In this document: positions 1 through 64,000 of the stretch, piece after piece
Numbering within the stretch: the first letter of the stretch is position 1
How the letters are laid out: the number at the start of each line of letters is the position of its first letter
Origin: Candidatus Velthaea sp.
Lineage (GTDB): Bacteria > Vulcanimicrobiota > Vulcanimicrobiia > Vulcanimicrobiales > Vulcanimicrobiaceae
Length of the DNA stretch: 64,000 nt
NCBI GenBank assembly: GCA_050012475.1
Contig: JBEKHC010000003.1
Span: 41,454 to 105,453, forward strand
Reading direction: 5' to 3'
The notes under the pieces: model-generated
Databases searched by the model: none
What the model was told of the DNA's origin: nothing
What the model saw: the letters and a program-made list of their open reading frames with translations, nothing else
Program-made: the position numbers and the translations under genes

Positions 1-702
1 CAGAATGCTCGACGGACCGTTCCGCGCCATAAACTGGAACGCATGACGCGGGTCGAGCGCGACAAGAACGTGCGCGTCATGGACGAGTGCGACAAGTCCG
101 CCGGCCCCGATCGCGATGAACCAGAGCAGCATGATCGGGCCGAAGACGCTTCCGATCTTCCCGGTGCCGCGCGCTTGCACGAAGAACAGTGCTCCCAGGA
201 TGGCAACCGTGGCCGGAACCACGACCGGGTGCAGGGCCCGCGTTGCGACATCAAGTCCCTCGACGGCCGAGAGCACCGAGATCGCGGGGGTAATGATGCC
301 GTCTCCGTACAGCATCGCGGCTCCGAGAAGGAGCGCAAACGCAAGCCACGGCAGGCGCTTCGAGACGCTGCTGCGGGGGATCGGAGTCAACAGCAGCGCC
401 AGCAGCGCGAGCGTGCCGCCTTCTCCTTCGTAGTCGGCCCGCAGCACGAATGTCGCATACTTCACGCAAACGACGAGAATGAGCGCCCATACGATGAGCG
501 ACAGGATGCCGAGCACGTTCTCCGCGCGAGCGGCGTAACCGGGACCCGCGACAAAACATAGCCGAAACGCGTAGAGTGGACTCGTCCCGATATCGCCGAA
601 GACGATACCCAGCGCCGCGAGCGACAGCATCGCGAGCGGCGTGACGCTTTGCCGTCGTTCGGACGACGGTATGAAGCTCGGCGCGGTCCGGATCGTTTCC
701 AT
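1..702 (-). CDS. kup: KUP/HAK/KT potassium transporter (5' part; runs off the window edge)
   Basis: Not in the ORF track. Manual translation from ATG 702 gives METIRTAP...LAALGIVFGDIGTSPLYAF...GEGGTLALLAL...GDGIITPAISVLSAVEGL, the Kup signature motifs. Confidence 0.93.
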   Translation of the reverse strand, partial: METIRTAPSFIPSSERRQSVTPLAMLSLAALGIVFGDIGTSPLYAFRLCFVAGPGYAARAENVLGILSLIVWALILVVCVKYATFVLRADYEGEGGTLALLALLLTPIPRSSVSKRLPWLAFALLLGAAMLYGDGIITPAISVLSAVEGLDVATRALHPVVVPATVAILGALFFVQARGTGKIGSVFGPIMLLWFIAIGAGGLVALVHDAHVLVALDPRHAFQFMARNGPSSIL

Positions 703-791
703 TCAGCAGCTCGGCGACGCCAAAGGCGACGGCGGCTTGCGGCGAAGCCGCAAACGCGATGGATTCGTCGAGCGTAGCCGAGGCGAATCCA

Positions 792-2525
792 CTAACGCGG
801 GATGATGCCCGGGATGAGATACTGCTCCACCGCGACGAGGATGCTGAGCAAGACCGTCAGCACGATGCTATGGACGAACGTCCGCGCGAACACGACGCCT
901 TCTTTGCCTTTCAAGTCCGTGACCGAGACGCCGGTGGTAATGTTCTGCGGCGAGATCATCTTGCCCATGACGCCGCCTGATGCATTGGTGGCCGCGAAGA
1001 GGATCGGATTGAGTTGGAGCTGATTGGCCGCGACGACTTGCAAGTTACCGAAGAGCGCATTCGCAGACGTGTCGCTGCCCGACAAAAAGCCCGCCACCCA
1101 GCCGAGGCTAACGGAAGCCAACGGGAACAGCACCCCCAGCGACGCGACGCCTTTTCCGAGCGTGTACGCCATGCCCGAGTAGTTCATCAGGTAAGCGAGA
1201 CCGATGATGAGCGCGACGGTGATCACCGCGAGCCAAACCTGTTCCAACGTCTGCTTCACACAGCGAACGAATCCGCGCGCATCGACGCCGACCACTGCCG
1301 CGGTGACGACCGCGGCGAAGAGAATCGCCGTACCCGTTGCCAGTGGCTGGAAATCCCACACCGCGGCATAGGGCTGGCCGTAAAGCGTGATAAACACGGC
1401 GTCGTTGAGGCCCGGCCAGGGGATCTTGAGGTCGCCGATGCTGAAGATTTTGAGATACGTCCAGACGATGACGACGCCGGAAACGAGGAGCCACGGTATC
1501 CAGCCTTGCCACTCGGCAACGTGCGGACCACCGCCTTGAACAACGGCAACCTCCACGGCAGGGGCTTTCATGGCGGCGATCTTGAGGTTGGCGACTTCGG
1601 GGCCCGGAGCGCTCACTGCGACGACTCTGGGGACCGGAACTTTTGCTGCGGGGCGCGGCTCGCCGAGATTGGCGTCCAGATCCGTGCGCATCGCGAACTT
1701 CGGATCGGGCGCCGGATGCCAGCGTCGCAGAAAAAGAACGGTGACGATCAAGGAAGTCAGCGATGACAACACGTCGGCCAGCCGGTAGTCCGCAAAGTTG
1801 GAAACCGCGAATTGCGTGACGGCCATGCTGCCGCCGGCGACGAGCAGCACGGGCCACAGTGCGGCGAGGGACCGTCGGCCACCGAGAATCGCGATGACGT
1901 AGAACGGCACGACGAGTGCGACGATCGGCAGTTGCCGGCCGATCATTGCGCCCAGCGTGGCGTCGGGAAGGTGGGTTACCGCCGCGAGAACGGTCACGGG
2001 CACGCCGAGCGCGCCGAATGCAACCGGAGCCGTGTCCAGGATCAGCGTATAGGTCAAGGCCTCGAGCGGCGACCAGCCCACGAGAATGAGCAGCGAACTG
2101 CAGATCGCGATCGGGGTCCCGAAGCCGGCGATGCCCTCGAGCAGAGCGCCGAAGCAGAAACCGATGACGATCAGCACGACGCGCTTGTCATTGGGCAGAT
2201 TGTGAAAGATCCAATCGCGAAAGGCATTGAAACGGCCGGAGATGACCGCGATATTGTAGAGCAGCAGGGCGCTGAAGACGATCCACATGACGGGCCAAAG
2301 CGCGAAGGTGACACCGTTGGCTGCGCTGCTCAGTGCGAGCTTGAACGGAAACCGCCACAACCAGACCGCGATGACGAACGCCGATATCAGCCCGACCAGC
2401 GAAGCCTGCCAGGCCGGCCGCCGCAGAACGCCCAGCATGATCAGCACCACCACGATCGGGAGCACGGCGACGGCGAAGGAAAGGGCTAAGTTCCCCGAGA
2501 TCGGCGTTAGCAATTGGTGAAACAC
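792..2525 (-). CDS. lctP: L-lactate permease family transporter
   Basis: Highly hydrophobic 577 aa; GFCFGALLEGIAGFGTP, FLSGSDTSANALFGNLQ and GGVMGKMISPQNI motifs. Confidence 0.93.
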   Translation of the reverse strand: MFHQLLTPISGNLALSFAVAVLPIVVVLIMLGVLRRPAWQASLVGLISAFVIAVWLWRFPFKLALSSAANGVTFALWPVMWIVFSALLLYNIAVISGRFNAFRDWIFHNLPNDKRVVLIVIGFCFGALLEGIAGFGTPIAICSSLLILVGWSPLEALTYTLILDTAPVAFGALGVPVTVLAAVTHLPDATLGAMIGRQLPIVALVVPFYVIAILGGRRSLAALWPVLLVAGGSMAVTQFAVSNFADYRLADVLSSLTSLIVTVLFLRRWHPAPDPKFAMRTDLDANLGEPRPAAKVPVPRVVAVSAPGPEVANLKIAAMKAPAVEVAVVQGGGPHVAEWQGWIPWLLVSGVVIVWTYLKIFSIGDLKIPWPGLNDAVFITLYGQPYAAVWDFQPLATGTAILFAAVVTAAVVGVDARGFVRCVKQTLEQVWLAVITVALIIGLAYLMNYSGMAYTLGKGVASLGVLFPLASVSLGWVAGFLSGSDTSANALFGNLQVVAANQLQLNPILFAATNASGGVMGKMISPQNITTGVSVTDLKGKEGVVFARTFVHSIVLTVLLSILVAVEQYLIPGIIPR

Positions 2526-2605
2526 GAGGGGATCCTCCGTCGCGACAGCGCGAACAGGAAGCGGCGACGCGCCTCAGGCCGCAAGTTGGGCGTCGAAAAT
2601 GACAT

Positions 2606-5560
2606 TCACCGTCCGAGTGTTGGAGCGGCCTGACGATCGGGTCGCGCCGATGTCGTTTCATCCACGAGATAGACGATCGACTCGAACGGGAACGCGAGGT
2701 GATCGCTGAGCACGGTCTCGCAGGTTTTTCCAAATGAATACGCGCCGTCGAAGGAGCGTCCCGAGAGCTCCGTTTTCTCGTCACGCAACGCCGAGGCAGC
2801 CCCTTCCGGGTAGCGGAAGCCGCGGTCGCCGCCGGCGCCGCAACAGCCGGCGCTCGACGGGATCCAGCTTTCTCTCGCGCAGGCCCTGCCGATCGCGTCG
2901 ATCTTGTCATCGACACCGAGTTGCCGACACGCGCAGGTGGGATGCATGAGCACCGACCCCTTCGGCGTGGTAACGTTCAAGCGGGGAAGCACATCGTCGT
3001 GGAGCCACCCGGCCATGCCGCGAATCGTGAGCTTCGCGTATTTCGCCTGATTCGCGCTGGAAAGAAGCCGCGGGCGAGCGCCCCACATCTGCGTTTCCAT
3101 CTCGACCAGCAGCGTCCGTGCGCACGAACTGACGTCGCACACGATCGGCAGTCGTCCGCCGTCGCTCCACGAATACATCGCCTCAATGACCCGATTCGCC
3201 ATCACTTCCTGTGCCTCGGGAAATCCCTGATGGGCGAAGAGCTGCGAGCAACACAGACCGATCGAATCTTTGGGCAAATACATCGTGATGCCGGCGCGTT
3301 CGGCGATCCGCAGAACGGTCTGCATCACGCTGTCCTTGCCGCGTGTCGACGAGCCCATGATCCGCGTGATGCACGCGGGGAAGTAGACGATATCGGGATT
3401 CGCGGGTTTCGTCGATGGTCGCGCCGGTGCCCGGCCCAGATTCCCCGACCACTGCGGGAACCCGGGCAGAACGCCGCCCAGAGCCGCCGTGACCCACGGC
3501 ATCGTGCCGCTGCCGAAGGTCTTTTGCACGGCCGCGCCGCTGTCGAGTGTCAATCGGGCCGTTTCTTCGAGCAGGAAAAAGTTTGTCGCGGCGGCGGCCA
3601 TCAGTTTTCGGGCGGCCTTGGGGATGGCTTCCGCTCGATCGTAGTCGGTGAGGTACGCCGTGCTGATGCCGACCGGGCAGACCGTCTGGCACATGCCGTC
3701 GGCGATACACGTTTCGCGCCCCTCGTGCGCATACTGACGCGAGAGCGTTTGCGCGCGGTCATGCTCGCCGGCTTCTTCGAGGGAAAGCCGAACGCGGTGC
3801 GCTTGGATCCGCCCGCGCGGCGTCAGCGTCGAGTAGCGCGTGGGGCACACCCACTCACAGTAGCCGCATTCGATGCAGCGGTCGACGACCGGATCGCCGA
3901 GCAGCGGCATGCCCTTGATATGCTCGAGATGCACGTTCGGATCGTCGTTGATCATCACGCCCGGATTCATGAGGTTTGCGGGATCGATCAGCACCTTGAG
4001 CCGCTGCATGACGCCATAGGCTTGCGGCCCCCATTCCGTCTTGATGAACGGAGCCATCGCACGACCCGTGCCGTGCTCGGCCTTGAGCGAACCGTCAAAG
4101 GTGAGCACGAGCTCGACGACGTCGTTCATGAAGCGGCCGAAATGCGCGACGCGTGCGCCGTCCCCCATGTCGTCGGTAACCAAGAAGTGGATGTTGCCGA
4201 CGCTGGCATGGCCGAAGATCGACCCCTCGTAGGCATACTTCTCGAAGAGTCGTTGCAGACCGAGGATCAGTTTGTCCAGGCTTTCGACCGCGACCGCGAC
4301 GTCTTCCAAAATAACGGTCGTGCCCGGTTTGCGCGCTCCGCCGACGCTGGCGAAGATGCCGTCGCGCACCGTCCAAAGCAGCGCGCGTTCCTTCATCGAT
4401 GTACTGAACGGCAGTTGGGCAAGCAGCCGCAGCAGCGCAATGGTCCGTGCGGCTTCGGCCTGCGCGGCCGCGAGCGCGGCGACGTCCGCTCCATGGTAGT
4501 CGATGAGCAGCGCCGCAGCTCCATCCGGCAACGAACCCACGATCCCGGGTACGCCGGGGCGGCCGATCACCGAACGCAAAGACGCGATGTCCATCAGCTC
4601 GATCGCCGCGGCGCCGCTTTTCACCAGCGCCGGCACAGCGGCCGCCGCATCGGCCACGTTGTGAAAGAAGAGCAGCGAGCTGGATTGCTGGACGTCGATC
4701 GGCACCGTGAAGAGCACGGCCGACGCGATATACGCTAACGTTCCTTCCGAACCGATCAACAGGTGCGCCAAGATGTCGATCGGTTCGTCGTGGTCGAGAA
4801 ACGAGTTGATGGCGTAGCCCGAGACATTCTTGATTTCGTATTTGCGCGCGATACGCGCGCAAAGCGCGCCATCGGCACGCACCTCATCGCGTAGTGCTGC
4901 CAGCCCCCGGTAGATATCCGGGTCGCAGGCCGCGAAGCGCGCACGATCCTCCGGCTTCGCAGTATCGTAGCGGTTGCCGTTCGGCAGCACGAAATCGATC
5001 GAGGCCAGCGTATTATAGGCGTTGAACTTCGTCCCGGCTTGCATCCCGCTCGAGTTGTTGGCGAGCACGCCGCCCATCATCGCGACCTGGCTCGAAGCCG
5101 GATCGGGGCCGATTTTCTTTCCCGCGGGCTTGAGCATCGCATTGAGGTGGAGCACGGTCAACCCCGGTTCAAACCACACTTTGCTCGCGTCATCGCGCAA
5201 CTCGCTCGCCCGAAAGGCAAACCGCTGATCCGCAATGATCCCCGTCCCCACCGTCTGACCCGAGAGCGAACTGCCGCCGGCCCGTAACGTGATCGGCACG
5301 TTCTGCGCTCTGCCGATTCGCAGCAAGCTTTGCACGTCTGCCGCCGACGCGACGCGCACCACTGCTTGCGGAAGATATTCAAAGTACGATCCATCACGGC
5401 CGTACACGGCGCGATAGATCTCATCGAACTTGAGCGCTTCGGCGGGAAACGCAGCCTCTAATGCCGCCCGTAATTCGACCTTGACCACGGACTCGGACAA
5501 CGTCTCGCGCAGCGTCGAACCTTCGAAGGCGATTGGCGCAACAGCCATGGTGTTCCTCAT
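2606..5560 (-). CDS. FAD-binding and Fe-S oxidoreductase, probable quinone-dependent D-lactate dehydrogenase (Dld-II type)
   Basis: PCMH FAD domain (RAGGSSLSGQ, GPDPAS), KAEHGTGR, two 4Fe-4S motifs (CIECGYCEWVCP, CIADGMCQTVCP), C-terminal CCG domains; lies upstream of the lactate permease. Confidence 0.85.
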   Translation of the reverse strand: MRNTMAVAPIAFEGSTLRETLSESVVKVELRAALEAAFPAEALKFDEIYRAVYGRDGSYFEYLPQAVVRVASAADVQSLLRIGRAQNVPITLRAGGSSLSGQTVGTGIIADQRFAFRASELRDDASKVWFEPGLTVLHLNAMLKPAGKKIGPDPASSQVAMMGGVLANNSSGMQAGTKFNAYNTLASIDFVLPNGNRYDTAKPEDRARFAACDPDIYRGLAALRDEVRADGALCARIARKYEIKNVSGYAINSFLDHDEPIDILAHLLIGSEGTLAYIASAVLFTVPIDVQQSSSLLFFHNVADAAAAVPALVKSGAAAIELMDIASLRSVIGRPGVPGIVGSLPDGAAALLIDYHGADVAALAAAQAEAARTIALLRLLAQLPFSTSMKERALLWTVRDGIFASVGGARKPGTTVILEDVAVAVESLDKLILGLQRLFEKYAYEGSIFGHASVGNIHFLVTDDMGDGARVAHFGRFMNDVVELVLTFDGSLKAEHGTGRAMAPFIKTEWGPQAYGVMQRLKVLIDPANLMNPGVMINDDPNVHLEHIKGMPLLGDPVVDRCIECGYCEWVCPTRYSTLTPRGRIQAHRVRLSLEEAGEHDRAQTLSRQYAHEGRETCIADGMCQTVCPVGISTAYLTDYDRAEAIPKAARKLMAAAATNFFLLEETARLTLDSGAAVQKTFGSGTMPWVTAALGGVLPGFPQWSGNLGRAPARPSTKPANPDIVYFPACITRIMGSSTRGKDSVMQTVLRIAERAGITMYLPKDSIGLCCSQLFAHQGFPEAQEVMANRVIEAMYSWSDGGRLPIVCDVSSCARTLLVEMETQMWGARPRLLSSANQAKYAKLTIRGMAGWLHDDVLPRLNVTTPKGSVLMHPTCACRQLGVDDKIDAIGRACARESWIPSSAGCCGAGGDRGFRYPEGAASALRDEKTELSGRSFDGAYSFGKTCETVLSDHLAFPFESIVYLVDETTSARPDRQAAPTLGR

Positions 5561-5928
5561 TATTGCTGCGAGTGTTCTTCGTCCCAGAAACTAGGGCTAT
5601 CGAAAAAGAGGGCAGTTATTCGTCCTTCGCGGTCTTCCGCAAGGAACGTCTGACGCAGGACACCGCAGTCGCCACGTTTCGAGCGTGCGCACCCGGCCCA
5701 GCCTGCACGCGACAAACCCGCGCATCCCTTTGCGAAGCGATCGTGTTCGCGCGTCCTTCCCAAAAAGCGGCGCGATTGAACTCATCGCCCAACATACACG
5801 CTTGGGAGCGGACCAGCCATAGCGAAACGGGGGATAGCCAAAACGCGGAAGCAGCGCTTCGTTGGCGACGCCGCCCAGTCGCCCGCAAGACTGCAAGGTG
5901 GAGCGCGAGGGACGGAACCGAACGAAGT

Positions 5929-5973
5929 ATCCCTCTTTTCACTATGGCTGCTGCCGACCCAGGCTAGTATGGT
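5929..5973 (+). promoter_or_regulatory. Regulon promoter copy 1 (TTCACTAT box, -10 TATGGT)
   Basis: atccctctt-TTCACT-24 nt-TATGGT (5968-5973), upstream of the ORF at 6021. Confidence 0.55.
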
Positions 5974-6020
5974 AGCCAGAGAACAGCGTGGCGTTCAGCC
6001 GGGAGGGACGAAGTTCGGAA

Positions 6021-6407
6021 ATGAAGCGCGTAAAGGTCCATACACGCCTGGAGATCGAGCGCGCGCTTCGGGAGCGTATGGTCCCGTGTACGGACAACCG
6101 TGAGGCCCTCGTTGAACTCGGGTTCATGCCGGCGTATCCGCACCTCGCGCACGATGTCTACTACGGCACTCTTTGGACGCGCGCAGTCGATGCGAACAAC
6201 GATCCGGCCGTCCCGCCGCGCCCGAATGCGAAAATGCTCGTCGTGGAGCGAGCCGTTCACATTGCTGCAAAGCGCCGCACCCACCGCATCCGCTTACGAC
6301 GCGCCGGACGTTGCCTGGCCGTCACGACGCGCAACCGCGCCTATTGCCCCTTACCTGCACGCCGCCTTGTCGGCCTCGTCGTTCGTGAGCGTGACCCCGG
6401 GCCGTGA
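6021..6407 (+). CDS. Hypothetical protein
   Basis: ATG 6021 after GGGAGG, preceded by a regulon promoter; no recognisable domain. Confidence 0.45.
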   Translation: MKRVKVHTRLEIERALRERMVPCTDNREALVELGFMPAYPHLAHDVYYGTLWTRAVDANNDPAVPPRPNAKMLVVERAVHIAAKRRTHRIRLRRAGRCLAVTTRNRAYCPLPARRLVGLVVRERDPGP

Positions 6408-6417
6408 CGACGGCCTT

Positions 6418-7416
6418 TTAGGGTTCGAGCGCGAGGATGTGAATGCGGCCGAACGCGTCGCCCACGACGATCATCCGGTCATTCGCAAGGGTGCAGCACT
6501 GCGCGGACGCGGCGCAAAAGAATGTCGCGATCGTTGCGCCGCTCGCGAGTTCCCAGACTTTGACGGTTTGGTCCGCGGATGCGGAGACCACGCGCCGCCC
6601 GTCGGAGGTGAGCGCGACCGAAGAAACCGCGGCGGAGTGACCTTCGAGCGTCCGCAGCGCGCGGCCGCTTTCGAGGTCCCAGACCTTAACGGTCTGATCG
6701 GCGGAAGCGGAGACGGCGTGCCGTCCCTCCGGTGTAACCACGACGGCGTTGACGAGGCCCAGATGTCCGCGCAGCGTGCGCAGCTCGCGACCGCTTTCGA
6801 GTTCCCACACCTTGAGCGTCTCGTCATAGGAAGCGGAAACGGCACGCCAGCCGTCCGGCGTAACCGCGACGGCCCAGACCGACCGGGTGTGACCGCGAAG
6901 GGTCTGCACGATACGGCCGCTGTCGAGTTCCCACACCTTGAGCGTTTCGTCGGCCGAGGCCGAGATGGCGCGCCGGCCGTCAGGCGTGACGGCTACCGCC
7001 TTGACGACGTCGGCGTGGCCCGCAAACGTTCGCGTCTCCAGGCCGCTGTCGAGCTCCCATGCTTTGAGCGTGTAGTCCCACGATGCCGACACCGCGCTCT
7101 TTCCGTTCGGCGTTAGCGCGACGGCATCGACGGGGCGAGCATGTCCTTGGAGGGTCCGCAATTCCTGACCGCTTTCGATATCCCACAACTTGAGCGTGTG
7201 ATCCCAAGAGGCGGAAACGGCGCGGCGGCCATCCGGCGTTACCGCCACGGCATCAACCCGGCCGGCGTGACCTTGAAGAACTCGCGATCCGCGAGCATCG
7301 GCGGCGCGTCGATCGTCAGGGCCTGCATAAAACTCCGCCCCGTAGCCCGCCAGCGCCCGAAGCAAAGGAACGTTCCCCGGAATCCCCGGTGCAGCCCCGA
7401 TCTCACTCATTTCCAT
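6418..7416 (-). CDS. WD40-repeat beta-propeller protein
   Basis: About seven 42-aa repeats of the form LxGHxxxVxAVAVTPDGRRAVSASxDxTLKVWxLESG; AAGGAG RBS. Confidence 0.92.
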   Translation of the reverse strand: MEMSEIGAAPGIPGNVPLLRALAGYGAEFYAGPDDRRAADARGSRVLQGHAGRVDAVAVTPDGRRAVSASWDHTLKLWDIESGQELRTLQGHARPVDAVALTPNGKSAVSASWDYTLKAWELDSGLETRTFAGHADVVKAVAVTPDGRRAISASADETLKVWELDSGRIVQTLRGHTRSVWAVAVTPDGWRAVSASYDETLKVWELESGRELRTLRGHLGLVNAVVVTPEGRHAVSASADQTVKVWDLESGRALRTLEGHSAAVSSVALTSDGRRVVSASADQTVKVWELASGATIATFFCAASAQCCTLANDRMIVVGDAFGRIHILALEP

Positions 7417-7789
7417 CGCTTCTCCTTTTTGCTGTGCGATAAACGCAACGGCGCTGCTACGACACCTTCGCTAACATCAATGCGATCGGGGCTGCTCCGA
7501 TTTAGCCCTGGACGTCGTCGCTACGCGGCTCATTTGCTGAAGCAAACTTCGCCGCTGTGCTCCTCGCCAGGACGACTACTGTTCATGCGGCATTGTATGA
7601 CAACGACAAATATATCACGATTGTACTCCAAACGTTATCCGCGCGCAGTTACTTTGATCCATCTCGGCGCGCCGGCAATCCGACGCGAGCACGAGCCGTT
7701 CTTTGGTCTACGCACGTTTCATCGTTGCGCCGCAGCGCGCGATAAGCACACCGCTCAGAGCCCGTACCGCGATAAACCAGCTCGTACAT

Positions 7790-7834
7790 TCCATGTTTTT
7801 CACGGTACCGCAGATGGCAAGCGTGCGCTAGAAT
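7790..7834 (+). promoter_or_regulatory. Regulon promoter copy 2 (TTCACGGT box, -10 TAGAAT)
   Basis: tccatgttt-TTCACG-24 nt-TAGAAT (7829-7834). Confidence 0.65.
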
Positions 7835-7983
7835 AGGTATGCTCCGCTCAATCTCTCGGCTCGACCGATTCTTTGAAAGCGGACTTCGCTGACTCGTCGA
7901 CTTCCAGCCCGCAATGGGCTCATTTCGAGCTATCAGCAGTGCCTATCGCGAAATTCACCGCGACCAACAAACAAAGGACATTC

Positions 7984-8226
7984 ATGGAAACAAAAAGCGA
8001 ACTCACGAAAGTCATCGACAAGGTCACCGAGACCGCCGACAACGTCAAAGGCGCGGCGACCGAATTCGTTCATCGGGCAGCCGCGGAGGCCGAGCAGGAA
8101 AAGCGCATTCTGGCCGGAGACACCATGACGACCGATGCAAAGGCAAGCTCGATGCTCAACGAAGCAAAACAGACGGCGCAAGGCGACGTCGAAGCGATGA
8201 AGCGCACCGAGCGCAACAAGGCGTAA
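7984..8226 (+). CDS. Small hydrophilic helical protein (stress/LEA-like composition)
   Basis: AAAGGA RBS, ATG 7984; 80 aa rich in K/E/A/T (METKSELTKVIDKVTETADNVKGAATEF...). Confidence 0.75.
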   Translation: METKSELTKVIDKVTETADNVKGAATEFVHRAAAEAEQEKRILAGDTMTTDAKASSMLNEAKQTAQGDVEAMKRTERNKA

Positions 8227-8239
8227 CTTTCCAGCAGTC

Positions 8240-8265
8240 GCAGAGGGCGCTCGAACGCTCTCTGC
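8240..8265. terminator. Hairpin between convergent genes
   Basis: GCAGAGGGCG-CTCGAA-CGCTCTCTGC inverted repeat. Confidence 0.45.
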
Positions 8266-8339
8266 AACTGCTCCGGCTTGGATTGACGACGGTTCACTCA
8301 GAAGTAGTTCCGGCGCGGTTCGAGATTTCGGCCGCATCG

Positions 8340-9584
8340 TTAGGCCCCGGATGACGCGGCCGAAGCTGCGGGCACGCCGTCGCCTTCCTCGTCGGACGAC
8401 GCGAAGATCGTCGCAAACGTGTGGCGTGCAACCATCAGGTTCTCGTTCGCGGCGATCACGCGCACGACGACGTGCGCGCTGTCATCCGAGATGATCCCCT
8501 CGCCGGCGGCGTTGCGGATCGAATCGAGATCGATCCCGAGATTGCTCAGGTTCGCGCAGATCTCGCTCCGAATCGCGGCCGAGCCTTCACCGATCCCACC
8601 GGTGAAGACAAGGGTGTCGAGCCCGCCCAACACGGCGACGAGTGCGCCGACATGCTTCTTGGCCTGGTAGACGAAAAGTTCGACGGCTTCCGCTGCGGCG
8701 ACGTCGGTCGCGCGCCGCGCCAAGAGCGTCCGCATATCCGCGCTAATTTGCGAAACGCCGAGCAGACCGCTGTGCTCGGTCAGCACGGTGTCCAGTTCTG
8801 CGGGCGTGTAGCGTCCGGCGCGCAAGAGGTACAACAGCGCACCCGGATCGAGATCGCCCGGTCGCGTCCCCATCATGAGCCCGCCCAGCGGGCTGAAGCC
8901 CATCGTGGTATCCACCGGCTTCCCGTTGCGCATCGCAGCCAGGCTGGCGCCGCTGCCGAGGTGCGCAACGATCATCAAACCACGCGTGCCTGCATTCCCG
9001 AGTTCGCGGACGATCGACTCGTACGACAGACCGTGGAAGCCATACCGGCGCACGCCTTCCGAGCGCAGCTCGCGCGGCAGCGGCAGACGCTGCGCTACCA
9101 TCGGCATGCGATGATGGAAGGCCGTGTCGAAGCACACCACCTGCGGCGTTCCCGGTAGCGCGGTTTCGATCTCGCTGATCGCAGCGAGGGCCGCGGCCAA
9201 ATGGAGCGGATCGAACGGTACGAGCGAGGCAAGACTCGTCATCAGCTCGGCGGTGACAGCCGCCGGCTCCGTATGCTGCGGTCCGCCGTACACCACGCGG
9301 TGGCCAACCCCGTCGATGGAAATACCAAGCTCGGACAGCAGCCCGAACAGCGCAGCAATCGGCGTCGCCGCGCCCAACGGGCGCCGCGACTCGCGTGGTT
9401 GAGGACCGCGCCGGTCACGAATGCGTAACTCGGCCCCGGGCCCTCCGATGCGCTCGATACCGCCTTCAACCACGAGCTGCTCGCACGACGCTCCCAAGTC
9501 ATACACTGCGACCTTGAGTGTTGCCGAGCCGCAGTCGACGCCCAAGATGCGGCGCCGATCTGTTTGCGCGCTTGTTCCGGTCAT
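8340..9584 (-). CDS. ackA: Acetate/propionate kinase
   Basis: DCGSATLK, GHRVVYGG, FDTAFH, RRYGFHGLSY, HLGSGAS, DTTMGFSPLGGLMMGTRPGDLDPG, FTGGIGE. Confidence 0.93.
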   Translation of the reverse strand: MTGTSAQTDRRRILGVDCGSATLKVAVYDLGASCEQLVVEGGIERIGGPGAELRIRDRRGPQPRESRRPLGAATPIAALFGLLSELGISIDGVGHRVVYGGPQHTEPAAVTAELMTSLASLVPFDPLHLAAALAAISEIETALPGTPQVVCFDTAFHHRMPMVAQRLPLPRELRSEGVRRYGFHGLSYESIVRELGNAGTRGLMIVAHLGSGASLAAMRNGKPVDTTMGFSPLGGLMMGTRPGDLDPGALLYLLRAGRYTPAELDTVLTEHSGLLGVSQISADMRTLLARRATDVAAAEAVELFVYQAKKHVGALVAVLGGLDTLVFTGGIGEGSAAIRSEICANLSNLGIDLDSIRNAAGEGIISDDSAHVVVRVIAANENLMVARHTFATIFASSDEEGDGVPAASAASSGA

Positions 9585-9588
9585 GCCG

Positions 9589-11928
9589 TCACCCCACGGC
9601 GAAGCGGCGGAACATCGCCAGCTTCACGGTATCGAGCAGGAACGCAAACGCCGTTGCCGCGACGAACAGCCCGGCGATGATCGCGAGCGGCAGCGCGTGC
9701 ATGAGGATGCCCCGTGCGGCAAGGATGGCGACGATACCGGCGTCGGCAACCGAGGATGCCAAAAGCCAGCGACTCGGCAGAGAACTCCAAAGATGATCTC
9801 GCTCGCGCACAACGTACAACACCGCTTGACCGCTGAAAACCAGCGTCACTACAGCGAATGTCTGCAATGCCGGCGTGCTCAGCGAGAAGGCGACCTTTCC
9901 CATCACGAGGCAGGCGATGCAGAAAACGAGGTCGGCCGCGCCCATTGCGGTCCCGGCAAGCGTGAGATTTCGGATGTGCCAGACGCTCGGCTTCGATGAC
10001 GGACGCACGTTATCGGTCGACGACGACATGGCGAGAAAATCTCCGATAACCATCATCAACACCATGAGCGTCGGCGTGAGGATCGCGTGCCCGGTGAGGA
10101 TCAGCCCGGCCGCCAAGAACAGCACCTGATTGATCTTGTGCGTGATCGACCGCAGCGTGTAGGTGAGAATCCGCTGGAACGTCGTTCGCCCCTCGGTAAC
10201 CGCGGCGACGACGCCGCCCAGACCCGGTTCCGTGAGCACGATACCGGCAGCCGACTTCGCGACGTCGGTTGCCGTCGATACGGCGATCCCCATCTGGGCT
10301 TGGCGCAAGGCGGGAGCGTCGTTTGCGCCGTCGCCGCCGACGCCGACGATATGACCATCCTTTTGCAGCGCCTTGACGAGAAAGAACTTGTCCTCCGGCA
10401 GCACGCCGGCAAAGATCGCGAACGTTTCGGCTCGCAGATCGTGCGGCAGCGGCGTCGTTGCCGACATCGCACCGGTGATGCCCACCGCACTCGCTACGAA
10501 TCGTGCGGTCGCCGGCGCATCGCCCGTGACCATGACGGTCCGAACCCCGAGTGCGGCTAATTGCGCGACGAGCGCGGCCGCGTCGTCGCGCGGCGGATCG
10601 CTCAAGGCGATGAGGCCGGCGAGCGCGAGTTGGCCATGCGGTCCGGCGGCGACGGCAAGGACGCGACCGCCGCTCGCCTCGAGCTTGCCGACGAGCGCCA
10701 GCGCCGCAGCGTCGCTTTTCGCCCGGTCGGCGACGACGGAGAAGGCGCCCTTGACGACCTGCAGCACGGCGCCGCTCGCTTCGCGCACGATTGCTTCCGA
10801 ACGTTTGCGTTGCGGATCGAACGGGACGAAGGAGACGAGTGCCGGCTCGTCGTTCGGGGATGCGCGCAATGCACAACTGCGAACGGCAGCGTCGACGGGA
10901 TCCGCGCCGCTCACGGAACTTGCCAGAGCTGCCAGCGCGAGGACGTGCGCTTCGTCGAACGGCGCGAACGCGTGCACGGAGATGACGGCGAGTTCGTTAC
11001 GCGTCAGCGTTCCGGTTTTGTCCGAGCAGAAGACGTCGATGCCTGCCGCTTCGTCGACTGCCGACAAACGCGTCGGCAAGACGCCGCGGCTGGCCAGCGA
11101 TCGGGCGCCGATCGCCGCTGCGAGCGTGAACATCGACGGCAGCGCAACCGGGATCGACGCGAGGACCGCGACGAGCACGAGCGGGATGATCTCGGTGCGC
11201 GGCATCGGTGACAGCAGCGCGTACGCCGTCAGCATCACGGTCACCGCACCGTTGAAGATCACTAGGTTGCGGACCACGCCGAAGATGGTTTTCTGCTGCG
11301 TGCTCTCGACGGCGGCCGTCCGAATGAGCTCGGCCGTGCGGCCGAATTTGGTGCGTTCGCCGGTCGCCGACACCAGGGCCAGCGCCGCACCGCGGCGCAC
11401 CAGTGCGCCCGCGTACGCATCGAAGCCCGGTCCGGCCTCGACCGGCAGCGACTCCCCGGTGAGCATGGACTCATCGATGAGGACTGCTCCCGAGAGCAGC
11501 CGGACGTCGGCGGGGACGACGGCGCCCAGGGTGAGATTCACCACGTCGCCCGCCACCAGATCGGCAGCCGGCAAGGTGATCCACCGTCCGTCACGCTTCA
11601 CGGGCGCGTTGAGCGCCAGGCGCGACTTGAGCGCATCGAGCGTGGCCTGCGAGCGCGTCTCTTGAATGACGCTCAGCGCGGCATTGAACACCAGCAGCAG
11701 CGCGATGACTGCCGCCTCCGGGTAGTCGTGCAGCCCGAGCGCAAGCAGAATCGCGGCCTCGAGCATCCAGGGTATCGGCGCCCACAACTTCTCGAGGGCA
11801 CGCCGAAGCGGCTGCGGCGCTACGTCGACGATTGCGTTCGCACCACCATGCGCGAGGCGCGTGCGCGCTTCGCCCGCCGTCAACCCGGCTGCGGGGTCGG
11901 AGGCGGATCGCTCGTCAGACGTAATCAC
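9589..11928 (-). CDS. Type IIIA plasma-membrane proton-efflux P-type ATPase (copy 1)
   Basis: WAPIPWMLE, TGES, IPVALP, SDKTGTLT, PFDP, GDGANDAPAL; TM6 Asp in GDF. Confidence 0.88.
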   Translation of the reverse strand: MITSDERSASDPAAGLTAGEARTRLAHGGANAIVDVAPQPLRRALEKLWAPIPWMLEAAILLALGLHDYPEAAVIALLLVFNAALSVIQETRSQATLDALKSRLALNAPVKRDGRWITLPAADLVAGDVVNLTLGAVVPADVRLLSGAVLIDESMLTGESLPVEAGPGFDAYAGALVRRGAALALVSATGERTKFGRTAELIRTAAVESTQQKTIFGVVRNLVIFNGAVTVMLTAYALLSPMPRTEIIPLVLVAVLASIPVALPSMFTLAAAIGARSLASRGVLPTRLSAVDEAAGIDVFCSDKTGTLTRNELAVISVHAFAPFDEAHVLALAALASSVSGADPVDAAVRSCALRASPNDEPALVSFVPFDPQRKRSEAIVREASGAVLQVVKGAFSVVADRAKSDAAALALVGKLEASGGRVLAVAAGPHGQLALAGLIALSDPPRDDAAALVAQLAALGVRTVMVTGDAPATARFVASAVGITGAMSATTPLPHDLRAETFAIFAGVLPEDKFFLVKALQKDGHIVGVGGDGANDAPALRQAQMGIAVSTATDVAKSAAGIVLTEPGLGGVVAAVTEGRTTFQRILTYTLRSITHKINQVLFLAAGLILTGHAILTPTLMVLMMVIGDFLAMSSSTDNVRPSSKPSVWHIRNLTLAGTAMGAADLVFCIACLVMGKVAFSLSTPALQTFAVVTLVFSGQAVLYVVRERDHLWSSLPSRWLLASSVADAGIVAILAARGILMHALPLAIIAGLFVAATAFAFLLDTVKLAMFRRFAVG

Positions 11929-12012
11929 GGCGATGCCGCCTCACCGGCGGAACCGGCGGCAGTCAACAAGAGCCGCGCGCAGGCGCCGATCGTCGGTTGC
12001 ATGATTGTTGCG

Positions 12013-12058
12013 ACTTTAGCACCCGGCGAACGTGACCGGCAATCGTGAAAATGGCGGA
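12013..12058 (-). promoter_or_regulatory. Regulon promoter copy 3 (drives ATPase-ackA)
   Basis: Minus strand tccgccatt-TTCACGAT...TGC-TAAAGT; 25-nt spacing after TTCACG. Confidence 0.6.
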
Positions 12059-12100
12059 TCGGGGCGTTCGCATCAGTGCGCCGGCAACGGCCGAACGAGG

Positions 12101-12145
12101 TCCATGTATTTCACGATACCCTCTCGACCTGCGCTGCGCTACAAT
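12101..12145 (+). promoter_or_regulatory. Regulon promoter copy 4 (drives slipin to xfp operon)
   Basis: tccatgtat-TTCACG-24 nt-TACAAT (12140-12145). Confidence 0.7.
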
Positions 12146-12248
12146 TGCCGTGTCGCCGATCGACGGCCCCGTCCTCCGGCTGTTTCTCTCTCGCGCCCGT
12201 CGGACAGAAGTAGCCGAATCGTCGAGCGTTTGCGCCGAAGGGTTGTCC

Positions 12249-13070
12249 ATGTTCACGCTCGCAGGTCTGTTAGGCCCGTTCGCTCTCATCATCCTCGTTT
12301 TTATTCTCGTCAATGCGTCGGTGCGCGTGTTGCGCCAGTACGAGCGTGGCGTCATGTTCACCCTCGGACGCTTCTCCAGCGTCCGCGGGCCAGGTTTGAT
12401 CTTTCTGGTTCCCTACATCCAGCAGATCGTGCGCGTCGACTTGCGGACCGTCGTGATGGAAGTCCCGAGTCAGGACCTCATCTCGCGCGACAATGTCTCG
12501 GTCAAGGTCGACGCCGTGCTCTATTTCCACGTCGTCGATCCCGAGAAAGCCGTCATCGCGGTCGAACAGTATGCCGCAGCGACGAGCATGCTGGCGCAGA
12601 CGACGCTGCGCTCCGTCCTCGGGCAGCACGAACTCGACGAAATGCTCTCCAAGCGGGCTACGCTCAATACCGACATCCAGGATATCCTCGATTCGCGCAC
12701 CGAGGAGTGGGGGATCGAAGTGACCGCCGTCGAGATTCGCGACGTGCAGCTGACCGACAATATGGTCAAAGCCATTGCAAAGCAAGCCGAAGCCGAGCGC
12801 GACCGGCGCGCGAAAATCATCCACGCCGACGCGGAATTCCAAGCCTCGCAAACGTTGGTGAACGCGGCCAAGATCCTAGCTTCCGTTCCGGCCGCGATGC
12901 AGCTTCGCTATCTGCAGACCCTCTCGGAAATCGGCGGTGAGAACAACTCGACCGTGATCTTCCCGATGCCGCTCGACATCATCAAGCCATTCTTGGACAT
13001 CGCGAACAAAGACGCGGCGGCGGCCGCGGCTGCGGCGGCGAACAACAACCTGAAGCTGCCGGTGCTATGA
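12249..13070 (+). CDS. Slipin/stomatin-like SPFH (band 7) protein
   Basis: N-terminal TM, QYERGVMFTLGRF, RVDLRT, QDLISRDNVSVKVDAV, AQTTLRSVLG, QAEAERDRRAKII. Confidence 0.92.
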   Translation: MFTLAGLLGPFALIILVFILVNASVRVLRQYERGVMFTLGRFSSVRGPGLIFLVPYIQQIVRVDLRTVVMEVPSQDLISRDNVSVKVDAVLYFHVVDPEKAVIAVEQYAAATSMLAQTTLRSVLGQHELDEMLSKRATLNTDIQDILDSRTEEWGIEVTAVEIRDVQLTDNMVKAIAKQAEAERDRRAKIIHADAEFQASQTLVNAAKILASVPAAMQLRYLQTLSEIGGENNSTVIFPMPLDIIKPFLDIANKDAAAAAAAAANNNLKLPVL

Positions 13071-13534
13071 CGCTTGCCGGGCCGGCCCCGGGACGCGATG
13101 ACTTCTTGACCCGCACGACGCTGCAACTGGACGAAGGCCTCTCGCTGCCCTCGGTCGCTGGGCTCATCAAAACGCTGCAGCGCGTCCCGGGGGTCTTGCT
13201 GGCCGAGATCGCCGCGGGCAGCGCCCGCGCGGTCGTCGCGCACGACGCCGCCGTGCCTGGCGCGTCGCTGCTGGCGGCCGCCGCACGCGCCGGCGTGCAC
13301 GCGACGATCGTGGCCGACACGCGCCCGCCGGTTGCACCGGTCGAAACGGCTGCGCCGCCCGCACTGTCGCGCGACCGACGCATCTTTGCGCTCGCAGCAG
13401 CACTGCTCTTCCTCTTGGCGCTCGGCGAGGCCGTCTTTCCCCGGCTTACGAGCAATCACTATTTGCTGCCGGTGCTGCTCTCGTCGCTCTGGGCGTTCGT
13501 CATCGCGCGCATGTTGTTCAAGCGGCGGAAGTAG
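13067..13534 (+). CDS. HMA-like ferredoxin-fold domain with two C-terminal TM helices; no CxxC
   Basis: LIKTLQRVPGVLLAEI...AVVAHD resembles the HMA fold; ATGA overlap with slipin. Confidence 0.6.
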   Translation: MTLAGPAPGRDDFLTRTTLQLDEGLSLPSVAGLIKTLQRVPGVLLAEIAAGSARAVVAHDAAVPGASLLAAAARAGVHATIVADTRPPVAPVETAAPPALSRDRRIFALAAALLFLLALGEAVFPRLTSNHYLLPVLLSSLWAFVIARMLFKRRK

Positions 13535-13595
13535 CATTCGCTCACCGCCGCGCGTCCCGGCTTCTCAAACACCAGCTCTTCGCAAGGAATTGACC

Positions 13596-14675
13596 ATGCC
13601 GACCATCTCACCGGGCATCGAATTTGAAGTGACGCGTCTGGGCGCGATCATGCGCCCGCAAGCGGGCGCGCCGCACGAAGCCTGGGGCGTCCTCAATCCG
13701 GGCGGCGTTCGTTCCGCGGACGGTACGATGCATCTCTTCCCGCGGCTGATCGCCGAAGGGAACTATTCGCGGATCGGCCACGCACGCGTTCTTTTCGACG
13801 GTGAGAACCCGGTGAACGTGGAACGGCTGGGGCTCGCCCTCGAGCCGCACGAGTCCTATGAAGTCAGCGCCGGTGGCGGCGGCGTCGAGGATCCGCGCGT
13901 CGTGTACGTGCCGCTGCTCGAACGTTATGTGATGACGTATACGGCATTCGTCCCGTACGAGCCGCGTGTCGCCATCGCCGTTTCCGAGGATCTCCAGACC
14001 TGGCAGCGACTCGGTGTGTTGCGCTTCGCGGTGAAACCCGGTGCAGCGGATCTCAACAAATGCGGCAATAAGGACGCGGCGCTCTTTCCCGATGTCATCT
14101 CGGATCCCAAGGGCGTCCCGTCGCTGGGGATCTTGCACCGGCCGACGACGCGAATGCACTTTCGCCGCCATCATAAGGGCACGGCGGTCACCAAGCCTCC
14201 GAGCGGCGACGAGACCCAAGAGAACATCTGCATCTCCTATATCCCAGTCGATGCGGTTCTCGCCGACATCGGAAACCTGACCGCGGTGCGGCGCCACGAA
14301 CGCGTTCTCGCACCCGAGCAGCCGTGGGAAATGCAGAAAGTCGGAACCGGCGCCCCGCCCGTCCGGCTTCCATACGGTTGGGTGCTGCCGTATCATGCGG
14401 TCTCGGCTCCCGGCGGGCGCTCGCGCTATTGCATGGGGATCGCAATTCTCGATCTGCAGCGGCCGGCGCGGGTGCTCTACCGCACGCCGCTGCCGGTCCT
14501 CGAGCCGGAAACGGACTACGAGTGCAACGGCCTCGTCGACGATGTCGTCTTTCCCTCAGCGACCGATCTGCGCGCCGACGGAGCCCTCGACGTGTACTAC
14601 GGCGCAGCGGATCACGTGATCGCCGCGGCGCGCGTCACCTTGCCACGCGACTTCCCCGCTTCGGCGTCGAAATGA
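13596..14675 (+). CDS. Glycoside hydrolase family 130 (PH1107-like) glycosidase/phosphorylase
   Basis: VLNPG, GVEDPRV, YVMTYTAF, NKDAALFP, LHRP, WEMQKVGTGAPP, VVFP, YYGAAD; AAGGA RBS. Confidence 0.85.
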   Translation: MPTISPGIEFEVTRLGAIMRPQAGAPHEAWGVLNPGGVRSADGTMHLFPRLIAEGNYSRIGHARVLFDGENPVNVERLGLALEPHESYEVSAGGGGVEDPRVVYVPLLERYVMTYTAFVPYEPRVAIAVSEDLQTWQRLGVLRFAVKPGAADLNKCGNKDAALFPDVISDPKGVPSLGILHRPTTRMHFRRHHKGTAVTKPPSGDETQENICISYIPVDAVLADIGNLTAVRRHERVLAPEQPWEMQKVGTGAPPVRLPYGWVLPYHAVSAPGGRSRYCMGIAILDLQRPARVLYRTPLPVLEPETDYECNGLVDDVVFPSATDLRADGALDVYYGAADHVIAAARVTLPRDFPASASK

Positions 14676-14688
14676 AAGACGGCGTGCC

Positions 14689-17214
<2,526 letters not shown>

Positions 17215-17264
17215 ACCTTGGCGCGTTCCCCGCACGCACTTACTCCAGAGAAAGAACGTTTACT

Positions 17265-19853
17265 ATGCGCACAGCCAAACCACCGACGACATCCGAAAAC
17301 AACGGCAATTCCGCACCGCTCGCGAAGATTGCACCCAACGGCAACCGGACAGCAACCTTCGACTTCGACGTTGCGCTGTCGACGGCGGTTGCGGCCAACG
17401 GCTCGCCCCATGCGCCGCAGCCGGTCCCCGCTGGACCGCTTGCGCCCGATCTGCTCGATAAGATCCATCGCTACTGGCGTGCCGCGAACTATCTTTGCAT
17501 CGGCCAGATCTATTTGTTCGAGAACCCGCTGCTGCGCGAGCCGCTCAAAGCCGAACAGATCAAACCGCGCCTGCTCGGGCACTGGGGCACGTCACCAGGA
17601 CAAAATCTGATCTACGTTCACCTCAATCGGCTCATCAAAGAGCACGACGCGAACGTTATCTACATCTCGGGCCCCGGACACGGCGGCCCCTCGCTCAACG
17701 CGAACTCCTATCTCGAGGGCTCCTACACGGAGGTCCATCCCGAGATCACGCTCGACGAGGACGGTCTGCGTCTCATGTTCCGCAAGTTCTCGACGCCGGG
17801 CGGCGTCCCCAGTCATTGCGGACCGCACGTTCCCAACTCGATGCACGAAGGCGGCGAACTCGGCTACTCGCTCGTCCACGCCTTCGGCGCGGCGTTCGAC
17901 AACCCGGATTTGATCGTCGCGTGCGTGATCGGCGACGGCGAATCCGAAACCTGTCCGCTCGAGGGGAGCTGGAAGTCAAATAGCTTTCTCAACCCCGTGC
18001 ACGACGGAGCCGTGCTGCCCATCTTGCACTTGAACGGCTATAAGATCTCCGGACCGACGGTCCAAGCCCGAACCAACGACGACGACTTGCGCGCGCTGTA
18101 CGTCGGACGCGGCTACAAGCCGTATTTCGTCGAAGGTGACGAGCCGCTCGTCGTGCACCAGCTCTTCGCGGCCGCACTCGATGCTTGCTATGCCGACATT
18201 CGGACGATCCAGCGCACCGCACGCGAGCACGGCTTCGACAAGCAGCCGGCTTGGCCGATGATCGTGCTGCGCACGCCCAAAGGCTGGACCTGCCCCAAAG
18301 AAGTGGACGGCATTCCGATCGAAGGCACATTCCGCGCGCACCAAGTGCCGCTCGCCGGCGTTCGCGAGAATCCCGACCACCTCAAGATCCTCGAGTCGTG
18401 GATGAAGAGTTACAAAGCGCAGGAGCTCTTCGACGAACAGGGCAGATTCATCGCGGAATTGGCGGCCTTGGCTCCGGCCGGCAACCGCCGCATGGGCGGC
18501 AACCCGCACGTCAACGGCGGCCGGCTGCTCAACGCGCTCGACCTGCCCGACTTTACCGATTACGCGCTCGACATTCCCGGCCCGGGCCAAGTCATCGCCG
18601 AAGCACCGCGCAAACTGGGCGACTTCTTCGCTGACATCTTCCGCCGCAACAAGACCAACTTTCTCATGTTCTGTCCCGACGAGACGAACTCGAATCGGTT
18701 GAACTCGGTGCTCGAGGCAACGAACCGTCGCTTCATGGCCCAAACCGTTTCGATCGATGACCAGCTCAGCCCCGACGGGCGCGTGCTCGAAGTGTTGAGC
18801 GAGCATTGTTGCGAGGGCTGGCTCGAGGGCTACTTGTTGACCGGACGCCATGGTTTGTGGTCGTCGTATGAAGCGTTCGCGCAGGTCGTCGACTCGATGC
18901 TGACCCAGCATGCGAAATGGCTCGAACAGTGCCGCGACTTTCCCTGGCGCAAATCGCTCGCGTCGCTCAACGTCCTGCTCACCAGCCATGCCTGGCGCAA
19001 CGATCACAATGGTTTCAGCCATCAGGCTACCGGATTCGTCGACAACGCCTTAGCCCGCCGCAGCGAAACCATTCGCGTCTACTATCCGCCCGACAGCAAT
19101 TGCCTGCTGAGCGTCTTCGACCATTGCCTGCGCAGCCGAAACAAAGTCAACATCGTTACCTGCGGTAAGCAGCCGCAACTGCAGTGGCTGACCATGGACG
19201 AAGCGCTCGAACATTGCTCACGCGGCGCATCGACCTGGAAATTTGCGACCAACGACGGCGGGGCTGAGCCGGACGTCGTCCTGGCTTGCGCCGGCGACGT
19301 ACCGACGATCGAGACGTGTGCGACCGCCTGGCTACTGCAGAAATACGTTCCCGGCATCAAAGTGCGCGTCGTGAACGTGGTGGACCTAAGCGCGCTCATG
19401 AGCCCGAACGACCATCCGCACGGCATGGACAACATGTCCTTCAACGACCTCTTCACCACGAGCGCGCCGGTCATCTTCGCTTTCCATAACAACCGCTGGC
19501 TGATCCATTCGATGGTTCACGGACGCGCGAACGAGGCACGCTTCCACGTGCGCGGCTACATGGATCGCGGGACGACGACCACCCCCTTCGATATGGTGGT
19601 GCTCAACGAGATGAGCCGCTACCATCTCGCCATCGACGCGCTCAACCAAATTCCGCGGCTGCGTTCGGAAGCATCGACCGTCATCGAAATGTTCCGCGCC
19701 AAGCTCTTCGAGCACACCGCGTATATTCAGGAACACCTCGAAGACATGCCCGAGATCCGCAATTGGCACTGGACGGCCGATTTCAGCGAACCGGGCTCGC
19801 CGCCGCCGCTCGCCAAGGGACATCCTCGCGCCGCCTTATTCAGTGATAGCTGA
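17265..19853 (+). CDS. xfp: Phosphoketolase (xylulose-5-P/fructose-6-P)
   Basis: [65 protein letters not shown]. Confidence 0.95.
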
Positions 19854-20032
19854 AACGATCGTAAGCGGCGCTTCCGGGAGGAGCGCCGTCCAGGCCCTAC
19901 GTTCGACATGTGCTACGGACATGCTACCTTCGAGCGGACACCCACAAGGGCACGTAGCCGCAAGCTTCCGAAGGAACGGAGCCGAGCAACGCGCGAACCG
20001 CGCTGCCCGCGAGACGCTCGGTCACGACGCTT

Positions 20033-20407
20033 TCAGCGTTCCGCGTTTACCTGACGAAGGCGGGCGTCAGCGAGCTTTACCGCGGAATCGAGACGCTCGA
20101 ACTCCTCGCGCGCCCCGGCCGGACTCGTCGGTACGTTTCGATTGTCGATCGAACAAACATTCGCCGTAATATCTTCTATGGGCGTTAGGTTTTTCATCGC
20201 TTGCCGGCGGCGCCTATTCGCATCCAGCCGGCGCATCTGTTTTTTCGAGACGAAGCTGAACTTCTTCGGTGCGGCGTAGATCACCGGCTGATCCGTCACA
20301 TCGACGTGGTTTGGCGTCAGTTTCAGGCTACTTATGTGGCTGACCATCGACTCGGCATCGTGGTCGTCATCTAGGCGCGGTGCAGTATGTACGGCGTCCG
20401 ATGTCAT
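20033..20407 (-). CDS. Hypothetical protein
   Basis: GGAG RBS, ATG 20407, immediately downstream of the 20421-20921 gene. Confidence 0.5.
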   Translation of the reverse strand: MTSDAVHTAPRLDDDHDAESMVSHISSLKLTPNHVDVTDQPVIYAAPKKFSFVSKKQMRRLDANRRRRQAMKNLTPIEDITANVCSIDNRNVPTSPAGAREEFERLDSAVKLADARLRQVNAER

Positions 20408-20420
20408 CAGGTCATCTCCA

Positions 20421-20921
20421 TCAGCAAGAAAAGAGGTGGCGGTCTTTGCGGCCGGCAGTCGTTTCCGCCGACGCACGCTCGACGTGATCGGCGATCGACC
20501 GCAGGAAACCGCAGACGAAACCTCGAGCGACCCGCTTGCCGAGTCCCGCATCGAACACCGCCCCGGCGGCGCCGAAGGGCACCTGGTAGTGTCCAGACAG
20601 AACGAGGCTGAAACGATCGCGGAGCAACGTTCTTTCAACCGCTAACGCACCGGCGAACTCCGGAAACGCGCCGCCGTCGGCGGACGACAAAGCGATGGAA
20701 TAGGTCGGGTGCGAATCGGCCGCCGACGAAAGCGAATAAAACGACGCGACCGCGCGCTGCTCCAGCGCCACTTTCCAGGCCGCGAACATCGTTATCGGCA
20801 AACGCAGCGCGATACTCAGCGAACCGTTCACGTCGCGGTGTTCGGCGACGAACGCCGCCAGACGTTGCGCGGCTTCGTGCTGCGCGCAATGAACGACGAG
20901 CCGCTCGCAGATATCCGGCAT
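20421..20921 (-). CDS. Hypothetical protein, possible SRPBCC/Bet v1-like fold
   Basis: FPEFAGAL...LSGHYQVPFGAAGAVFDAGLGKRVA pattern; RBS before ATG 20921. Confidence 0.7.
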   Translation of the reverse strand: MPDICERLVVHCAQHEAAQRLAAFVAEHRDVNGSLSIALRLPITMFAAWKVALEQRAVASFYSLSSAADSHPTYSIALSSADGGAFPEFAGALAVERTLLRDRFSLVLSGHYQVPFGAAGAVFDAGLGKRVARGFVCGFLRSIADHVERASAETTAGRKDRHLFSC

Positions 20922-21045
20922 TGGAAGGCCCTTCGATCGACCGCGTGACGGCAGCCGCAAACACGTTCGATGATGCCCGTCGGCGCGGAATGCGGCGTGA
21001 TCGCCGGCGGACTCGTGCGGCAGGAGCTGATCGAACGACATGGTT

Positions 21046-21090
21046 AGGATATCATCCAGGCCGCGCCAACCGTATCGTGAAAACAGTGGA
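21046..21090 (-). promoter_or_regulatory. Regulon promoter copy 5
   Basis: Minus strand tccactgtt-TTCACG-24 nt-TATCCT. Confidence 0.65.
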
Positions 21091-21132
21091 TCGCGGGGGC
21101 AACCGCCCTGGGGGTCTTGGTCGAGTCCGCGC

Positions 21133-21876
21133 TTAGGAGCCCCAGGCCGCGGCAGTGGGAACCGGGGTGAGGCGAGCGGCTACTGGGCGCCGACTTGCTG
21201 GAAGCGTGCGCAGCGCGAGCGCAGCGGCGTCGTCGCCGCCGCGCCGAGTCCGAAACACGCGGCGCGCGATCGCGCGGGCAGCATTGAGTTCAGGCAAGCC
21301 GTGCACGACTCGGACCGCTTCGACGAGGTCGGCTTCGCCGCGCACGGGATCCCGCTGATGCTCGGTTATCCCGTCCGTGTAGAACACCACGAGCGCATCC
21401 GCGGGAAGCGCGACCACGTAATCCGCGCCAAGATAGCTGGAGAAAATTCCCAGCGGCAGGTCGGCTGGAGGCTGGTGCAAAAACGCGTGGCCGTCGGCAG
21501 TCAACACCAGCGGCGGCGGATGTCCGGCGTTTGCAAAAGCGAGCGTGCCGAAACGCCGGTCGAGAACGGCGACGATGGCGGTTGCGATCACGCCGTTGAC
21601 GCAGGTGTAGGCAACGTCGTTGAGGACCGCCAGGACGTCCGACGGAATGCGAATCTCGCCGATCGCTCGGAGCGCCGCCGCACGCATCACCGCCATCGCC
21701 TCGGCCACGCTTTCGCCGTGTCCCGAAACGTCGCCGATCGTCAATGCCATGACGTGTTCGGAGAGCGCGAAGGCCTCACACCAGTCTCCACCGCTTTGTG
21801 CGCCGCCTATGGGCGAATTCCAGGCCGTCAAGCTGGCATCGAAAGCGGCAATGCCGCGTTCGCCGTCAGCGATCAC
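21133..21876 (-). CDS. PP2C-type (SpoIIE/RsbU) serine phosphatase, stand-alone
   Basis: GGDWC, IGDVSGHG, NAGHPPP, YTDGITE, DDAA; GTGA overlap with the upstream receiver gene. Confidence 0.88.
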   Translation of the reverse strand: MIADGERGIAAFDASLTAWNSPIGGAQSGGDWCEAFALSEHVMALTIGDVSGHGESVAEAMAVMRAAALRAIGEIRIPSDVLAVLNDVAYTCVNGVIATAIVAVLDRRFGTLAFANAGHPPPLVLTADGHAFLHQPPADLPLGIFSSYLGADYVVALPADALVVFYTDGITEHQRDPVRGEADLVEAVRVVHGLPELNAARAIARRVFRTRRGGDDAAALALRTLPASRRPVAARLTPVPTAAAWGS

Positions 21877-22265
21877 GCGGCGGCAAAACGCGGATCGGTG
21901 TAACAACCGCTATGCAGCGCACTGCGCACGCCGTGCGCCAGTGTGCGTTCGTCAGCGTCTTTCGAGAGGATACAGTTGACTCCGGCGAGGTGGCAAGCCA
22001 CGCCCCAGGTGCTCTTCATGAGATCCGTATACACGGCGATCAGACACTCGGGCAGCACGAACCGGATTTGGCGCAGCAGCTCGAGGGCATCGACCTTCGA
22101 GTGATCGACGTCGCAGATGAGCAAGTTGGGCGCCAGCCGGCCCAACTCGGTTACGTCGAGTCGAGCGATCACCGGGCCAGCGAGGACTCCTGCCATTTGC
22201 AAGGCAGAATCGAACACCGGAACCCTCGTACGGTCGATGCCGGCTAGGCAGCACACGTAAGCCAT
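21873..22265 (-). CDS. Atypical stand-alone receiver (REC) domain protein
   Basis: PNLLICDVD...LELLRQIR...IAVYT...AGVNCILSK follows REC topology; the N-terminal acidic pair is degenerate. Confidence 0.7.
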   Translation of the reverse strand: MAYVCCLAGIDRTRVPVFDSALQMAGVLAGPVIARLDVTELGRLAPNLLICDVDHSKVDALELLRQIRFVLPECLIAVYTDLMKSTWGVACHLAGVNCILSKDADERTLAHGVRSALHSGCYTDPRFAAA

Positions 22266-22413
22266 ACGGAAAACGCTTTCAGGAGTGAACGGGCGCGAAA
22301 CCGAGATCGCGGAAAATACTAGAGCGCGGGGGACCAGTTATCCGGTCGCTGCGCGTCGAACGCTCGATAACTGTACCATCTCGAACGAGGCGAACACATC
22401 GTTAAAAAGGCCG

Positions 22414-23471
22414 ATGAGAGGGCGAATCCGAGCAAACGCGCCCACCCTGCCGATAGCGCGGCCGGCTCTCCGCTTCCGCTGCATGCCTCGCTGTCGAAAT
22501 CCGACCCCGCGTACCCGATCGTTTCGGGTATTCTGAGCGTTGTGCCGGCCTCGCAGTGGACCTTTGCGCGCGTGCAGCCCAACGGCGATCTCGACGCGCT
22601 TTTCGGTTCGCACGGCAACGGCAAGGCACGCGCCGTCCTCACCGACGAGCTCAAACGTCAACGGCTCAAGGCTCCGATTGGGCCCCGGATCGCCGCGACG
22701 CTCGGACCGTTGGACGCCTTCGCGAGCGGCATCACGCTCCTTTTCGCCGACGCCCGCTCCAATTTCGGGATCCTTACGCTGCTGCGGACCACGGAATTGG
22801 GACCGTTCACCGCCAGCGAGATCAGCATGCTGACGTTCGCCCTCGACGCCCTGTCGGATCGCCTCTCCGCGCTGCGCCTGCAGCCGGAAGCAAAGGAAAA
22901 TGGCTTTCTGCCCCATCGTGCGGAGACCCGGATGAGTCCGGAGCCGCCCGAGGGAGCGTTCTACGTCCTCGACAGCGACCTGCAGATCGTCTTGGCCTGG
23001 AGCGCGGAAGACGAACGCCGGATCGCCTTGACCGGACTGCACACGCGCATCGCCGAGCGTCTCCCCGTCGTGCTCGAACAGACCGTGCGCGAATTGACCT
23101 CGGCTTGGTCCGGCGACGCGCTCAAAGCCCGCAGCGCCGCGCGCGCGGCCTCGTTCCTCGTCGTCCGTACCCAACCGATGTCCGGTCCGGCCGGGCTCTT
23201 CATCGGGGTCCGGATCGATCGCTTCCAGCCGCCGAACTCGCTCACCGGCGCGGCTTCCCGCTTCCACATCTCACCCCGCGAAGTGCAGGTTCTCGCGCTG
23301 CTGCTCGACGGCAAGCACCTCGATCAGATCGCCGAGCAGCTGCACATCACGTCGTCAACCGTTCAAGATCACATCAAGAGCATGCTCGACAAAACCGGCA
23401 GCGGGAACCGCAGCGAACTCATCGCGCGCGTGCTGGGCTGGGAGTCGCCGCCGCGAGCCGAACAGGCGTAG
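22414..23471 (+). CDS. LuxR-family HTH transcriptional regulator (open frame from 22542; probable start ATG 22414 needs one extra G at 22420-22422)
   Basis: C-terminal ISPREVQVLALLLDGKHLDQIAEQLHITSSTVQDHIKSMLDK...NRSELI; N-terminal GAF/PAS-like sensor region. Confidence 0.85.
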
Positions 23472-23498
23472 CGTTTCGGCAACGCCGAAGCCGCCGGT

Positions 23499-23543
23499 CC
23501 CCCGGATTTCACGATACCAGTCGGCTCTCGGCTGCGCTATAGT
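23499..23543 (+). promoter_or_regulatory. Regulon promoter copy 6 (drives aspT-aspD)
   Basis: cccccggat-TTCACG-24 nt-TATAGT (23538-23543). Confidence 0.7.
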
Positions 23544-23628
23544 ACGACGGGACTCGCAGGACGTTTGTTCTTGCGCCAGTCGCGCCTGACGTCGCCCGTC
23601 GACGACGGCGATGTCCGGGAATTCTACA

Positions 23629-25338
23629 ATGACGATCCTTCATCAGCTCCTCAAGGGCGAGCCGCTGCTCGCGCTATTTGCCACGATCGCGCTCGGCTAT
23701 CTCGCCGGGAAAATCAAAATCGGCAGCTTCGTCTTGGGCGGTATTGCCGGAACGCTCCTCGTCGGTGTGATCGTCGGCCAGCTGGACGTGCAGTTGGACG
23801 GCGGCATCAAGACGATCTTTTTTGCGCTGTTCATCTACGCCGTCGGTTACCAGGGCGGCCCGCAGTTTTTCCACGCCCTCAATCGGCGTTCGCTCAACCA
23901 GCTCGCGTCGGCATTCGTCATGTGTTTGACCGGTCTGCTGTGCGTGTTGATCGCGGCTTGGATGTTCGGCCTCGATCGCGGAATGGCAGCCGGATTGGCC
24001 GCCGGCGGCTTGACCCAATCGGCGATCATCGGCACCGCCGGCGACGCGATCGCCCGCTTGGGACTGTCACCGGCTGCGATAAAAGCCATGCAGACCAACG
24101 TCGCCGTCGGTTACGCCGTGTGCTACATCTTCGGCTCGCTGGGACCGATCCTCATGGTCACGTGGTTTTTCCCCGCGATCATGAAATGGAACATTCGCCA
24201 AGAAGCGGTGAAGTTGGCGAAGCAACTGTCCGGCGGCCGAGCCGAACTCGACCCCGGTCAATTCAATGCCGTGCGCGACATCGACACCCGCTTCTATGAA
24301 ATCGCGCCGGCCAGCAAGGCCGTCGGCCAGACGGCGCTCGCGATCGACAAGCTGCTTTCGGACGCCGCGGTCGAGGCCATCTTCCGCAACGGCGCCGCGG
24401 TCGAATTCACCGGCAGCACGGTCGTTCAGGCGCGGGACAGCGTCGCGGTCACCGGAACGATCCGCGTCATGGAAACGGCTTCGGACTTTTTCGGTCACGA
24501 GGTGATTGCTCCGAACAATCCCACGCTCGTTCAAGAGAGCCGCGAACTCATTTTGACCAACCGCGGGCTGAGCGGCCGGACCATCGACGACGTCCACGCG
24601 AACGTCAGCGTCGAGACGCGGCACGGCGTTTTCCTGACGGCGATCCGACGGATGGGACGCGATCTGCCGCTGCTGGGGAACCTGAAGTTGCAAAGCGGCG
24701 ACGAACTGCACTTGACGGGCAGTCCGGGCGATCTCGATCGCGTGCAAACCAAGATCGGGTACAAAATATCGGCGTCGGCGGTCACCGACTTCGTCTTCTT
24801 CGGCATCGGCATCGTGACGGGAATGCTGCTGGGTTTGATTCAATTCAAACTTTGGGGTGTTCCGATCACCATCGGCAGCGGTGCGGGGTGCTTGCTCTCC
24901 GGCTTATTTTTCGGCTGGCTGCGCAGCGTCCATCCAAGATTCGCCGCGCTTCCGCTGGGCGCGTCGACGTTTTTGCGCGATTTCGGGTTGGCCGTTTTCG
25001 TCGGCACGGTCGGCATCGCCGCGGGACCGCCGGCCCTCGTCGCCATCCAGCACTCCGGCTTGACGCTTTTGTTTCTCGGTGTCGCCGTTACGCTGATCCC
25101 TCAAATCGTTACGTTCTTCTTCTCCTACTACGTACTGCGCATCAAAAATCCGATCGAAGCGCTGGCCTGCGTGGCCGGCGGCCGCAGCGCGAATCCGGCG
25201 TTCGCCGCTTTACTATCGAAGACCGGAAACGCAACGCCCGTCGCCGCGTTCACGGTCACCTATGCCGTCGCGAATGTTTTTCTCACCCTCTGGGGTCCCG
25301 TGATCGTCGGTATCATCGCCAAGAACGCGACCCATTGA
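23629..25338 (+). CDS. aspT: Aspartate:alanine antiporter
   Basis: FIYAVGYQGGPQFF, AGGLTQSAIIGTA, central TrkA-C-like region, second AAE TM block; upstream of aspD. Confidence 0.92.
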   Translation: MTILHQLLKGEPLLALFATIALGYLAGKIKIGSFVLGGIAGTLLVGVIVGQLDVQLDGGIKTIFFALFIYAVGYQGGPQFFHALNRRSLNQLASAFVMCLTGLLCVLIAAWMFGLDRGMAAGLAAGGLTQSAIIGTAGDAIARLGLSPAAIKAMQTNVAVGYAVCYIFGSLGPILMVTWFFPAIMKWNIRQEAVKLAKQLSGGRAELDPGQFNAVRDIDTRFYEIAPASKAVGQTALAIDKLLSDAAVEAIFRNGAAVEFTGSTVVQARDSVAVTGTIRVMETASDFFGHEVIAPNNPTLVQESRELILTNRGLSGRTIDDVHANVSVETRHGVFLTAIRRMGRDLPLLGNLKLQSGDELHLTGSPGDLDRVQTKIGYKISASAVTDFVFFGIGIVTGMLLGLIQFKLWGVPITIGSGAGCLLSGLFFGWLRSVHPRFAALPLGASTFLRDFGLAVFVGTVGIAAGPPALVAIQHSGLTLLFLGVAVTLIPQIVTFFFSYYVLRIKNPIEALACVAGGRSANPAFAALLSKTGNATPVAAFTVTYAVANVFLTLWGPVIVGIIAKNATH

Positions 25339-25359
25339 TCCACGCATCGGAGCACCATC

Positions 25360-26994
25360 ATGCCTTCTACCGACTATAGCGACCTCGAAGACCTGAGCCC
25401 ATTCGAGCTCAAAGACCGGCTCATCGAGATCGCCTCGTCCGACTCCGCGCGGCTGATGCTCAATGCGGGCAGAGGGAATCCCAATTTCGTCGCAACGCTG
25501 CCGCGGTGGGCGTACCTGAGCGTTGGTGAGTTCGCACTGCTGGAGTCCGAACGGTCGTATTCGCATCTGAAGGTCGGCTTGGGCGGGCTGCCCGAGCGGG
25601 CCGGACTCATGCAGCGCTTCGAGACGTACGTGGCCGCTCACCCGCGTGCAGCGGGTGTCATCTTCTTGCGCGAGGCGCTGGCCTTGATCAAGGACCGTCT
25701 CGGGCTCAACGAAGAAGACCTGCTGCTGGAGTTCGTCGCTGCGTTCCTGGGCTGCAACTACCCGACGCCGCCGCGAATGCTGCCGATCACGGAAACGATC
25801 GTCAAGGCATATCTCGCTCAGGAGCTCTTTGGGAGCGTTCGGGTCCGCTCGGATTTTTCGCTCTTCGCGACCGAAGGCGGGACGGCGGCGATGACCTATA
25901 TCTTTCAAAGCTTACACGCGAACGAGCTCATCGATCCAGGCGACAAGATCGCGATCGTCACGCCGATTTTTTCACCATATTTGGAAATCCCCGTGCTCGA
26001 CGAATACAGCCTGGACGTGGTGGACATTCGGATGGATGAAAACGACGACTGGCAGCTTCCGGATGCCGAGATCGACAAGCTCCTTGACCCGAAGATCAAA
26101 GTGCTGTGTCTGGTAAACCCGAGTAATCCCCCGTCGACCAAACTCACCGACGCCGTATTGGACAAGATCGCGACGCTCGTCAACACCCAACGCCCCGACC
26201 TGCTCATCGTTACCGACGTCGTCTACGCGACCTTTGCCGACGACTTCGTTTCGCTGTTCGCAAAGTGCCCGTACAACACGCTGTGCGTCTACTCGTTCTC
26301 CAAGTACTTCGGGGCCACCGGATGGCGCCTTGGCGCAATCGGCCTGCACGACCGCAACGTCTTCGACTCCGCGCTCGCAGCGCTGGCCGAGGGCCGCAAG
26401 GCATTGCTCGATACCCGCTATTCGTCGTTGACGACCCAGCCGCGGAAGCTGAGTTTCCTCGACCGTTTGGTTGCCGACAGTCGTGCGGTGGCGCTCAACC
26501 ATACCGCCGGTCTGAGCCTGCCGCAACAGCTGCAGATGGCATTGTTTGCCCTGCACGGCCTGCTGGATCGCGAAGACCGCTACAAGAATGCGGCGAAGGA
26601 GCTCATCCGCGAACGGTATCAGACGCTCTACGCCAACATGGGAGTCGAAGCAGTCCGTACGCCCAGCGATGTCGACTACTATTCCTTGATCGATCTGCAG
26701 ACCATCGGCGCATCTCTCTATGGCCCCCAGTTCGAGGCCTGGTTCACCAAAAATGACCTGGGAACGAGTTACCTCTTCCGCCTCGCCAAAGAAACTGGCG
26801 TCGTGCTTCTGCCCGGGAGCGGCTTCGAGGTCGTCGACACGTCGGCGCGGATTTCGCTGGCCAATTTGACCGACAGCGAGTACGCTTCGATCGGCCGATT
26901 CACGCGCCAAGTTCTCGATGAATACTACGTTGACTTCAAGAAAACGTTGGCGGCGACGAACGGATCAGCCGCGCATGCCGGTGCCAGCCGATGA
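25360..26994 (+). CDS. aspD: Aspartate 4-decarboxylase
   Basis: LSPFELKD, LNAGRGNPN, EGGTAAM, VNPSNPPS, SFSKYFGATGWRLG (PLP Lys), LNHTAGLSLPQQ. Confidence 0.95.
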   Translation: MPSTDYSDLEDLSPFELKDRLIEIASSDSARLMLNAGRGNPNFVATLPRWAYLSVGEFALLESERSYSHLKVGLGGLPERAGLMQRFETYVAAHPRAAGVIFLREALALIKDRLGLNEEDLLLEFVAAFLGCNYPTPPRMLPITETIVKAYLAQELFGSVRVRSDFSLFATEGGTAAMTYIFQSLHANELIDPGDKIAIVTPIFSPYLEIPVLDEYSLDVVDIRMDENDDWQLPDAEIDKLLDPKIKVLCLVNPSNPPSTKLTDAVLDKIATLVNTQRPDLLIVTDVVYATFADDFVSLFAKCPYNTLCVYSFSKYFGATGWRLGAIGLHDRNVFDSALAALAEGRKALLDTRYSSLTTQPRKLSFLDRLVADSRAVALNHTAGLSLPQQLQMALFALHGLLDREDRYKNAAKELIRERYQTLYANMGVEAVRTPSDVDYYSLIDLQTIGASLYGPQFEAWFTKNDLGTSYLFRLAKETGVVLLPGSGFEVVDTSARISLANLTDSEYASIGRFTRQVLDEYYVDFKKTLAATNGSAAHAGASR

Positions 26995-27347
26995 TTGATG
27001 CACCCGCGGCACCTCCGCAGCTGATACGAACCGCCACCGGCGCGACCTTTCGACGCTTGATTCTCGAAGGCGCCGGGCCAATCGTGGTCGAGTTCATGGC
27101 GTACGGCTGCGCGCATTGCCGCGCGCTCGAGCCGGTGCTCAAGCAGGTGACCCGAATGCTCGGTTCGGCAGAGCAGGTGTTCCGAGTGAACGTCGCCGTC
27201 GACGAGGAACTGGCGAACAGCTACGAGATCGGTGCAACCCCGACGCTGCTTATGTTTTTGGACGCAAAGGAAGTGGGGCGACTCGAAGGGCCGCGCCCTG
27301 TGGTAGCCAGCCTCCTAAGTGCGGTCGTAACACCATTCTCTTCATGA
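26991..27347 (+). CDS. Thioredoxin family protein
   Basis: EFMAYGCAHC (CxxC), ATPT cis-Pro loop; ATGA overlap with aspD. Confidence 0.88.
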   Translation: MIDAPAAPPQLIRTATGATFRRLILEGAGPIVVEFMAYGCAHCRALEPVLKQVTRMLGSAEQVFRVNVAVDEELANSYEIGATPTLLMFLDAKEVGRLEGPRPVVASLLSAVVTPFSS

Positions 27348-27937
27348 ACTGCGACAGGGCCCCGAGCCACCCGACCAAACCGGTCCTGCTGTATAACGGC
27401 GAATGCGCGGTCTGCCGTCACATCGCGCAGTGGGTACTTCAATCGGCGCGCAGCGCATCGGGCGATCCGAGCATCGTCGAACGGCCGATCGGCGACGACC
27501 CGGAGGCGCTCGCGTTGCTCAACCCGGACCTCGATATCTGGGATGCATATGCGACCGTCCATCTTCTCATGCCCGATGGATCGATAAAAACCGGCGGCGA
27601 GGCCGTGGCCGAAGTTCTGCGGCGTGTCCCCGGCGCGCGATGGTTCAGCTGGACGTTCGCGGCCGGCATTGGCGGCTTCAGACCTTTTCAGCTGCTGCTC
27701 GATGCGTGCTACGCCGCACTCGCAGCGGTTCGCCCGCTGCTGGGATGCGAGAGCTGCGGTTCGACGAACGTCTGGGTGCGATCGATCGCCCGAACAATCG
27801 CCTGGGGAAAAGCTCCGTTCGCGAAGAGCAGCGCGCCGCATCGGGTGCGACATTTCGCCGCCGCGACCGCACGCCGGTCGAGACCGGCCGAACCCAAGTG
27901 GCCCACGGCCGCGACTCCCCGAAATTCACGATGGTGA
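27344..27937 (+). CDS. DCC1-like thiol-disulfide oxidoreductase (DUF393)
   Basis: LLYNGECAVC, G.IKTGGEAV; ATGA overlap with the thioredoxin gene. Confidence 0.8.
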   Translation: MNCDRAPSHPTKPVLLYNGECAVCRHIAQWVLQSARSASGDPSIVERPIGDDPEALALLNPDLDIWDAYATVHLLMPDGSIKTGGEAVAEVLRRVPGARWFSWTFAAGIGGFRPFQLLLDACYAALAAVRPLLGCESCGSTNVWVRSIARTIAWGKAPFAKSSAPHRVRHFAAATARRSRPAEPKWPTAATPRNSRW

Positions 27938-27960
27938 ATCACGCACCGATGCGCTAAGCT
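27916..27960 (+). promoter_or_regulatory. Regulon promoter copy 7 (drives rpoZ-SDR-oleate hydratase)
   Basis: tccccgaaa-TTCACG-24 nt-TAAGCT (27955-27960). Confidence 0.65.
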
Positions 27961-28006
27961 TTTGGAGATGAGCGCGTCAACCGCCTCAAAGAATTGAACG
28001 AAATCA

Positions 28007-28225
28007 ATGAGTGACTCAGTATTCGGTGATCTCGACGGGCTTTTGGAGCACGCCGATTCGAAATTCACCCTCGTCAACGTCGTGACCAAGCGCGCCAAGC
28101 AGCTCAACAACGGGGCTCCGCCGCTGTGCGACAACGCGAACCCCAACAAGCCCGTTTCGACGGCGTTCAACGAAGTACGGCTAGGGAAAATCAAATACAA
28201 GCGGACCCGCGAAGGGATCAAATAG
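28007..28225 (+). CDS. rpoZ: RNA polymerase omega subunit
   Basis: DSKFTLVNVVTKRAKQL...NKPVSTAFNEVRLGKI is the omega signature. Confidence 0.92.
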   Translation: MSDSVFGDLDGLLEHADSKFTLVNVVTKRAKQLNNGAPPLCDNANPNKPVSTAFNEVRLGKIKYKRTREGIK

Positions 28226-28285
28226 CTCGACCCCCCACACGCCTTATCACTGTTGGTGGAAGGCCTCGCTACAAGAGGTTTGTGC

Positions 28286-29077
28286 ATGCAAACGACGGCT
28301 CGTACCACCGAACCCGATGTGAAATCCTCAAAGCCCTTGCTGGGGCGCGTTGCTGTCGTTACCGGCGGTTCGCGCGGTCTGGGAGCGGCTATCGCCAGGG
28401 AACTTGCCGATGCCGGCGCGACGACGATCGTCAACTACCATCACACCGCCGATCTCGCTACGCACGTCCTTGAGGAGATCGAAGCAGCCGGCGGCAAAGC
28501 GTTCGCCGAGCAGTGCAACATCGCTGACTACGACGAGGTGGAGCGCATGTTCGCCCGTATCAAGGAAGAACGGGGCCGGCTCGACATCCTCGTTAACAAC
28601 GCAGCGATCGTGCGGGACCACAGCTTCAAGAAAATGACGGCCAAAGAGTGGCGGGATGTCATCGACACCGACCTCACCGCGCTCATGTACACCTGCCACT
28701 TTGCCGTGCCAATGCTGCTCGAAAACGGCTGGGGCCGAATCATCAATATCTCGTCGACGACCGGTCAACTCGTGGTTACTTTTGGACAAGCGAACTATGC
28801 GGCCGCGAAGGCGGGCGTCATCGGTTTCACCAAGGCGCTTGGCGTCGAACTGGCCCGCAGCAACATCACGGTAAACGCCGTGGCGATCGGTGCGATGGCC
28901 ACGGAAATGTGGGATCTGGTTCCCGACGCGATCAAAGAGTCGCTTTACGAGAGGATCCCGATGCACCGCGCCTGCACGACGGAAGAGGCCGCGCGCGGCG
29001 TACGCTTCCTGGCCATCGAGGGCGCCTACATCACCGGTCACGCCCTGAACATGAACGGCGGCCTGTACCAGGGCTGA
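28286..29077 (+). CDS. SDR oxidoreductase, FabG/PhaB (acetoacetyl-CoA reductase)-like
   Basis: TGGSRGLG, LVNNA, GQANYAAAKAG (YxxxK), ITGHALNMNGGLY. Confidence 0.88.
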   Translation: MQTTARTTEPDVKSSKPLLGRVAVVTGGSRGLGAAIARELADAGATTIVNYHHTADLATHVLEEIEAAGGKAFAEQCNIADYDEVERMFARIKEERGRLDILVNNAAIVRDHSFKKMTAKEWRDVIDTDLTALMYTCHFAVPMLLENGWGRIINISSTTGQLVVTFGQANYAAAKAGVIGFTKALGVELARSNITVNAVAIGAMATEMWDLVPDAIKESLYERIPMHRACTTEEAARGVRFLAIEGAYITGHALNMNGGLYQG

Positions 29078-29079
29078 CC

Positions 29080-30647
29080 ATGAGCATGTATTATTTCGTT
29101 GGTTCGGGTATCGCTTCGCTGGCCGGAGCGGCGTACTTGATCCGCGACGCTGGCGTCGCCGGGACGAACATCGTTATTTTCGAGGAATCCGCCGCCTTCG
29201 GCGGAGCACTCGACGCTCATGGCGACACGGCAACCGGCTACTATATGAGCGGCAGCCGCATGTTCGAGCACAAGTACAATTGCACGTTCGATCTCATGTC
29301 GACGATTCCGGCAGCCAGCGATCCCGCGATCTCGATAACCGAAGAAACGAATCTCGCCGAAGCCGAAGCACGTTGGTTCAATAGGGCACGGCTCGTCGAT
29401 CGCAATCAAAAGATCCTCGATGCGCACGCACTCGGTTTCGGCGAACGCGACCAGCTCGATCTCGTCGTGCTCATGGCAACGCCCGAGAAACTGCTGGATG
29501 GCAAGCGGATCACGGATTGCTTCCGCGGCGAGTTCTTCGAGACGAACTTCTGGTTTGAATGGTGTACGCTCTTCGCTTTCCAACGCTGGCACAGCGCGAT
29601 CGAGTTCAAACGTTATCTTTTGCGGTTCATGCATCACTTTCGACTATCGACACCCAAGAGGGAGTTTACCGGACCCGTTACAATCAGTACGATTCGATCG
29701 CGGTGCCGCTCGTGAAGTGGCTGCGTGACCGCGGCGTCGAGATTCGCTTCGAGACGACGGTCAAGGACCTCGGTTTCGTCGCCGGCGGGACGCGAATCAC
29801 CGTGGATTCGATCCTCTCCACCCAGTCCGATACGTGCTCGAGTATCCCCGTCGCCCAAGACGATTGCGTGTTCGTGACGAACGGATCGATGACGGCCAAC
29901 AAGACGTTCGGGACGATGTCGAGCCCGGCCGCGCTCGACCGCAGCGCGAGCAGCGGCTCGTGGCAGCTCTGGCGCACGCTGGCCCAAGGGCGCCCGCTCT
30001 TCGGCAATCCAGCCGCATTCGATGCGCACATTGAAGAGTCGGTGTGGGAGTCGTTCACGGTTACCGACACCAGCCCGGCATTCTTCGATTTCATGCGCAG
30101 CTTCAGCGGCAGCGATGCCGGCAAGGGCGGGTTGCTCACGCTCAAAGACTCGAGCTGGCTGCTCACGCTCTCGATCTTCCACCAGCCGTTCTTCGAACGG
30201 CAGCCGAAAGGCGCTTTCGTGTGGTGGGGCTATGGCCTGTATCACAACCGGCCCGGCGACTACGTCAAGAAAACGATGGTAGAGTGTTCCGGCAGTGAGA
30301 TACTGGAGGAAGTGCTGGGTCAGCTCGGACTAGCCGATCGCAAAGATGCCTTTCTCGCGAGCTCAAACGTGATTCCGTGCATGATGCCCTATATTACGAG
30401 CCAGTTTCTGGTTCGCAAAGCCGGCGATCGCCCCGACGTCGTGCCCGCCGGCTCGACCAACCTCGCGTTCATCGGGCAGTTCTCGGAGTTACCCGAGGAC
30501 GTCGTTTTCACCGTCGAGTATTCGATCCGCTCGGCGCAGCTCGCCGTCTACTCGCTGCTCAAGCTCGATCGCAAGCCGACCCCGCTCTACCACGGTTCGC
30601 ACGATCCGCGCGTCTTGTTCGAGGCGTTCGCTACCATTCGCCGCTGA
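29080..30647 (+). pseudogene. ohyA: Oleate hydratase (MCRA family) with one -1 frameshift at 29638-29640 (real or sequencing error)
   Basis: VGSGIASLAGAAYLIRD, FFETNFW, WHSAIEFKRY in one frame; RYNQYDS, TNGSMT, MMPYITSQF, NLAFIGQF, VFTVEYSIRSA in another. One extra T restores ...HHF-STIDT.... Confidence 0.88.
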
Positions 30648-30780
30648 CCGATCTCCGGTCTCCGCGTTCGGCGCGACGCCGCCATCGTGGAACAGATGGA
30701 TCGACGGCGGATCTTGCCCCATCACCGGCGCGCAGCCGAATTTCGCCGGCCTCCGGTACCGCCCCGGCAAGGAGTTCCCC

Positions 30781-31011
30781 GTGACATCTCATCAAGCCGC
30801 CGACCACCACACCAACGCAGCGGCGCATCTGCGCACGGCCGCGGACTACAGCGAGCGCGCCGCCGAGCAGTATTCACACGGCGCTCACGAACAAGCCGCG
30901 CACTTCGCTTTACTCGCGCACGCACACATGCAGCATGCCGGGCAATTTATGTCCGATGCCGCGAAAGTCCATGCCGAACTCCACGGCGGAAACAAACACA
31001 CGCGCATTTGA
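30781..31011 (+). CDS. Small His-rich helical protein
   Basis: AAGGAG RBS, GTG; 76 aa with periodic His (AADHH..AAAH...AAHFA..AHAHMQHA...AKVHAELH). Confidence 0.8.
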   Translation: MTSHQAADHHTNAAAHLRTAADYSERAAEQYSHGAHEQAAHFALLAHAHMQHAGQFMSDAAKVHAELHGGNKHTRI

Positions 31012-31219
31012 AGCCTGCGCGGTTCCGGCCGCAAGCAACTGCCCCCAACGCGACATCTATTGGCGGTTATCTCAGTCAATGCGGTTTTCGTCAGCTGGAG
31101 AGATCGTGCCGCCCGTGAAAGGCGTCCGACAATACTCGCCGTCATGCGGTCGCCGAAGTGCCATGAACCGAAGTTCACACGCTCATCGGCGCCCGCGCAC
31201 GAACGCCTCGACTGCCGGC

Positions 31220-31579
31220 CTACGGCATCTTCATCGCCGACGCGGCGCCTTTGACGAACCAGGCATGATCGCCCGGAACGATACAGGGTATCATGTGCAT
31301 CATGTGATCGTGTTTGAACACGACGATGTGCCCGTCCGGGAACTTCACCTGGTTCAGGCAGTGCGACATACCCTGCGCGTCCGGTGTACAATATTCGTCG
31401 GTCAGGACGAGTCCTTCGGTGGGTTTCGTCGGAACTTCGCCGGTGAAGACGTGAAGCGTCTCTAACGGAAGTCCTTGACGGTACATCGTAGCCATGTCGC
31501 CGCCGCCGTTGGCGAGAGTCGGCGTTCCCGTGTACAACACGAGAAGAGCGGCAAGGGCGAACTGTCCGATCACTTTCAC
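31220..31579 (-). CDS. Small secreted Cys/His/Met-rich protein
   Basis: AAAAGGA RBS, GTG 31579, signal peptide; DEYCTPDAQGMSHCLN...HDHMMHMIPCIVPG. Confidence 0.75.
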   Translation of the reverse strand: MKVIGQFALAALLVLYTGTPTLANGGGDMATMYRQGLPLETLHVFTGEVPTKPTEGLVLTDEYCTPDAQGMSHCLNQVKFPDGHIVVFKHDHMMHMIPCIVPGDHAWFVKGAASAMKMP

Positions 31580-31679
31580 AGGGTCGTTCCTTTTGTGTCG
31601 AGGACACGGGAAATCAGAGTCCCCCCTTATGTTACGTGGGTTCCGCAACCGTCAGCAGCCAACATGGTCTCATTTCAAG

Positions 31680-32452
31680 GTTAATTTGATGTTCGATCTG
31701 GTCGAGTACGCCGGTCAAGATCGGATGCGCCGCTGCGCCGAACGCGCTTGGCGGCCTCACGGACCGTGCCGATCCTGGCAAACGCAAAGGCGCCTCGAGG
31801 TACCCTTCTTCAAACGGCACTACGCACGCAGTTTTGGAGCGCGAGCGATGCACGTCATGGTCGGGTCGCCGACCGTACCGCCAAGGAGTCAATTGGAAAA
31901 CGGTGCCTGCGCCTGCCGCGGTGGCGCCGTACAAAGCTCCGCACCTGTCCATCAGTAGGCTGGCTTCTGGGGACACGCCATCACAACCGGTTCCAGCGCC
32001 GTACGAAGTGTGCCGTAAAGTGCTCCATGCCCATCCTCTATGAGGCCGGCGGGACACCCCAGCCATCACCACTGGCGCCAGTGAACAAATGAAGTACGCT
32101 TAACGTCCAGCTCGTTTTGGCAATTGACGGCGGCGTAAGCTTGAAAACAACCCCCGCACCCTTGTTGGCAGGGGCGCACACTGCCAACAACAGAAGTCGT
32201 GCCATACAGGGCGCCGCTTGCGTCCGCGATGAGGTTTCCATGGAGGGATCCTCCGTCAGCAGCGCCTGTAAAAGCGTTGCGCACGTCCTCCTTCCACGCC
32301 TGACTCCACGCCGTTTGCACCAACGCGGATGAATCGACGATCGTGTTAGACGGATGCAATACAGACATGCCGCTGCGAGTACCGGCGCCGATAAAAGCAA
32401 ATGCGCACATCAAGAGCGTCGGCCGGAAAGCGGCAAGGCGAGAGCATTGCAT
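31680..32452 (-). pseudogene. Degenerate secreted GloVer (Gloeo/Verruco)-repeat protein
   Basis: AAGGAG plus ATG 32452; repeat pieces (FTGAADGG..GNLIADASGALYGTT; GVVFKLTPP..WTLSVLHLFTG; PEASLLMD..GALYGAT..GAGTVFQLTP) split across several frames. Confidence 0.75.
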
Positions 32453-32634
32453 TGAAGGCTCCTTCGCTAATGCGACCTCGCTCCGGCTAGATCGGTACGG
32501 CGCGGGCTTCCGTAAAACGGCGCTCGCGCAGACGGCGCCCGCGGTTTCTGGTCCGACGTCTCGGCGGCCCAAGACCGGAACAGCCGGCGAGCTGGTCATT
32601 GGGAGTCCAGGAAAAAGCGAGCGCGCGGCGGGAC

Positions 32635-34089
32635 CTACGGTGAGGCGGGCGCGGCGGTAAAGTAGAGCTGGAGCTTGACGCCGTTGCGGCCGCTTCCAGA
32701 AGTTGTGAACGGGCTCGACGACGACCAAGGGCCTCCCGAGACGTCTCCCGTGCAGGACGCGTTACTCGTCCTGCAGGTGAACCGCAAACCATTCTGGCTG
32801 CCTCTGATCGGAACCAGGTCGTTATTGGTGGTGATCCACTCGTCCCACAGCTCATAGTCGAAATCGATGGAACCCTGGCTCGACGGCACGAAGATTAGCT
32901 GCAACCACGGCACCTTCGTCCGCGGCCGGTGATACTGCGAAGCGTCGCGGTAGTGATAGCCGCCATTCCCGGTGTTGCGTGCCGCCAGCTGGCCGTAGTA
33001 TGAATCGGTTCCCGTGATTGCCGAGTTCGCATAGACGCTCAGCGTCCGCATCGCGAAGATCGTTCCGCTGGTCGGGTACGCTTTCAACAAGGGCGGCTGG
33101 CTGGCCGGCCCGGAATAGAGATTCTTACTCAAAGTTTCGTACGTCTTGAGGTTCTTGAACGCCTTAACAAAGACGGAGTCGTGCGAGCCCGTCCAGCTCG
33201 CTGTGAATTTAGCGAACGCAGCGGCGTAGCCGCTGCGTTCGCCGTTCCAATGGCCATCCAGATCGCTCTCATTCAGGGGATTCTGAATCCATTCCGATAC
33301 ATAGACGGACGCTTTTTGATCCTGCACCAGGTCGCTCGCATCCGAGGGCGTTGGGTTGTACGTCTTGACCCTCGTCGCGAAGCTGCTGCCGACCCAGTCG
33401 AGTACGTTATTCGTCCATTCATACGACGCTGCATAGGCATAAACGTAGGCCCGGTCGTAGTTGGGCCGCACGACGGAGTCATGGTTCAGCCCCCAGGTAT
33501 AGCCGCCATGTGGGACATGGTTCGCCTGCGGAACGTTGAGGCAGTTGGCGTACCAACCCGTGTACAAACCCGAGGCCGGATTCGAGCTCTGAAACCACGT
33601 CGTGGTGTCGTACCGTCCACTCCTCTGCGCGTGTTGTTCCACCCAATTAGAGTGGGCGTAAAAGTCTTGCACGACGTGTAACGACATGCCCAGGACGACG
33701 TAGAATTCCAACACGTCGTTGTCCGCTTCAGCTTTCTTCGCGGCCGCTTTGGTGTTTGCCGCCAAGGTCGCCCAGTAGTTCGCAACGTCGGCGCTCGAAA
33801 AGACGTCATCGAAGTGCAGCTTCTCGAGATCGCATTTCGCCGCGCCGCCGATCGTTGGCGACGACGTGTAATAGTCAGTGAGCCAATTCTCTACCTGGAC
33901 GACGTCCGCCGCATTTCGGTTGAAGCCGGCCCGCGTCAGCGCGTCGATCGTGATGCCGGCATGCGGGCCGGTGTCGAACGCGATGGCGGAACCAGCCGGC
34001 AAAACCAGCGCCGCCGCTGCACAAAGTGCCGCGAGTATGGCTCGCAGAAGAACGCGACCCGCTCGCGTAACCAATCGTTGATTTGGCAC
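32635..34089 (-). CDS. Secreted protein with HET-C/VWA7-like (Zn-dependent phospholipase C/P1 nuclease fold) N-terminal domain
   Basis: AAGGAG plus GTG 34089, signal peptide ending AIA-FDTGPH; LHFDD; LHVVQDFYAHSNWVE; LNHD. Confidence 0.75.
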   Translation of the reverse strand: MPNQRLVTRAGRVLLRAILAALCAAAALVLPAGSAIAFDTGPHAGITIDALTRAGFNRNAADVVQVENWLTDYYTSSPTIGGAAKCDLEKLHFDDVFSSADVANYWATLAANTKAAAKKAEADNDVLEFYVVLGMSLHVVQDFYAHSNWVEQHAQRSGRYDTTTWFQSSNPASGLYTGWYANCLNVPQANHVPHGGYTWGLNHDSVVRPNYDRAYVYAYAASYEWTNNVLDWVGSSFATRVKTYNPTPSDASDLVQDQKASVYVSEWIQNPLNESDLDGHWNGERSGYAAAFAKFTASWTGSHDSVFVKAFKNLKTYETLSKNLYSGPASQPPLLKAYPTSGTIFAMRTLSVYANSAITGTDSYYGQLAARNTGNGGYHYRDASQYHRPRTKVPWLQLIFVPSSQGSIDFDYELWDEWITTNNDLVPIRGSQNGLRFTCRTSNASCTGDVSGGPWSSSSPFTTSGSGRNGVKLQLYFTAAPASP

Positions 34090-34537
34090 GTCAGCTCCTT
34101 TGTGATTCGTAGCTTTTTGGGCAGCAGCCCGCCGAGATTGCAAGAAGCTCCCCGACGGGTAGGCGTCATTGGAAACCAAATGCCGCGACTTCCAAGGTCA
34201 CCTCGAAGCTCCGTCGGCGACTGCTCCTTTGCCACTCCCGGCAATCTCCAGCAGATCGCTTCGCGCGTCATATCCGCGCCTCCGTCATGACAGCCAGCTG
34301 AGTCGGCGTTGCGGCCTCCGCTAGTCCAGCTTGCACGGCTTCATCGCAACAGGCTACATTTCACGCCAAGAACCAGAAGATGGCGGCCCATACGGCATCG
34401 TCACAGAGCGCAATGAATAGAAAAGCTAAGACGTATTGCGCAGAAGAGAGTCCGAGACGCGCATGAACCTTCATCGAGCGCACCATCGGGCGGCGCCAGA
34501 TTCTCAAACAATTGCATAGCTACGAAGGAGATCCCTC

Positions 34538-34878
34538 ATGGCGCTTCACCAGATTGGCAAGATGAGCCTGAAGTGTTCGATGTTCTATGTGACTGCGCGC
34601 GTCCAGTTCGCCTACCTCGACGCCAAAGGCGACAAGCAGGTCTCCGCGCAGTCCGATGAGGTACGGTTGGGAGAGGTGAAGGCGGTCGATCCTGGTGATC
34701 TGAACGTCCCGATGGCTCGACGGTGTTCATGCATGTGTTTGTGCTGCCGGGCACCGACAACGAGGCGAGTCGTGGGTTCATCTACCAGAAGGGTAGCCCG
34801 CAGGTCGCGAACTACGAAATCAAAGGCGAGACCATCGAAAACGATCTCGTTCTCATCGGCATCTCCATCGAAAAATGA
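34538..34878 (+). pseudogene. Small conserved-looking beta protein with one -1 frameshift at CCC 34708-34710
   Basis: AAGGAG RBS; MALHQIGKMSLK...VDPGDLNVP continues in another frame as DGSTVFMHVFV...ANYEIKGETIENDLVLIGISIEK* if one C is added. Confidence 0.65.
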
Positions 34879-35018
34879 GTACTGGAACGTGGCAGGGATG
34901 CGGCAGCCAGTTCTTGTTCCGGCCTCGCAAAATCAGTCCATAGCTGCACGAGAAATCGCGAAAATAGGCTACAGATAGGCGACAACGGGCCTGCCGAGGC
35001 CTGCCTATCTGAGACAGT

Positions 35019-35052
35019 AAAAAGAAAAAGCCCGTAAATACGGGCTTCTTTG
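35019..35052 (-). terminator. Rho-independent terminator of tRNA-Gly
   Basis: Minus strand AAGCCCGT-ATTT-ACGGGCTT followed by a T-rich tract. Confidence 0.8.
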
Positions 35053-35053
35053 A

Positions 35054-35127
35054 TGGAGCGGGCGGCGGGAATCGAACCCGCAACTCTTGCTTGGAAGGCA
35101 AGGGCATTACCATTATGCAACGCCCGC
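35054..35127 (-). tRNA. tRNA-Gly (anticodon TCC)
   Basis: GCGGGCGTTGCATAATGGTAATGCCCTTGCCTTCCAAGCAAGAGTTGCGGGTTCGATTCCCGCCGCCCGCTCCA cloverleaf with CCA. Confidence 0.96.
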
Positions 35128-35327
35128 GCTCGATCGACCCACGGCTGACGACCTCGGTTTGCTTCGTAGCCGCACCGTCACCTCCCGCCCGGACGTCAAG
35201 CCCGCCAGGGACGGGCCGCGCCACCTCCCGATAGGAGCGCGGCCCCGGGAGGCGCACCCGGGAAACCCTGCGGCGCCGCCCACGCAAAAACCGCCCATTC
35301 CGAAAAGAGGAAGGACGGCTGCGCATT

Positions 35328-35415
35328 TGGTGGGCAGGGATGGATTCGAACCATCGTACCGCTCTCGCGGGCCAGGTTTACAGCCTGGTGCCTTTAACCA
35401 CTCGACCACCTACCC
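35328..35415 (-). tRNA. tRNA-Tyr (anticodon GTA)
   Basis: GGGTAGGTGGTCGAGTGGTTAAAGGCACCAGGCTGTAAACCTGG...GGTTCGAATCCATCCCTGCCCACCA with long variable arm. Confidence 0.96.
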
Positions 35416-35509
35416 AAGATGTCGACTCGCGTAGATACGTTGGCAATCAAAGCCGCTCCTCGTTCAGCCGCGAACCCCACGCGACGCCGCGCACGTTCGG
35501 CCGGTGCGA

Positions 35510-36820
35510 TCAGAACAGCTCGATGAGCGGCGCGCCGTCGGCGCTCGATGCCGCGACGCCGACCGTGAGCGCGGTATGATTGGAGCGCTGTTGCTCCATC
35601 ACGTACCGGCCGTACATCTTGTCGAGCACGGGTTGAATCTGCGGAATGGGCAGGGCGCCGTCGGGTTCGAGCAGATAGCGCTGCAAGGCCTCATTGTGCG
35701 CGTCCAGCGCGCGCAGGGTCTCGACCACGTGATCGATGTGCTGGCGCGTGACATCCTGAAACTGCAGGTTCGCTAACAGACCGATGACCAGTGTCTCAAC
35801 GTCCTCGCCGCGCTGCTGCACGTCTTTGATCGCTTCGTCCTGCGTTTCCATCAACCGGCTGAGCTGATCGGTCAGGTGGTTGAGTTCTTCCGACAGCGCG
35901 GCTTCTAACTGGCGCTGGTTCTCGCGCGAACGCTCGAGCAGCCCGTTGAACCGGTGTTGGATGGCCACCAGCGTGGCCTTTGTGCCGGCCGCGATTCGTT
36001 TCGCGAGTTCTGACGAGCGATTGGAAAGATTGCGCACCTCGCGCGCTACCACGCCGAACGCGCGGCCGGCCTCGCCTGCGCGCGCAGCTTCGATCGAGGC
36101 GTTGAGCGCCAAGATGTTCGTCTGCTCGGCGACATCCTTGATCTCGTCGATGAACCGGAAGAGCTGCTCGCTCTCCGCGAGCCCGCTCTGTACGTCTTCG
36201 GCCTGATGCGCGAAGTCGCGCGCAGCTTCGCTGCCGATCTGTAAAAGCTTGGAGAACGCTTCGTCTTTCGACAGCGAAACCAGCGTTCCGGAAACCGTCA
36301 CCGACGTGCGGATCGCCTCGAGAATCGCTTCGACCCCGCCGTCAATGCTCTTGAGCCGTTCGACCAGCGTAAAGGCAGCGTTGCTGGTCTCCTGGTTCAC
36401 GCCCAGCAGCTGCGCGCGCACGATTTCCGTGAGCGTCGCGGAAGCGCCCAACTCCGTGGCGACGGCGACGATGCGGCCGTCAGGAGCCGGCACGGGCTCG
36501 CAGAGTGCCGGCACGACCGGTTCCGCAAACACGAACGGCGCGGCCACCGCCTCCACCGGCGGCGGCTCGATGTTCGCTTCGGCGATCGCTACCGGAGCCG
36601 CAAGCTCTTTAGGCGGCGCTTGCACCGCGTCCGCGACGTGGGACTGGCTGCCCGAGGGCGACGGCGTGCGGTGGTACACGATCGCCGCCGCAACGGTGAT
36701 GGCCGCACCGAAGAACAGACTCAGCCATTGCCCGCCGAGCGTCGCCGCGGCCGTCATGATCAGGGCGACACCCCCGATGAGGATGCCGCTGCACTCCGGA
36801 TCGTGGAAAAACCGCTTCAC
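35510..36820 (-). CDS. Methyl-accepting chemotaxis protein
   Basis: Two N-terminal TM helices; [44 protein letters not shown]. Confidence 0.9.
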
Positions 36821-37194
36821 CCCGCACCGCCGGGCAACAGCTGGCCCAGCACCGAGAGCAGTGCCGCGCCGTCAACGGGTTTGACCAGCCAGCCGCTGGC
36901 CCCGGCAGCTTTGGCTTCGGCTCGTCGTGCAGCTTGCGATTCGGTCGTGAGCATGAGCATCGGGACGAAGCGCAGCGCGGGGATCTTGCGCGCTTCGCGG
37001 ATCAGGTCGATGCCGTTCATGGCGCCCATGTTCAGGTCGGTGATGATCAGGCTCGGCTTCGCGCCCGCTTTGAGCAGATCCAATGCGCTCTCGGCGCTCT
37101 TGGCGGTCTGCGTGCCGAATTGGGCTTTTTTCAGCAGCGCTTCCATGCTCATGAGCATGGTGGCCGAGTCGTCGACGAGCATGATCGTTTTCAT
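36817..37194 (-). CDS. cheY: Chemotaxis response regulator CheY
   Basis: LVDDS, ITDLNM, MLTTES, GWLVKP. Confidence 0.9.
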
Positions 37195-37207
37195 TACCGA
37201 GTTGTCC

Positions 37208-37459
37208 TCACGCCGAGCCGGTCTCCGCTGCGAGCATGGGCACGATCCAGCGCTCGAGGAACGGTTCGGTCGGACCTTGCGAAATGGCGGGTTTATAGGC
37301 CAGTACCGTCTGCAGCAACGCTGCATGGAGGTACGAACACCTACTCAGATTTATTTTCGGCCGTTGTGGGCGCGAGAGTAAGTCGACCAGCTCCAAAGCT
37401 TCCTCGGCGCCGCAGGCGTCGATCAACCAAATCTCGTCCTGCTCGAACTGTAAAGGCAT
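37208..37459 (-). CDS. Small STAS-like chemotaxis-associated protein
   Basis: 83 aa between cheA and cheY; INLSRCSYLHAALLQTVL. Confidence 0.7.
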   Translation of the reverse strand: MPLQFEQDEIWLIDACGAEEALELVDLLSRPQRPKINLSRCSYLHAALLQTVLAYKPAISQGPTEPFLERWIVPMLAAETGSA

Positions 37460-37461
37460 GC

Positions 37462-39972
37462 TTACACCAGGTCCTTGACGTCGAGAATCATCAGCACGCG
37501 GCCGTCGCCGAGCAACGCCGTTCCGGCGAACCCCTTGAGCCCGGCCAGAATGCCTTCGAGCGGCTTGAGAATGATGTCCATGTGCTCGTCGAAGCGGTCC
37601 ACGACCATCCCGACGAGTCCGCCGCGCATGCGCAGCACCAGCACGGCTTCGCGTTCTTGCGGCACCGTCGGTAAGCGCAGCAGCCGCCGCAAGCGCACCA
37701 GCGGAACGATGGTGTCGCGCAGCATGAACGCCTCCGCTTGCTTGACGCAGTGAATGTCCGCAGCGTCGACGCGAACGGTCTCGGCGATCAGATCGATGGG
37801 AACGCCGTAGAGCGTCCCCGCGGTTTCGATCGTCATCACGCGCATCACGGCCATGCTCAGCGGCAGCGCCAGCCGCACCGTGGTTCCGGCATCGACTTGG
37901 GACGTCACCGCGACCGTTCCGCCGGCGTCGCGAATCGAGGTCTGCACCACGTCCATTCCGACCCCGCGGCCGGACAAATCCGAAACGGCGTCGGTCGTCG
38001 ACAGGCCGGGATGAAAGATCAAGTTTGCGGCTTCCGCAGCCGACATGCGCTCAGCGGTGTCGGCATCGATGAGCCCGCGTTCGAGCGCCTTCGCGACGAC
38101 GCGCTTGGTGTCGACGCCGCGTCCGTCGTCCGAAACCTCGATGACGACCAGATCACCTTCCTGCATTGCTTTGAGCCGGATGGTGCCGTGGGCGGACTTG
38201 CCTTTAGCGATCCGCGCGTCGGGCGGCTCGATGCCGTGGTCGGCGGCATTGCGGATGACATGGATGAGCGGATCGCCGAGCAGTTCGATGATGTTCTTGT
38301 CGGCTTGCGTGTCCTCGCCCTCGAGCACCAGTTCGATCTGCTTGTCCAGCTTGCGCGACAGATCGCGGATGAGCCGCGGGAAACGCGCGAACACTTCGGA
38401 CACGGGCAGCAGGCGCACTTCCATGATCGCTTCCTGCATCTCGTTGGCCAGCCGATCGATCACGCTGTAACGCTGGCCGATCTCGCGGCTCATCTCGCGC
38501 GAGCCGTGCACGTGTTCGGCGCGCCGGGCCAAAAAGGGGAGTGCGTTCTTCGCCACCACCAGCTCGCCGATGAGCGCCATGAGCCGGTCAACCTTGGCCT
38601 GATCGACTTTGAGCACGCGCCGGCCGTCGCGCCCATCGGGTTCACCTTTGCCGGAGGCCGGGGCGGTTGCGCCCGGTTCGGGCGGCGGGTCCTTGCGGCC
38701 GCCCGGGAAGTGCACGTCCGCGGCGTTGAAGAGCGCCCGCGCATCGCCCGCCTGCAGCGCGTCGGCGGTGGCCACGGCGAGCCGCTCCGCGGCGTCCGCG
38801 CGACCCTGCGCGGCGGCGACGTTCGCGAACGTGCGGCCGACCGAAGCGATCCGCCCCGCCAACGTCACCGCGTCGGACGCAGGCAAGGCGAGGATGCGGC
38901 GCTGTTCTTGAACCACCCGCGCCACCAAATCAGCGAGTGCGCGCCGGTCCCGATCCGTGCCGCCGACGGCCCGTCCCAAGCGGGCCAGCCAATCCGCGCG
39001 TTCCGCGGCGACGTCGATGACGGCGACGAGCCAGCGCAGCGCAGACGCCGCGCGCCGGCCCGCGTCCAGCGAATCCAGCAGCGTCAGGGCCTGCGCGCGC
39101 AGTTCGGCCAACCGGCCGTCAGCGATCAAGCCCGCGCAGCGTTCGGAAAACTGGAGCGCGGCGGGATCCTCGACCTCGAGGCCCGCGGGGACGACGAGCA
39201 CCTCCGGGTCGAGCTCCGTAAACCGAACTTGATCCATCACGTAGCGAAACAGGTGCTCGAGTTCGGCTCGCGGCGCCGTGCTCAACATGCCGAAGCGCAG
39301 CCGGCACTGGTAGGGATCGAAATCGTCGAGCGCGGGTTCGGGCCCGCACGCGCGAATCTGCAGCGCGAGCAACTCGGGAACGCCGCGGCAGGTGAGCAGC
39401 GGATCTTCACCGCGGAAATAGCATTCCGTATCCGGTTGGAAATCGATGGCGATCACGCCGACGCGGTCCTTCAGCGCGGCGCGAAACGCCGTCATGCGGT
39501 CGGCTTCGGCTACGTTCGCGAGCCAATCGGCCGTGCCGGTCGCGACCGTGGCAGCCGGAAAGGCGGCCGGCTCAACCACGGCTCCGGCGCCGGCCTTGGC
39601 ATCTTCCAACCGTGCGACCAGACCGCGGGCGCGCGTCGTCGCGTCGTCGGGCAGCCGGCCGGTTTCGCGAACCGCATCGATCCAGCTGCGCAGCAGGTCG
39701 AGCACCTCGAGCTGCAAATCGACCAGCTCGCCGCTCACGGCGACCGTGCCCTCGCGAACGGCGTCGAGCACGTCCTCGCCGGCGTGAACGAGCTTGGTCA
39801 GCGCGGGGAAGTCGAAGAGTGCGGAGGTTCCTTTCAAGGTGTGGACCGAGCGAAATAAGTCGTTGACGGCGCGTTGATCCGCCGGATTGCGCTCGAGCGC
39901 CAAGAGCGCGATTCCGGCGGCTTCGAGCAGATCGCCGGCTTCTTCCACGAATTGATCGAGCAGCGCACTCAT
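37462..39972 (-). CDS. cheA: Chemotaxis histidine kinase CheA
   Basis: Hpt FRSVHTLKG, LIHVIRNAADHGIE, DDGRG, SGRGVGMDVV, C-terminal CheW domain. Confidence 0.95.
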   Translation of the reverse strand: MSALLDQFVEEAGDLLEAAGIALLALERNPADQRAVNDLFRSVHTLKGTSALFDFPALTKLVHAGEDVLDAVREGTVAVSGELVDLQLEVLDLLRSWIDAVRETGRLPDDATTRARGLVARLEDAKAGAGAVVEPAAFPAATVATGTADWLANVAEADRMTAFRAALKDRVGVIAIDFQPDTECYFRGEDPLLTCRGVPELLALQIRACGPEPALDDFDPYQCRLRFGMLSTAPRAELEHLFRYVMDQVRFTELDPEVLVVPAGLEVEDPAALQFSERCAGLIADGRLAELRAQALTLLDSLDAGRRAASALRWLVAVIDVAAERADWLARLGRAVGGTDRDRRALADLVARVVQEQRRILALPASDAVTLAGRIASVGRTFANVAAAQGRADAAERLAVATADALQAGDARALFNAADVHFPGGRKDPPPEPGATAPASGKGEPDGRDGRRVLKVDQAKVDRLMALIGELVVAKNALPFLARRAEHVHGSREMSREIGQRYSVIDRLANEMQEAIMEVRLLPVSEVFARFPRLIRDLSRKLDKQIELVLEGEDTQADKNIIELLGDPLIHVIRNAADHGIEPPDARIAKGKSAHGTIRLKAMQEGDLVVIEVSDDGRGVDTKRVVAKALERGLIDADTAERMSAAEAANLIFHPGLSTTDAVSDLSGRGVGMDVVQTSIRDAGGTVAVTSQVDAGTTVRLALPLSMAVMRVMTIETAGTLYGVPIDLIAETVRVDAADIHCVKQAEAFMLRDTIVPLVRLRRLLRLPTVPQEREAVLVLRMRGGLVGMVVDRFDEHMDIILKPLEGILAGLKGFAGTALLGDGRVLMILDVKDLV

Positions 39973-40376
39973 GCGGGGGCCACTCCCATCAGCAGCTGCG
40001 CCAGGGAGCGCAGCTGATCCGGGCGCACGGGCTTGACCAGATAGACGTTCGCGCCCGCTTCATAGCCGCGCTGCGCGTCACGCTCTTCGGCCTCAGTGCT
40101 GATCATGATCGCGGGGATGCTGCGCGTGCTCTCCGCGGCGCGCATCGCCCGGAGCATCGAGTAGCCGTCCATCTTGGGCATATTGATGTCGACGACGAGC
40201 AGATCGGGAAGTGCTTCCGCGGCACGCTCCAGGCCTTCCAAGCCGTTCGCCGCCTCGGTAACGTCGATGTTGGCGCTTTCGAGAATGCCGCGATAGTACA
40301 GACGCACGGTGCGCGCATCGTCGACGACGAGCACGCGGCGCTGCGCGCGATCGAGGTTGGGTGTTGATGACATCAT
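39969..40376 (-). CDS. cheY: Chemotaxis response regulator CheY-like
   Basis: VVDDA, VDINMPKMDG, MISTEA, YLVKP. Confidence 0.9.
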   Translation of the reverse strand: MMSSTPNLDRAQRRVLVVDDARTVRLYYRGILESANIDVTEAANGLEGLERAAEALPDLLVVDINMPKMDGYSMLRAMRAAESTRSIPAIMISTEAEERDAQRGYEAGANVYLVKPVRPDQLRSLAQLLMGVAPA

Positions 40377-40382
40377 TTCCGT

Positions 40383-41264
40383 TTAGTTGGCCTCTGGCGG
40401 TCGTTGGTACACGATGCAATCCCCTAAACGCCGGGGGGTGAACAGTGAAGACATGCGGCTCATGCTCTCCGAATGGCCGAGGTAGACGAATCCGCCGGGC
40501 GCCAAGCTCTCGTAGATCGATTCGACGGCTTCGCGGCGCGACAGATCGTCGAAATAGATGAGCAGGTTGCGGCAAAAGATGACATCGAGGTTGCGAAAGC
40601 GGGACATCTCGGCTTTGTTGCTGATGTTGAGTTGGAAAAGCTCGATCGATTCGCGCAATTCGGGGATGATCTGATAGAGATTGCCCGGCAGGCGCGTGAA
40701 ATAGCGTGCGCGGATATCGGCGGACGCATGCTGCAGCGAGCGTTCGCCGTAGATACCGGCTCGCGCGTCGGCGAGCACGCGCGTGTCGACGTCCGATCCC
40801 GAGATCTCGATCTCGAACTCGTCCGAACGCGGCCACGCATCCAGCATCGACATCGCGATGGAGTACGGTTCTTCACCCGTCGAACACGGCAGCGACCAGA
40901 TGCGAATCGCGTTGCCTGGCCGCTTGCGCGCCGCGATCTGCGGCAGGACGAATCGCACCAGCGAATCGAGCTGATAACTTTCGCGGAAGAAAGAGGTTTC
41001 GTTGACGGTGAGCAGATTGATGAGCTGCTGCAGCTCGGTGCCGGTTTTCTCCAAGCGCAGGAGCATGAAATATTGACGGAACGTTTCGCTGTCATTCGCT
41101 CGCGCGCGTTCGGCGATGCGCTTGTCGACAAAATAGCGCTTGGCCTCGCTAAACTGCACGCCGGTCTTCTGATAGAAGAAATCCCGGAAGCGCAGAAACT
41201 CCTCGGTCGTGATGACGAAGTCGAGCGCCGGCTCGGAAAAGTCGGTCACGTTTCCACTGACCAT
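40383..41264 (-). CDS. cheR: Chemotaxis methyltransferase CheR
   Basis: TVNETSFFRE, WSLPCSTGEEPYSIA, IFCRNLLIYFD, LGHSES. Confidence 0.93.
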   Translation of the reverse strand: MVSGNVTDFSEPALDFVITTEEFLRFRDFFYQKTGVQFSEAKRYFVDKRIAERARANDSETFRQYFMLLRLEKTGTELQQLINLLTVNETSFFRESYQLDSLVRFVLPQIAARKRPGNAIRIWSLPCSTGEEPYSIAMSMLDAWPRSDEFEIEISGSDVDTRVLADARAGIYGERSLQHASADIRARYFTRLPGNLYQIIPELRESIELFQLNISNKAEMSRFRNLDVIFCRNLLIYFDDLSRREAVESIYESLAPGGFVYLGHSESMSRMSSLFTPRRLGDCIVYQRPPEAN

Positions 41265-41278
41265 GCCGGGCGCACCTT

Positions 41279-41893
41279 TCAGCCGTTCATGATTCGCGCG
41301 ATTGCGTCGTTCACGGAGAATTCGAGAAACGGTTCGTTGGGAAAACGTTCGAGCAGCCGGCGCAGCGGCGCCACGGCGCTCGCATCGCCGCACTCGGCGA
41401 GGGCGTCCACGGCGCCGGCGCAGACATTGAGTTCGCGATCCTCGGCGATGATACGCAGCAGCCACTGCGCGCTTTGCGGATGCGCGAGCGCAGCGAGAAT
41501 CTCGACGCCGAAGATCCGCACGTCAACCGGACCCGAGAAGATCTCGTCAATGTGTTTGGCGACCGCATCGGGCATCGTTTTGAGGGCCTCGATCGCGCCG
41601 TTGCGCAGTCCGGGGTCCTCGCTCTCGAGCAACGGCAGGAGGCCAGCCGCCGCGTCGTTCGTTCCGATCCGGATGAGCGCGGTGAAGATCGCTTCCCGCA
41701 CGCTTTCCTGCGCTTCGGCCGCCACGGCGTTTCCCAGCGCGTTCGCCGCTTGTGGATGTTGGGCCAAACCGCGCGCCGCGCTGCGGCGACGGCCGGCGTC
41801 CGGATTCGTTAGGCCGGCGAGAAGTTCTGCGACGTCCGGCTCCGCAGACGCGGGCGCGGACGCTGCCGGGCTTTGCGGTTTTTTGAGCGGCAT
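41279..41893 (-). CDS. HEAT-repeat protein of the chemosensory cluster
   Basis: RRSAARGL...VREAIFTAL...LRNGAIEAL...NVCAGAVDALAE helical repeats. Confidence 0.85.
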   Translation of the reverse strand: MPLKKPQSPAASAPASAEPDVAELLAGLTNPDAGRRRSAARGLAQHPQAANALGNAVAAEAQESVREAIFTALIRIGTNDAAAGLLPLLESEDPGLRNGAIEALKTMPDAVAKHIDEIFSGPVDVRIFGVEILAALAHPQSAQWLLRIIAEDRELNVCAGAVDALAECGDASAVAPLRRLLERFPNEPFLEFSVNDAIARIMNG

Positions 41894-43017
41894 CAGCTGC
41901 CGGACCGGCTGACGGAACGACGATCGGTCTCGGCGGGCAGCCAGCGGTTGAGCTTCTGGGCGATCTGATACCCGGGCAGTACTTCGTCGGCGCCGCCGCG
42001 CGCAACGAGTTCGCCCGGCATGCCGAACACCACGGCCGTGGACTCGGCCTCGGCGATCGTGCGTCCGCCGTTGCGGTGCAGTTCGGCCATCTGCTCGGCG
42101 CCGTCGTCGCCCATACCGGTAAGCATTACCCCGACCAGACTTTCGGGAGCGACGCAGGCGAACGCCGATTCCAGCAAACGTGCGACACTGGGATGCCAGA
42201 GACGAGACGCGTCGCTGGGAACCGTCGCGGCGATGAGTTCGCCGCCCCGCTTGAGCACGACGAGGTCCGCATCGCCGCGTCCGATGTAGCAACGCCCGGC
42301 GCGCAACGGGCAGCGGTCGACCACTTCGTCGACCGCGAGCCGGCACAGCGCGTCCAGCCGGCGCGCGAACGTTCCGGTGAACGTGCGCGGCATGTGCTGC
42401 GCGACCAAGACCGGCCATGGAAAGTCCTCGGCTAAATCGGGCAGGATCTGTTCGAGAACGCGCGGTCCGCCGGTCGAGACGCCGACGAGCACGAGTCCAG
42501 CGACGTCGCTCGATACCCGCGGCGTCCGGCGCGCCGGCTTGGCAGCCGTCGCGACGCCCAAGCGCGCGTTTTCCGCGCGCAGCCGGTCGCCCAAGCCGCG
42601 GATACGCGTGACGCGCGCTCCCGCGGCTGCTCGCACCTTAGCAATGATCTGCGCCGAGGAATTCCGCAGCGTCAGCGACACGGTGCCGTCGGGTTTGGGG
42701 ATGTAGTCGATCGCACCCAGCGCGAGCGCTTCGTACGTGATCTCGGCGCCGCGTTCGGTGAGCGACGAGACCATCACTACCGGTTTGGGCCGCTCCGTCA
42801 TAATGCGGGCAAGACACGTCAAGCCGTCCATTTCGGGCATATTGACGTCGAGGGTAATAACGTCGGGATCGACCTTGTGCAACAGGTCGATGGCGTCGCA
42901 CCCGTCGCGCGCCACGGTTACCTCGAACTCTCCCGTTTCCGTCAAGAGCTCGCGCAGATGTTTGCGCATCAATGCGGAATCATCGACGACGAGCACCCGG
43001 ATCTTCGTACGCGCCAT
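41893..43017 (-). CDS. cheB: Chemotaxis methylesterase CheB
   Basis: REC domain (VVDDS, LDVNMP) plus catalytic GVSTGG, QHMP, LTGMGDDG. Confidence 0.95.
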   Translation of the reverse strand: MARTKIRVLVVDDSALMRKHLRELLTETGEFEVTVARDGCDAIDLLHKVDPDVITLDVNMPEMDGLTCLARIMTERPKPVVMVSSLTERGAEITYEALALGAIDYIPKPDGTVSLTLRNSSAQIIAKVRAAAGARVTRIRGLGDRLRAENARLGVATAAKPARRTPRVSSDVAGLVLVGVSTGGPRVLEQILPDLAEDFPWPVLVAQHMPRTFTGTFARRLDALCRLAVDEVVDRCPLRAGRCYIGRGDADLVVLKRGGELIAATVPSDASRLWHPSVARLLESAFACVAPESLVGVMLTGMGDDGAEQMAELHRNGGRTIAEAESTAVVFGMPGELVARGGADEVLPGYQIAQKLNRWLPAETDRRSVSRSGS

Positions 43018-43027
43018 GGTGTGCTGC

Positions 43028-44560
43028 CTACGCGGCAGCGGCCTCCACGAGTTCGTTGAGTTCGCCGATGTCGAGCATCTGATCGACTTCGAGCATCAAG
43101 ATCATGCGCTTTTGCTCCGCCAGGTTGACGACGCGCCGGATCAGGCGGCGTTGTTCCTCGGAGAGTTCGGGCGCGCGTCCGATGAGATTCGCCGGCACCC
43201 GCATCACTTGCGAGACGCTGTCGACGATAAATCCGGTACGCAACCCCTTGACGGCGAACACCACGATGCGCTGGCGATCGTTGCGCTCGACGGACGGCAG
43301 CCCAAAGCGACGCCGCTGGTCGAGGACGGGCAGCACCGCGCCGCGCAGGTTGACGACGCCCTCGATGAAGTCCGGCGTCTTGGGAACGCGGATCAGCTCA
43401 TCGGGAACGCGCACGATCTCTTGCACGGACTCGATCGGGACCGCGTATTCTTCTTCCATCACCCGGAAGACCACGAGCTGTTCTTCGTCGTCCGTTGCCG
43501 CACTCGCGTGTTCGGACGCCTCCGCCCTCAGCTGCTCGGTTTCATCCTCGGCGCCGGCGACGATTTGGCGGAACTCGTCGACGTCGAAGAGCCGCTGGGC
43601 CGAAAGCACCGACACCAGGCGGCTGCCGCCGGCTAACCGGCAGATCGACGTGATGTCGCTCGCGTCGCCCGACCGCGTGAGCATTTCGGGCATCGCGTCG
43701 ATGACCGAACGGCTGACGCGCAAGACTTCGCGCACGCTGTCCATGACGATCCCGACCGAAACACCGTGGCCCAGCGTCACGACGACGATCTTGTTCGATT
43801 CGTTGAGCTCGACGTCGGGCAGATTGAACATCCGGCGCAGGCTCACCAGCGGCAGCAGCCGGTTGCGCAGGGTCATCACGCCCAAAACGTGCGCGCCGCA
43901 ATTGGGGACGGTCGTCACGCTGGGCGGGATCTGCACGATTTCCGCAACCGATTCGATCGGCAGCGCGTATTCCTGGCCGGCGACGGCGAAGCTTACCAGT
44001 TGGATTTCGGCGGCGGCTTCAGCGCCCTCGCGTTCGCCGCCCGCCGCTGCCGGTGCTGCGGCCGTGGTGTCGCTCGATTTGGCGACTTCCGTGACCGCCG
44101 CGAACTCGCGCCGGATCAGCATCCCGGCATCGAGAATCATCACCATCGACTCACCGTCGCGGTTCTTGATCACGCCGGTCAGCAAGTCGGTGGCAATGGT
44201 CGAGCGGATCGAATCGGCGGATTCGATGCGGTCGGGCTCCGCGGTGACGACGTTCGCCATCCGGTCGACGACGACGCCGACCGGGCGTCCATCGGCATTG
44301 AGGACGACGACCCGCGTGGCATCGTCGTGCTCGACATCCGCCGCGCCCAGCATGCGGCGCAGACTCAGGATCGGCAGCACCGTTCCGCGCAGATTCCCCA
44401 GCCCCTCGAGCGACGCCGCACCGAGCGGCACGCGCACGATATCGGGGTAGCGGATGATTTCGTGGACCAGGGTGAGCGGCACGGCGAACATCTCGCCGGC
44501 GACGCCGAAACTCACGAATTGGCGAGCGGTCGACTCGAGCGACAGATCTTGATCGGTCAT
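43028..44560 (-). CDS. cheW: Triple-domain CheW
   Basis: Three CheW repeats (GLGNLRGTVLPI; GVMTLRNRLLPL; GVVNLRGAVLPV). Confidence 0.92.
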   Translation of the reverse strand: MTDQDLSLESTARQFVSFGVAGEMFAVPLTLVHEIIRYPDIVRVPLGAASLEGLGNLRGTVLPILSLRRMLGAADVEHDDATRVVVLNADGRPVGVVVDRMANVVTAEPDRIESADSIRSTIATDLLTGVIKNRDGESMVMILDAGMLIRREFAAVTEVAKSSDTTAAAPAAAGGEREGAEAAAEIQLVSFAVAGQEYALPIESVAEIVQIPPSVTTVPNCGAHVLGVMTLRNRLLPLVSLRRMFNLPDVELNESNKIVVVTLGHGVSVGIVMDSVREVLRVSRSVIDAMPEMLTRSGDASDITSICRLAGGSRLVSVLSAQRLFDVDEFRQIVAGAEDETEQLRAEASEHASAATDDEEQLVVFRVMEEEYAVPIESVQEIVRVPDELIRVPKTPDFIEGVVNLRGAVLPVLDQRRRFGLPSVERNDRQRIVVFAVKGLRTGFIVDSVSQVMRVPANLIGRAPELSEEQRRLIRRVVNLAEQKRMILMLEVDQMLDIGELNELVEAAAA

Positions 44561-44561
44561 C

Positions 44562-46484
44562 TTAGGCCGCGCCTTGCAGCTCTTCGGCCAGCGAAGCGAT
44601 CTCCTCGATCGCGGAAGCGAGGTCTTCGGCGCTCTTGGACTGCTGCGTGGCGGCCGTCGCGGCTTCACCCGACGCGCGCGCGGCTTGCGTCGTCGCGGCC
44701 GCGATCTGTTCGACTGCCGCCTGCGCTTGTTTGATCGCGTCTTGAATGATCTGCATCCCGGCGACCGTATCTTTGTTGTTCTGGAGCACGATCGCCATGT
44801 CGGAAACCGTGGTCCCCAGTTTGACCGTGATGAGCTTATTTTGTTCGGCTTGCTGCAAACCGGATTCGCCGATTTCGCGCAGGTCGAGCCGCACGATGCC
44901 GATCTGATCTTGGATCGCCTTTACGGTGTCTTTGATCCGCTCGGCGTTTTCGGCGCTGTCGCGCGCGAGGTTGCGGATGTCGGTGGAGACCACCGCGAAC
45001 CCTTTGCCGAATTCTCCGGCTCGTGCCGCTTCGACCGAACCGTTCACTGCGAGCATGTTCGTTTGGATCGACACGGTCGTAATCGAGTCGACGATCTTGT
45101 CGATGCGCCGGCTGATCTGGTCGAGCGCGACGATCTGCTCGCCCGACTGTTTGCTCGACTCGACCGAGGCCAGCACACCGTCGACCAACGACTGAACGCC
45201 GGTTTGCGCCTCGTTGAGCAGGCTGCTCAACTCGGTGACCTTCTCCATCGTCGCGCCGGCCCGCTCGAGATTGAACTGCGTGTTCTTCTCGATCTGGCCG
45301 ATCGCCGCGGCGGACTGCTGCGCCGCAGCGCCCTGCGTTTGGGCGCCTTTGGAAATCTGTTCGATGGCCGTCATGATCTCGGCGGCAGCACGGTTGATTT
45401 CTTCGACGGCGGATGAAAGCTCTTCGGCCGCCGACGAGACATCTTCCATGCTCTTGGAGATGTTGCTGCTGTTCTTGAGTTCGTCGGCTAACGTCGAGAG
45501 CTCTTCGGCCGCGGTTTCGCTCTGGGAAAGCGCCGTCATCTGCTGCTGAACGGTCCGCACGGCCTCTTCGCAAGCGCCGCTCTGTTCCTCAGCGGCCGCG
45601 GCGATGGCCTCGGAGCCCTTCTGCGCTTCGCGCGAAGCTAGGTCCGCTTCGCCGCACGATTTCGCGATCTCGCGGCCGCCATCCGTGACGAGCTTCATGT
45701 CGGCGACAACGCTGTCGCACTGCGCGCTGACGGTCTTGGCCCGTTCGACTTCCGCAGCCGAACTCGCCGCTGACTTCGCGATGCCCTCGGCGATGAGCTT
45801 GACCTCGCTTTGGATCTGACCGATCATCTCTTGGATATCGCGCGCGCTTTTTTCGGAGGTTTCGGCAAGCGTGCGCACCTCGTCGGCAACGACGGCAAAG
45901 CCTTTGCCGTGCTGGCCCGCGCGCGCGGCTTCGATCGCCGCGTTGAGCGCCAGCAAGTTTGTCTGGTCCGCGATGCGAGCGACGGCCTTGACGACTTCGC
46001 TGATCGCTGCGGCTTGCTTCTCCAGCTCCTCGACCTGCAGCCCCGACGCTTTTTGCCGCACGGCGGATTGGCCGATCTTTCCGATCGATTCCGCGATTTG
46101 GGCCCGCACGCTTACGATGAGTTCTTGCAGCACGTCGGTCTTCTGGACCGATGCCTCAGCGGCGTCCTTGGCGCGCGAGATTTGCCCACCGATCGCAACG
46201 ACCGCTTGCATCGACTCGTGCGACGCCGTCGCGGATTCCTGTGCGCCGGCCGCAATCTGATCCATCGAGCGCCGGAGTTCTTCGGAAGCAGCGCTGCCCT
46301 CGGCGATCCCGCTCGCGAGCTGCGATGTCGCGGCGGCAATACGTTCCGCCGCCTTTTGTTGCCGGGCGACGTTGCGCGCCCGCCGCTTTTCGATCTCCGC
46401 CGAGGCGTTGCGGGAATTTTGCGGTTCGGGCTGCGTCGGTTTGCTGACCGAATTTCCGATGCGAGAGCTTTTCACCAGCGCCAT
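44562..46484 (-). CDS. Cytoplasmic chemoreceptor with two signalling domains (DosM-like)
   Basis: No TM helices; two hairpin tips, [31 protein letters not shown] and [31 protein letters not shown]. Confidence 0.92.
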
Positions 46485-46634
46485 AGTCGTTGAACCCTTC
46501 CAATGTTCGCGCGCCGGCGCGACTGTAAATCGGCTCACAGCCCAAGACGTCGGCGAGTACGATGAGTAAAAGTTAAAAAATAAGGTCGCTGTGCGGCTTA
46601 GGCATGCGTTCGCACAGCGGAGCTAATGCCGTAT

Positions 46635-46662
46635 CTATCGGCACCCGGAACAGCAATTTCTC
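46635..46662 (-). promoter_or_regulatory. Possible sigma28 (FliA/SigD) promoter of the che operon
   Basis: Minus strand GCCGATAG about 150 bp upstream of the MCP start; -35 element is weak. Confidence 0.35.
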
Positions 46663-47210
46663 CAACTCCGCGTGTGGTGAGCGAAGGCTTAATACAGATC
46701 AGCGTCCTCTCCGAGCGACCCTGCCGACGCCTCGTCCTTGTGCTCGAAAGCACCGGTCCCGTGCAGCACTAGCGCGGTTGCGATTTCGATTGGCCGGCGA
46801 CACAAGATGCACGCTTGGTGCTCGGCACGTGAAGCGGTGCGAGCGACGCGCCGGGACATCGGCGCCGCGATGACCGGCCGCCCGATGATCAGCTTTGCGG
46901 TCCGCGCGCCCTTGCCGGTGACCATGCTGCTCAATGCGCGATAGCGCTATCTCCTACGAGCTATCTTTTTTAACAGCGTCATTCGATGCCGGCGGCGCCA
47001 TTCAAATTTCAACGATCGTCGTCAATACGTCCGAATAATCTATCACTTAAGGGAGTTACTTCGCGCCTTAAGCAAGGCGGCGCAAAAGTAGCTCGTGACC
47101 CTTGGCGGCCGGCGGCATCGGTGTTCGATGGATGTTTGCTGATTGAAGGCGTTCATGTAAAGTTTTCGTCGCTGCACTCAAGTTTGCGCAGCCCGGCCGA
47201 CGGGAGCAGA

Positions 47211-47239
47211 TTGACTTGCGGCGCCGCGGCCTTTACGAT
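47211..47239 (+). promoter_or_regulatory. Sigma70-type promoter
   Basis: TTGACT-17 nt-TACGAT. Confidence 0.65.
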
Positions 47240-47406
47240 CACACTCTCCTCAAGCCTTTACGGAGTTGGACACGACGTGATCGACCTTCCAACACGAAGC
47301 GCTGCGTACCGATTCTTGTTCACTACCGCCGGCGGAGAAATTCGCGCAGTTTGCCGTTACGGCGAGGCTCGCCGAGAATAAGTCCCGACCCGACCGAGTT
47401 CGTTCG

Positions 47407-47441
47407 AGAGCGTCACCTTGTTCGTGACGCTCTTTTTCTTT
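47407..47441 (+). terminator. Rho-independent terminator
   Basis: AGAGCGTCAC-CTTGTTC-GTGACGCTCT followed by TTTTCTTT. Confidence 0.8.
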
Positions 47442-47527
47442 GGCGATCGAGGAAGCGGACGCCCCAGCCGGCGCCGGCGAAGAAGCGAATGGCGCCGGCT
47501 TCGGCGAAAACCCGCGGAGCAAGGTCG

Positions 47528-47600
47528 GCCGGCATAGCTCAGTCGGTAGAGCAACGGTTTTGTAAACCGTAGGTCCTCGGTTCGAGTCCGAGTGCCGGCT
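47528..47600 (+). tRNA. tRNA-Thr (anticodon TGT), CCA not encoded
   Basis: GCCGGCATAGCTCAGTCGGTAGAGCAACGGTTTTGTAAACCGTAGGTCCTCGGTTCGAGTCCGAGTGCCGGCT. Confidence 0.95.
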
Positions 47601-47645
47601 TGCGCGTCCGAGTGCCGGCTTGCGCGCCCGAGTGCCGGCTTGTGC
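47586..47645 (+). repeat. Three tandem 20-bp copies of the tRNA-Thr 3' end
   Basis: GTCCGAGTGCCGGCTTGCGC / GTCCGAGTGCCGGCTTGCGC / GCCCGAGTGCCGGCTTGTGC. Confidence 0.95.
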
Positions 47646-47892
47646 GCTGCAACGGGGCAAGCCTCAAAGCTATGACCGCTGCGGGGTCCGTCCGAGTCGT
47701 CACGTCGAGTTGGCTGGACGCCTGCATTCGCGGCGGTGTGGCGGTCGTGGGCTGGCCGGCCTGCACCAGGCATCGGCAGAGCCGTGCCGCATCGTCATAG
47801 GTCTGCTGAAGGCCGCGAGGACCTCCACGACAGGATCGTCGCGCAGCTCACTCCGCGTGACGCCTGCACCGGACGCGGCGAACCAACGACAA

Positions 47893-47927
47893 ACCGAAGG
47901 CCCGCGAATCCGCCGCGGGCCTTCGGT
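47893..47927 (-). terminator. Terminator hairpin after sigH
   Basis: 14-bp perfect stem ACCGAAGGCCCGCG/CGCGGGCCTTCGGT. Confidence 0.7.
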
Positions 47928-47947
47928 AATCATCGCGCGGCCGAAGC

Positions 47948-48595
47948 CTACGGGAGTTCGATCTCCGAGAGATTCTTCTCGATCTTCCGCTTGACGCGCT
48001 GCAATGCGTTATCGATGGATTTCACGTGACGGTTGAGGTCGCGCGCCATCTCTTGATAGCTCTTGCCTTCGAGATATGAAAGGAGCACTTGCGATTCGAG
48101 ATCCGACAGATTCTCTTGGATGCGCTCCTTGATGTCTTCGGATACCTCTTGGTTGATCACCAACTCTTCGGGATCCGACGTCTTCTGCGACGGCATCACG
48201 TCGAGGAGCGTTCGTTCGCTGTCCTCATCGTAGATCGGCTTGTTGAGCGAGATGTACTGATTGAGCGGAATGTGCTTTTGGCGCGTCGCCGTCTTGATCG
48301 CGGTGATGATTTGCCGCGTGATGCACAGCTCGGCGAAGGCGCGAAAACTCGACAGTTTATCCGCCTTGAAGTCACGAACGGCCTTGTACAGCCCGATCAT
48401 CCCTTCTTGGATGATGTCCTCGCGGTCCGCACCGATAAGAAAATAGCTCTTGGCTTTGATGCGCACAAAATTCTTGTACTTGTTAAGCAAGAACTCCATC
48501 GCAAGATTGTCGCCGGATTTCGCTGCGGAAACGAGATCCTCGTCCGGGCGCTCGTGGTAGTCGAGCACATCGGCGGAGGGTTGGGAAAGCCCCAT
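47948..48595 (-). CDS. sigH: RNA polymerase sigma factor SigH (Firmicute-type)
   Basis: YFLIGADREDIIQEGMIGLYKA, SFRAFAELCITRQIITAIKTATRQKHIPLN, KSIDNALQRVKRK. Confidence 0.95.
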   Translation of the reverse strand: MGLSQPSADVLDYHERPDEDLVSAAKSGDNLAMEFLLNKYKNFVRIKAKSYFLIGADREDIIQEGMIGLYKAVRDFKADKLSSFRAFAELCITRQIITAIKTATRQKHIPLNQYISLNKPIYDEDSERTLLDVMPSQKTSDPEELVINQEVSEDIKERIQENLSDLESQVLLSYLEGKSYQEMARDLNRHVKSIDNALQRVKRKIEKNLSEIELP

Positions 48596-48903
48596 GCAGT
48601 TCTGCCTCATTTTTCGGGATCCGATGTGCGCGAAGACGCGGGCCGGAGCCCGTCGGGCCGCGCACATCCGAATAAGTATAGGAGACTCCTGCAAGACCGT
48701 CAAGGACAGCAAGGGAACATCTGGGCCAAACGTCCATTCCGTTGCGCTCAGGCGGCCGGTCGACTGGTTCCGCGACCGGACGCCAAGCGGCCAAGTGTGA
48801 CCCGAATCGCGCTTCTCGGACCCGGCTACCGCTCGTCCGCCAAGCGGCGGCGAGGGTGCCGGATGTCACCCAAGCACGAAAAAGCACCCGTGCGGCCAGG
48901 TGC

Positions 48904-49095
48904 TTACATCTTTTTCATCGACGAGCACTTCACGAATTTGCCCTTGGCATCCCGACAGTGCTTGGCCGAGGACTTCATCGGCGGACATTTCGTGAACTTG
49001 CCGCTGGCGTCGCGACACTGCTTGGCGGAGGCGATCCCGCCACTGAAGCCGCTGATGAAGACGCAGGCGATCGCGGCGGCGATAAGACGCATCAT
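48904..49095 (-). CDS. Small secreted basic peptide with two CRDAxGKFxKC repeats
   Basis: AGGAG RBS, signal peptide, KQCRDASGKFTKC and KHCRDAKGKFVKC. Confidence 0.8.
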   Translation of the reverse strand: MMRLIAAAIACVFISGFSGGIASAKQCRDASGKFTKCPPMKSSAKHCRDAKGKFVKCSSMKKM

Positions 49096-49174
49096 GAATA
49101 GCTCCTATTTCAGAAGAACGAGTTTGGTTGCGCCCGCTTTTTTGAGCAAGGGCGGTCAGACCTGCGAGCCGAGA

Positions 49175-49711
49175 TCAAGCGCGCAGCACCGAACGCTCGC
49201 TTCCTTTTTCGTTCCCTTTCACCACCGGCAACCGTTTTATGAGCTTCAGCCGCGTGCCGAGCTCGCTGTACTTCACGTCGTCCATGACTTCGCGCATGAT
49301 GAACGTGCCAAAGCCGCGCAGCGCTTCGGTGGGCGGCCCGGCATGGGCGCAGACCGTTCCATGATCGAAGCCGCCGCCGTTGTCTTTGATCTCGACGGTC
49401 AGTGCCTCGGTATTGCGGGAAACCGTCACCTCGAAGACGCCTTCCTCGCGATGTCCGTGCTCGACCGCATTGGCCAACCCCTCACCAACGGCAACCTCGA
49501 TATCGTCGAGGGACTGACCGCGAAATCCGCACGCCCGCGCGAAGGCCACGACATCGCGCCGTGCCCTCCCCACCGCTTTACTCGACTGCGGGTACGACTT
49601 GCGATACGACCGATTCAGGCGTCCTGACGTCGTCAACGCTGCTTCCTCGCTTTCGTCAAACCGGCGGAGCCGTGCGTTGAGCAAGCCGGACCGTACTGTT
49701 AAGCTATCCAA
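49175..49711 (-). CDS. RsbW/SpoIIAB-like anti-sigma kinase (HATPase_c); start uncertain
   Basis: DIEVAVGEGLANAVEHG, EIKDNGGGF, RGFGTFIMREVMDDV. Confidence 0.85.
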   Translation of the reverse strand: MDSLTVRSGLLNARLRRFDESEEAALTTSGRLNRSYRKSYPQSSKAVGRARRDVVAFARACGFRGQSLDDIEVAVGEGLANAVEHGHREEGVFEVTVSRNTEALTVEIKDNGGGFDHGTVCAHAGPPTEALRGFGTFIMREVMDDVKYSELGTRLKLIKRLPVVKGNEKGSERSVLRA

Positions 49712-49815
49712 ATTCGCAGGAGCTAATCACCGACGACGCGTTCGTGCCCATAAGTTAGCACGACACCTGCGTTTCTCTCTCCGCTCGAGGTCGCAGCGAT
49801 CCCCTGCCGTTGCGC

Positions 49816-50631
49816 TTACGGGGTGCCGCTCTGCCCCGGTACACCATCCGGACACCGTTGACGCAGTGCCTCGTACAGCAAGACGCCGGCGGCAACCGAC
49901 GCGTTGAGCGAAGCAATCCTGCCCGCCATGGGAATCGACACGAGATAATCGCATTCGCGCTGCACCAGCGCGGAGAGACCTGCTCCCTCGGAACCGATGA
50001 CGAGCGCCAGATCGCGCGCGAAATCCGCCTGCGTATACGGCACGGCTGCGGGGACGAGCGCCGCGCCGGCGATCCACACCCCGGCCTTCTTCATCACCCG
50101 GATCGACTGGGCGACGTTGGCGACGCGCGCGATTGGAAGGTACGCCGTCGCGCCGGCCGCCGCTTTGCGAACCGTGGCGTTCACGCCGGCCGCGCGCCGT
50201 TCGGGCAAGATCAGCGCGGTCGCACCCGCGCTTTCGGCGCTGCGGATGATCGCCCCGACATTGTACGGATCGGTGACGTGATCGAGGATGACCCACAAAC
50301 CGGGTTTGCCCTGCGGACGCAGCGCGAGCGCTTCATCGAGCGTAACGTAGTCGAACGGGGGACCGAAGGCCACCACGCTCTGATGCGCTTTGTAAGGAAA
50401 GGCCGCAAAGAAGCTGCGATGCTCGAACCGCACGGCGACGCCCAGTTCGCGCGCGCGTTCGAGCAGGCCGCGTAACGCCGGATCGCGTTTGCGGTCGTCG
50501 CCGATATGAATCCGCCGCAGCTGCTCGCCCGCCGTCAATGCTTCGTTAACCGCGTGGACGCCGTAGACCACGTCGTCGAGGTCCAACCGCGGACCGCGAC
50601 GTTCGGGGCGCGGCGTTACTCGACCGACCAC
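49816..50631 (-). CDS. rlmB: 23S rRNA (G2251-2'-O)-methyltransferase
   Basis: YGVHAV.EAL, DHVTDPYNVGAIIRSA, IGSEGAG, IPMAGRIASLNASVA. Confidence 0.92.
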   Translation of the reverse strand: MVGRVTPRPERRGPRLDLDDVVYGVHAVNEALTAGEQLRRIHIGDDRKRDPALRGLLERARELGVAVRFEHRSFFAAFPYKAHQSVVAFGPPFDYVTLDEALALRPQGKPGLWVILDHVTDPYNVGAIIRSAESAGATALILPERRAAGVNATVRKAAAGATAYLPIARVANVAQSIRVMKKAGVWIAGAALVPAAVPYTQADFARDLALVIGSEGAGLSALVQRECDYLVSIPMAGRIASLNASVAAGVLLYEALRQRCPDGVPGQSGTP

Positions 50632-52046
50632 GTCGTCGTGCCGTCGCCCTTGTCGGTCAGCACGATGCGCTGCGCGGCGAGCGCCTTGCGCAGCCGGTCG
50701 GCGAGCGCGAAGTCGCGGCTTTTGCGCGCGGCATGACGCGCTTCGATCACGGTATGGATCGCGGCTTCCGGCGAGTGTCCGTTGAGATGCATCGCGTCGC
50801 CCAGCGCCGCCGCGAGACGCGCGACGAACCCTTCATCGAAAATGTCGAACTGCGCTTGCGGCCGGGCCGTGAATGCGCCCGCGATCCCGAACAGCTCTTG
50901 AGCGGTGTCGAAGAAGGCGATCGCTTCGGGGCCGCGCACTCGCGGGTCCCGGGCGGCATCGAACAGCACGCCCAACGCGCCTGCGGTATTCACGTCATCG
51001 TCGAGCGCAGCGAAGAAACGCCGCTCGAATTCCGCCAACACGCCGGGGTCGCCGATGCCCTCGCCGAGTTTCCCGTACGCTTTGCGCAGGCTGTCGAGCG
51101 CTGCGGTCGCGCCGGTGATCGCGTCTTCGGTGAAATTCATCGGCTTGCGATAACCGGTCTGCAAAAACAACAGCCGAATCGCCTGCGGGTCGTGCCGTTC
51201 GAGCAACGCCGAAAGCGGCTCGAAATTGCCCAGCGACTTCGACATCTTCTTGCCGTCGAACATCAGCAGGCCGCCGTGCATCCACACGTTCGCCATCGGC
51301 GGCGCCGGCATCAGCGATTCGCTCTGGGCAATCTCGTTTTCGTGGTGCGGAAACACTAGATCGAATCCGCCGCCGTGAATATCGAACGGCTCGCCCAAGA
51401 GCGCGCGCGACATCGCGCTGCACTCGATGTGCCAGCCCGGCCGGCCGGCGCCCCACGGAGATTCCCACGACGGTTCACCCGGTTTGGCGAATTTCCAGAG
51501 CGCGAAATCGAGCGCATCGTGTTTTTGTTCGTCGACCGCGATCCGCGCGCCGGCCAAGAGTTCATCGATATTGTGATGCGAGAGCGCACCGTAGCGCGGA
51601 AACTTCTTGACCGCAAAATAGACGCCGTCACCGGTGACGTAGGCGAAGCCGCCGGCGACGAGTTCGCCGATCATGCTCACGATCGGTTCGATGTACCCGG
51701 TTGCGCGCGGCTCGACATCGGGCTCGCGCACGTTCAAGCGCCGCATCGAGGCGGTGAACGAATCGAAGTGGCGGCCGATGATCGCCGACCACGACTCGCC
51801 GGTTTCGCGCGCCCGGGCGATGCTGCGGTCGTCGATATCGGTCACGTTGCGCACGAAGGTCACGCGGTAGCCGCGGAACTCCAGATACCGCCGCAACACG
51901 TCGAAGAACAGAAACGACCGCGCGTGGCCCAGATGCGCTTCCGCGGACGGCGTCAGGCCGCACACGTACATCCGGACGTGATCGTCGCGCAGCGGCGCGA
52001 ACGGTTCGACCGTCCGCGTTCGGGTGTTATAGAGCCTGAGAGACAT
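50616..52046 (-). CDS. cysS: Cysteine--tRNA ligase
   Basis: MYVCGLT..HLGH, DFALWK, GRPGWHIECSAM, FPHHENE, KMSKS. Confidence 0.96.
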   Translation of the reverse strand: MSLRLYNTRTRTVEPFAPLRDDHVRMYVCGLTPSAEAHLGHARSFLFFDVLRRYLEFRGYRVTFVRNVTDIDDRSIARARETGESWSAIIGRHFDSFTASMRRLNVREPDVEPRATGYIEPIVSMIGELVAGGFAYVTGDGVYFAVKKFPRYGALSHHNIDELLAGARIAVDEQKHDALDFALWKFAKPGEPSWESPWGAGRPGWHIECSAMSRALLGEPFDIHGGGFDLVFPHHENEIAQSESLMPAPPMANVWMHGGLLMFDGKKMSKSLGNFEPLSALLERHDPQAIRLLFLQTGYRKPMNFTEDAITGATAALDSLRKAYGKLGEGIGDPGVLAEFERRFFAALDDDVNTAGALGVLFDAARDPRVRGPEAIAFFDTAQELFGIAGAFTARPQAQFDIFDEGFVARLAAALGDAMHLNGHSPEAAIHTVIEARHAARKSRDFALADRLRKALAAQRIVLTDKGDGTTTWSVE

Positions 52047-52704
52047 CGGCGGCTTTCTCGCGTTGGGCAAGGCGCTCTTCGAGCGCTTCGATCCGGTCGG
52101 CCAACGCCGCCAGCAGCGGTGCGTTGGGATCGGGCAAATCGACGTGCGGGCGCGGATTCGGTGGCGCCAGCGGCTTTCCGTCCTGCAGAACCACCCGGCC
52201 GGGGATGCCGACAACGGTCGAATTTGGCGGCACGTCCTTGACGACGACGGAGTTGGCCCCGATCTTGGTATTGTCGCCGATCGTGATATCGCCCAAGATG
52301 GCGGCACCCGAGCCCACCGTCACGTTATTGCCCAGCGTCGGATGTCGCTTGGTGTGCTGGAGCGAGGTTCCGCCTAGCGTGACACCTTGATAAAGCGTGA
52401 CGTTATCGCCGATGACCGCCGTGCCGCCGATGACGACGCCCGTACCGTGGTCGATGAAAAAGCTGCGGCCGATCGTGGCCCCCGGATGGATGTCGATCCC
52501 AGTGACGCGATGCACGACCTCGGCGAGCAGCCGCGGGAGGAGCGGGACTTTGGCCTGCCACAGCGCGTGGATGAACCGATGGACCGTGATCGCGTGAAAA
52601 CCCGGATACGACAGCAGCACGTCCAGCCAGCCGTCGGCCGCGGGGTCGCGTTCGACGGGGGCGCGCAGATCGGCGAGAAACGTCTCTAAACCTGAATTCG
52701 GCAC
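52027..52704 (-). CDS. cysE: Serine O-acetyltransferase
   Basis: RDPAA, YPGFHA, TGIDIHPGATIG..FFIDHGTGVVIG, GVTLGGT..KRHPT. Confidence 0.95.
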   Translation of the reverse strand: MPNSGLETFLADLRAPVERDPAADGWLDVLLSYPGFHAITVHRFIHALWQAKVPLLPRLLAEVVHRVTGIDIHPGATIGRSFFIDHGTGVVIGGTAVIGDNVTLYQGVTLGGTSLQHTKRHPTLGNNVTVGSGAAILGDITIGDNTKIGANSVVVKDVPPNSTVVGIPGRVVLQDGKPLAPPNPRPHVDLPDPNAPLLAALADRIEALEERLAQREKAADVSQAL

Positions 52705-52829
52705 GGTCGGTCCGTAGGAACGCCCGGAACGCGGGCACGGTTGCGGGGGCGCTCGATCACGATAGACAAGACGCCCGTACGTTCGACCGCTGTGCGAGCC
52801 CACCCCGCGAGCCCCGGCAGGAAAAGACG

Positions 52830-53741
52830 CTATCCGCTCGCCGCCCCCTCCGTCGTCAGCGCGCCGGAAGCCCCTTGCTCGCCCCGCACCGTATCCACGG
52901 TTCGACGCGCCGCATGGTTGTCGGCTACGTTGATCATCCGCACCTCCGATTCGGCGAAGGGGACGGGGTAGCCCGCGGCCGTGAAAACGTCGACGATCGT
53001 GCGGTTCGTATCGAACCAGACCTGCCAGTAGTGGTCCGTATGGGTGTAGGGCCGGACCGCGAGCACCGGGCCTTCGGGGCTGAAGCTGAGGATCTCGATA
53101 TCCGGCGGGGGTATCTTCTCGACGTTGGCGATCGCCGAGATTGCGGACCGCAGCCGTTCGATGGCATCCCGCGGGTCGACACCGTTGGCAATGGTGGCGG
53201 TGGCTTCGACGCGGCGGAACGGCAGCGTCGTAAAGTTCTGAATCGTTCCCGAGAACACCGTATTGTTGCCGACAATGGTTTCAACGTTGTCGGGTGTGAC
53301 GATCTTCGTGAAGAATAAGCCGATTTCGCTGACCGTTCCCGTTACCGCGCCGGCCGTGACGAAATCGCCGATCTTGAATGGCCGCAGCACTTGCAGAAAA
53401 ACACCGGCGGCGAAGTGCGCGAGCAGCCCGCCCCAGGCGGTCCCGATGGCCAACCCGAGACCGGCAAGCAAGGCGACGAATGACGTCGTTTGAATGCCGA
53501 AGATACCCAGCAGTGCGAGGATCAGGACGAGGGTCAAGAATCCGCTAACGATCGTCGCAAGATATTTCGCGACGGTGACGTCGATGCGTCCGGCCCGTTC
53601 GAACATGCGTTCCATGAACTTGCTTGCGACGGAAATGAGCCAGCGGCCGATGATCCAAGCGGCGATCGCACCGATAACCTTGATGCCGAAAGCCAGACCT
53701 TGAGTTGCGAGAAAAGCCCAAATCGTTTCTAGGGTGCTCAC
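52830..53741 (-). CDS. mscS: Small-conductance mechanosensitive channel
   Basis: GLAIGTAWGGLLAHFAAGVFL..RPFKIGDFV...GTVSEIGLF.T...N.....GTIQNF. Confidence 0.9.
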   Translation of the reverse strand: MSTLETIWAFLATQGLAFGIKVIGAIAAWIIGRWLISVASKFMERMFERAGRIDVTVAKYLATIVSGFLTLVLILALLGIFGIQTTSFVALLAGLGLAIGTAWGGLLAHFAAGVFLQVLRPFKIGDFVTAGAVTGTVSEIGLFFTKIVTPDNVETIVGNNTVFSGTIQNFTTLPFRRVEATATIANGVDPRDAIERLRSAISAIANVEKIPPPDIEILSFSPEGPVLAVRPYTHTDHYWQVWFDTNRTIVDVFTAAGYPVPFAESEVRMINVADNHAARRTVDTVRGEQGASGALTTEGAASG

Positions 53742-54059
53742 ATCTACCTCTCAAGAACGAGGATGAGCGCGCTGCTTCGCGTTGATCGAGCGCGATGCGG
53801 TCGCTCCGAATTGAATTGTTCGGGCCAAAACGCAGACGAGTCAAGAGCCAAACTGCATATAGGCTGCGCTTCGCATGCAAATAAACGCGCCACGCTCTCT
53901 CACTGTACGACACAAGCAAAAGCGAGCAGCGGCCTTCTATTCGAAGAAACACGAAGCAGCCGGTTTCCTGTTTCGTTGCTCCGCGCGGCTTTCCTCAACC
54001 GCCGCCGAGGTTTAGGCCATACTTCGGGTCACCTCGTTAACCGGCGCAGCGGATGTGAT

Positions 54060-54570
54060 TGCCCTCCAGCAAATGCCCAGGTTCCGGCAAGCCGTCCTGG
54101 CTTTCGCTCGGGGTGATCTCGACCATGAAAGTGAGGTTCGACGAGGCGGGCGTGGTGATCGATGAGTTCGATCAGGTCGGTCTATTAGCGCACGCTTTCC
54201 AAACCATGGAGATGGAGATCGCCGTCAGCGTGGCCGCCTTCGACCACGCCCGCTGCGGAATACGCGACGACGATATGCACGCACTCGCAACGACGAGCCA
54301 CTCACTCAGCGAGGCTTCGACCGTCGTGTCGGACGCGGTCAAGCAATCGGTCACATCGGTCTTCCAGATTTCACAAAGGGTCGATGTGGTCGTCGCCGGA
54401 GCGCAACCAAGCGGAGAGAATCGACGATACGGCGAGCGCCGTCAGCAACTCAGTCGGACGGCCGAGCAGATCGCGACGGTTGCAATGCTCCAAGCCGAGT
54501 CGATCGCGCTCACCATGTAGTCTTTGCAGAAACTCGACGACGGAATCGGCGCGCTTAATGCACCTGCGCG
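54060..54570 (+). pseudogene. Decayed MCP fragment (HAMP plus start of the methyl-accepting region)
   Basis: AFARGDL / DQVGLLAHAFQTM / LATTSHSLSEAS...QIS / QLSRTAEQIA...*...LDDGI across frames, with an internal stop. Confidence 0.6.
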
Positions 54571-55149
54571 CAAGGCTACCGCTATGCCAAGCCGCTTGAC
54601 TCGCATGCCGCGGAGCGCTTCCTCACTAAAGCGCAGGTCGCGTGGCAGGCGAGCGTCACCGAAGGCTCGGGGGGTTGAAAACCCCGCGATCTGTATTGGC
54701 CCTTTCCCCGATGCACTCGGCGGCACGTTAACGGCGCGTGCCAACGGCAGTCCAGCACGATCTGATCCGTCGAAGCGGACGACGCAATCTCCGCGTCCTA
54801 AAAAACACTCGCGTCCGGCGAAGTCGCCAAATTAACCCTTCAGGGGTGGTAAACGGCGAGACCACGGCACTCCCGCGCTGCGGCAGGTCACGCGAATCTG
54901 CGCGCGCGAGCCTAGCGCGGCCGCCCGAGTTCCTCGAGCGCTTCGAGTTCCGCGAGCATGGCGGCCTGGGCATCGTCCTCGTCTTCTTCGTTGTCAGAGT
55001 CGTCAGCGGTCACGGTAGCACGCATCATCGTTCAACCTCTGCGTGGTGGACCTCAAGAACGCCGGCAGCGCGACGGGAGTTTCATTGTCCGATTCAATTC
55101 GAGACACAACGGAGTTAGTCAATGGGGATGAGACCGCTCGAGTGAGCAC

Positions 55150-55302
55150 GTCGGTCGTCCGCAGGCGCTCGTGGGTTCCCGGCTTGCCGAAGCTGGCCGG
55201 ATGCTCGCCACCGGCAAGTCGCAAATCGAGACAGCCCGCATTTTGCGGGTGTCGCGGGCGACGATTCAACGGGCCTACCCCGGCAGTGGCGGCAGGCGCT
55301 AA
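55150..55302 (+). pseudogene. Serine recombinase (resolvase) C-terminal HTH remnant
   Basis: VGRPQAL...AGRMLATGKSQIETARILRVSRATIQR*; no catalytic domain or start codon upstream. Confidence 0.65.
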
Positions 55303-55390
55303 ACAGTGGCTGTTGGCGTAGTCAAACCGCTCATGATCGTTGAACATAGCCGATCCTGCGTCGAAAGCCGGCGATCGATTGTCGACATTT

Positions 55391-55470
55391 ATCGATTACT
55401 TGAGCAACGGCGGGCGCATCGAGGTCGCGCAGCGCATGGCCGGGCACTAGAACGCGAAGACCACTGGCCC
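55391..55470 (+). pseudogene. Tyrosine recombinase box II remnant
   Basis: IDYLSNGGRIEVAQRMAGH*NAKTTG, with an in-frame stop after the catalytic His. Confidence 0.7.
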
Positions 55471-55616
55471 ATCCACATCCACGACCGGGCTGTCGCTGCG
55501 GAGCCGCTCGAGCAACTTCGACACCTTCGTTTCCGTCGGCGTCGTTGTCTGGAGGTTGAGCCGTGCGCACCTCTCTTCGATGCGGGCCACCGACGGAGGT
55601 TCGCGTCTACGCCCTC

Positions 55617-55870
55617 CCGCAAGAGTGCGGGTCTCGCCGCCGGCGGCGAGTTGGATGTCGACGTCGAATTCGACACCGAGCCTCGTGAGGTCGCGATGCC
55701 CGCCCGACTTTGCGTATGCGCGCAACGGTGATGGGAAAGCCCGCGGGTACTTCGACGGGTCATGTAGCAATAAGCTACGGTTCGTGACCTGGATCGAAGG
55801 AGCAAAGACGACCGAACTCGGCAGAGACGAATTGCCAAGCCGTCGCCAACCTGCACGGGGCGAAACCGGG
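55617..55870 (+). pseudogene. YdeI/OmpD-associated (DUF1905/OmdA) protein remnant
   Basis: RKSAGLAAGGELDVDVEFDTEPREV / PDFA...ARGYFDG..SNKLRFVTWIEGAKT / RQRRIAK in shifting frames. Confidence 0.7.
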
Positions 55871-55892
55871 CGTGCTCACCTCCAGAAAGGCA

Positions 55893-56354
55893 ATGATGTT
55901 GTACAGCTACTTTGTCAAACAATTGGTCCGGCAAAGTTTCGAGCATGTCAACAATCACCGCTACGACGAGCTGCTCAAGCCGGTTGCAACCAACGTCCAT
56001 CATCGCTTTGGCGGCGCCCACTCGATCGGCGGGGAGCGCCATGACAAAGAGGCAATGCGCCGCTGGCTGGGACGCGTCGGCCGAGTGTTGCCCGACCTGC
56101 ACATCAAGGTCAATAATATTTGGGTTACGGGCTGGCCGTGGCACACAACGGTGTTTGTGCAGTGGGATGCCACAGCGACGCTGCTGAACGGCGACGACTC
56201 GTACTTCAACCGCGGATTCCACGTGATTACGATGCGTTGGGGCAAAGCGTGTTCGCTTGATGTGTTTGAAGATTCCCAGGAGGTGGCGCGCGGGCTCGCG
56301 GCCCAAGCTGAATCAGGCCTCAAAGAGGCCGCTGCTGAACAGATTGTCAGTTAG
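55893..56354 (+). CDS. SnoaL/NTF2-like protein
   Basis: AAAGG RBS; HHRFGGAHSIGGERH...GWPWHTTVFVQW...YFNRGFHVITMRWGK...VFEDSQ. Confidence 0.8.
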   Translation: MMLYSYFVKQLVRQSFEHVNNHRYDELLKPVATNVHHRFGGAHSIGGERHDKEAMRRWLGRVGRVLPDLHIKVNNIWVTGWPWHTTVFVQWDATATLLNGDDSYFNRGFHVITMRWGKACSLDVFEDSQEVARGLAAQAESGLKEAAAEQIVS

Positions 56355-56645
56355 CGCATGGTGTTGTTGCCGGCGGTCGAAAGCGCGTAAATCTGGCGCA
56401 GTGGAAACGGCCCGCAGAATCGGCCGCGCCTAACGTGCGCAAGTCTCATCGGTGCCAGGCTGCGTCAAGGGTTCGCTCCGCCGCCTTGACGCAGCCTGCG
56501 CTCCGAGGGGGTGGCAATGACGCTTTGCGACCGACTCGGCGTAGCGCGGCGCTGCCTTCATCGTTTTCGTGACCGAGCTGGTTGGGCAATGAAGCCGGCG
56601 CTTCAACAACAGTGCTCTTCGGAGCAACAAAGAAATGCTACCCGT

Positions 56646-56830
56646 TCAACCGGGGACGAATCCGGCTAGTGCGATCACGACCGTAAAGACGATCTGGATC
56701 GCCAGCCGCGCCACGAGTGGCGTGCTGGGTTTGCCCCGTAACGTCAGCCCGGGCGTGCGCTGCGTGGGCGTTCGCCGGAAACATCGCGACGAGCAGCGCG
56801 ATCAGGCCGGAGCGCGGCGAGTTCGCAGGT
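56646..56830 (-). pseudogene. DoxX-family membrane protein C-terminal remnant
   Basis: GLIALLVAMFPANAHAA / GLTLRGKPSTPLVARLAIQIVF... split by a frameshift. Confidence 0.6.
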
Positions 56831-57184
56831 GGTAGAAAAGAGCCTCGTAATGCGCGCGAAGCGCAGCATCGAGAGCGGCCAGATGGAGCGCGAGTACAAC
56901 GCGCTCGAACGCGATCCGCGAGACGCCGCCGCTTTCTCGCCGCCAGGCGGTATGGAGGTCCGGAGTGGTTCGGCGCAGCTACAAATCGGAGAATCGATAG
57001 CGAGCCACGCCGAGCCCCGGCATGACCTCGTGATCATCAAGGCCAGCTTCGAGATCGACGCTCCTGGCTACGTAGTCACGTTCGAGTGGGGAGCGACGTA
57101 GATGCCTCTTCTAATGAGGCCTGCTTGCGTAAGACAGAGGTGCGACTTAGCGGCTTGAACGACCACGATCCGGAATTCAGCCCT

Positions 57185-58282
57185 ATGCGTCTGCTATCAG
57201 CAGTAGTCCCCATCCGGGTCGCGTGCCTCGTCGGCGCGGCTCTCGGCATTGTCTGGTGCGTACCGGCGGCGGGGCAAGGCGTAAGTGTGACGCTCAACGG
57301 ATCGACGCTGAATTTGTCTCCCGCACCGCAAGAGCGCGCCGGCCGGATCTTTGTCCCGTTACGCGGGATTTTCGAGCAACTCGGAGCCTCGGTCGTGTAC
57401 CAGAACGGCATCATCAACGCCCAGGGAAATGGCCGCGCGGTTTCGCTGCGCATCGGTTCGACGCAGGCGACCGTGAACGGTCAAGTGCAGAGTCTCGATG
57501 TCGCGCCGTTCGTGGTCGGCGCTAGTACGTATGTTCCTCTGCGCTTCGTCTCGCAGGCACTCGGCGCTGGTGTCAATTACGACGCTGCCAACAAGATCGT
57601 CGCGCTCACCAACGGTGGCGCCCCGGCAGCTTCACCCGTGATATCGAACGCGAGCCGCGTGCGGTTGGGACCGGTGCGCCCGGCCCGCGATGCAACCGTA
57701 CCGGCGCAGCATCCGACGGTGGAGGCGCAGTTCGTGGGCGGCGAAGTCGATCCGAATACGCTGCGGATCACCCTCGACGATCTTGACATTACCTCGGCGA
57801 CATCGCGCTCGTCGTCCGGCTTCGTCTTTTCGCCGCCATCCGATCTGCAATCGGTCCGTCACACGGTTCGAGTGACCGGGAACGATCGGACCGGTGCGCC
57901 CTTCGACGCCCGCTGGTCGTTCACGTCGGGTACTTCGGCGGTCGAGAACAGGCTGGGCGGCGTGGCCCCGTCCGATGGGGCGCAGGTCGGCAGTCAGTTC
58001 ACGGTCAGTGGGCAAACCCTTGCCGGAGCGCTCGTCGTGGTTCAAGTCGGTGCGGCCGCCGGGAATGCGAATACCGTTGCCGGGGCGGTCGGGTCGATCC
58101 TGGGCCTCGGCGGCGGCGCGAACGTGCGCAATGAGGTGACGGCAAACGCCGACGGTTCGTTTTCGACCGTCATCGCGATCAACGCGCCGCCGGGAACGAC
58201 GCTTCAAATGATCGTCAACTCGACCGATCCGCGGACCAAGGCGGCAGCCCACCCAATCGCGCGCACGTTAACCGTTCGCTGA
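57185..58282 (+). CDS. Secreted copper amine oxidase N-terminal (stalk) domain protein with Ig-like domains
   Basis: Signal peptide; GRIFVPLRGIFEQLGASV...STYVPLRFVSQALGAGVNYD. Confidence 0.88.
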   Translation: MRLLSAVVPIRVACLVGAALGIVWCVPAAGQGVSVTLNGSTLNLSPAPQERAGRIFVPLRGIFEQLGASVVYQNGIINAQGNGRAVSLRIGSTQATVNGQVQSLDVAPFVVGASTYVPLRFVSQALGAGVNYDAANKIVALTNGGAPAASPVISNASRVRLGPVRPARDATVPAQHPTVEAQFVGGEVDPNTLRITLDDLDITSATSRSSSGFVFSPPSDLQSVRHTVRVTGNDRTGAPFDARWSFTSGTSAVENRLGGVAPSDGAQVGSQFTVSGQTLAGALVVVQVGAAAGNANTVAGAVGSILGLGGGANVRNEVTANADGSFSTVIAINAPPGTTLQMIVNSTDPRTKAAAHPIARTLTVR

Positions 58283-58455
58283 CGGATTCTGTTGCAACGG
58301 CTCGGTGCAAGGCGAATTGCTCGCCGCGACCGTTCGGGGGTGGCGCTCTCTGATGCGCTGTTCTGTGTTCGCGTACTGTTTACCGATTCTTGGAGGGGGC
58401 CGATTCGCCGCCTTGGTGCGCTCGAAATGGGGTCGTCAAACGTGTTCGGTCTGCG

Positions 58456-58710
58456 TCACTTCGGGCTTTCGAAGCCCACAATTGCAAATGTGCCGTCAAC
58501 GCTAAACGTGACGCCCTCAAAGCCGAACTCGTCGGCACCGCGCAGAATCGCAATCGGGTCTTCGACGTTCGAGGCCTTCCAAAGCTCGACGCAGCGGTTC
58601 GGGATGTCGATCCGCCAGGCGTGCGGGATGCGCCCGTCGCTCATGTGCGCGCGCATCTTTTCGCGCGGATTGCGTTCGGTCTTCGATCTGTGCCCCATGT
58701 GCGAAAGCAA
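58456..58710 (-). pseudogene. Possible Uma2 (DUF820) endonuclease C-terminal remnant
   Basis: REKMRAH...GRIPHAWRIDIPNRCVELW resembles K..Y...G..EYW.VD...R.V.V. Confidence 0.4.
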
Positions 58711-59330
58711 ACTCTGCGTAGCTGCGGTCGTGCCGAAACAAATCGAATTATTCAGGCGGGCTTTGAGCTTGAGGGTATAGCCCTGCGGCCGATTTTCGAC
58801 CGCCTCGCGTCGGCGAGTTTCTGCTCGAGCAGGTTGGCCCTTGGATGACGGCGTCGGCGTTAAAACAGCAGGCAGCCCATCCGAGTCGCGAAGTAAAGCA
58901 GCGATGTGAGGGTCTTGAGCCGCCGCCCGCGGGTGCTTACGCTCCGACGAGACTTACCGTGGCGCAGCGGCTTGCGGTGAAGCGCCGGAAAGCCGCGACG
59001 TCGTCGCGGGCTCTTGCCATGAAGCCATAGCCGCGACCAGTTCAGCGTCGCCGGTGTCGGATCGGAGTCGGCGCGATCCTCCAGTCGCAGCCGGCGGAAT
59101 TCGAATAACCGTCCCGGACCGGATGCAACTCTCGAAGACGGTCGACCGCCGCCGGGCGCGGGCGATCCAAGCCCCAGCCCGCCAGTGATACTTTTTGCAG
59201 CTGCTCGCTACGCGCTTCTATGCGAGCGCTAGGGAAGCCGCCGTGTGCACCGAGCCCAGTCACGGTCGGACACCCCAGACCGGAGATATGTCGAGTGGCG
59301 CTCCTTATGGCGTCGACTAAGTCGAGTCGA

Positions 59331-59846
59331 TCAGCCCGACCGCGCATCCTTCTCCGTCGCGCGGACGGCGTTGGTGATGCCTTCCCGCATGTGGTCAGAA
59401 TCGAGCTTCAGAAATCCATCGGCTTTCACTTCAATGGAGACGGGGATCTCGGTTTCGACTTTAGCTTGCTGGCCCTCGCGAGCGACATGACCATCTGCGC
59501 GCACGTGGTAACAGCCGGCATCGCCCAGCTCATCTCTATCGCAGCGCACTTCTATCGCAACGCTCGCCTGCAAATCACTTTCGCGCCGCTGGGCACGAAC
59601 CGCTGCGGTGCCAATCTCCGACCGCATCCGCTTCATAACCGGCGTCGTCTCGGTTGTTACATCGCCATCGAACATTGAACCGCGCATGACGTCCTCGGTT
59701 TGTGCCTGCAATGGCCCGAGCACCTCGGCAATCGGTAGCGCGCGTGGTGTCGGCTGGTCAACGACTCCGCTACGCAGTGAGTTCTTGCTCGGGACACCTT
59801 CGGATACGGGCGTGGATGGATTCGTGACATCGTGCTTCTTGGTCAT
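59331..59846 (-). CDS. Hypothetical protein
   Basis: GGAGAG RBS, ATG 59846, 171 aa open frame. Confidence 0.55.
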   Translation of the reverse strand: MTKKHDVTNPSTPVSEGVPSKNSLRSGVVDQPTPRALPIAEVLGPLQAQTEDVMRGSMFDGDVTTETTPVMKRMRSEIGTAAVRAQRRESDLQASVAIEVRCDRDELGDAGCYHVRADGHVAREGQQAKVETEIPVSIEVKADGFLKLDSDHMREGITNAVRATEKDARSG

Positions 59847-60073
59847 CTGGTCTCTCCGAACTCGCCGAGCGTCATCACTCCAACCTATCATAAATTCTGG
59901 TACGGCGGCCACAATCGGCGACTTACCTTGAGGCGAATCGGCGCAGCGGACGCGACTGTCGGTTCATCTTTGCTGATGTTCAAGCGAACCAAAGTCGTTT
60001 TATAGAGCAAGACAAGCGTAGTCGAACACCGCTACGGCGGCGTCTCCTTTGGCGCCGGGCTCGCCTTCTCGAT

Positions 60074-60330
60074 CAGAGCGCGAGGGAATCGCCGTTGGAC
60101 TTCTGGGGCCGGGCGTGCAGATAGCGGCTGGTGGTCGCGATCGAGGCGTCCCCCAGGGTGTCGCACACGGGCGCGAGTCAGCGCCGCGGCGCGAGGCGTG
60201 CAGTGCGAGACGCAGGAAGTGCGGCGAGACCGGACGTCGCGACCCCGGCCGGCCTGGCGGCGCGCTTGACCCGCTTCCACGCATTGACCGCGCTCATCGG
60301 GAAGACCAAGTCCTGGCCTATGGTTTCGTC
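60074..60330 (-). pseudogene. XerC/D-like tyrosine recombinase C-terminal remnant
   Basis: AWKRVKRAAR.AG / VSPHFLR / DTLGDASIATTSRYLHARP in three frames. Confidence 0.75.
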
Positions 60331-60697
60331 GGTCCGCCGTGCATGTGAAGTTGTCAGGAATGAAACGCTTCGAGTCGCAACCACTCCCAAAAAGGGGAGG
60401 CGATCGTCCAATCTCCGGTCGCCACTGAGACGAATCCCCGCTTCTTCTTCTGCGCCCGCGGCGCGGGCGACGAGCTCCGATGACTCGGCGGTGCCGGGTC
60501 GGGGGTCCGGTAGTGGTTCCGCTGGCATGAGAGTTGATATACCGCTAGTTATCTTAATCGCTGAGCGAGAGCTCGACAGCACAGGCCTGGTTCCTAGGCC
60601 ACGCTTGACTTCCGAGAAGCGCCGCGCGCGGAGCGCGATGGCTTTGCGAGCGAGGGAAAGCTTTTTTGGGCACAAGGACGGTCACAAGGACGAAACC

Positions 60698-61087
60698 ATG
60701 ATAGCTATGCTTGCTCTCCTCACCGCGTTCGCGGCTTGCCCCGGAGCGGATCCAGCGATTACCAACGTCACGACGACCCAGACCTCGAACGGTGGGCTAA
60801 CCACCTACACGCTGAGAGTCACCGTCACGAACCTCGGCTCGAGCGGCCAGCGCAGCGATGTGCTGCAGTCGGTCGAGATCCGGCTCGACCGTGCAAAGAA
60901 CGGCGAAAAGGGTGTGCCGCCGTTAGCCGCTGGCGCGAAGTACACGTTCCCATACGACGTGCGGCGCGCCACCGACGCCGCTGCCGGAACGACAACCGTC
61001 GATCTCCACTTGGTCATGCACCAACCTGCTGGAATCGGTCCGCAGGATTGTTCGGCGACAAACGATTCGCAGCGCGTAAAACTTTAA
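60698..61087 (+). CDS. Secreted CARDB/Ig-like protein
   Basis: AAGGA RBS, short signal peptide, CPGADPAI...VTVTNLG...PPLAAG...DCSATND. Confidence 0.75.
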   Translation: MIAMLALLTAFAACPGADPAITNVTTTQTSNGGLTTYTLRVTVTNLGSSGQRSDVLQSVEIRLDRAKNGEKGVPPLAAGAKYTFPYDVRRATDAAAGTTTVDLHLVMHQPAGIGPQDCSATNDSQRVKL

Positions 61088-61161
61088 GGTGTGGCACCTC
61101 GAGAGCGGCACTCGTCGCGACACCGGAGTCGCGCCGAGTGCACAAAAGGCGTCGAATGCAT

Positions 61162-61398
61162 TCACGAACTTCTAAATCTGGTCATGACGTACGGGTCAGG
61201 CCCGATCGAGCATCCCTGCAGATCGTACTCGTCGAAGCACTGCTCAGCGAGCGCATACGGCGGACCGTTGTACCAGTTCGGGTCGGCATCAAGATCGAGG
61301 CGAATCGCGACGATGACTCGGGTGCCGATATCGGTGCAGCGCCATGGTCGGCCTGCGCACCAGAATCTCATCCCGATCTCGAAGTCCAGGAGGTTCAT
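61162..61398 (-). CDS. Small hypothetical protein
   Basis: WRCTDIGTRVIVAI...WYNGPPYALAEQCFDEYD, a conserved-looking motif set. Confidence 0.65.
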   Translation of the reverse strand: MNLLDFEIGMRFWCAGRPWRCTDIGTRVIVAIRLDLDADPNWYNGPPYALAEQCFDEYDLQGCSIGPDPYVMTRFRSS

Positions 61399-61603
61399 GT
61401 TCGTAGCGTTCTAACTTGGGGAACGCGTTTGGTTGTCGCGAGTAAGGTGGTTCTGCAACGGGTGAAACGATTGCGCTTACGGCGGCTTTAGCCGGCCGTC
61501 CGTGGATCGGCATTGTCGTAGAGCGCTTGGTGACCAATCCACCCACATTCGGAAATGGCGGCTGGTGACATGCATGTTGGGTTTACCTCCAACGACGGCT
61601 GGA

Positions 61604-61804
61604 TCAGTGTTTGGCGGCGAGTTGCAAAAGAAAACTCGTTGAGAACGTGAGATCGCGTACGGTCGTCGAGGCGAGGTTCCCGTTGCGACCTAATGCGAAC
61701 ACTGAAGCGTAGTGGTAGCCCCTCGGATCCGGATGTCCAGGCAAACGATGGACGACGACGGATGCTCCCTCGAGGTCGATGAGCCAATATTCGGGGCGCA
61801 GCAT
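61604..61804 (-). pseudogene. Uma2 (DUF820) endonuclease C-terminal remnant
   Basis: PEYWLIDLEGASVVVHRLP...Y; the N-terminal part is absent. Confidence 0.55.
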
Positions 61805-61876
61805 GTCATGAGGGGACGAAACGACATGCCCTCAGTTGCGTCTTCTTCTCCTCCACCTGCATCCTCTTCGCGCTAG

Positions 61877-62497
61877 TTGCATCCACTTCTCGATCTCAAG
61901 GCACGGGCGGAACCGCGCGAACCGCCGAACAAATTCCGCAGCGTGCGTCCAACTCGGGTTGCGGCCGTGCTGGTGGCCATCTTCGCCGATCCGCCCCATC
62001 CGATGATCTTCATCGAACGGGCCGCGCATTTGCGCGACCATCCCGGCCAGATCGCCTTTCCCGGCGGTTCAGCCGACCCCGCCGACGGCGACGACCGCGT
62101 TCGCACGGCGCTGCGCGAACTCCACGAAGAAGTCGGCGTGGCGCCCGAACGCGTGACGATCGTCGGCCGGTTGCCCGATGCGCGTCCGCTGACCAACGGT
62201 TTCATCGTAACGCCGTTCGTCGGCGTACTGCGCGGTGCCGCGACCTTGACGATCGACGCGACGGAAACGGCGGCCGTCTTCACCGTTCCGCTCGAGACCA
62301 TCATCGCGCCCGGCGCAGTGCATCCGGGCATCGAAACGATCGGCGAGATGGCGATCGAAACGTGGGTCTTCGACCACGGCGACTTGCACGTTTGGGGACT
62401 GACGGCGGGAATTCTGCACGAGTTCGTGGCGGCATGGGGCACGGCGAACTCACCGCTGCGCGCGTCGATCGAGAGCGCGCTGCACTCCAGCGTTTAA
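61877..62497 (+). CDS. Nudix hydrolase, CoA pyrophosphatase type
   Basis: AAVLV, RAAHLRDHPGQIAFPGG, ALRELHEEVG, VWGLTAGIL. Confidence 0.9.
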   Translation: MHPLLDLKARAEPREPPNKFRSVRPTRVAAVLVAIFADPPHPMIFIERAAHLRDHPGQIAFPGGSADPADGDDRVRTALRELHEEVGVAPERVTIVGRLPDARPLTNGFIVTPFVGVLRGAATLTIDATETAAVFTVPLETIIAPGAVHPGIETIGEMAIETWVFDHGDLHVWGLTAGILHEFVAAWGTANSPLRASIESALHSSV

Positions 62498-62503
62498 CGC
62501 ACG

Positions 62504-63799
62504 CTAATCGTCGGGCGGGCGCTGGCCGGCGATCGTTTTGAACGGCACGCCGCCTGGTCCGTATTTGATCGGCTCGAGTCCGCGTCCGTGCAGCAGATGC
62601 GAGCTGATCGCGCCGATCCGGATCAAAATACGATCGTGACCGAGCAGCGGGAATAGCAGTTCCAGCGGCGGCCCGGCGGATTTTCCCGTGAGCGCCATGC
62701 GCACGGCCGCCAACGCGTCGGCGTCGGCCAAGCCGAACTCTCCGGCGATGACGTGCAAATCGTGATCGAGCGGCAGATCGCGCAATTCGGGTTGCGCATC
62801 GACGTATTGGCCCACCGCATCTAAAAAGAAGACGACTTGCCGGTTGCGCAAACGTTCGAGTTCGAGCGCCGGTACCAGCACCGCTTCGGCACGCAATTCG
62901 GCAACCAGAACGACGGCTTCGTGGAAGCTTGCGAATTCCGCACCAAAGGCTGCGATGAACGTGTCGACCCAACGCCGCGCCGCGTCCGGCACCGGTGATT
63001 CGAGCAGGCCGCTGTGCTGCATCGCTTCCATGAGCCCAGCCGCGAGTTCGGCGCGCGGAAGGGCGCGCAGCGCGCGCCGATTGAACGCCAGCAGACGCGG
63101 TGCGTTGAAGCGCACGGGCGAGCGGCCCAGCCGCTCGACCGAAAACAGCGCCGTCAACTCCGCGAGCGAAAACGACTCTTGCGGCCGGTGCGGCGACCAG
63201 CCCAACAGCGCAAGATGATCGCGCAACGCGGCTGGCACGATCCCCGCACGCTGCAAGTCCGCGACGGCGGGCAGGGCGTCACCATCGGGCAACAACACGC
63301 CGGCGTGCGCAACGCGCGGCGGCTGCGCGTCGAGCGCCGCGTACACCTGGTGCTGCAGCGCCGTTCGCTGGAGTTCGCGATCCTCGCGCAGCATGAACCG
63401 GACGTCGAATCGGATGGCGTCGACCGCTTCGGCGAACAACGGATTCACGGTACCCGCAGCGTCGACGAGCAGCAGCTCGCCGAGGCCGGCGTCGCCGGTC
63501 GCGCCGGCGCCCAGCGCGAGAACCAGTGCGCCGCTGGCGTCGACGGCACGTCCCCGTTCGCGCAGTTCGCGCGCCGCCGCCAGATAGATCGGCAGGCGCG
63601 GCATTTCCGCGAGCAGCTCGACGTCCGCAGCCAAGCCCAGCCAGGCGAGAATCGCGCCCAGCGAAACGCCTGCGGCCTCGTCGCGAAAACGAAGTCCCAG
63701 CTTCGCGTGCGCTTGGCGAGCCAGCACCACATTGAAGAGGATGATCCGCGCGCCGGCCGCGTCGAGCGGGAGCGCGGGGGAAACGAGACCGGCGAACAC
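62504..63799 (-). CDS. Glutamyl-tRNA synthetase paralogue lacking HIGH/KMSKS motifs
   Basis: Colinear with GltX (GAR..LFN...AR, WLGL, LALLGWS, F....L...N, RMALTGKSAGPPL), but HIGG is replaced by DAAG and KLSKR is deleted. GGAG RBS before GTG 63799; the frame is open to 63853. Confidence 0.85.
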   Translation of the reverse strand: MFAGLVSPALPLDAAGARIILFNVVLARQAHAKLGLRFRDEAAGVSLGAILAWLGLAADVELLAEMPRLPIYLAAARELRERGRAVDASGALVLALGAGATGDAGLGELLLVDAAGTVNPLFAEAVDAIRFDVRFMLREDRELQRTALQHQVYAALDAQPPRVAHAGVLLPDGDALPAVADLQRAGIVPAALRDHLALLGWSPHRPQESFSLAELTALFSVERLGRSPVRFNAPRLLAFNRRALRALPRAELAAGLMEAMQHSGLLESPVPDAARRWVDTFIAAFGAEFASFHEAVVLVAELRAEAVLVPALELERLRNRQVVFFLDAVGQYVDAQPELRDLPLDHDLHVIAGEFGLADADALAAVRMALTGKSAGPPLELLFPLLGHDRILIRIGAISSHLLHGRGLEPIKYGPGGVPFKTIAGQRPPDD

Positions 63800-64000
63800 C
63801 CCGTCGTGCTCCGACGGATGGGAACTATTCGTCGGGTTCGGGCTCGTCGTCACCGGGATCGGGTGGTTTCGGCAGCTCTTCTTCGAGCGGACGTCCGGGC
63901 ATGTGGGTGTGCCATCTCATAGGACTGGGATGTATCGGCTCAAAGGCGAAACCTCCCTGCAAGTGATCACTACCGGCGTCGTGTGTCGCGACTTCATCGG

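Follow-up and report, generated by a model that had tools for sequence, protein, structure and literature searches.

The window, a stretch of 64,000 nucleotides from a peat/soil genome of the Vulcanimicrobiota (Eremiobacterota), carries several genes and operons preceded by a common box, apparently an imperfect 18-bp inverted repeat (WTCCnnnnWTTTCACGAT), with a -10 hexamer (TAnnnT) at a fixed 24-25 nt beyond it. On the left, box 5928-5945 with TATGGT at 5968-5973 (5928..5973, plus strand) has an uncertain target: the first-pass annotation had placed all of its sites upstream of a gene or operon, but this one precedes no recognised gene, merely the unassigned ORF 6021-6407. A weak box (8.3 bits, 5819-5836) with TATGTT lies at 5791..5836 (minus), and downstream of it are a FAD/Fe-S 2-hydroxyacid oxidase-like gene (2606-5548) and a lactate permease gene (792-2525). 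A box with TAGAAT (7789..7834, plus; predicted start ~7841) is followed by the gene for an 80-aa protein (7984..8226, plus), which has no Pfam match, a paralogue on contig C19 and coverage by RNA contigs. Two further boxes point away from one another, one (12013..12059, minus; TAAAGT, 25-nt spacer) towards genes for an H+-efflux-type P-type ATPase and then acetate kinase (8340..11928, minus), the other (12100..12145, plus; TACAAT) towards an operon encoding SPFH/slipin, a 155-aa membrane protein, GH130, an H+-efflux P-type ATPase and phosphoketolase (12249..19853, plus). Both ATPases are of the H+-ATPase pump type, as had been proposed, the first just below the TIGR01647 cut-off (578 bits against 615.5) and the second above it. 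A box with TATCCT (21046..21091, minus; predicted start ~21039) precedes a 166-aa gene (20421-20921).

Further along lie the genes for a stand-alone PP2C (SpoIIE-type) phosphatase (21133..21876, minus), which overlaps the stop of its neighbour, and for that neighbour, a cysteine-rich, 130-aa stand-alone receiver domain of NarL/EvgA type with no helix-turn-helix (HTH; 21873..22265, minus). The receiver gene is divergent from the gene for a LuxR/GerE-type regulator with a GAF fold, a likely PAS domain and an HTH (22401..23471, plus; the start at 22414 given previously is out of frame), and a box variant with a TTAACG core (22398-22415) plus TACAGT (22370..22415, minus) is directed into the receiver gene. 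Immediately behind the regulator stop, in a position that recurs in many relatives, a box with TATAGT (23498..23543, plus) precedes genes for AspT (Asp/Ala antiporter), AspD (aspartate 4-decarboxylase) and thioredoxin (23629..27347, plus), and a box with TAAGCT (27915..27960, plus) precedes a second rpoZ and genes for an acetoacetyl-CoA/3-oxoacyl reductase and oleate hydratase (28007..30647, plus). The proposed identities of ackA, xfp, slipin, GH130, aspT-aspD-trx and the second rpoZ were confirmed; oleate hydratase is encoded in two pieces that lie in different frames (29086-29715 and 29703-30647).

All seven sites of the first-pass annotation were found at its coordinates with their -10 hexamers, spaced by 24 nt in six and 25 nt in one, with TGCGC ahead of the -10 in four; the variant at 30684..30701 (minus) indeed has no -10. 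The YCC of the proposed pattern fits six of the seven, while site 5938 reads ATC. No sigma70 -35 is apparent at these promoters, where the best match to TTGACA at 16-18 nt spacing reached 4/6 once and at most 3/6 otherwise. With +1 assumed to be 7 nt past the -10, the box centres near -43.5, so that, as had been suggested, it has the placing typical of a class II activator of the LuxR/GerE type: a site at about -42 to -45 that overlaps the -35 at a constant distance from the -10. The left arm is degenerate at target sites and only partly symmetric with the right. Reading the box as a sigma -35 element fails because its distance from the -10, itself of the housekeeping type, is 7 nt too great. 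Nor is TGCG at -17 to -14 a general promoter feature; a set of 667 other candidate -10s showed no enrichment of it, and it is therefore specific to box promoters.

Six copies of the composite pattern were counted in the window, whereas 150 third-order Markov simulations gave 0.007 on average and never more than 1. In a genome-wide scan with a matrix trained solely on the original seven sites (threshold 16 bits, training sites excluded), 17 of 63 matches had TAnnnT at 24 or 25 nt, where ~0.35 would be expected (0.0028 per position). A refitted matrix gave 24 matches at 24 nt, four at 25 nt and no more than two at each remaining distance between 16 and 33, a result that is partly circular, and TTCACG alone, with the left arm omitted, retained a faint spacing peak (23 at 24 nt versus 4-22 elsewhere). 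The genome holds 28 promoter-like sites with box and -10, 21 of them within one ~105-kb stretch. The box is almost certainly functional. The seven promoters stand, but the regulon is larger than first described, with two more sites in the window, 22398-22415 (minus) and the weak 5819-5836 (minus), 28 genome-wide, and a putative feedback module that had been overlooked.

RNA evidence came from the 24 pieces listed, with all three runs belonging to one study, and such contigs reveal neither transcription start, strand nor level. Contig ends fall 8-13 nt behind three of eight predicted starts, which lends weak support, with none listed for the other five: three contigs start at 7851-7852, near ~7841; others end at 21026-21027, near ~21039; and others at 22355, behind the receiver-gene promoter. 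That 22356-22446 is spanned by none of the pieces listed carries no weight.

The regulator's HTH matches PF00196 (47 bits), which assigns it to the C-terminal LuxR/GerE class, and superimposes on GerE over 63 residues (Z 11.1, rmsd 2.2); its conserved part starts at 22491 and its recognition helix reads SSTVQDH. The best structural matches to its N-terminal domain are GAF domains, and another domain, likely PAS, precedes the HTH. An AHL quorum-sensing receptor of the LuxR/TraR kind was rejected, as Pfam finds HTH families alone, with no autoinducer-binding domain, and the N-terminus is GAF-like. The ESM Atlas returned unnamed clusters and nothing more.

In related genomes across the Vulcanimicrobiota the box tracks this regulator gene and its recognition helix. 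It adjoins the gene at 54 of 62 loci with a TVQDH or TIQDH helix (no box of at least 10 bits was found at the other eight) and stands beside none of the paralogues with other helices (0/7 TAHDH, 0/1 TVNDH). Across 46 regulator loci, 53 of 74 box matches have a -10 at 24/25 nt. Of 26 other genomes that match the strict box, 23 have the regulator, versus 76 of the 272 that do not match it; the figure is 11 of 14 strict-match genomes when solely distant sites are counted. The reversed pattern matches none of 299 genomes. These genomes are kin, so that the counts are not independent and p-values based on them overstate the linkage. Strict matches are absent from 76 of 99 regulator genomes, the pattern being narrow and variant boxes occurring. 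A scan of metagenomes with the box pattern returned 117 stretches, apparently mostly chance, eight of them with a match to a cluster gene. The comparative evidence supports the earlier nomination of the LuxR-type protein as candidate activator, and very likely either this protein (22401-23471) or its 70% paralogue on C19 binds the box.

The linkage is also compatible with the regulator gene itself being a target of an upstream factor, and a wider factor, such as an OmpR/CreB-like regulator on contig C32 or a Crp-family protein, might bind the box with the LuxR-type gene merely a target. The box does precede the OmpR-type gene (C32:3586-4359), for which CreB ranks first among NCBIfam matches, below cut-off; TTCAC is the core of the CreB tag; 14 Crp-type HTH matches in the genome exceed the cut-off; and genome G226 (93% complete) has a textbook box before slipin, yet just a distant regulator paralogue was found in it. 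Against this, the OmpR-type gene is found in 226 of 299 genomes versus 27 with a strict box, and none of its 11 orthologue loci has a box with a -10; on these two counts we reject it as binder. Neither C3 nor C16 carries a Crp-type gene, and presence of the box goes with the LuxR recognition helix. We consider such a factor very improbable. The FNR/FixK box is TTGAT-N4-ATCAA and the DosR core GGGACTWWAGTCCC; scans of the genome with Rex, Crp, FNR, DosR and CreB-tag consensuses gave 0, 1, 3 (exact), 0 and 11 matches; those with listed positions, the three FNR matches among them, do not fall on C3 or C16. The earlier statement that the box is neither FNR/FixK nor DosR is supported.

Returning to the LuxR-type protein as the binder, box 22398-22415 also encloses, on the plus strand, its likely start codon, GTT at 22401-22403, a genuine reading with identical letters in an independent DNA contig; most relatives have GTG. 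Among 39 close relatives, which between them have 15 spacer lengths, 36 keep this codon in an open frame with the regulator, and it is always GTG, CTG or GTT; in 14 of 30 a stop codon of the same frame precedes it by 12-30 nt. Within the main clade, the regulator's start codon very probably lies inside the box, judging from this conservation; in a side clade just 2 of 15 have it in frame. GTT is a poor start, and some of the activity may therefore come from the C19 paralogue.

The receiver accompanies the regulator in 93 of 99 regulator genomes, which are 93 of the 95 receiver genomes. The receiver has cysteines at 5, 6, 74, 91, 98 and 121, and D52, C91, H92 and C121 are invariant in 32 of 32 sequences. 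D52 is the phospho-acceptor after beta3, and the Thr and Lys are retained in most of the main clade, the Lys being missing in part of the side clade. The acidic pair after beta1 (Mg2+ pocket) is absent: here G9-I10-D11 comes after beta1 (5-8), and relatives have non-acidic residues at that place. The EvgA receiver is the best sequence match among solved structures (E 3.7e-11). Of 38 related loci, 12 have a PP2C gene next after that of the receiver, and no conserved kinase gene accompanies the module in those compared. A single-domain receiver fold behind a box and -10, and hence under predicted expression control, is the FixT-type arrangement. By analogy, the receiver could be an inhibitor of the activator, a role to which we give slightly less than an even chance.

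RcsB, which pairs with partner proteins, is the model for another reading, in which a heterodimer of the LuxR-type protein and a NarL-type response regulator binds the box and the receiver is the partner's decoy. This would explain the unequal box arms, and in a sister module a regulator paralogue does lie back to back with genes for a complete NarL-type regulator and a stand-alone receiver, with the receivers of that NarL-type family being the nearest kin, in this genome, of the receiver studied here. A NarL-type gene of that kind, however, occurs near just one of 46 regulator loci, and the autoregulatory regulator/receiver site has symmetric ends (ATCG-N10-CGAT in 22 of 30), as a homodimer would want, making the heterodimer unlikely.

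As for what the LuxR-type activator responds to, the predicted targets (H+-ATPases, AspT/AspD, Xfp/AckA/Pta) favour acid and energy stress. In relatives, boxes precede slipin (8 cases), desaturase (4), aldehyde dehydrogenase (3), GH130 (2) and, in one case each, H+-ATPase, aspT, ackA, pta, ppk2 and oleate hydratase; glutamate decarboxylase in G053 was discarded, being merely a 103-aa fragment. FixK/FNR regulons typically include Usp genes and high-affinity oxidases, and none of the nine Usp loci in the genome, nor cydA, has a box, which weakens the hypoxia half of the acid/hypoxia programme proposed initially. The same box and regulator might nonetheless serve a DosR/FixK-like dormancy response to low oxygen or redox, sensed by GAF/PAS or FixT-like receiver cysteines. 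The box holders are peat and soil metagenomes, C91, H92 and C121 are invariant, and the regulator's GAF fold resembles those of DosS/DevS, among many others. The microoxic response of Bradyrhizobium overlaps with several box targets: microoxia there induces phosphoketolase, succinate-semialdehyde dehydrogenase, phasin and alcohol dehydrogenase (PMC6515984), whose genes stand behind the box here or in relatives. Against this reading, besides the boxless Usp loci and cydA, the receiver lacks the clustered FixT four-cysteine motif (C53/56/59/64), its C91 may be inherited because it is common to EvgA and the local NarL-type regulators, and no invariant His or Cys that could ligate heme or Fe-S was found in the GAF domain among the relatives compared. 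An oxygen or redox signal is possible but doubtful, and we would give an acid/energy signal rather than oxygen even odds.

The activator is of a familiar type, but a box over the start codon combined with a stand-alone receiver is an unusual feedback design. LuxR-family class II sites are described as 18-20-bp inverted repeats at about -42.5 to -45, overlapping the -35, and TraR/tra box/TraM/TrlR of Agrobacterium and LuxR/lux box share with our system the LuxR-type HTH, the position of the site, in part its repeat structure, and an activator-induced small partner gene, which in our system is a predicted one (PMC3907764, PMC3376562, PMC13043044). They differ in that here GAF and likely PAS domains replace a Pfam autoinducer-binding domain, a receiver domain is the partner, stress genes are the targets, and the box is different and lopsided and covers the likely start codon of the regulator itself. 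FixLJ-FixK-FixT of Caulobacter and rhizobia resembles it in target types (PMC6515984) and in a regulon-induced single-domain receiver with cysteines acting as negative feedback (PMC7078487), a role only predicted here; in contrast, there is no module kinase, the activator is LuxR-type rather than Crp-type, TTGAT-N4-ATCAA is lacking, the receiver cysteines lie outside the Caulobacter motif, and Usp and cydA are not targets. E. coli EvgS/EvgA, which responds to mild acid (PMC8174306), is alike in receiver sequence and in decarboxylase/antiporter-type targets, but EvgA joins receiver and HTH and has a kinase, whereas our system separates the two, with a stand-alone receiver and an HTH carried by a GAF-containing protein. 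The EvgA box probably differs too. The LuxR-type HTH and the clustered survival regulon recall DosR/DevR of mycobacteria, which has both; unlike DosR, the regulator has no receiver fused to its HTH, and there are no Usp targets. DhaR and PpsR are controlled by protein partners, and DhaR(N) and PpsR were among Foldseek's best whole-protein matches to the regulator, with low TM-scores (~0.2) and different output domains, so that the likeness is confined to parts. In the literature searched, largely open-access papers, no description of the box, regulator family or layout was found, nor any regulon of Vulcanimicrobiota.

In the explanation we prefer, with a probability of roughly 0.6 on sequence grounds, a LuxR-type activator on the box would drive genes for proton export and emergency energy supply, with acid stress as the probable trigger. 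A dimer on the imperfect repeat near -43.5 would act by class II activation, recruiting sigma-70 RNA polymerase to 28 promoters without a -35 and switching on proton export, amino-acid decarboxylation and substrate-level ATP formation, probably under combined acid and energy stress. At the box copy over its own start codon, the regulator would block its own gene and activate the divergent receiver gene. In the weakest step, the receiver, with neither DNA-binding domain nor module kinase, might brake the activator, as TraM, TrlR and FixT do. A more speculative and rather doubtful extension is a kinase-free partner switch, in which the receiver would sense cytoplasmic pH or redox and bind the GAF-PAS-LuxR activator directly, one 18-bp element would be activator site, self-repression site and start codon, and the GTG/CTG/GTT variants would tune binding and translation together.

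Several uncharacterised proteins, among them those of the slipin operon, GH130, small proteins and a second RNA polymerase omega subunit, are linked by the box to one predicted stress programme. With its box defined, its candidate activator named and ~28 promoters predicted, this programme is accessible in vitro or in a heterologous host without culturing the organism; the box is also a possible read-out for peat metatranscriptomes. Vulcanimicrobiota (Eremiobacterota) are reported to be widespread in soils and peat, with a first cultivated member described in 2022 (PMC9758169). The partner switch, if true, would be a master acid-survival switch of this widespread, almost uncultured soil phylum.

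The seven promoter sites, -10 hexamers and spacers claimed in the first-pass annotation were all as stated when checked against the sequence, while its summary pattern held at six of the seven and failed at 5938, where ATC stands instead of YCC. The window has 6 matches to this pattern, where 150 Markov simulations gave 0.007 on average. Training a matrix on just these seven sites and running it over the whole source assembly, a 5.36-Mb draft genome in which the window spans C3:41454-105453, gave 63 further matches of at least 16 bits, of which 16 carry TAnnnT at exactly 24 nt and one at 25 nt (background rate of TAnnnT, 0.0028 per position). With a second matrix refitted on 24 sites, which makes its counts partly circular, 28 sites of at least 12 bits have a -10 at 24 or 25 nt, and any other distance from 16 to 33 nt holds at most two. 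All 28 are intergenic by the gene calls made in this analysis. Contig C16 and the window's own contig, C3, hold 21 of them and share 40 nt at their ends, forming a single stretch of ~105 kb; the others lie on C78 (2), C160 (2), C32, C1 and C176, those on C1 and C176 being weak.

With the -10 placed at -12 to -7, the consensus from -52 to -32 reads W-TCC-M-Y-G-D-A-TTTCACGAT-ACC, and 68 site sequences of relatives yield the same logo, although these were picked by matrix and provide no blind test. As an 18-mer (-52 to -35), the box forms an imperfect inverted repeat whose centre is at -43.5 and whose promoter-proximal arm is strong, and a usable -35 was found at none of the box promoters. In class II promoters, LuxR-family activators bind inverted repeats of 18-20 bp located at about -42.5 to -45 (PMC3376562, PMC3907764). 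A second element, TGCG at -17 to -14, is enriched in box promoters and not before other candidate -10s; the receiver promoter has TG at -15/-14 in its place.

The candidate binder is a LuxR-type protein encoded at 22401-23471 (+). The coordinates first assigned to it proved to be out of frame, and its conserved part begins at 22491. In a structure model (mean pLDDT 70.6), the N-terminal domain folds as a GAF domain (best Z 11.1, rmsd 3.6 over 125 residues) and the protein carries a GerE-type HTH (Z 11.1); the middle domain is likely PAS-like, judging by matches to VqmA, PpsR and FixL within the whole-protein model. All 37 of the sequences compared keep the recognition helix residues STVQDHI, and contig C19 encodes a paralogue of 70% identity. 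Source records give these proteins no name more specific than generic HTH or CsgD-family regulator. Records for 40 of 46 loci of close relatives are titled Eremiobacteraeota, Vulcanimicrobiota or their families, with another phylum label or none for the remaining six, and the window stretch is present in peat and soil metagenomes.

Box and regulator are linked across relatives. In 751 kb around the 46 regulator relatives, 53 of 74 box matches have a -10 at 24 or 25 nt, most of them directly upstream (on the opposite strand) of the regulator gene or directly downstream of it. We then compared recognition helices in 86 pooled loci (46 from the relative search and 40 hand-picked; 3 partial and 10 duplicate rows were removed): the box adjoins the regulator gene in 54 of 62 loci with helix TVQDH or TIQDH, in one of three with TVQHH, and in none of eight with TAHDH or TVNDH. 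A class-wide survey of 299 genomes, including the unpublished G202 and G273, found the strict box-plus--10 pattern (spacers 23-24) in 27 and a reversed control in none. The regulator was found in 23 of 26 other carriers versus 76 of 272 non-carriers, an association whose strength the Fisher p of 1.5e-9 overstates, because related genomes are not independent. When the count is limited to sites on another contig or >100 kb away, the regulator is present in 11 of 14 carriers (10 of 12 with G202 and G273 removed). The carriers that break the pattern are G199 (odd spacing), G202 and G226, the last with a good box ahead of slipin but no closer counterpart of the regulator than a distant paralogue. 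An OmpR-type gene on C32 was considered as the box binder and rejected.

In the most probable mechanism, the LuxR-type regulator would bind at -43.5 as a dimer and recruit sigma-70 polymerase. The box regulon resembles LuxR-family class II regulons that induce a partner, but by the features tested it is not part of the AHL, FNR/FixK, DosR or FixT families. No published description was found in a literature search of main texts, with subscription journals largely outside its scope.

The putative induced partner was absent from the original list of seven sites, as was the box variant at 22398-22415 (-), which has TACAGT 24 nt further on and is directed into a divergent gene (21873-22265, -). Its 130-aa product is a NarL-type receiver without an HTH (pLDDT 94); the model resembles the folds of DesR, RcsB and VraR, and the best sequence match is the EvgA receiver. 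It retains the phospho-acceptor Asp but not the acidic pair after beta1; C91, H92 and C121 are invariant. The receiver occurs in 93 of 99 regulator genomes and the regulator in 93 of 95 receiver genomes, and a PP2C phosphatase gene (here 21133-21876, -) follows the receiver in 12 of 38 loci, with three more similar by eye.

At this shared site the box reads CGTGAA on the opposite strand. In 36 of 39 relatives of at least 55% identity, across 15 spacer lengths, the box codon is in frame and open to the regulator (GTG in 31, CTG in 3, GTT in 2). In 14 of 30, an in-frame stop precedes it by 12-30 nt, and database gene calls for the relatives' regulator often begin at it; together these features place the regulator's start codon, most likely, within its own box. 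The window codon is GTT, as it is in an independent DNA contig, and the C19 paralogue keeps GTG, having lost the -10 and the receiver. In a side clade the box codon is in frame in only 2 of 15; there (L038, L041-L045, L047, L265-L268) an inverted half-site comes after the upstream box, which lacks a -10 at 24 nt and does not share the regulator's frame, a different promoter layout. A TA(C/G)CAT hexamer at 22374-22379 (+) may mark an overlapping promoter for the regulator; in many relatives its TA is also that of the -10 serving the receiver gene.

A box over the regulator's start codon would both limit the regulator's own synthesis and drive the receiver gene; the stand-alone receiver might in turn dampen the activator, by analogy with TraM and TrlR (parts of PMC3907764 and PMC13043044) and FixT (part of PMC7078487). 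Alternatively, and less probably, a NarL-type partner may be involved, in a heterodimer with the regulator or with the stand-alone receiver as its decoy. A sister module pairs a regulator paralogue with a full NarL-type regulator and a stand-alone receiver, albeit without a box, and the receiver's nearest kin within the genome are receivers of such NarL-type regulators; both observations are compatible with such a model. The sister module (L249-L255, in G295, G290, G292, G027-G029 and G031) has a GAF-type paralogue with helix ESTAHDH, divergent from the NarL-type regulator that precedes the receiver, and a conserved, G-rich intergenic region. In the genome under study, six NarL-type regulators also make up an expanded family (C53:39708, C21:21356, C51:19033, C47:20225, C47:24787, C42:24955). 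Their receivers are atypical, several being without the usual acidic residues, and two of the six adjoin polysaccharide-type genes.

Box-regulon genes are covered by contigs of three metatranscriptomes, all from one study. For three of the eight predicted starts, contig ends (at 7851-7852, 21026-21027 and 22355) lie 8-13 nt behind the start and on the correct side; random placement gave at least three such coincidences in 30 of 200,000 trials. These ends are only consistent with the promoter model, as contigs are not evidence of starts and one study is no replication. The contigs beginning behind the 7799 promoter (7851-9486) extend through the 3' part of the opposite-strand ackA, and may be read-through or merged convergent transcripts.

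Adjoining the regulon stretch is a complete chemosensory cluster without a box (35510-46538, -: two MCPs, CheA, triple CheW, CheB, CheR, two CheY and a HEAT-repeat protein). A protein with weak VWA7_N/Het-C matches is encoded at 32635-34179 (-), and an ECF-type sigma factor with an RsbW-like HATPase gene close by at 47948-49711 (-), a possible partner of the PP2C phosphatase.

If operons are assumed for the downstream genes of each run, the box in this genome precedes two H+-efflux-type and one Mg-type P-type ATPase; AspT/AspD, serine and threonine ammonia-lyases and alanine dehydrogenase; phosphoketolase, acetate kinase, MaoC-phosphate acetyltransferase and transhydrogenase; and a nickel-pincer isomerase, slipin, GH130, a BON protein, RND/ABC exporters, a second rpoZ and a split oleate hydratase. 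Relatives have the same target types, plus fatty-acid desaturase, aldehyde dehydrogenase, PPK2 and phasin. The oleate hydratase (MCRA family, 29086-30647) lies in two frames split near 29700 and may be a pseudogene or an assembly error; G266 (L219) has a longer, single-frame homologue with a box. The two rpoZ (omega) copies (28007-28225 and C19:26790) have near-identical N-termini, with a box at the window copy only. Second copies of slipin, GH130, ackA, ppk2 and the uncharacterised 166-aa gene occur elsewhere in the genome (C160:4014-6269, C100:801-1472, C65:17791-29923), with a box on C160 and none on C65.

Proton export, decarboxylation and ammonia release have established roles in acid stress, and their presence among the targets points in that direction. 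Oxygen is less likely as the main signal: several energy genes behind the box overlap the Bradyrhizobium microoxic response as given in part of PMC6515984, but the box precedes none of nine Usp loci, nor cydA. Since a cultured relative is, according to part of PMC9758169, an aerobe of pH 4.5-8 with no fermentative growth, the box programme would, by analogy, serve survival and not anaerobic growth.
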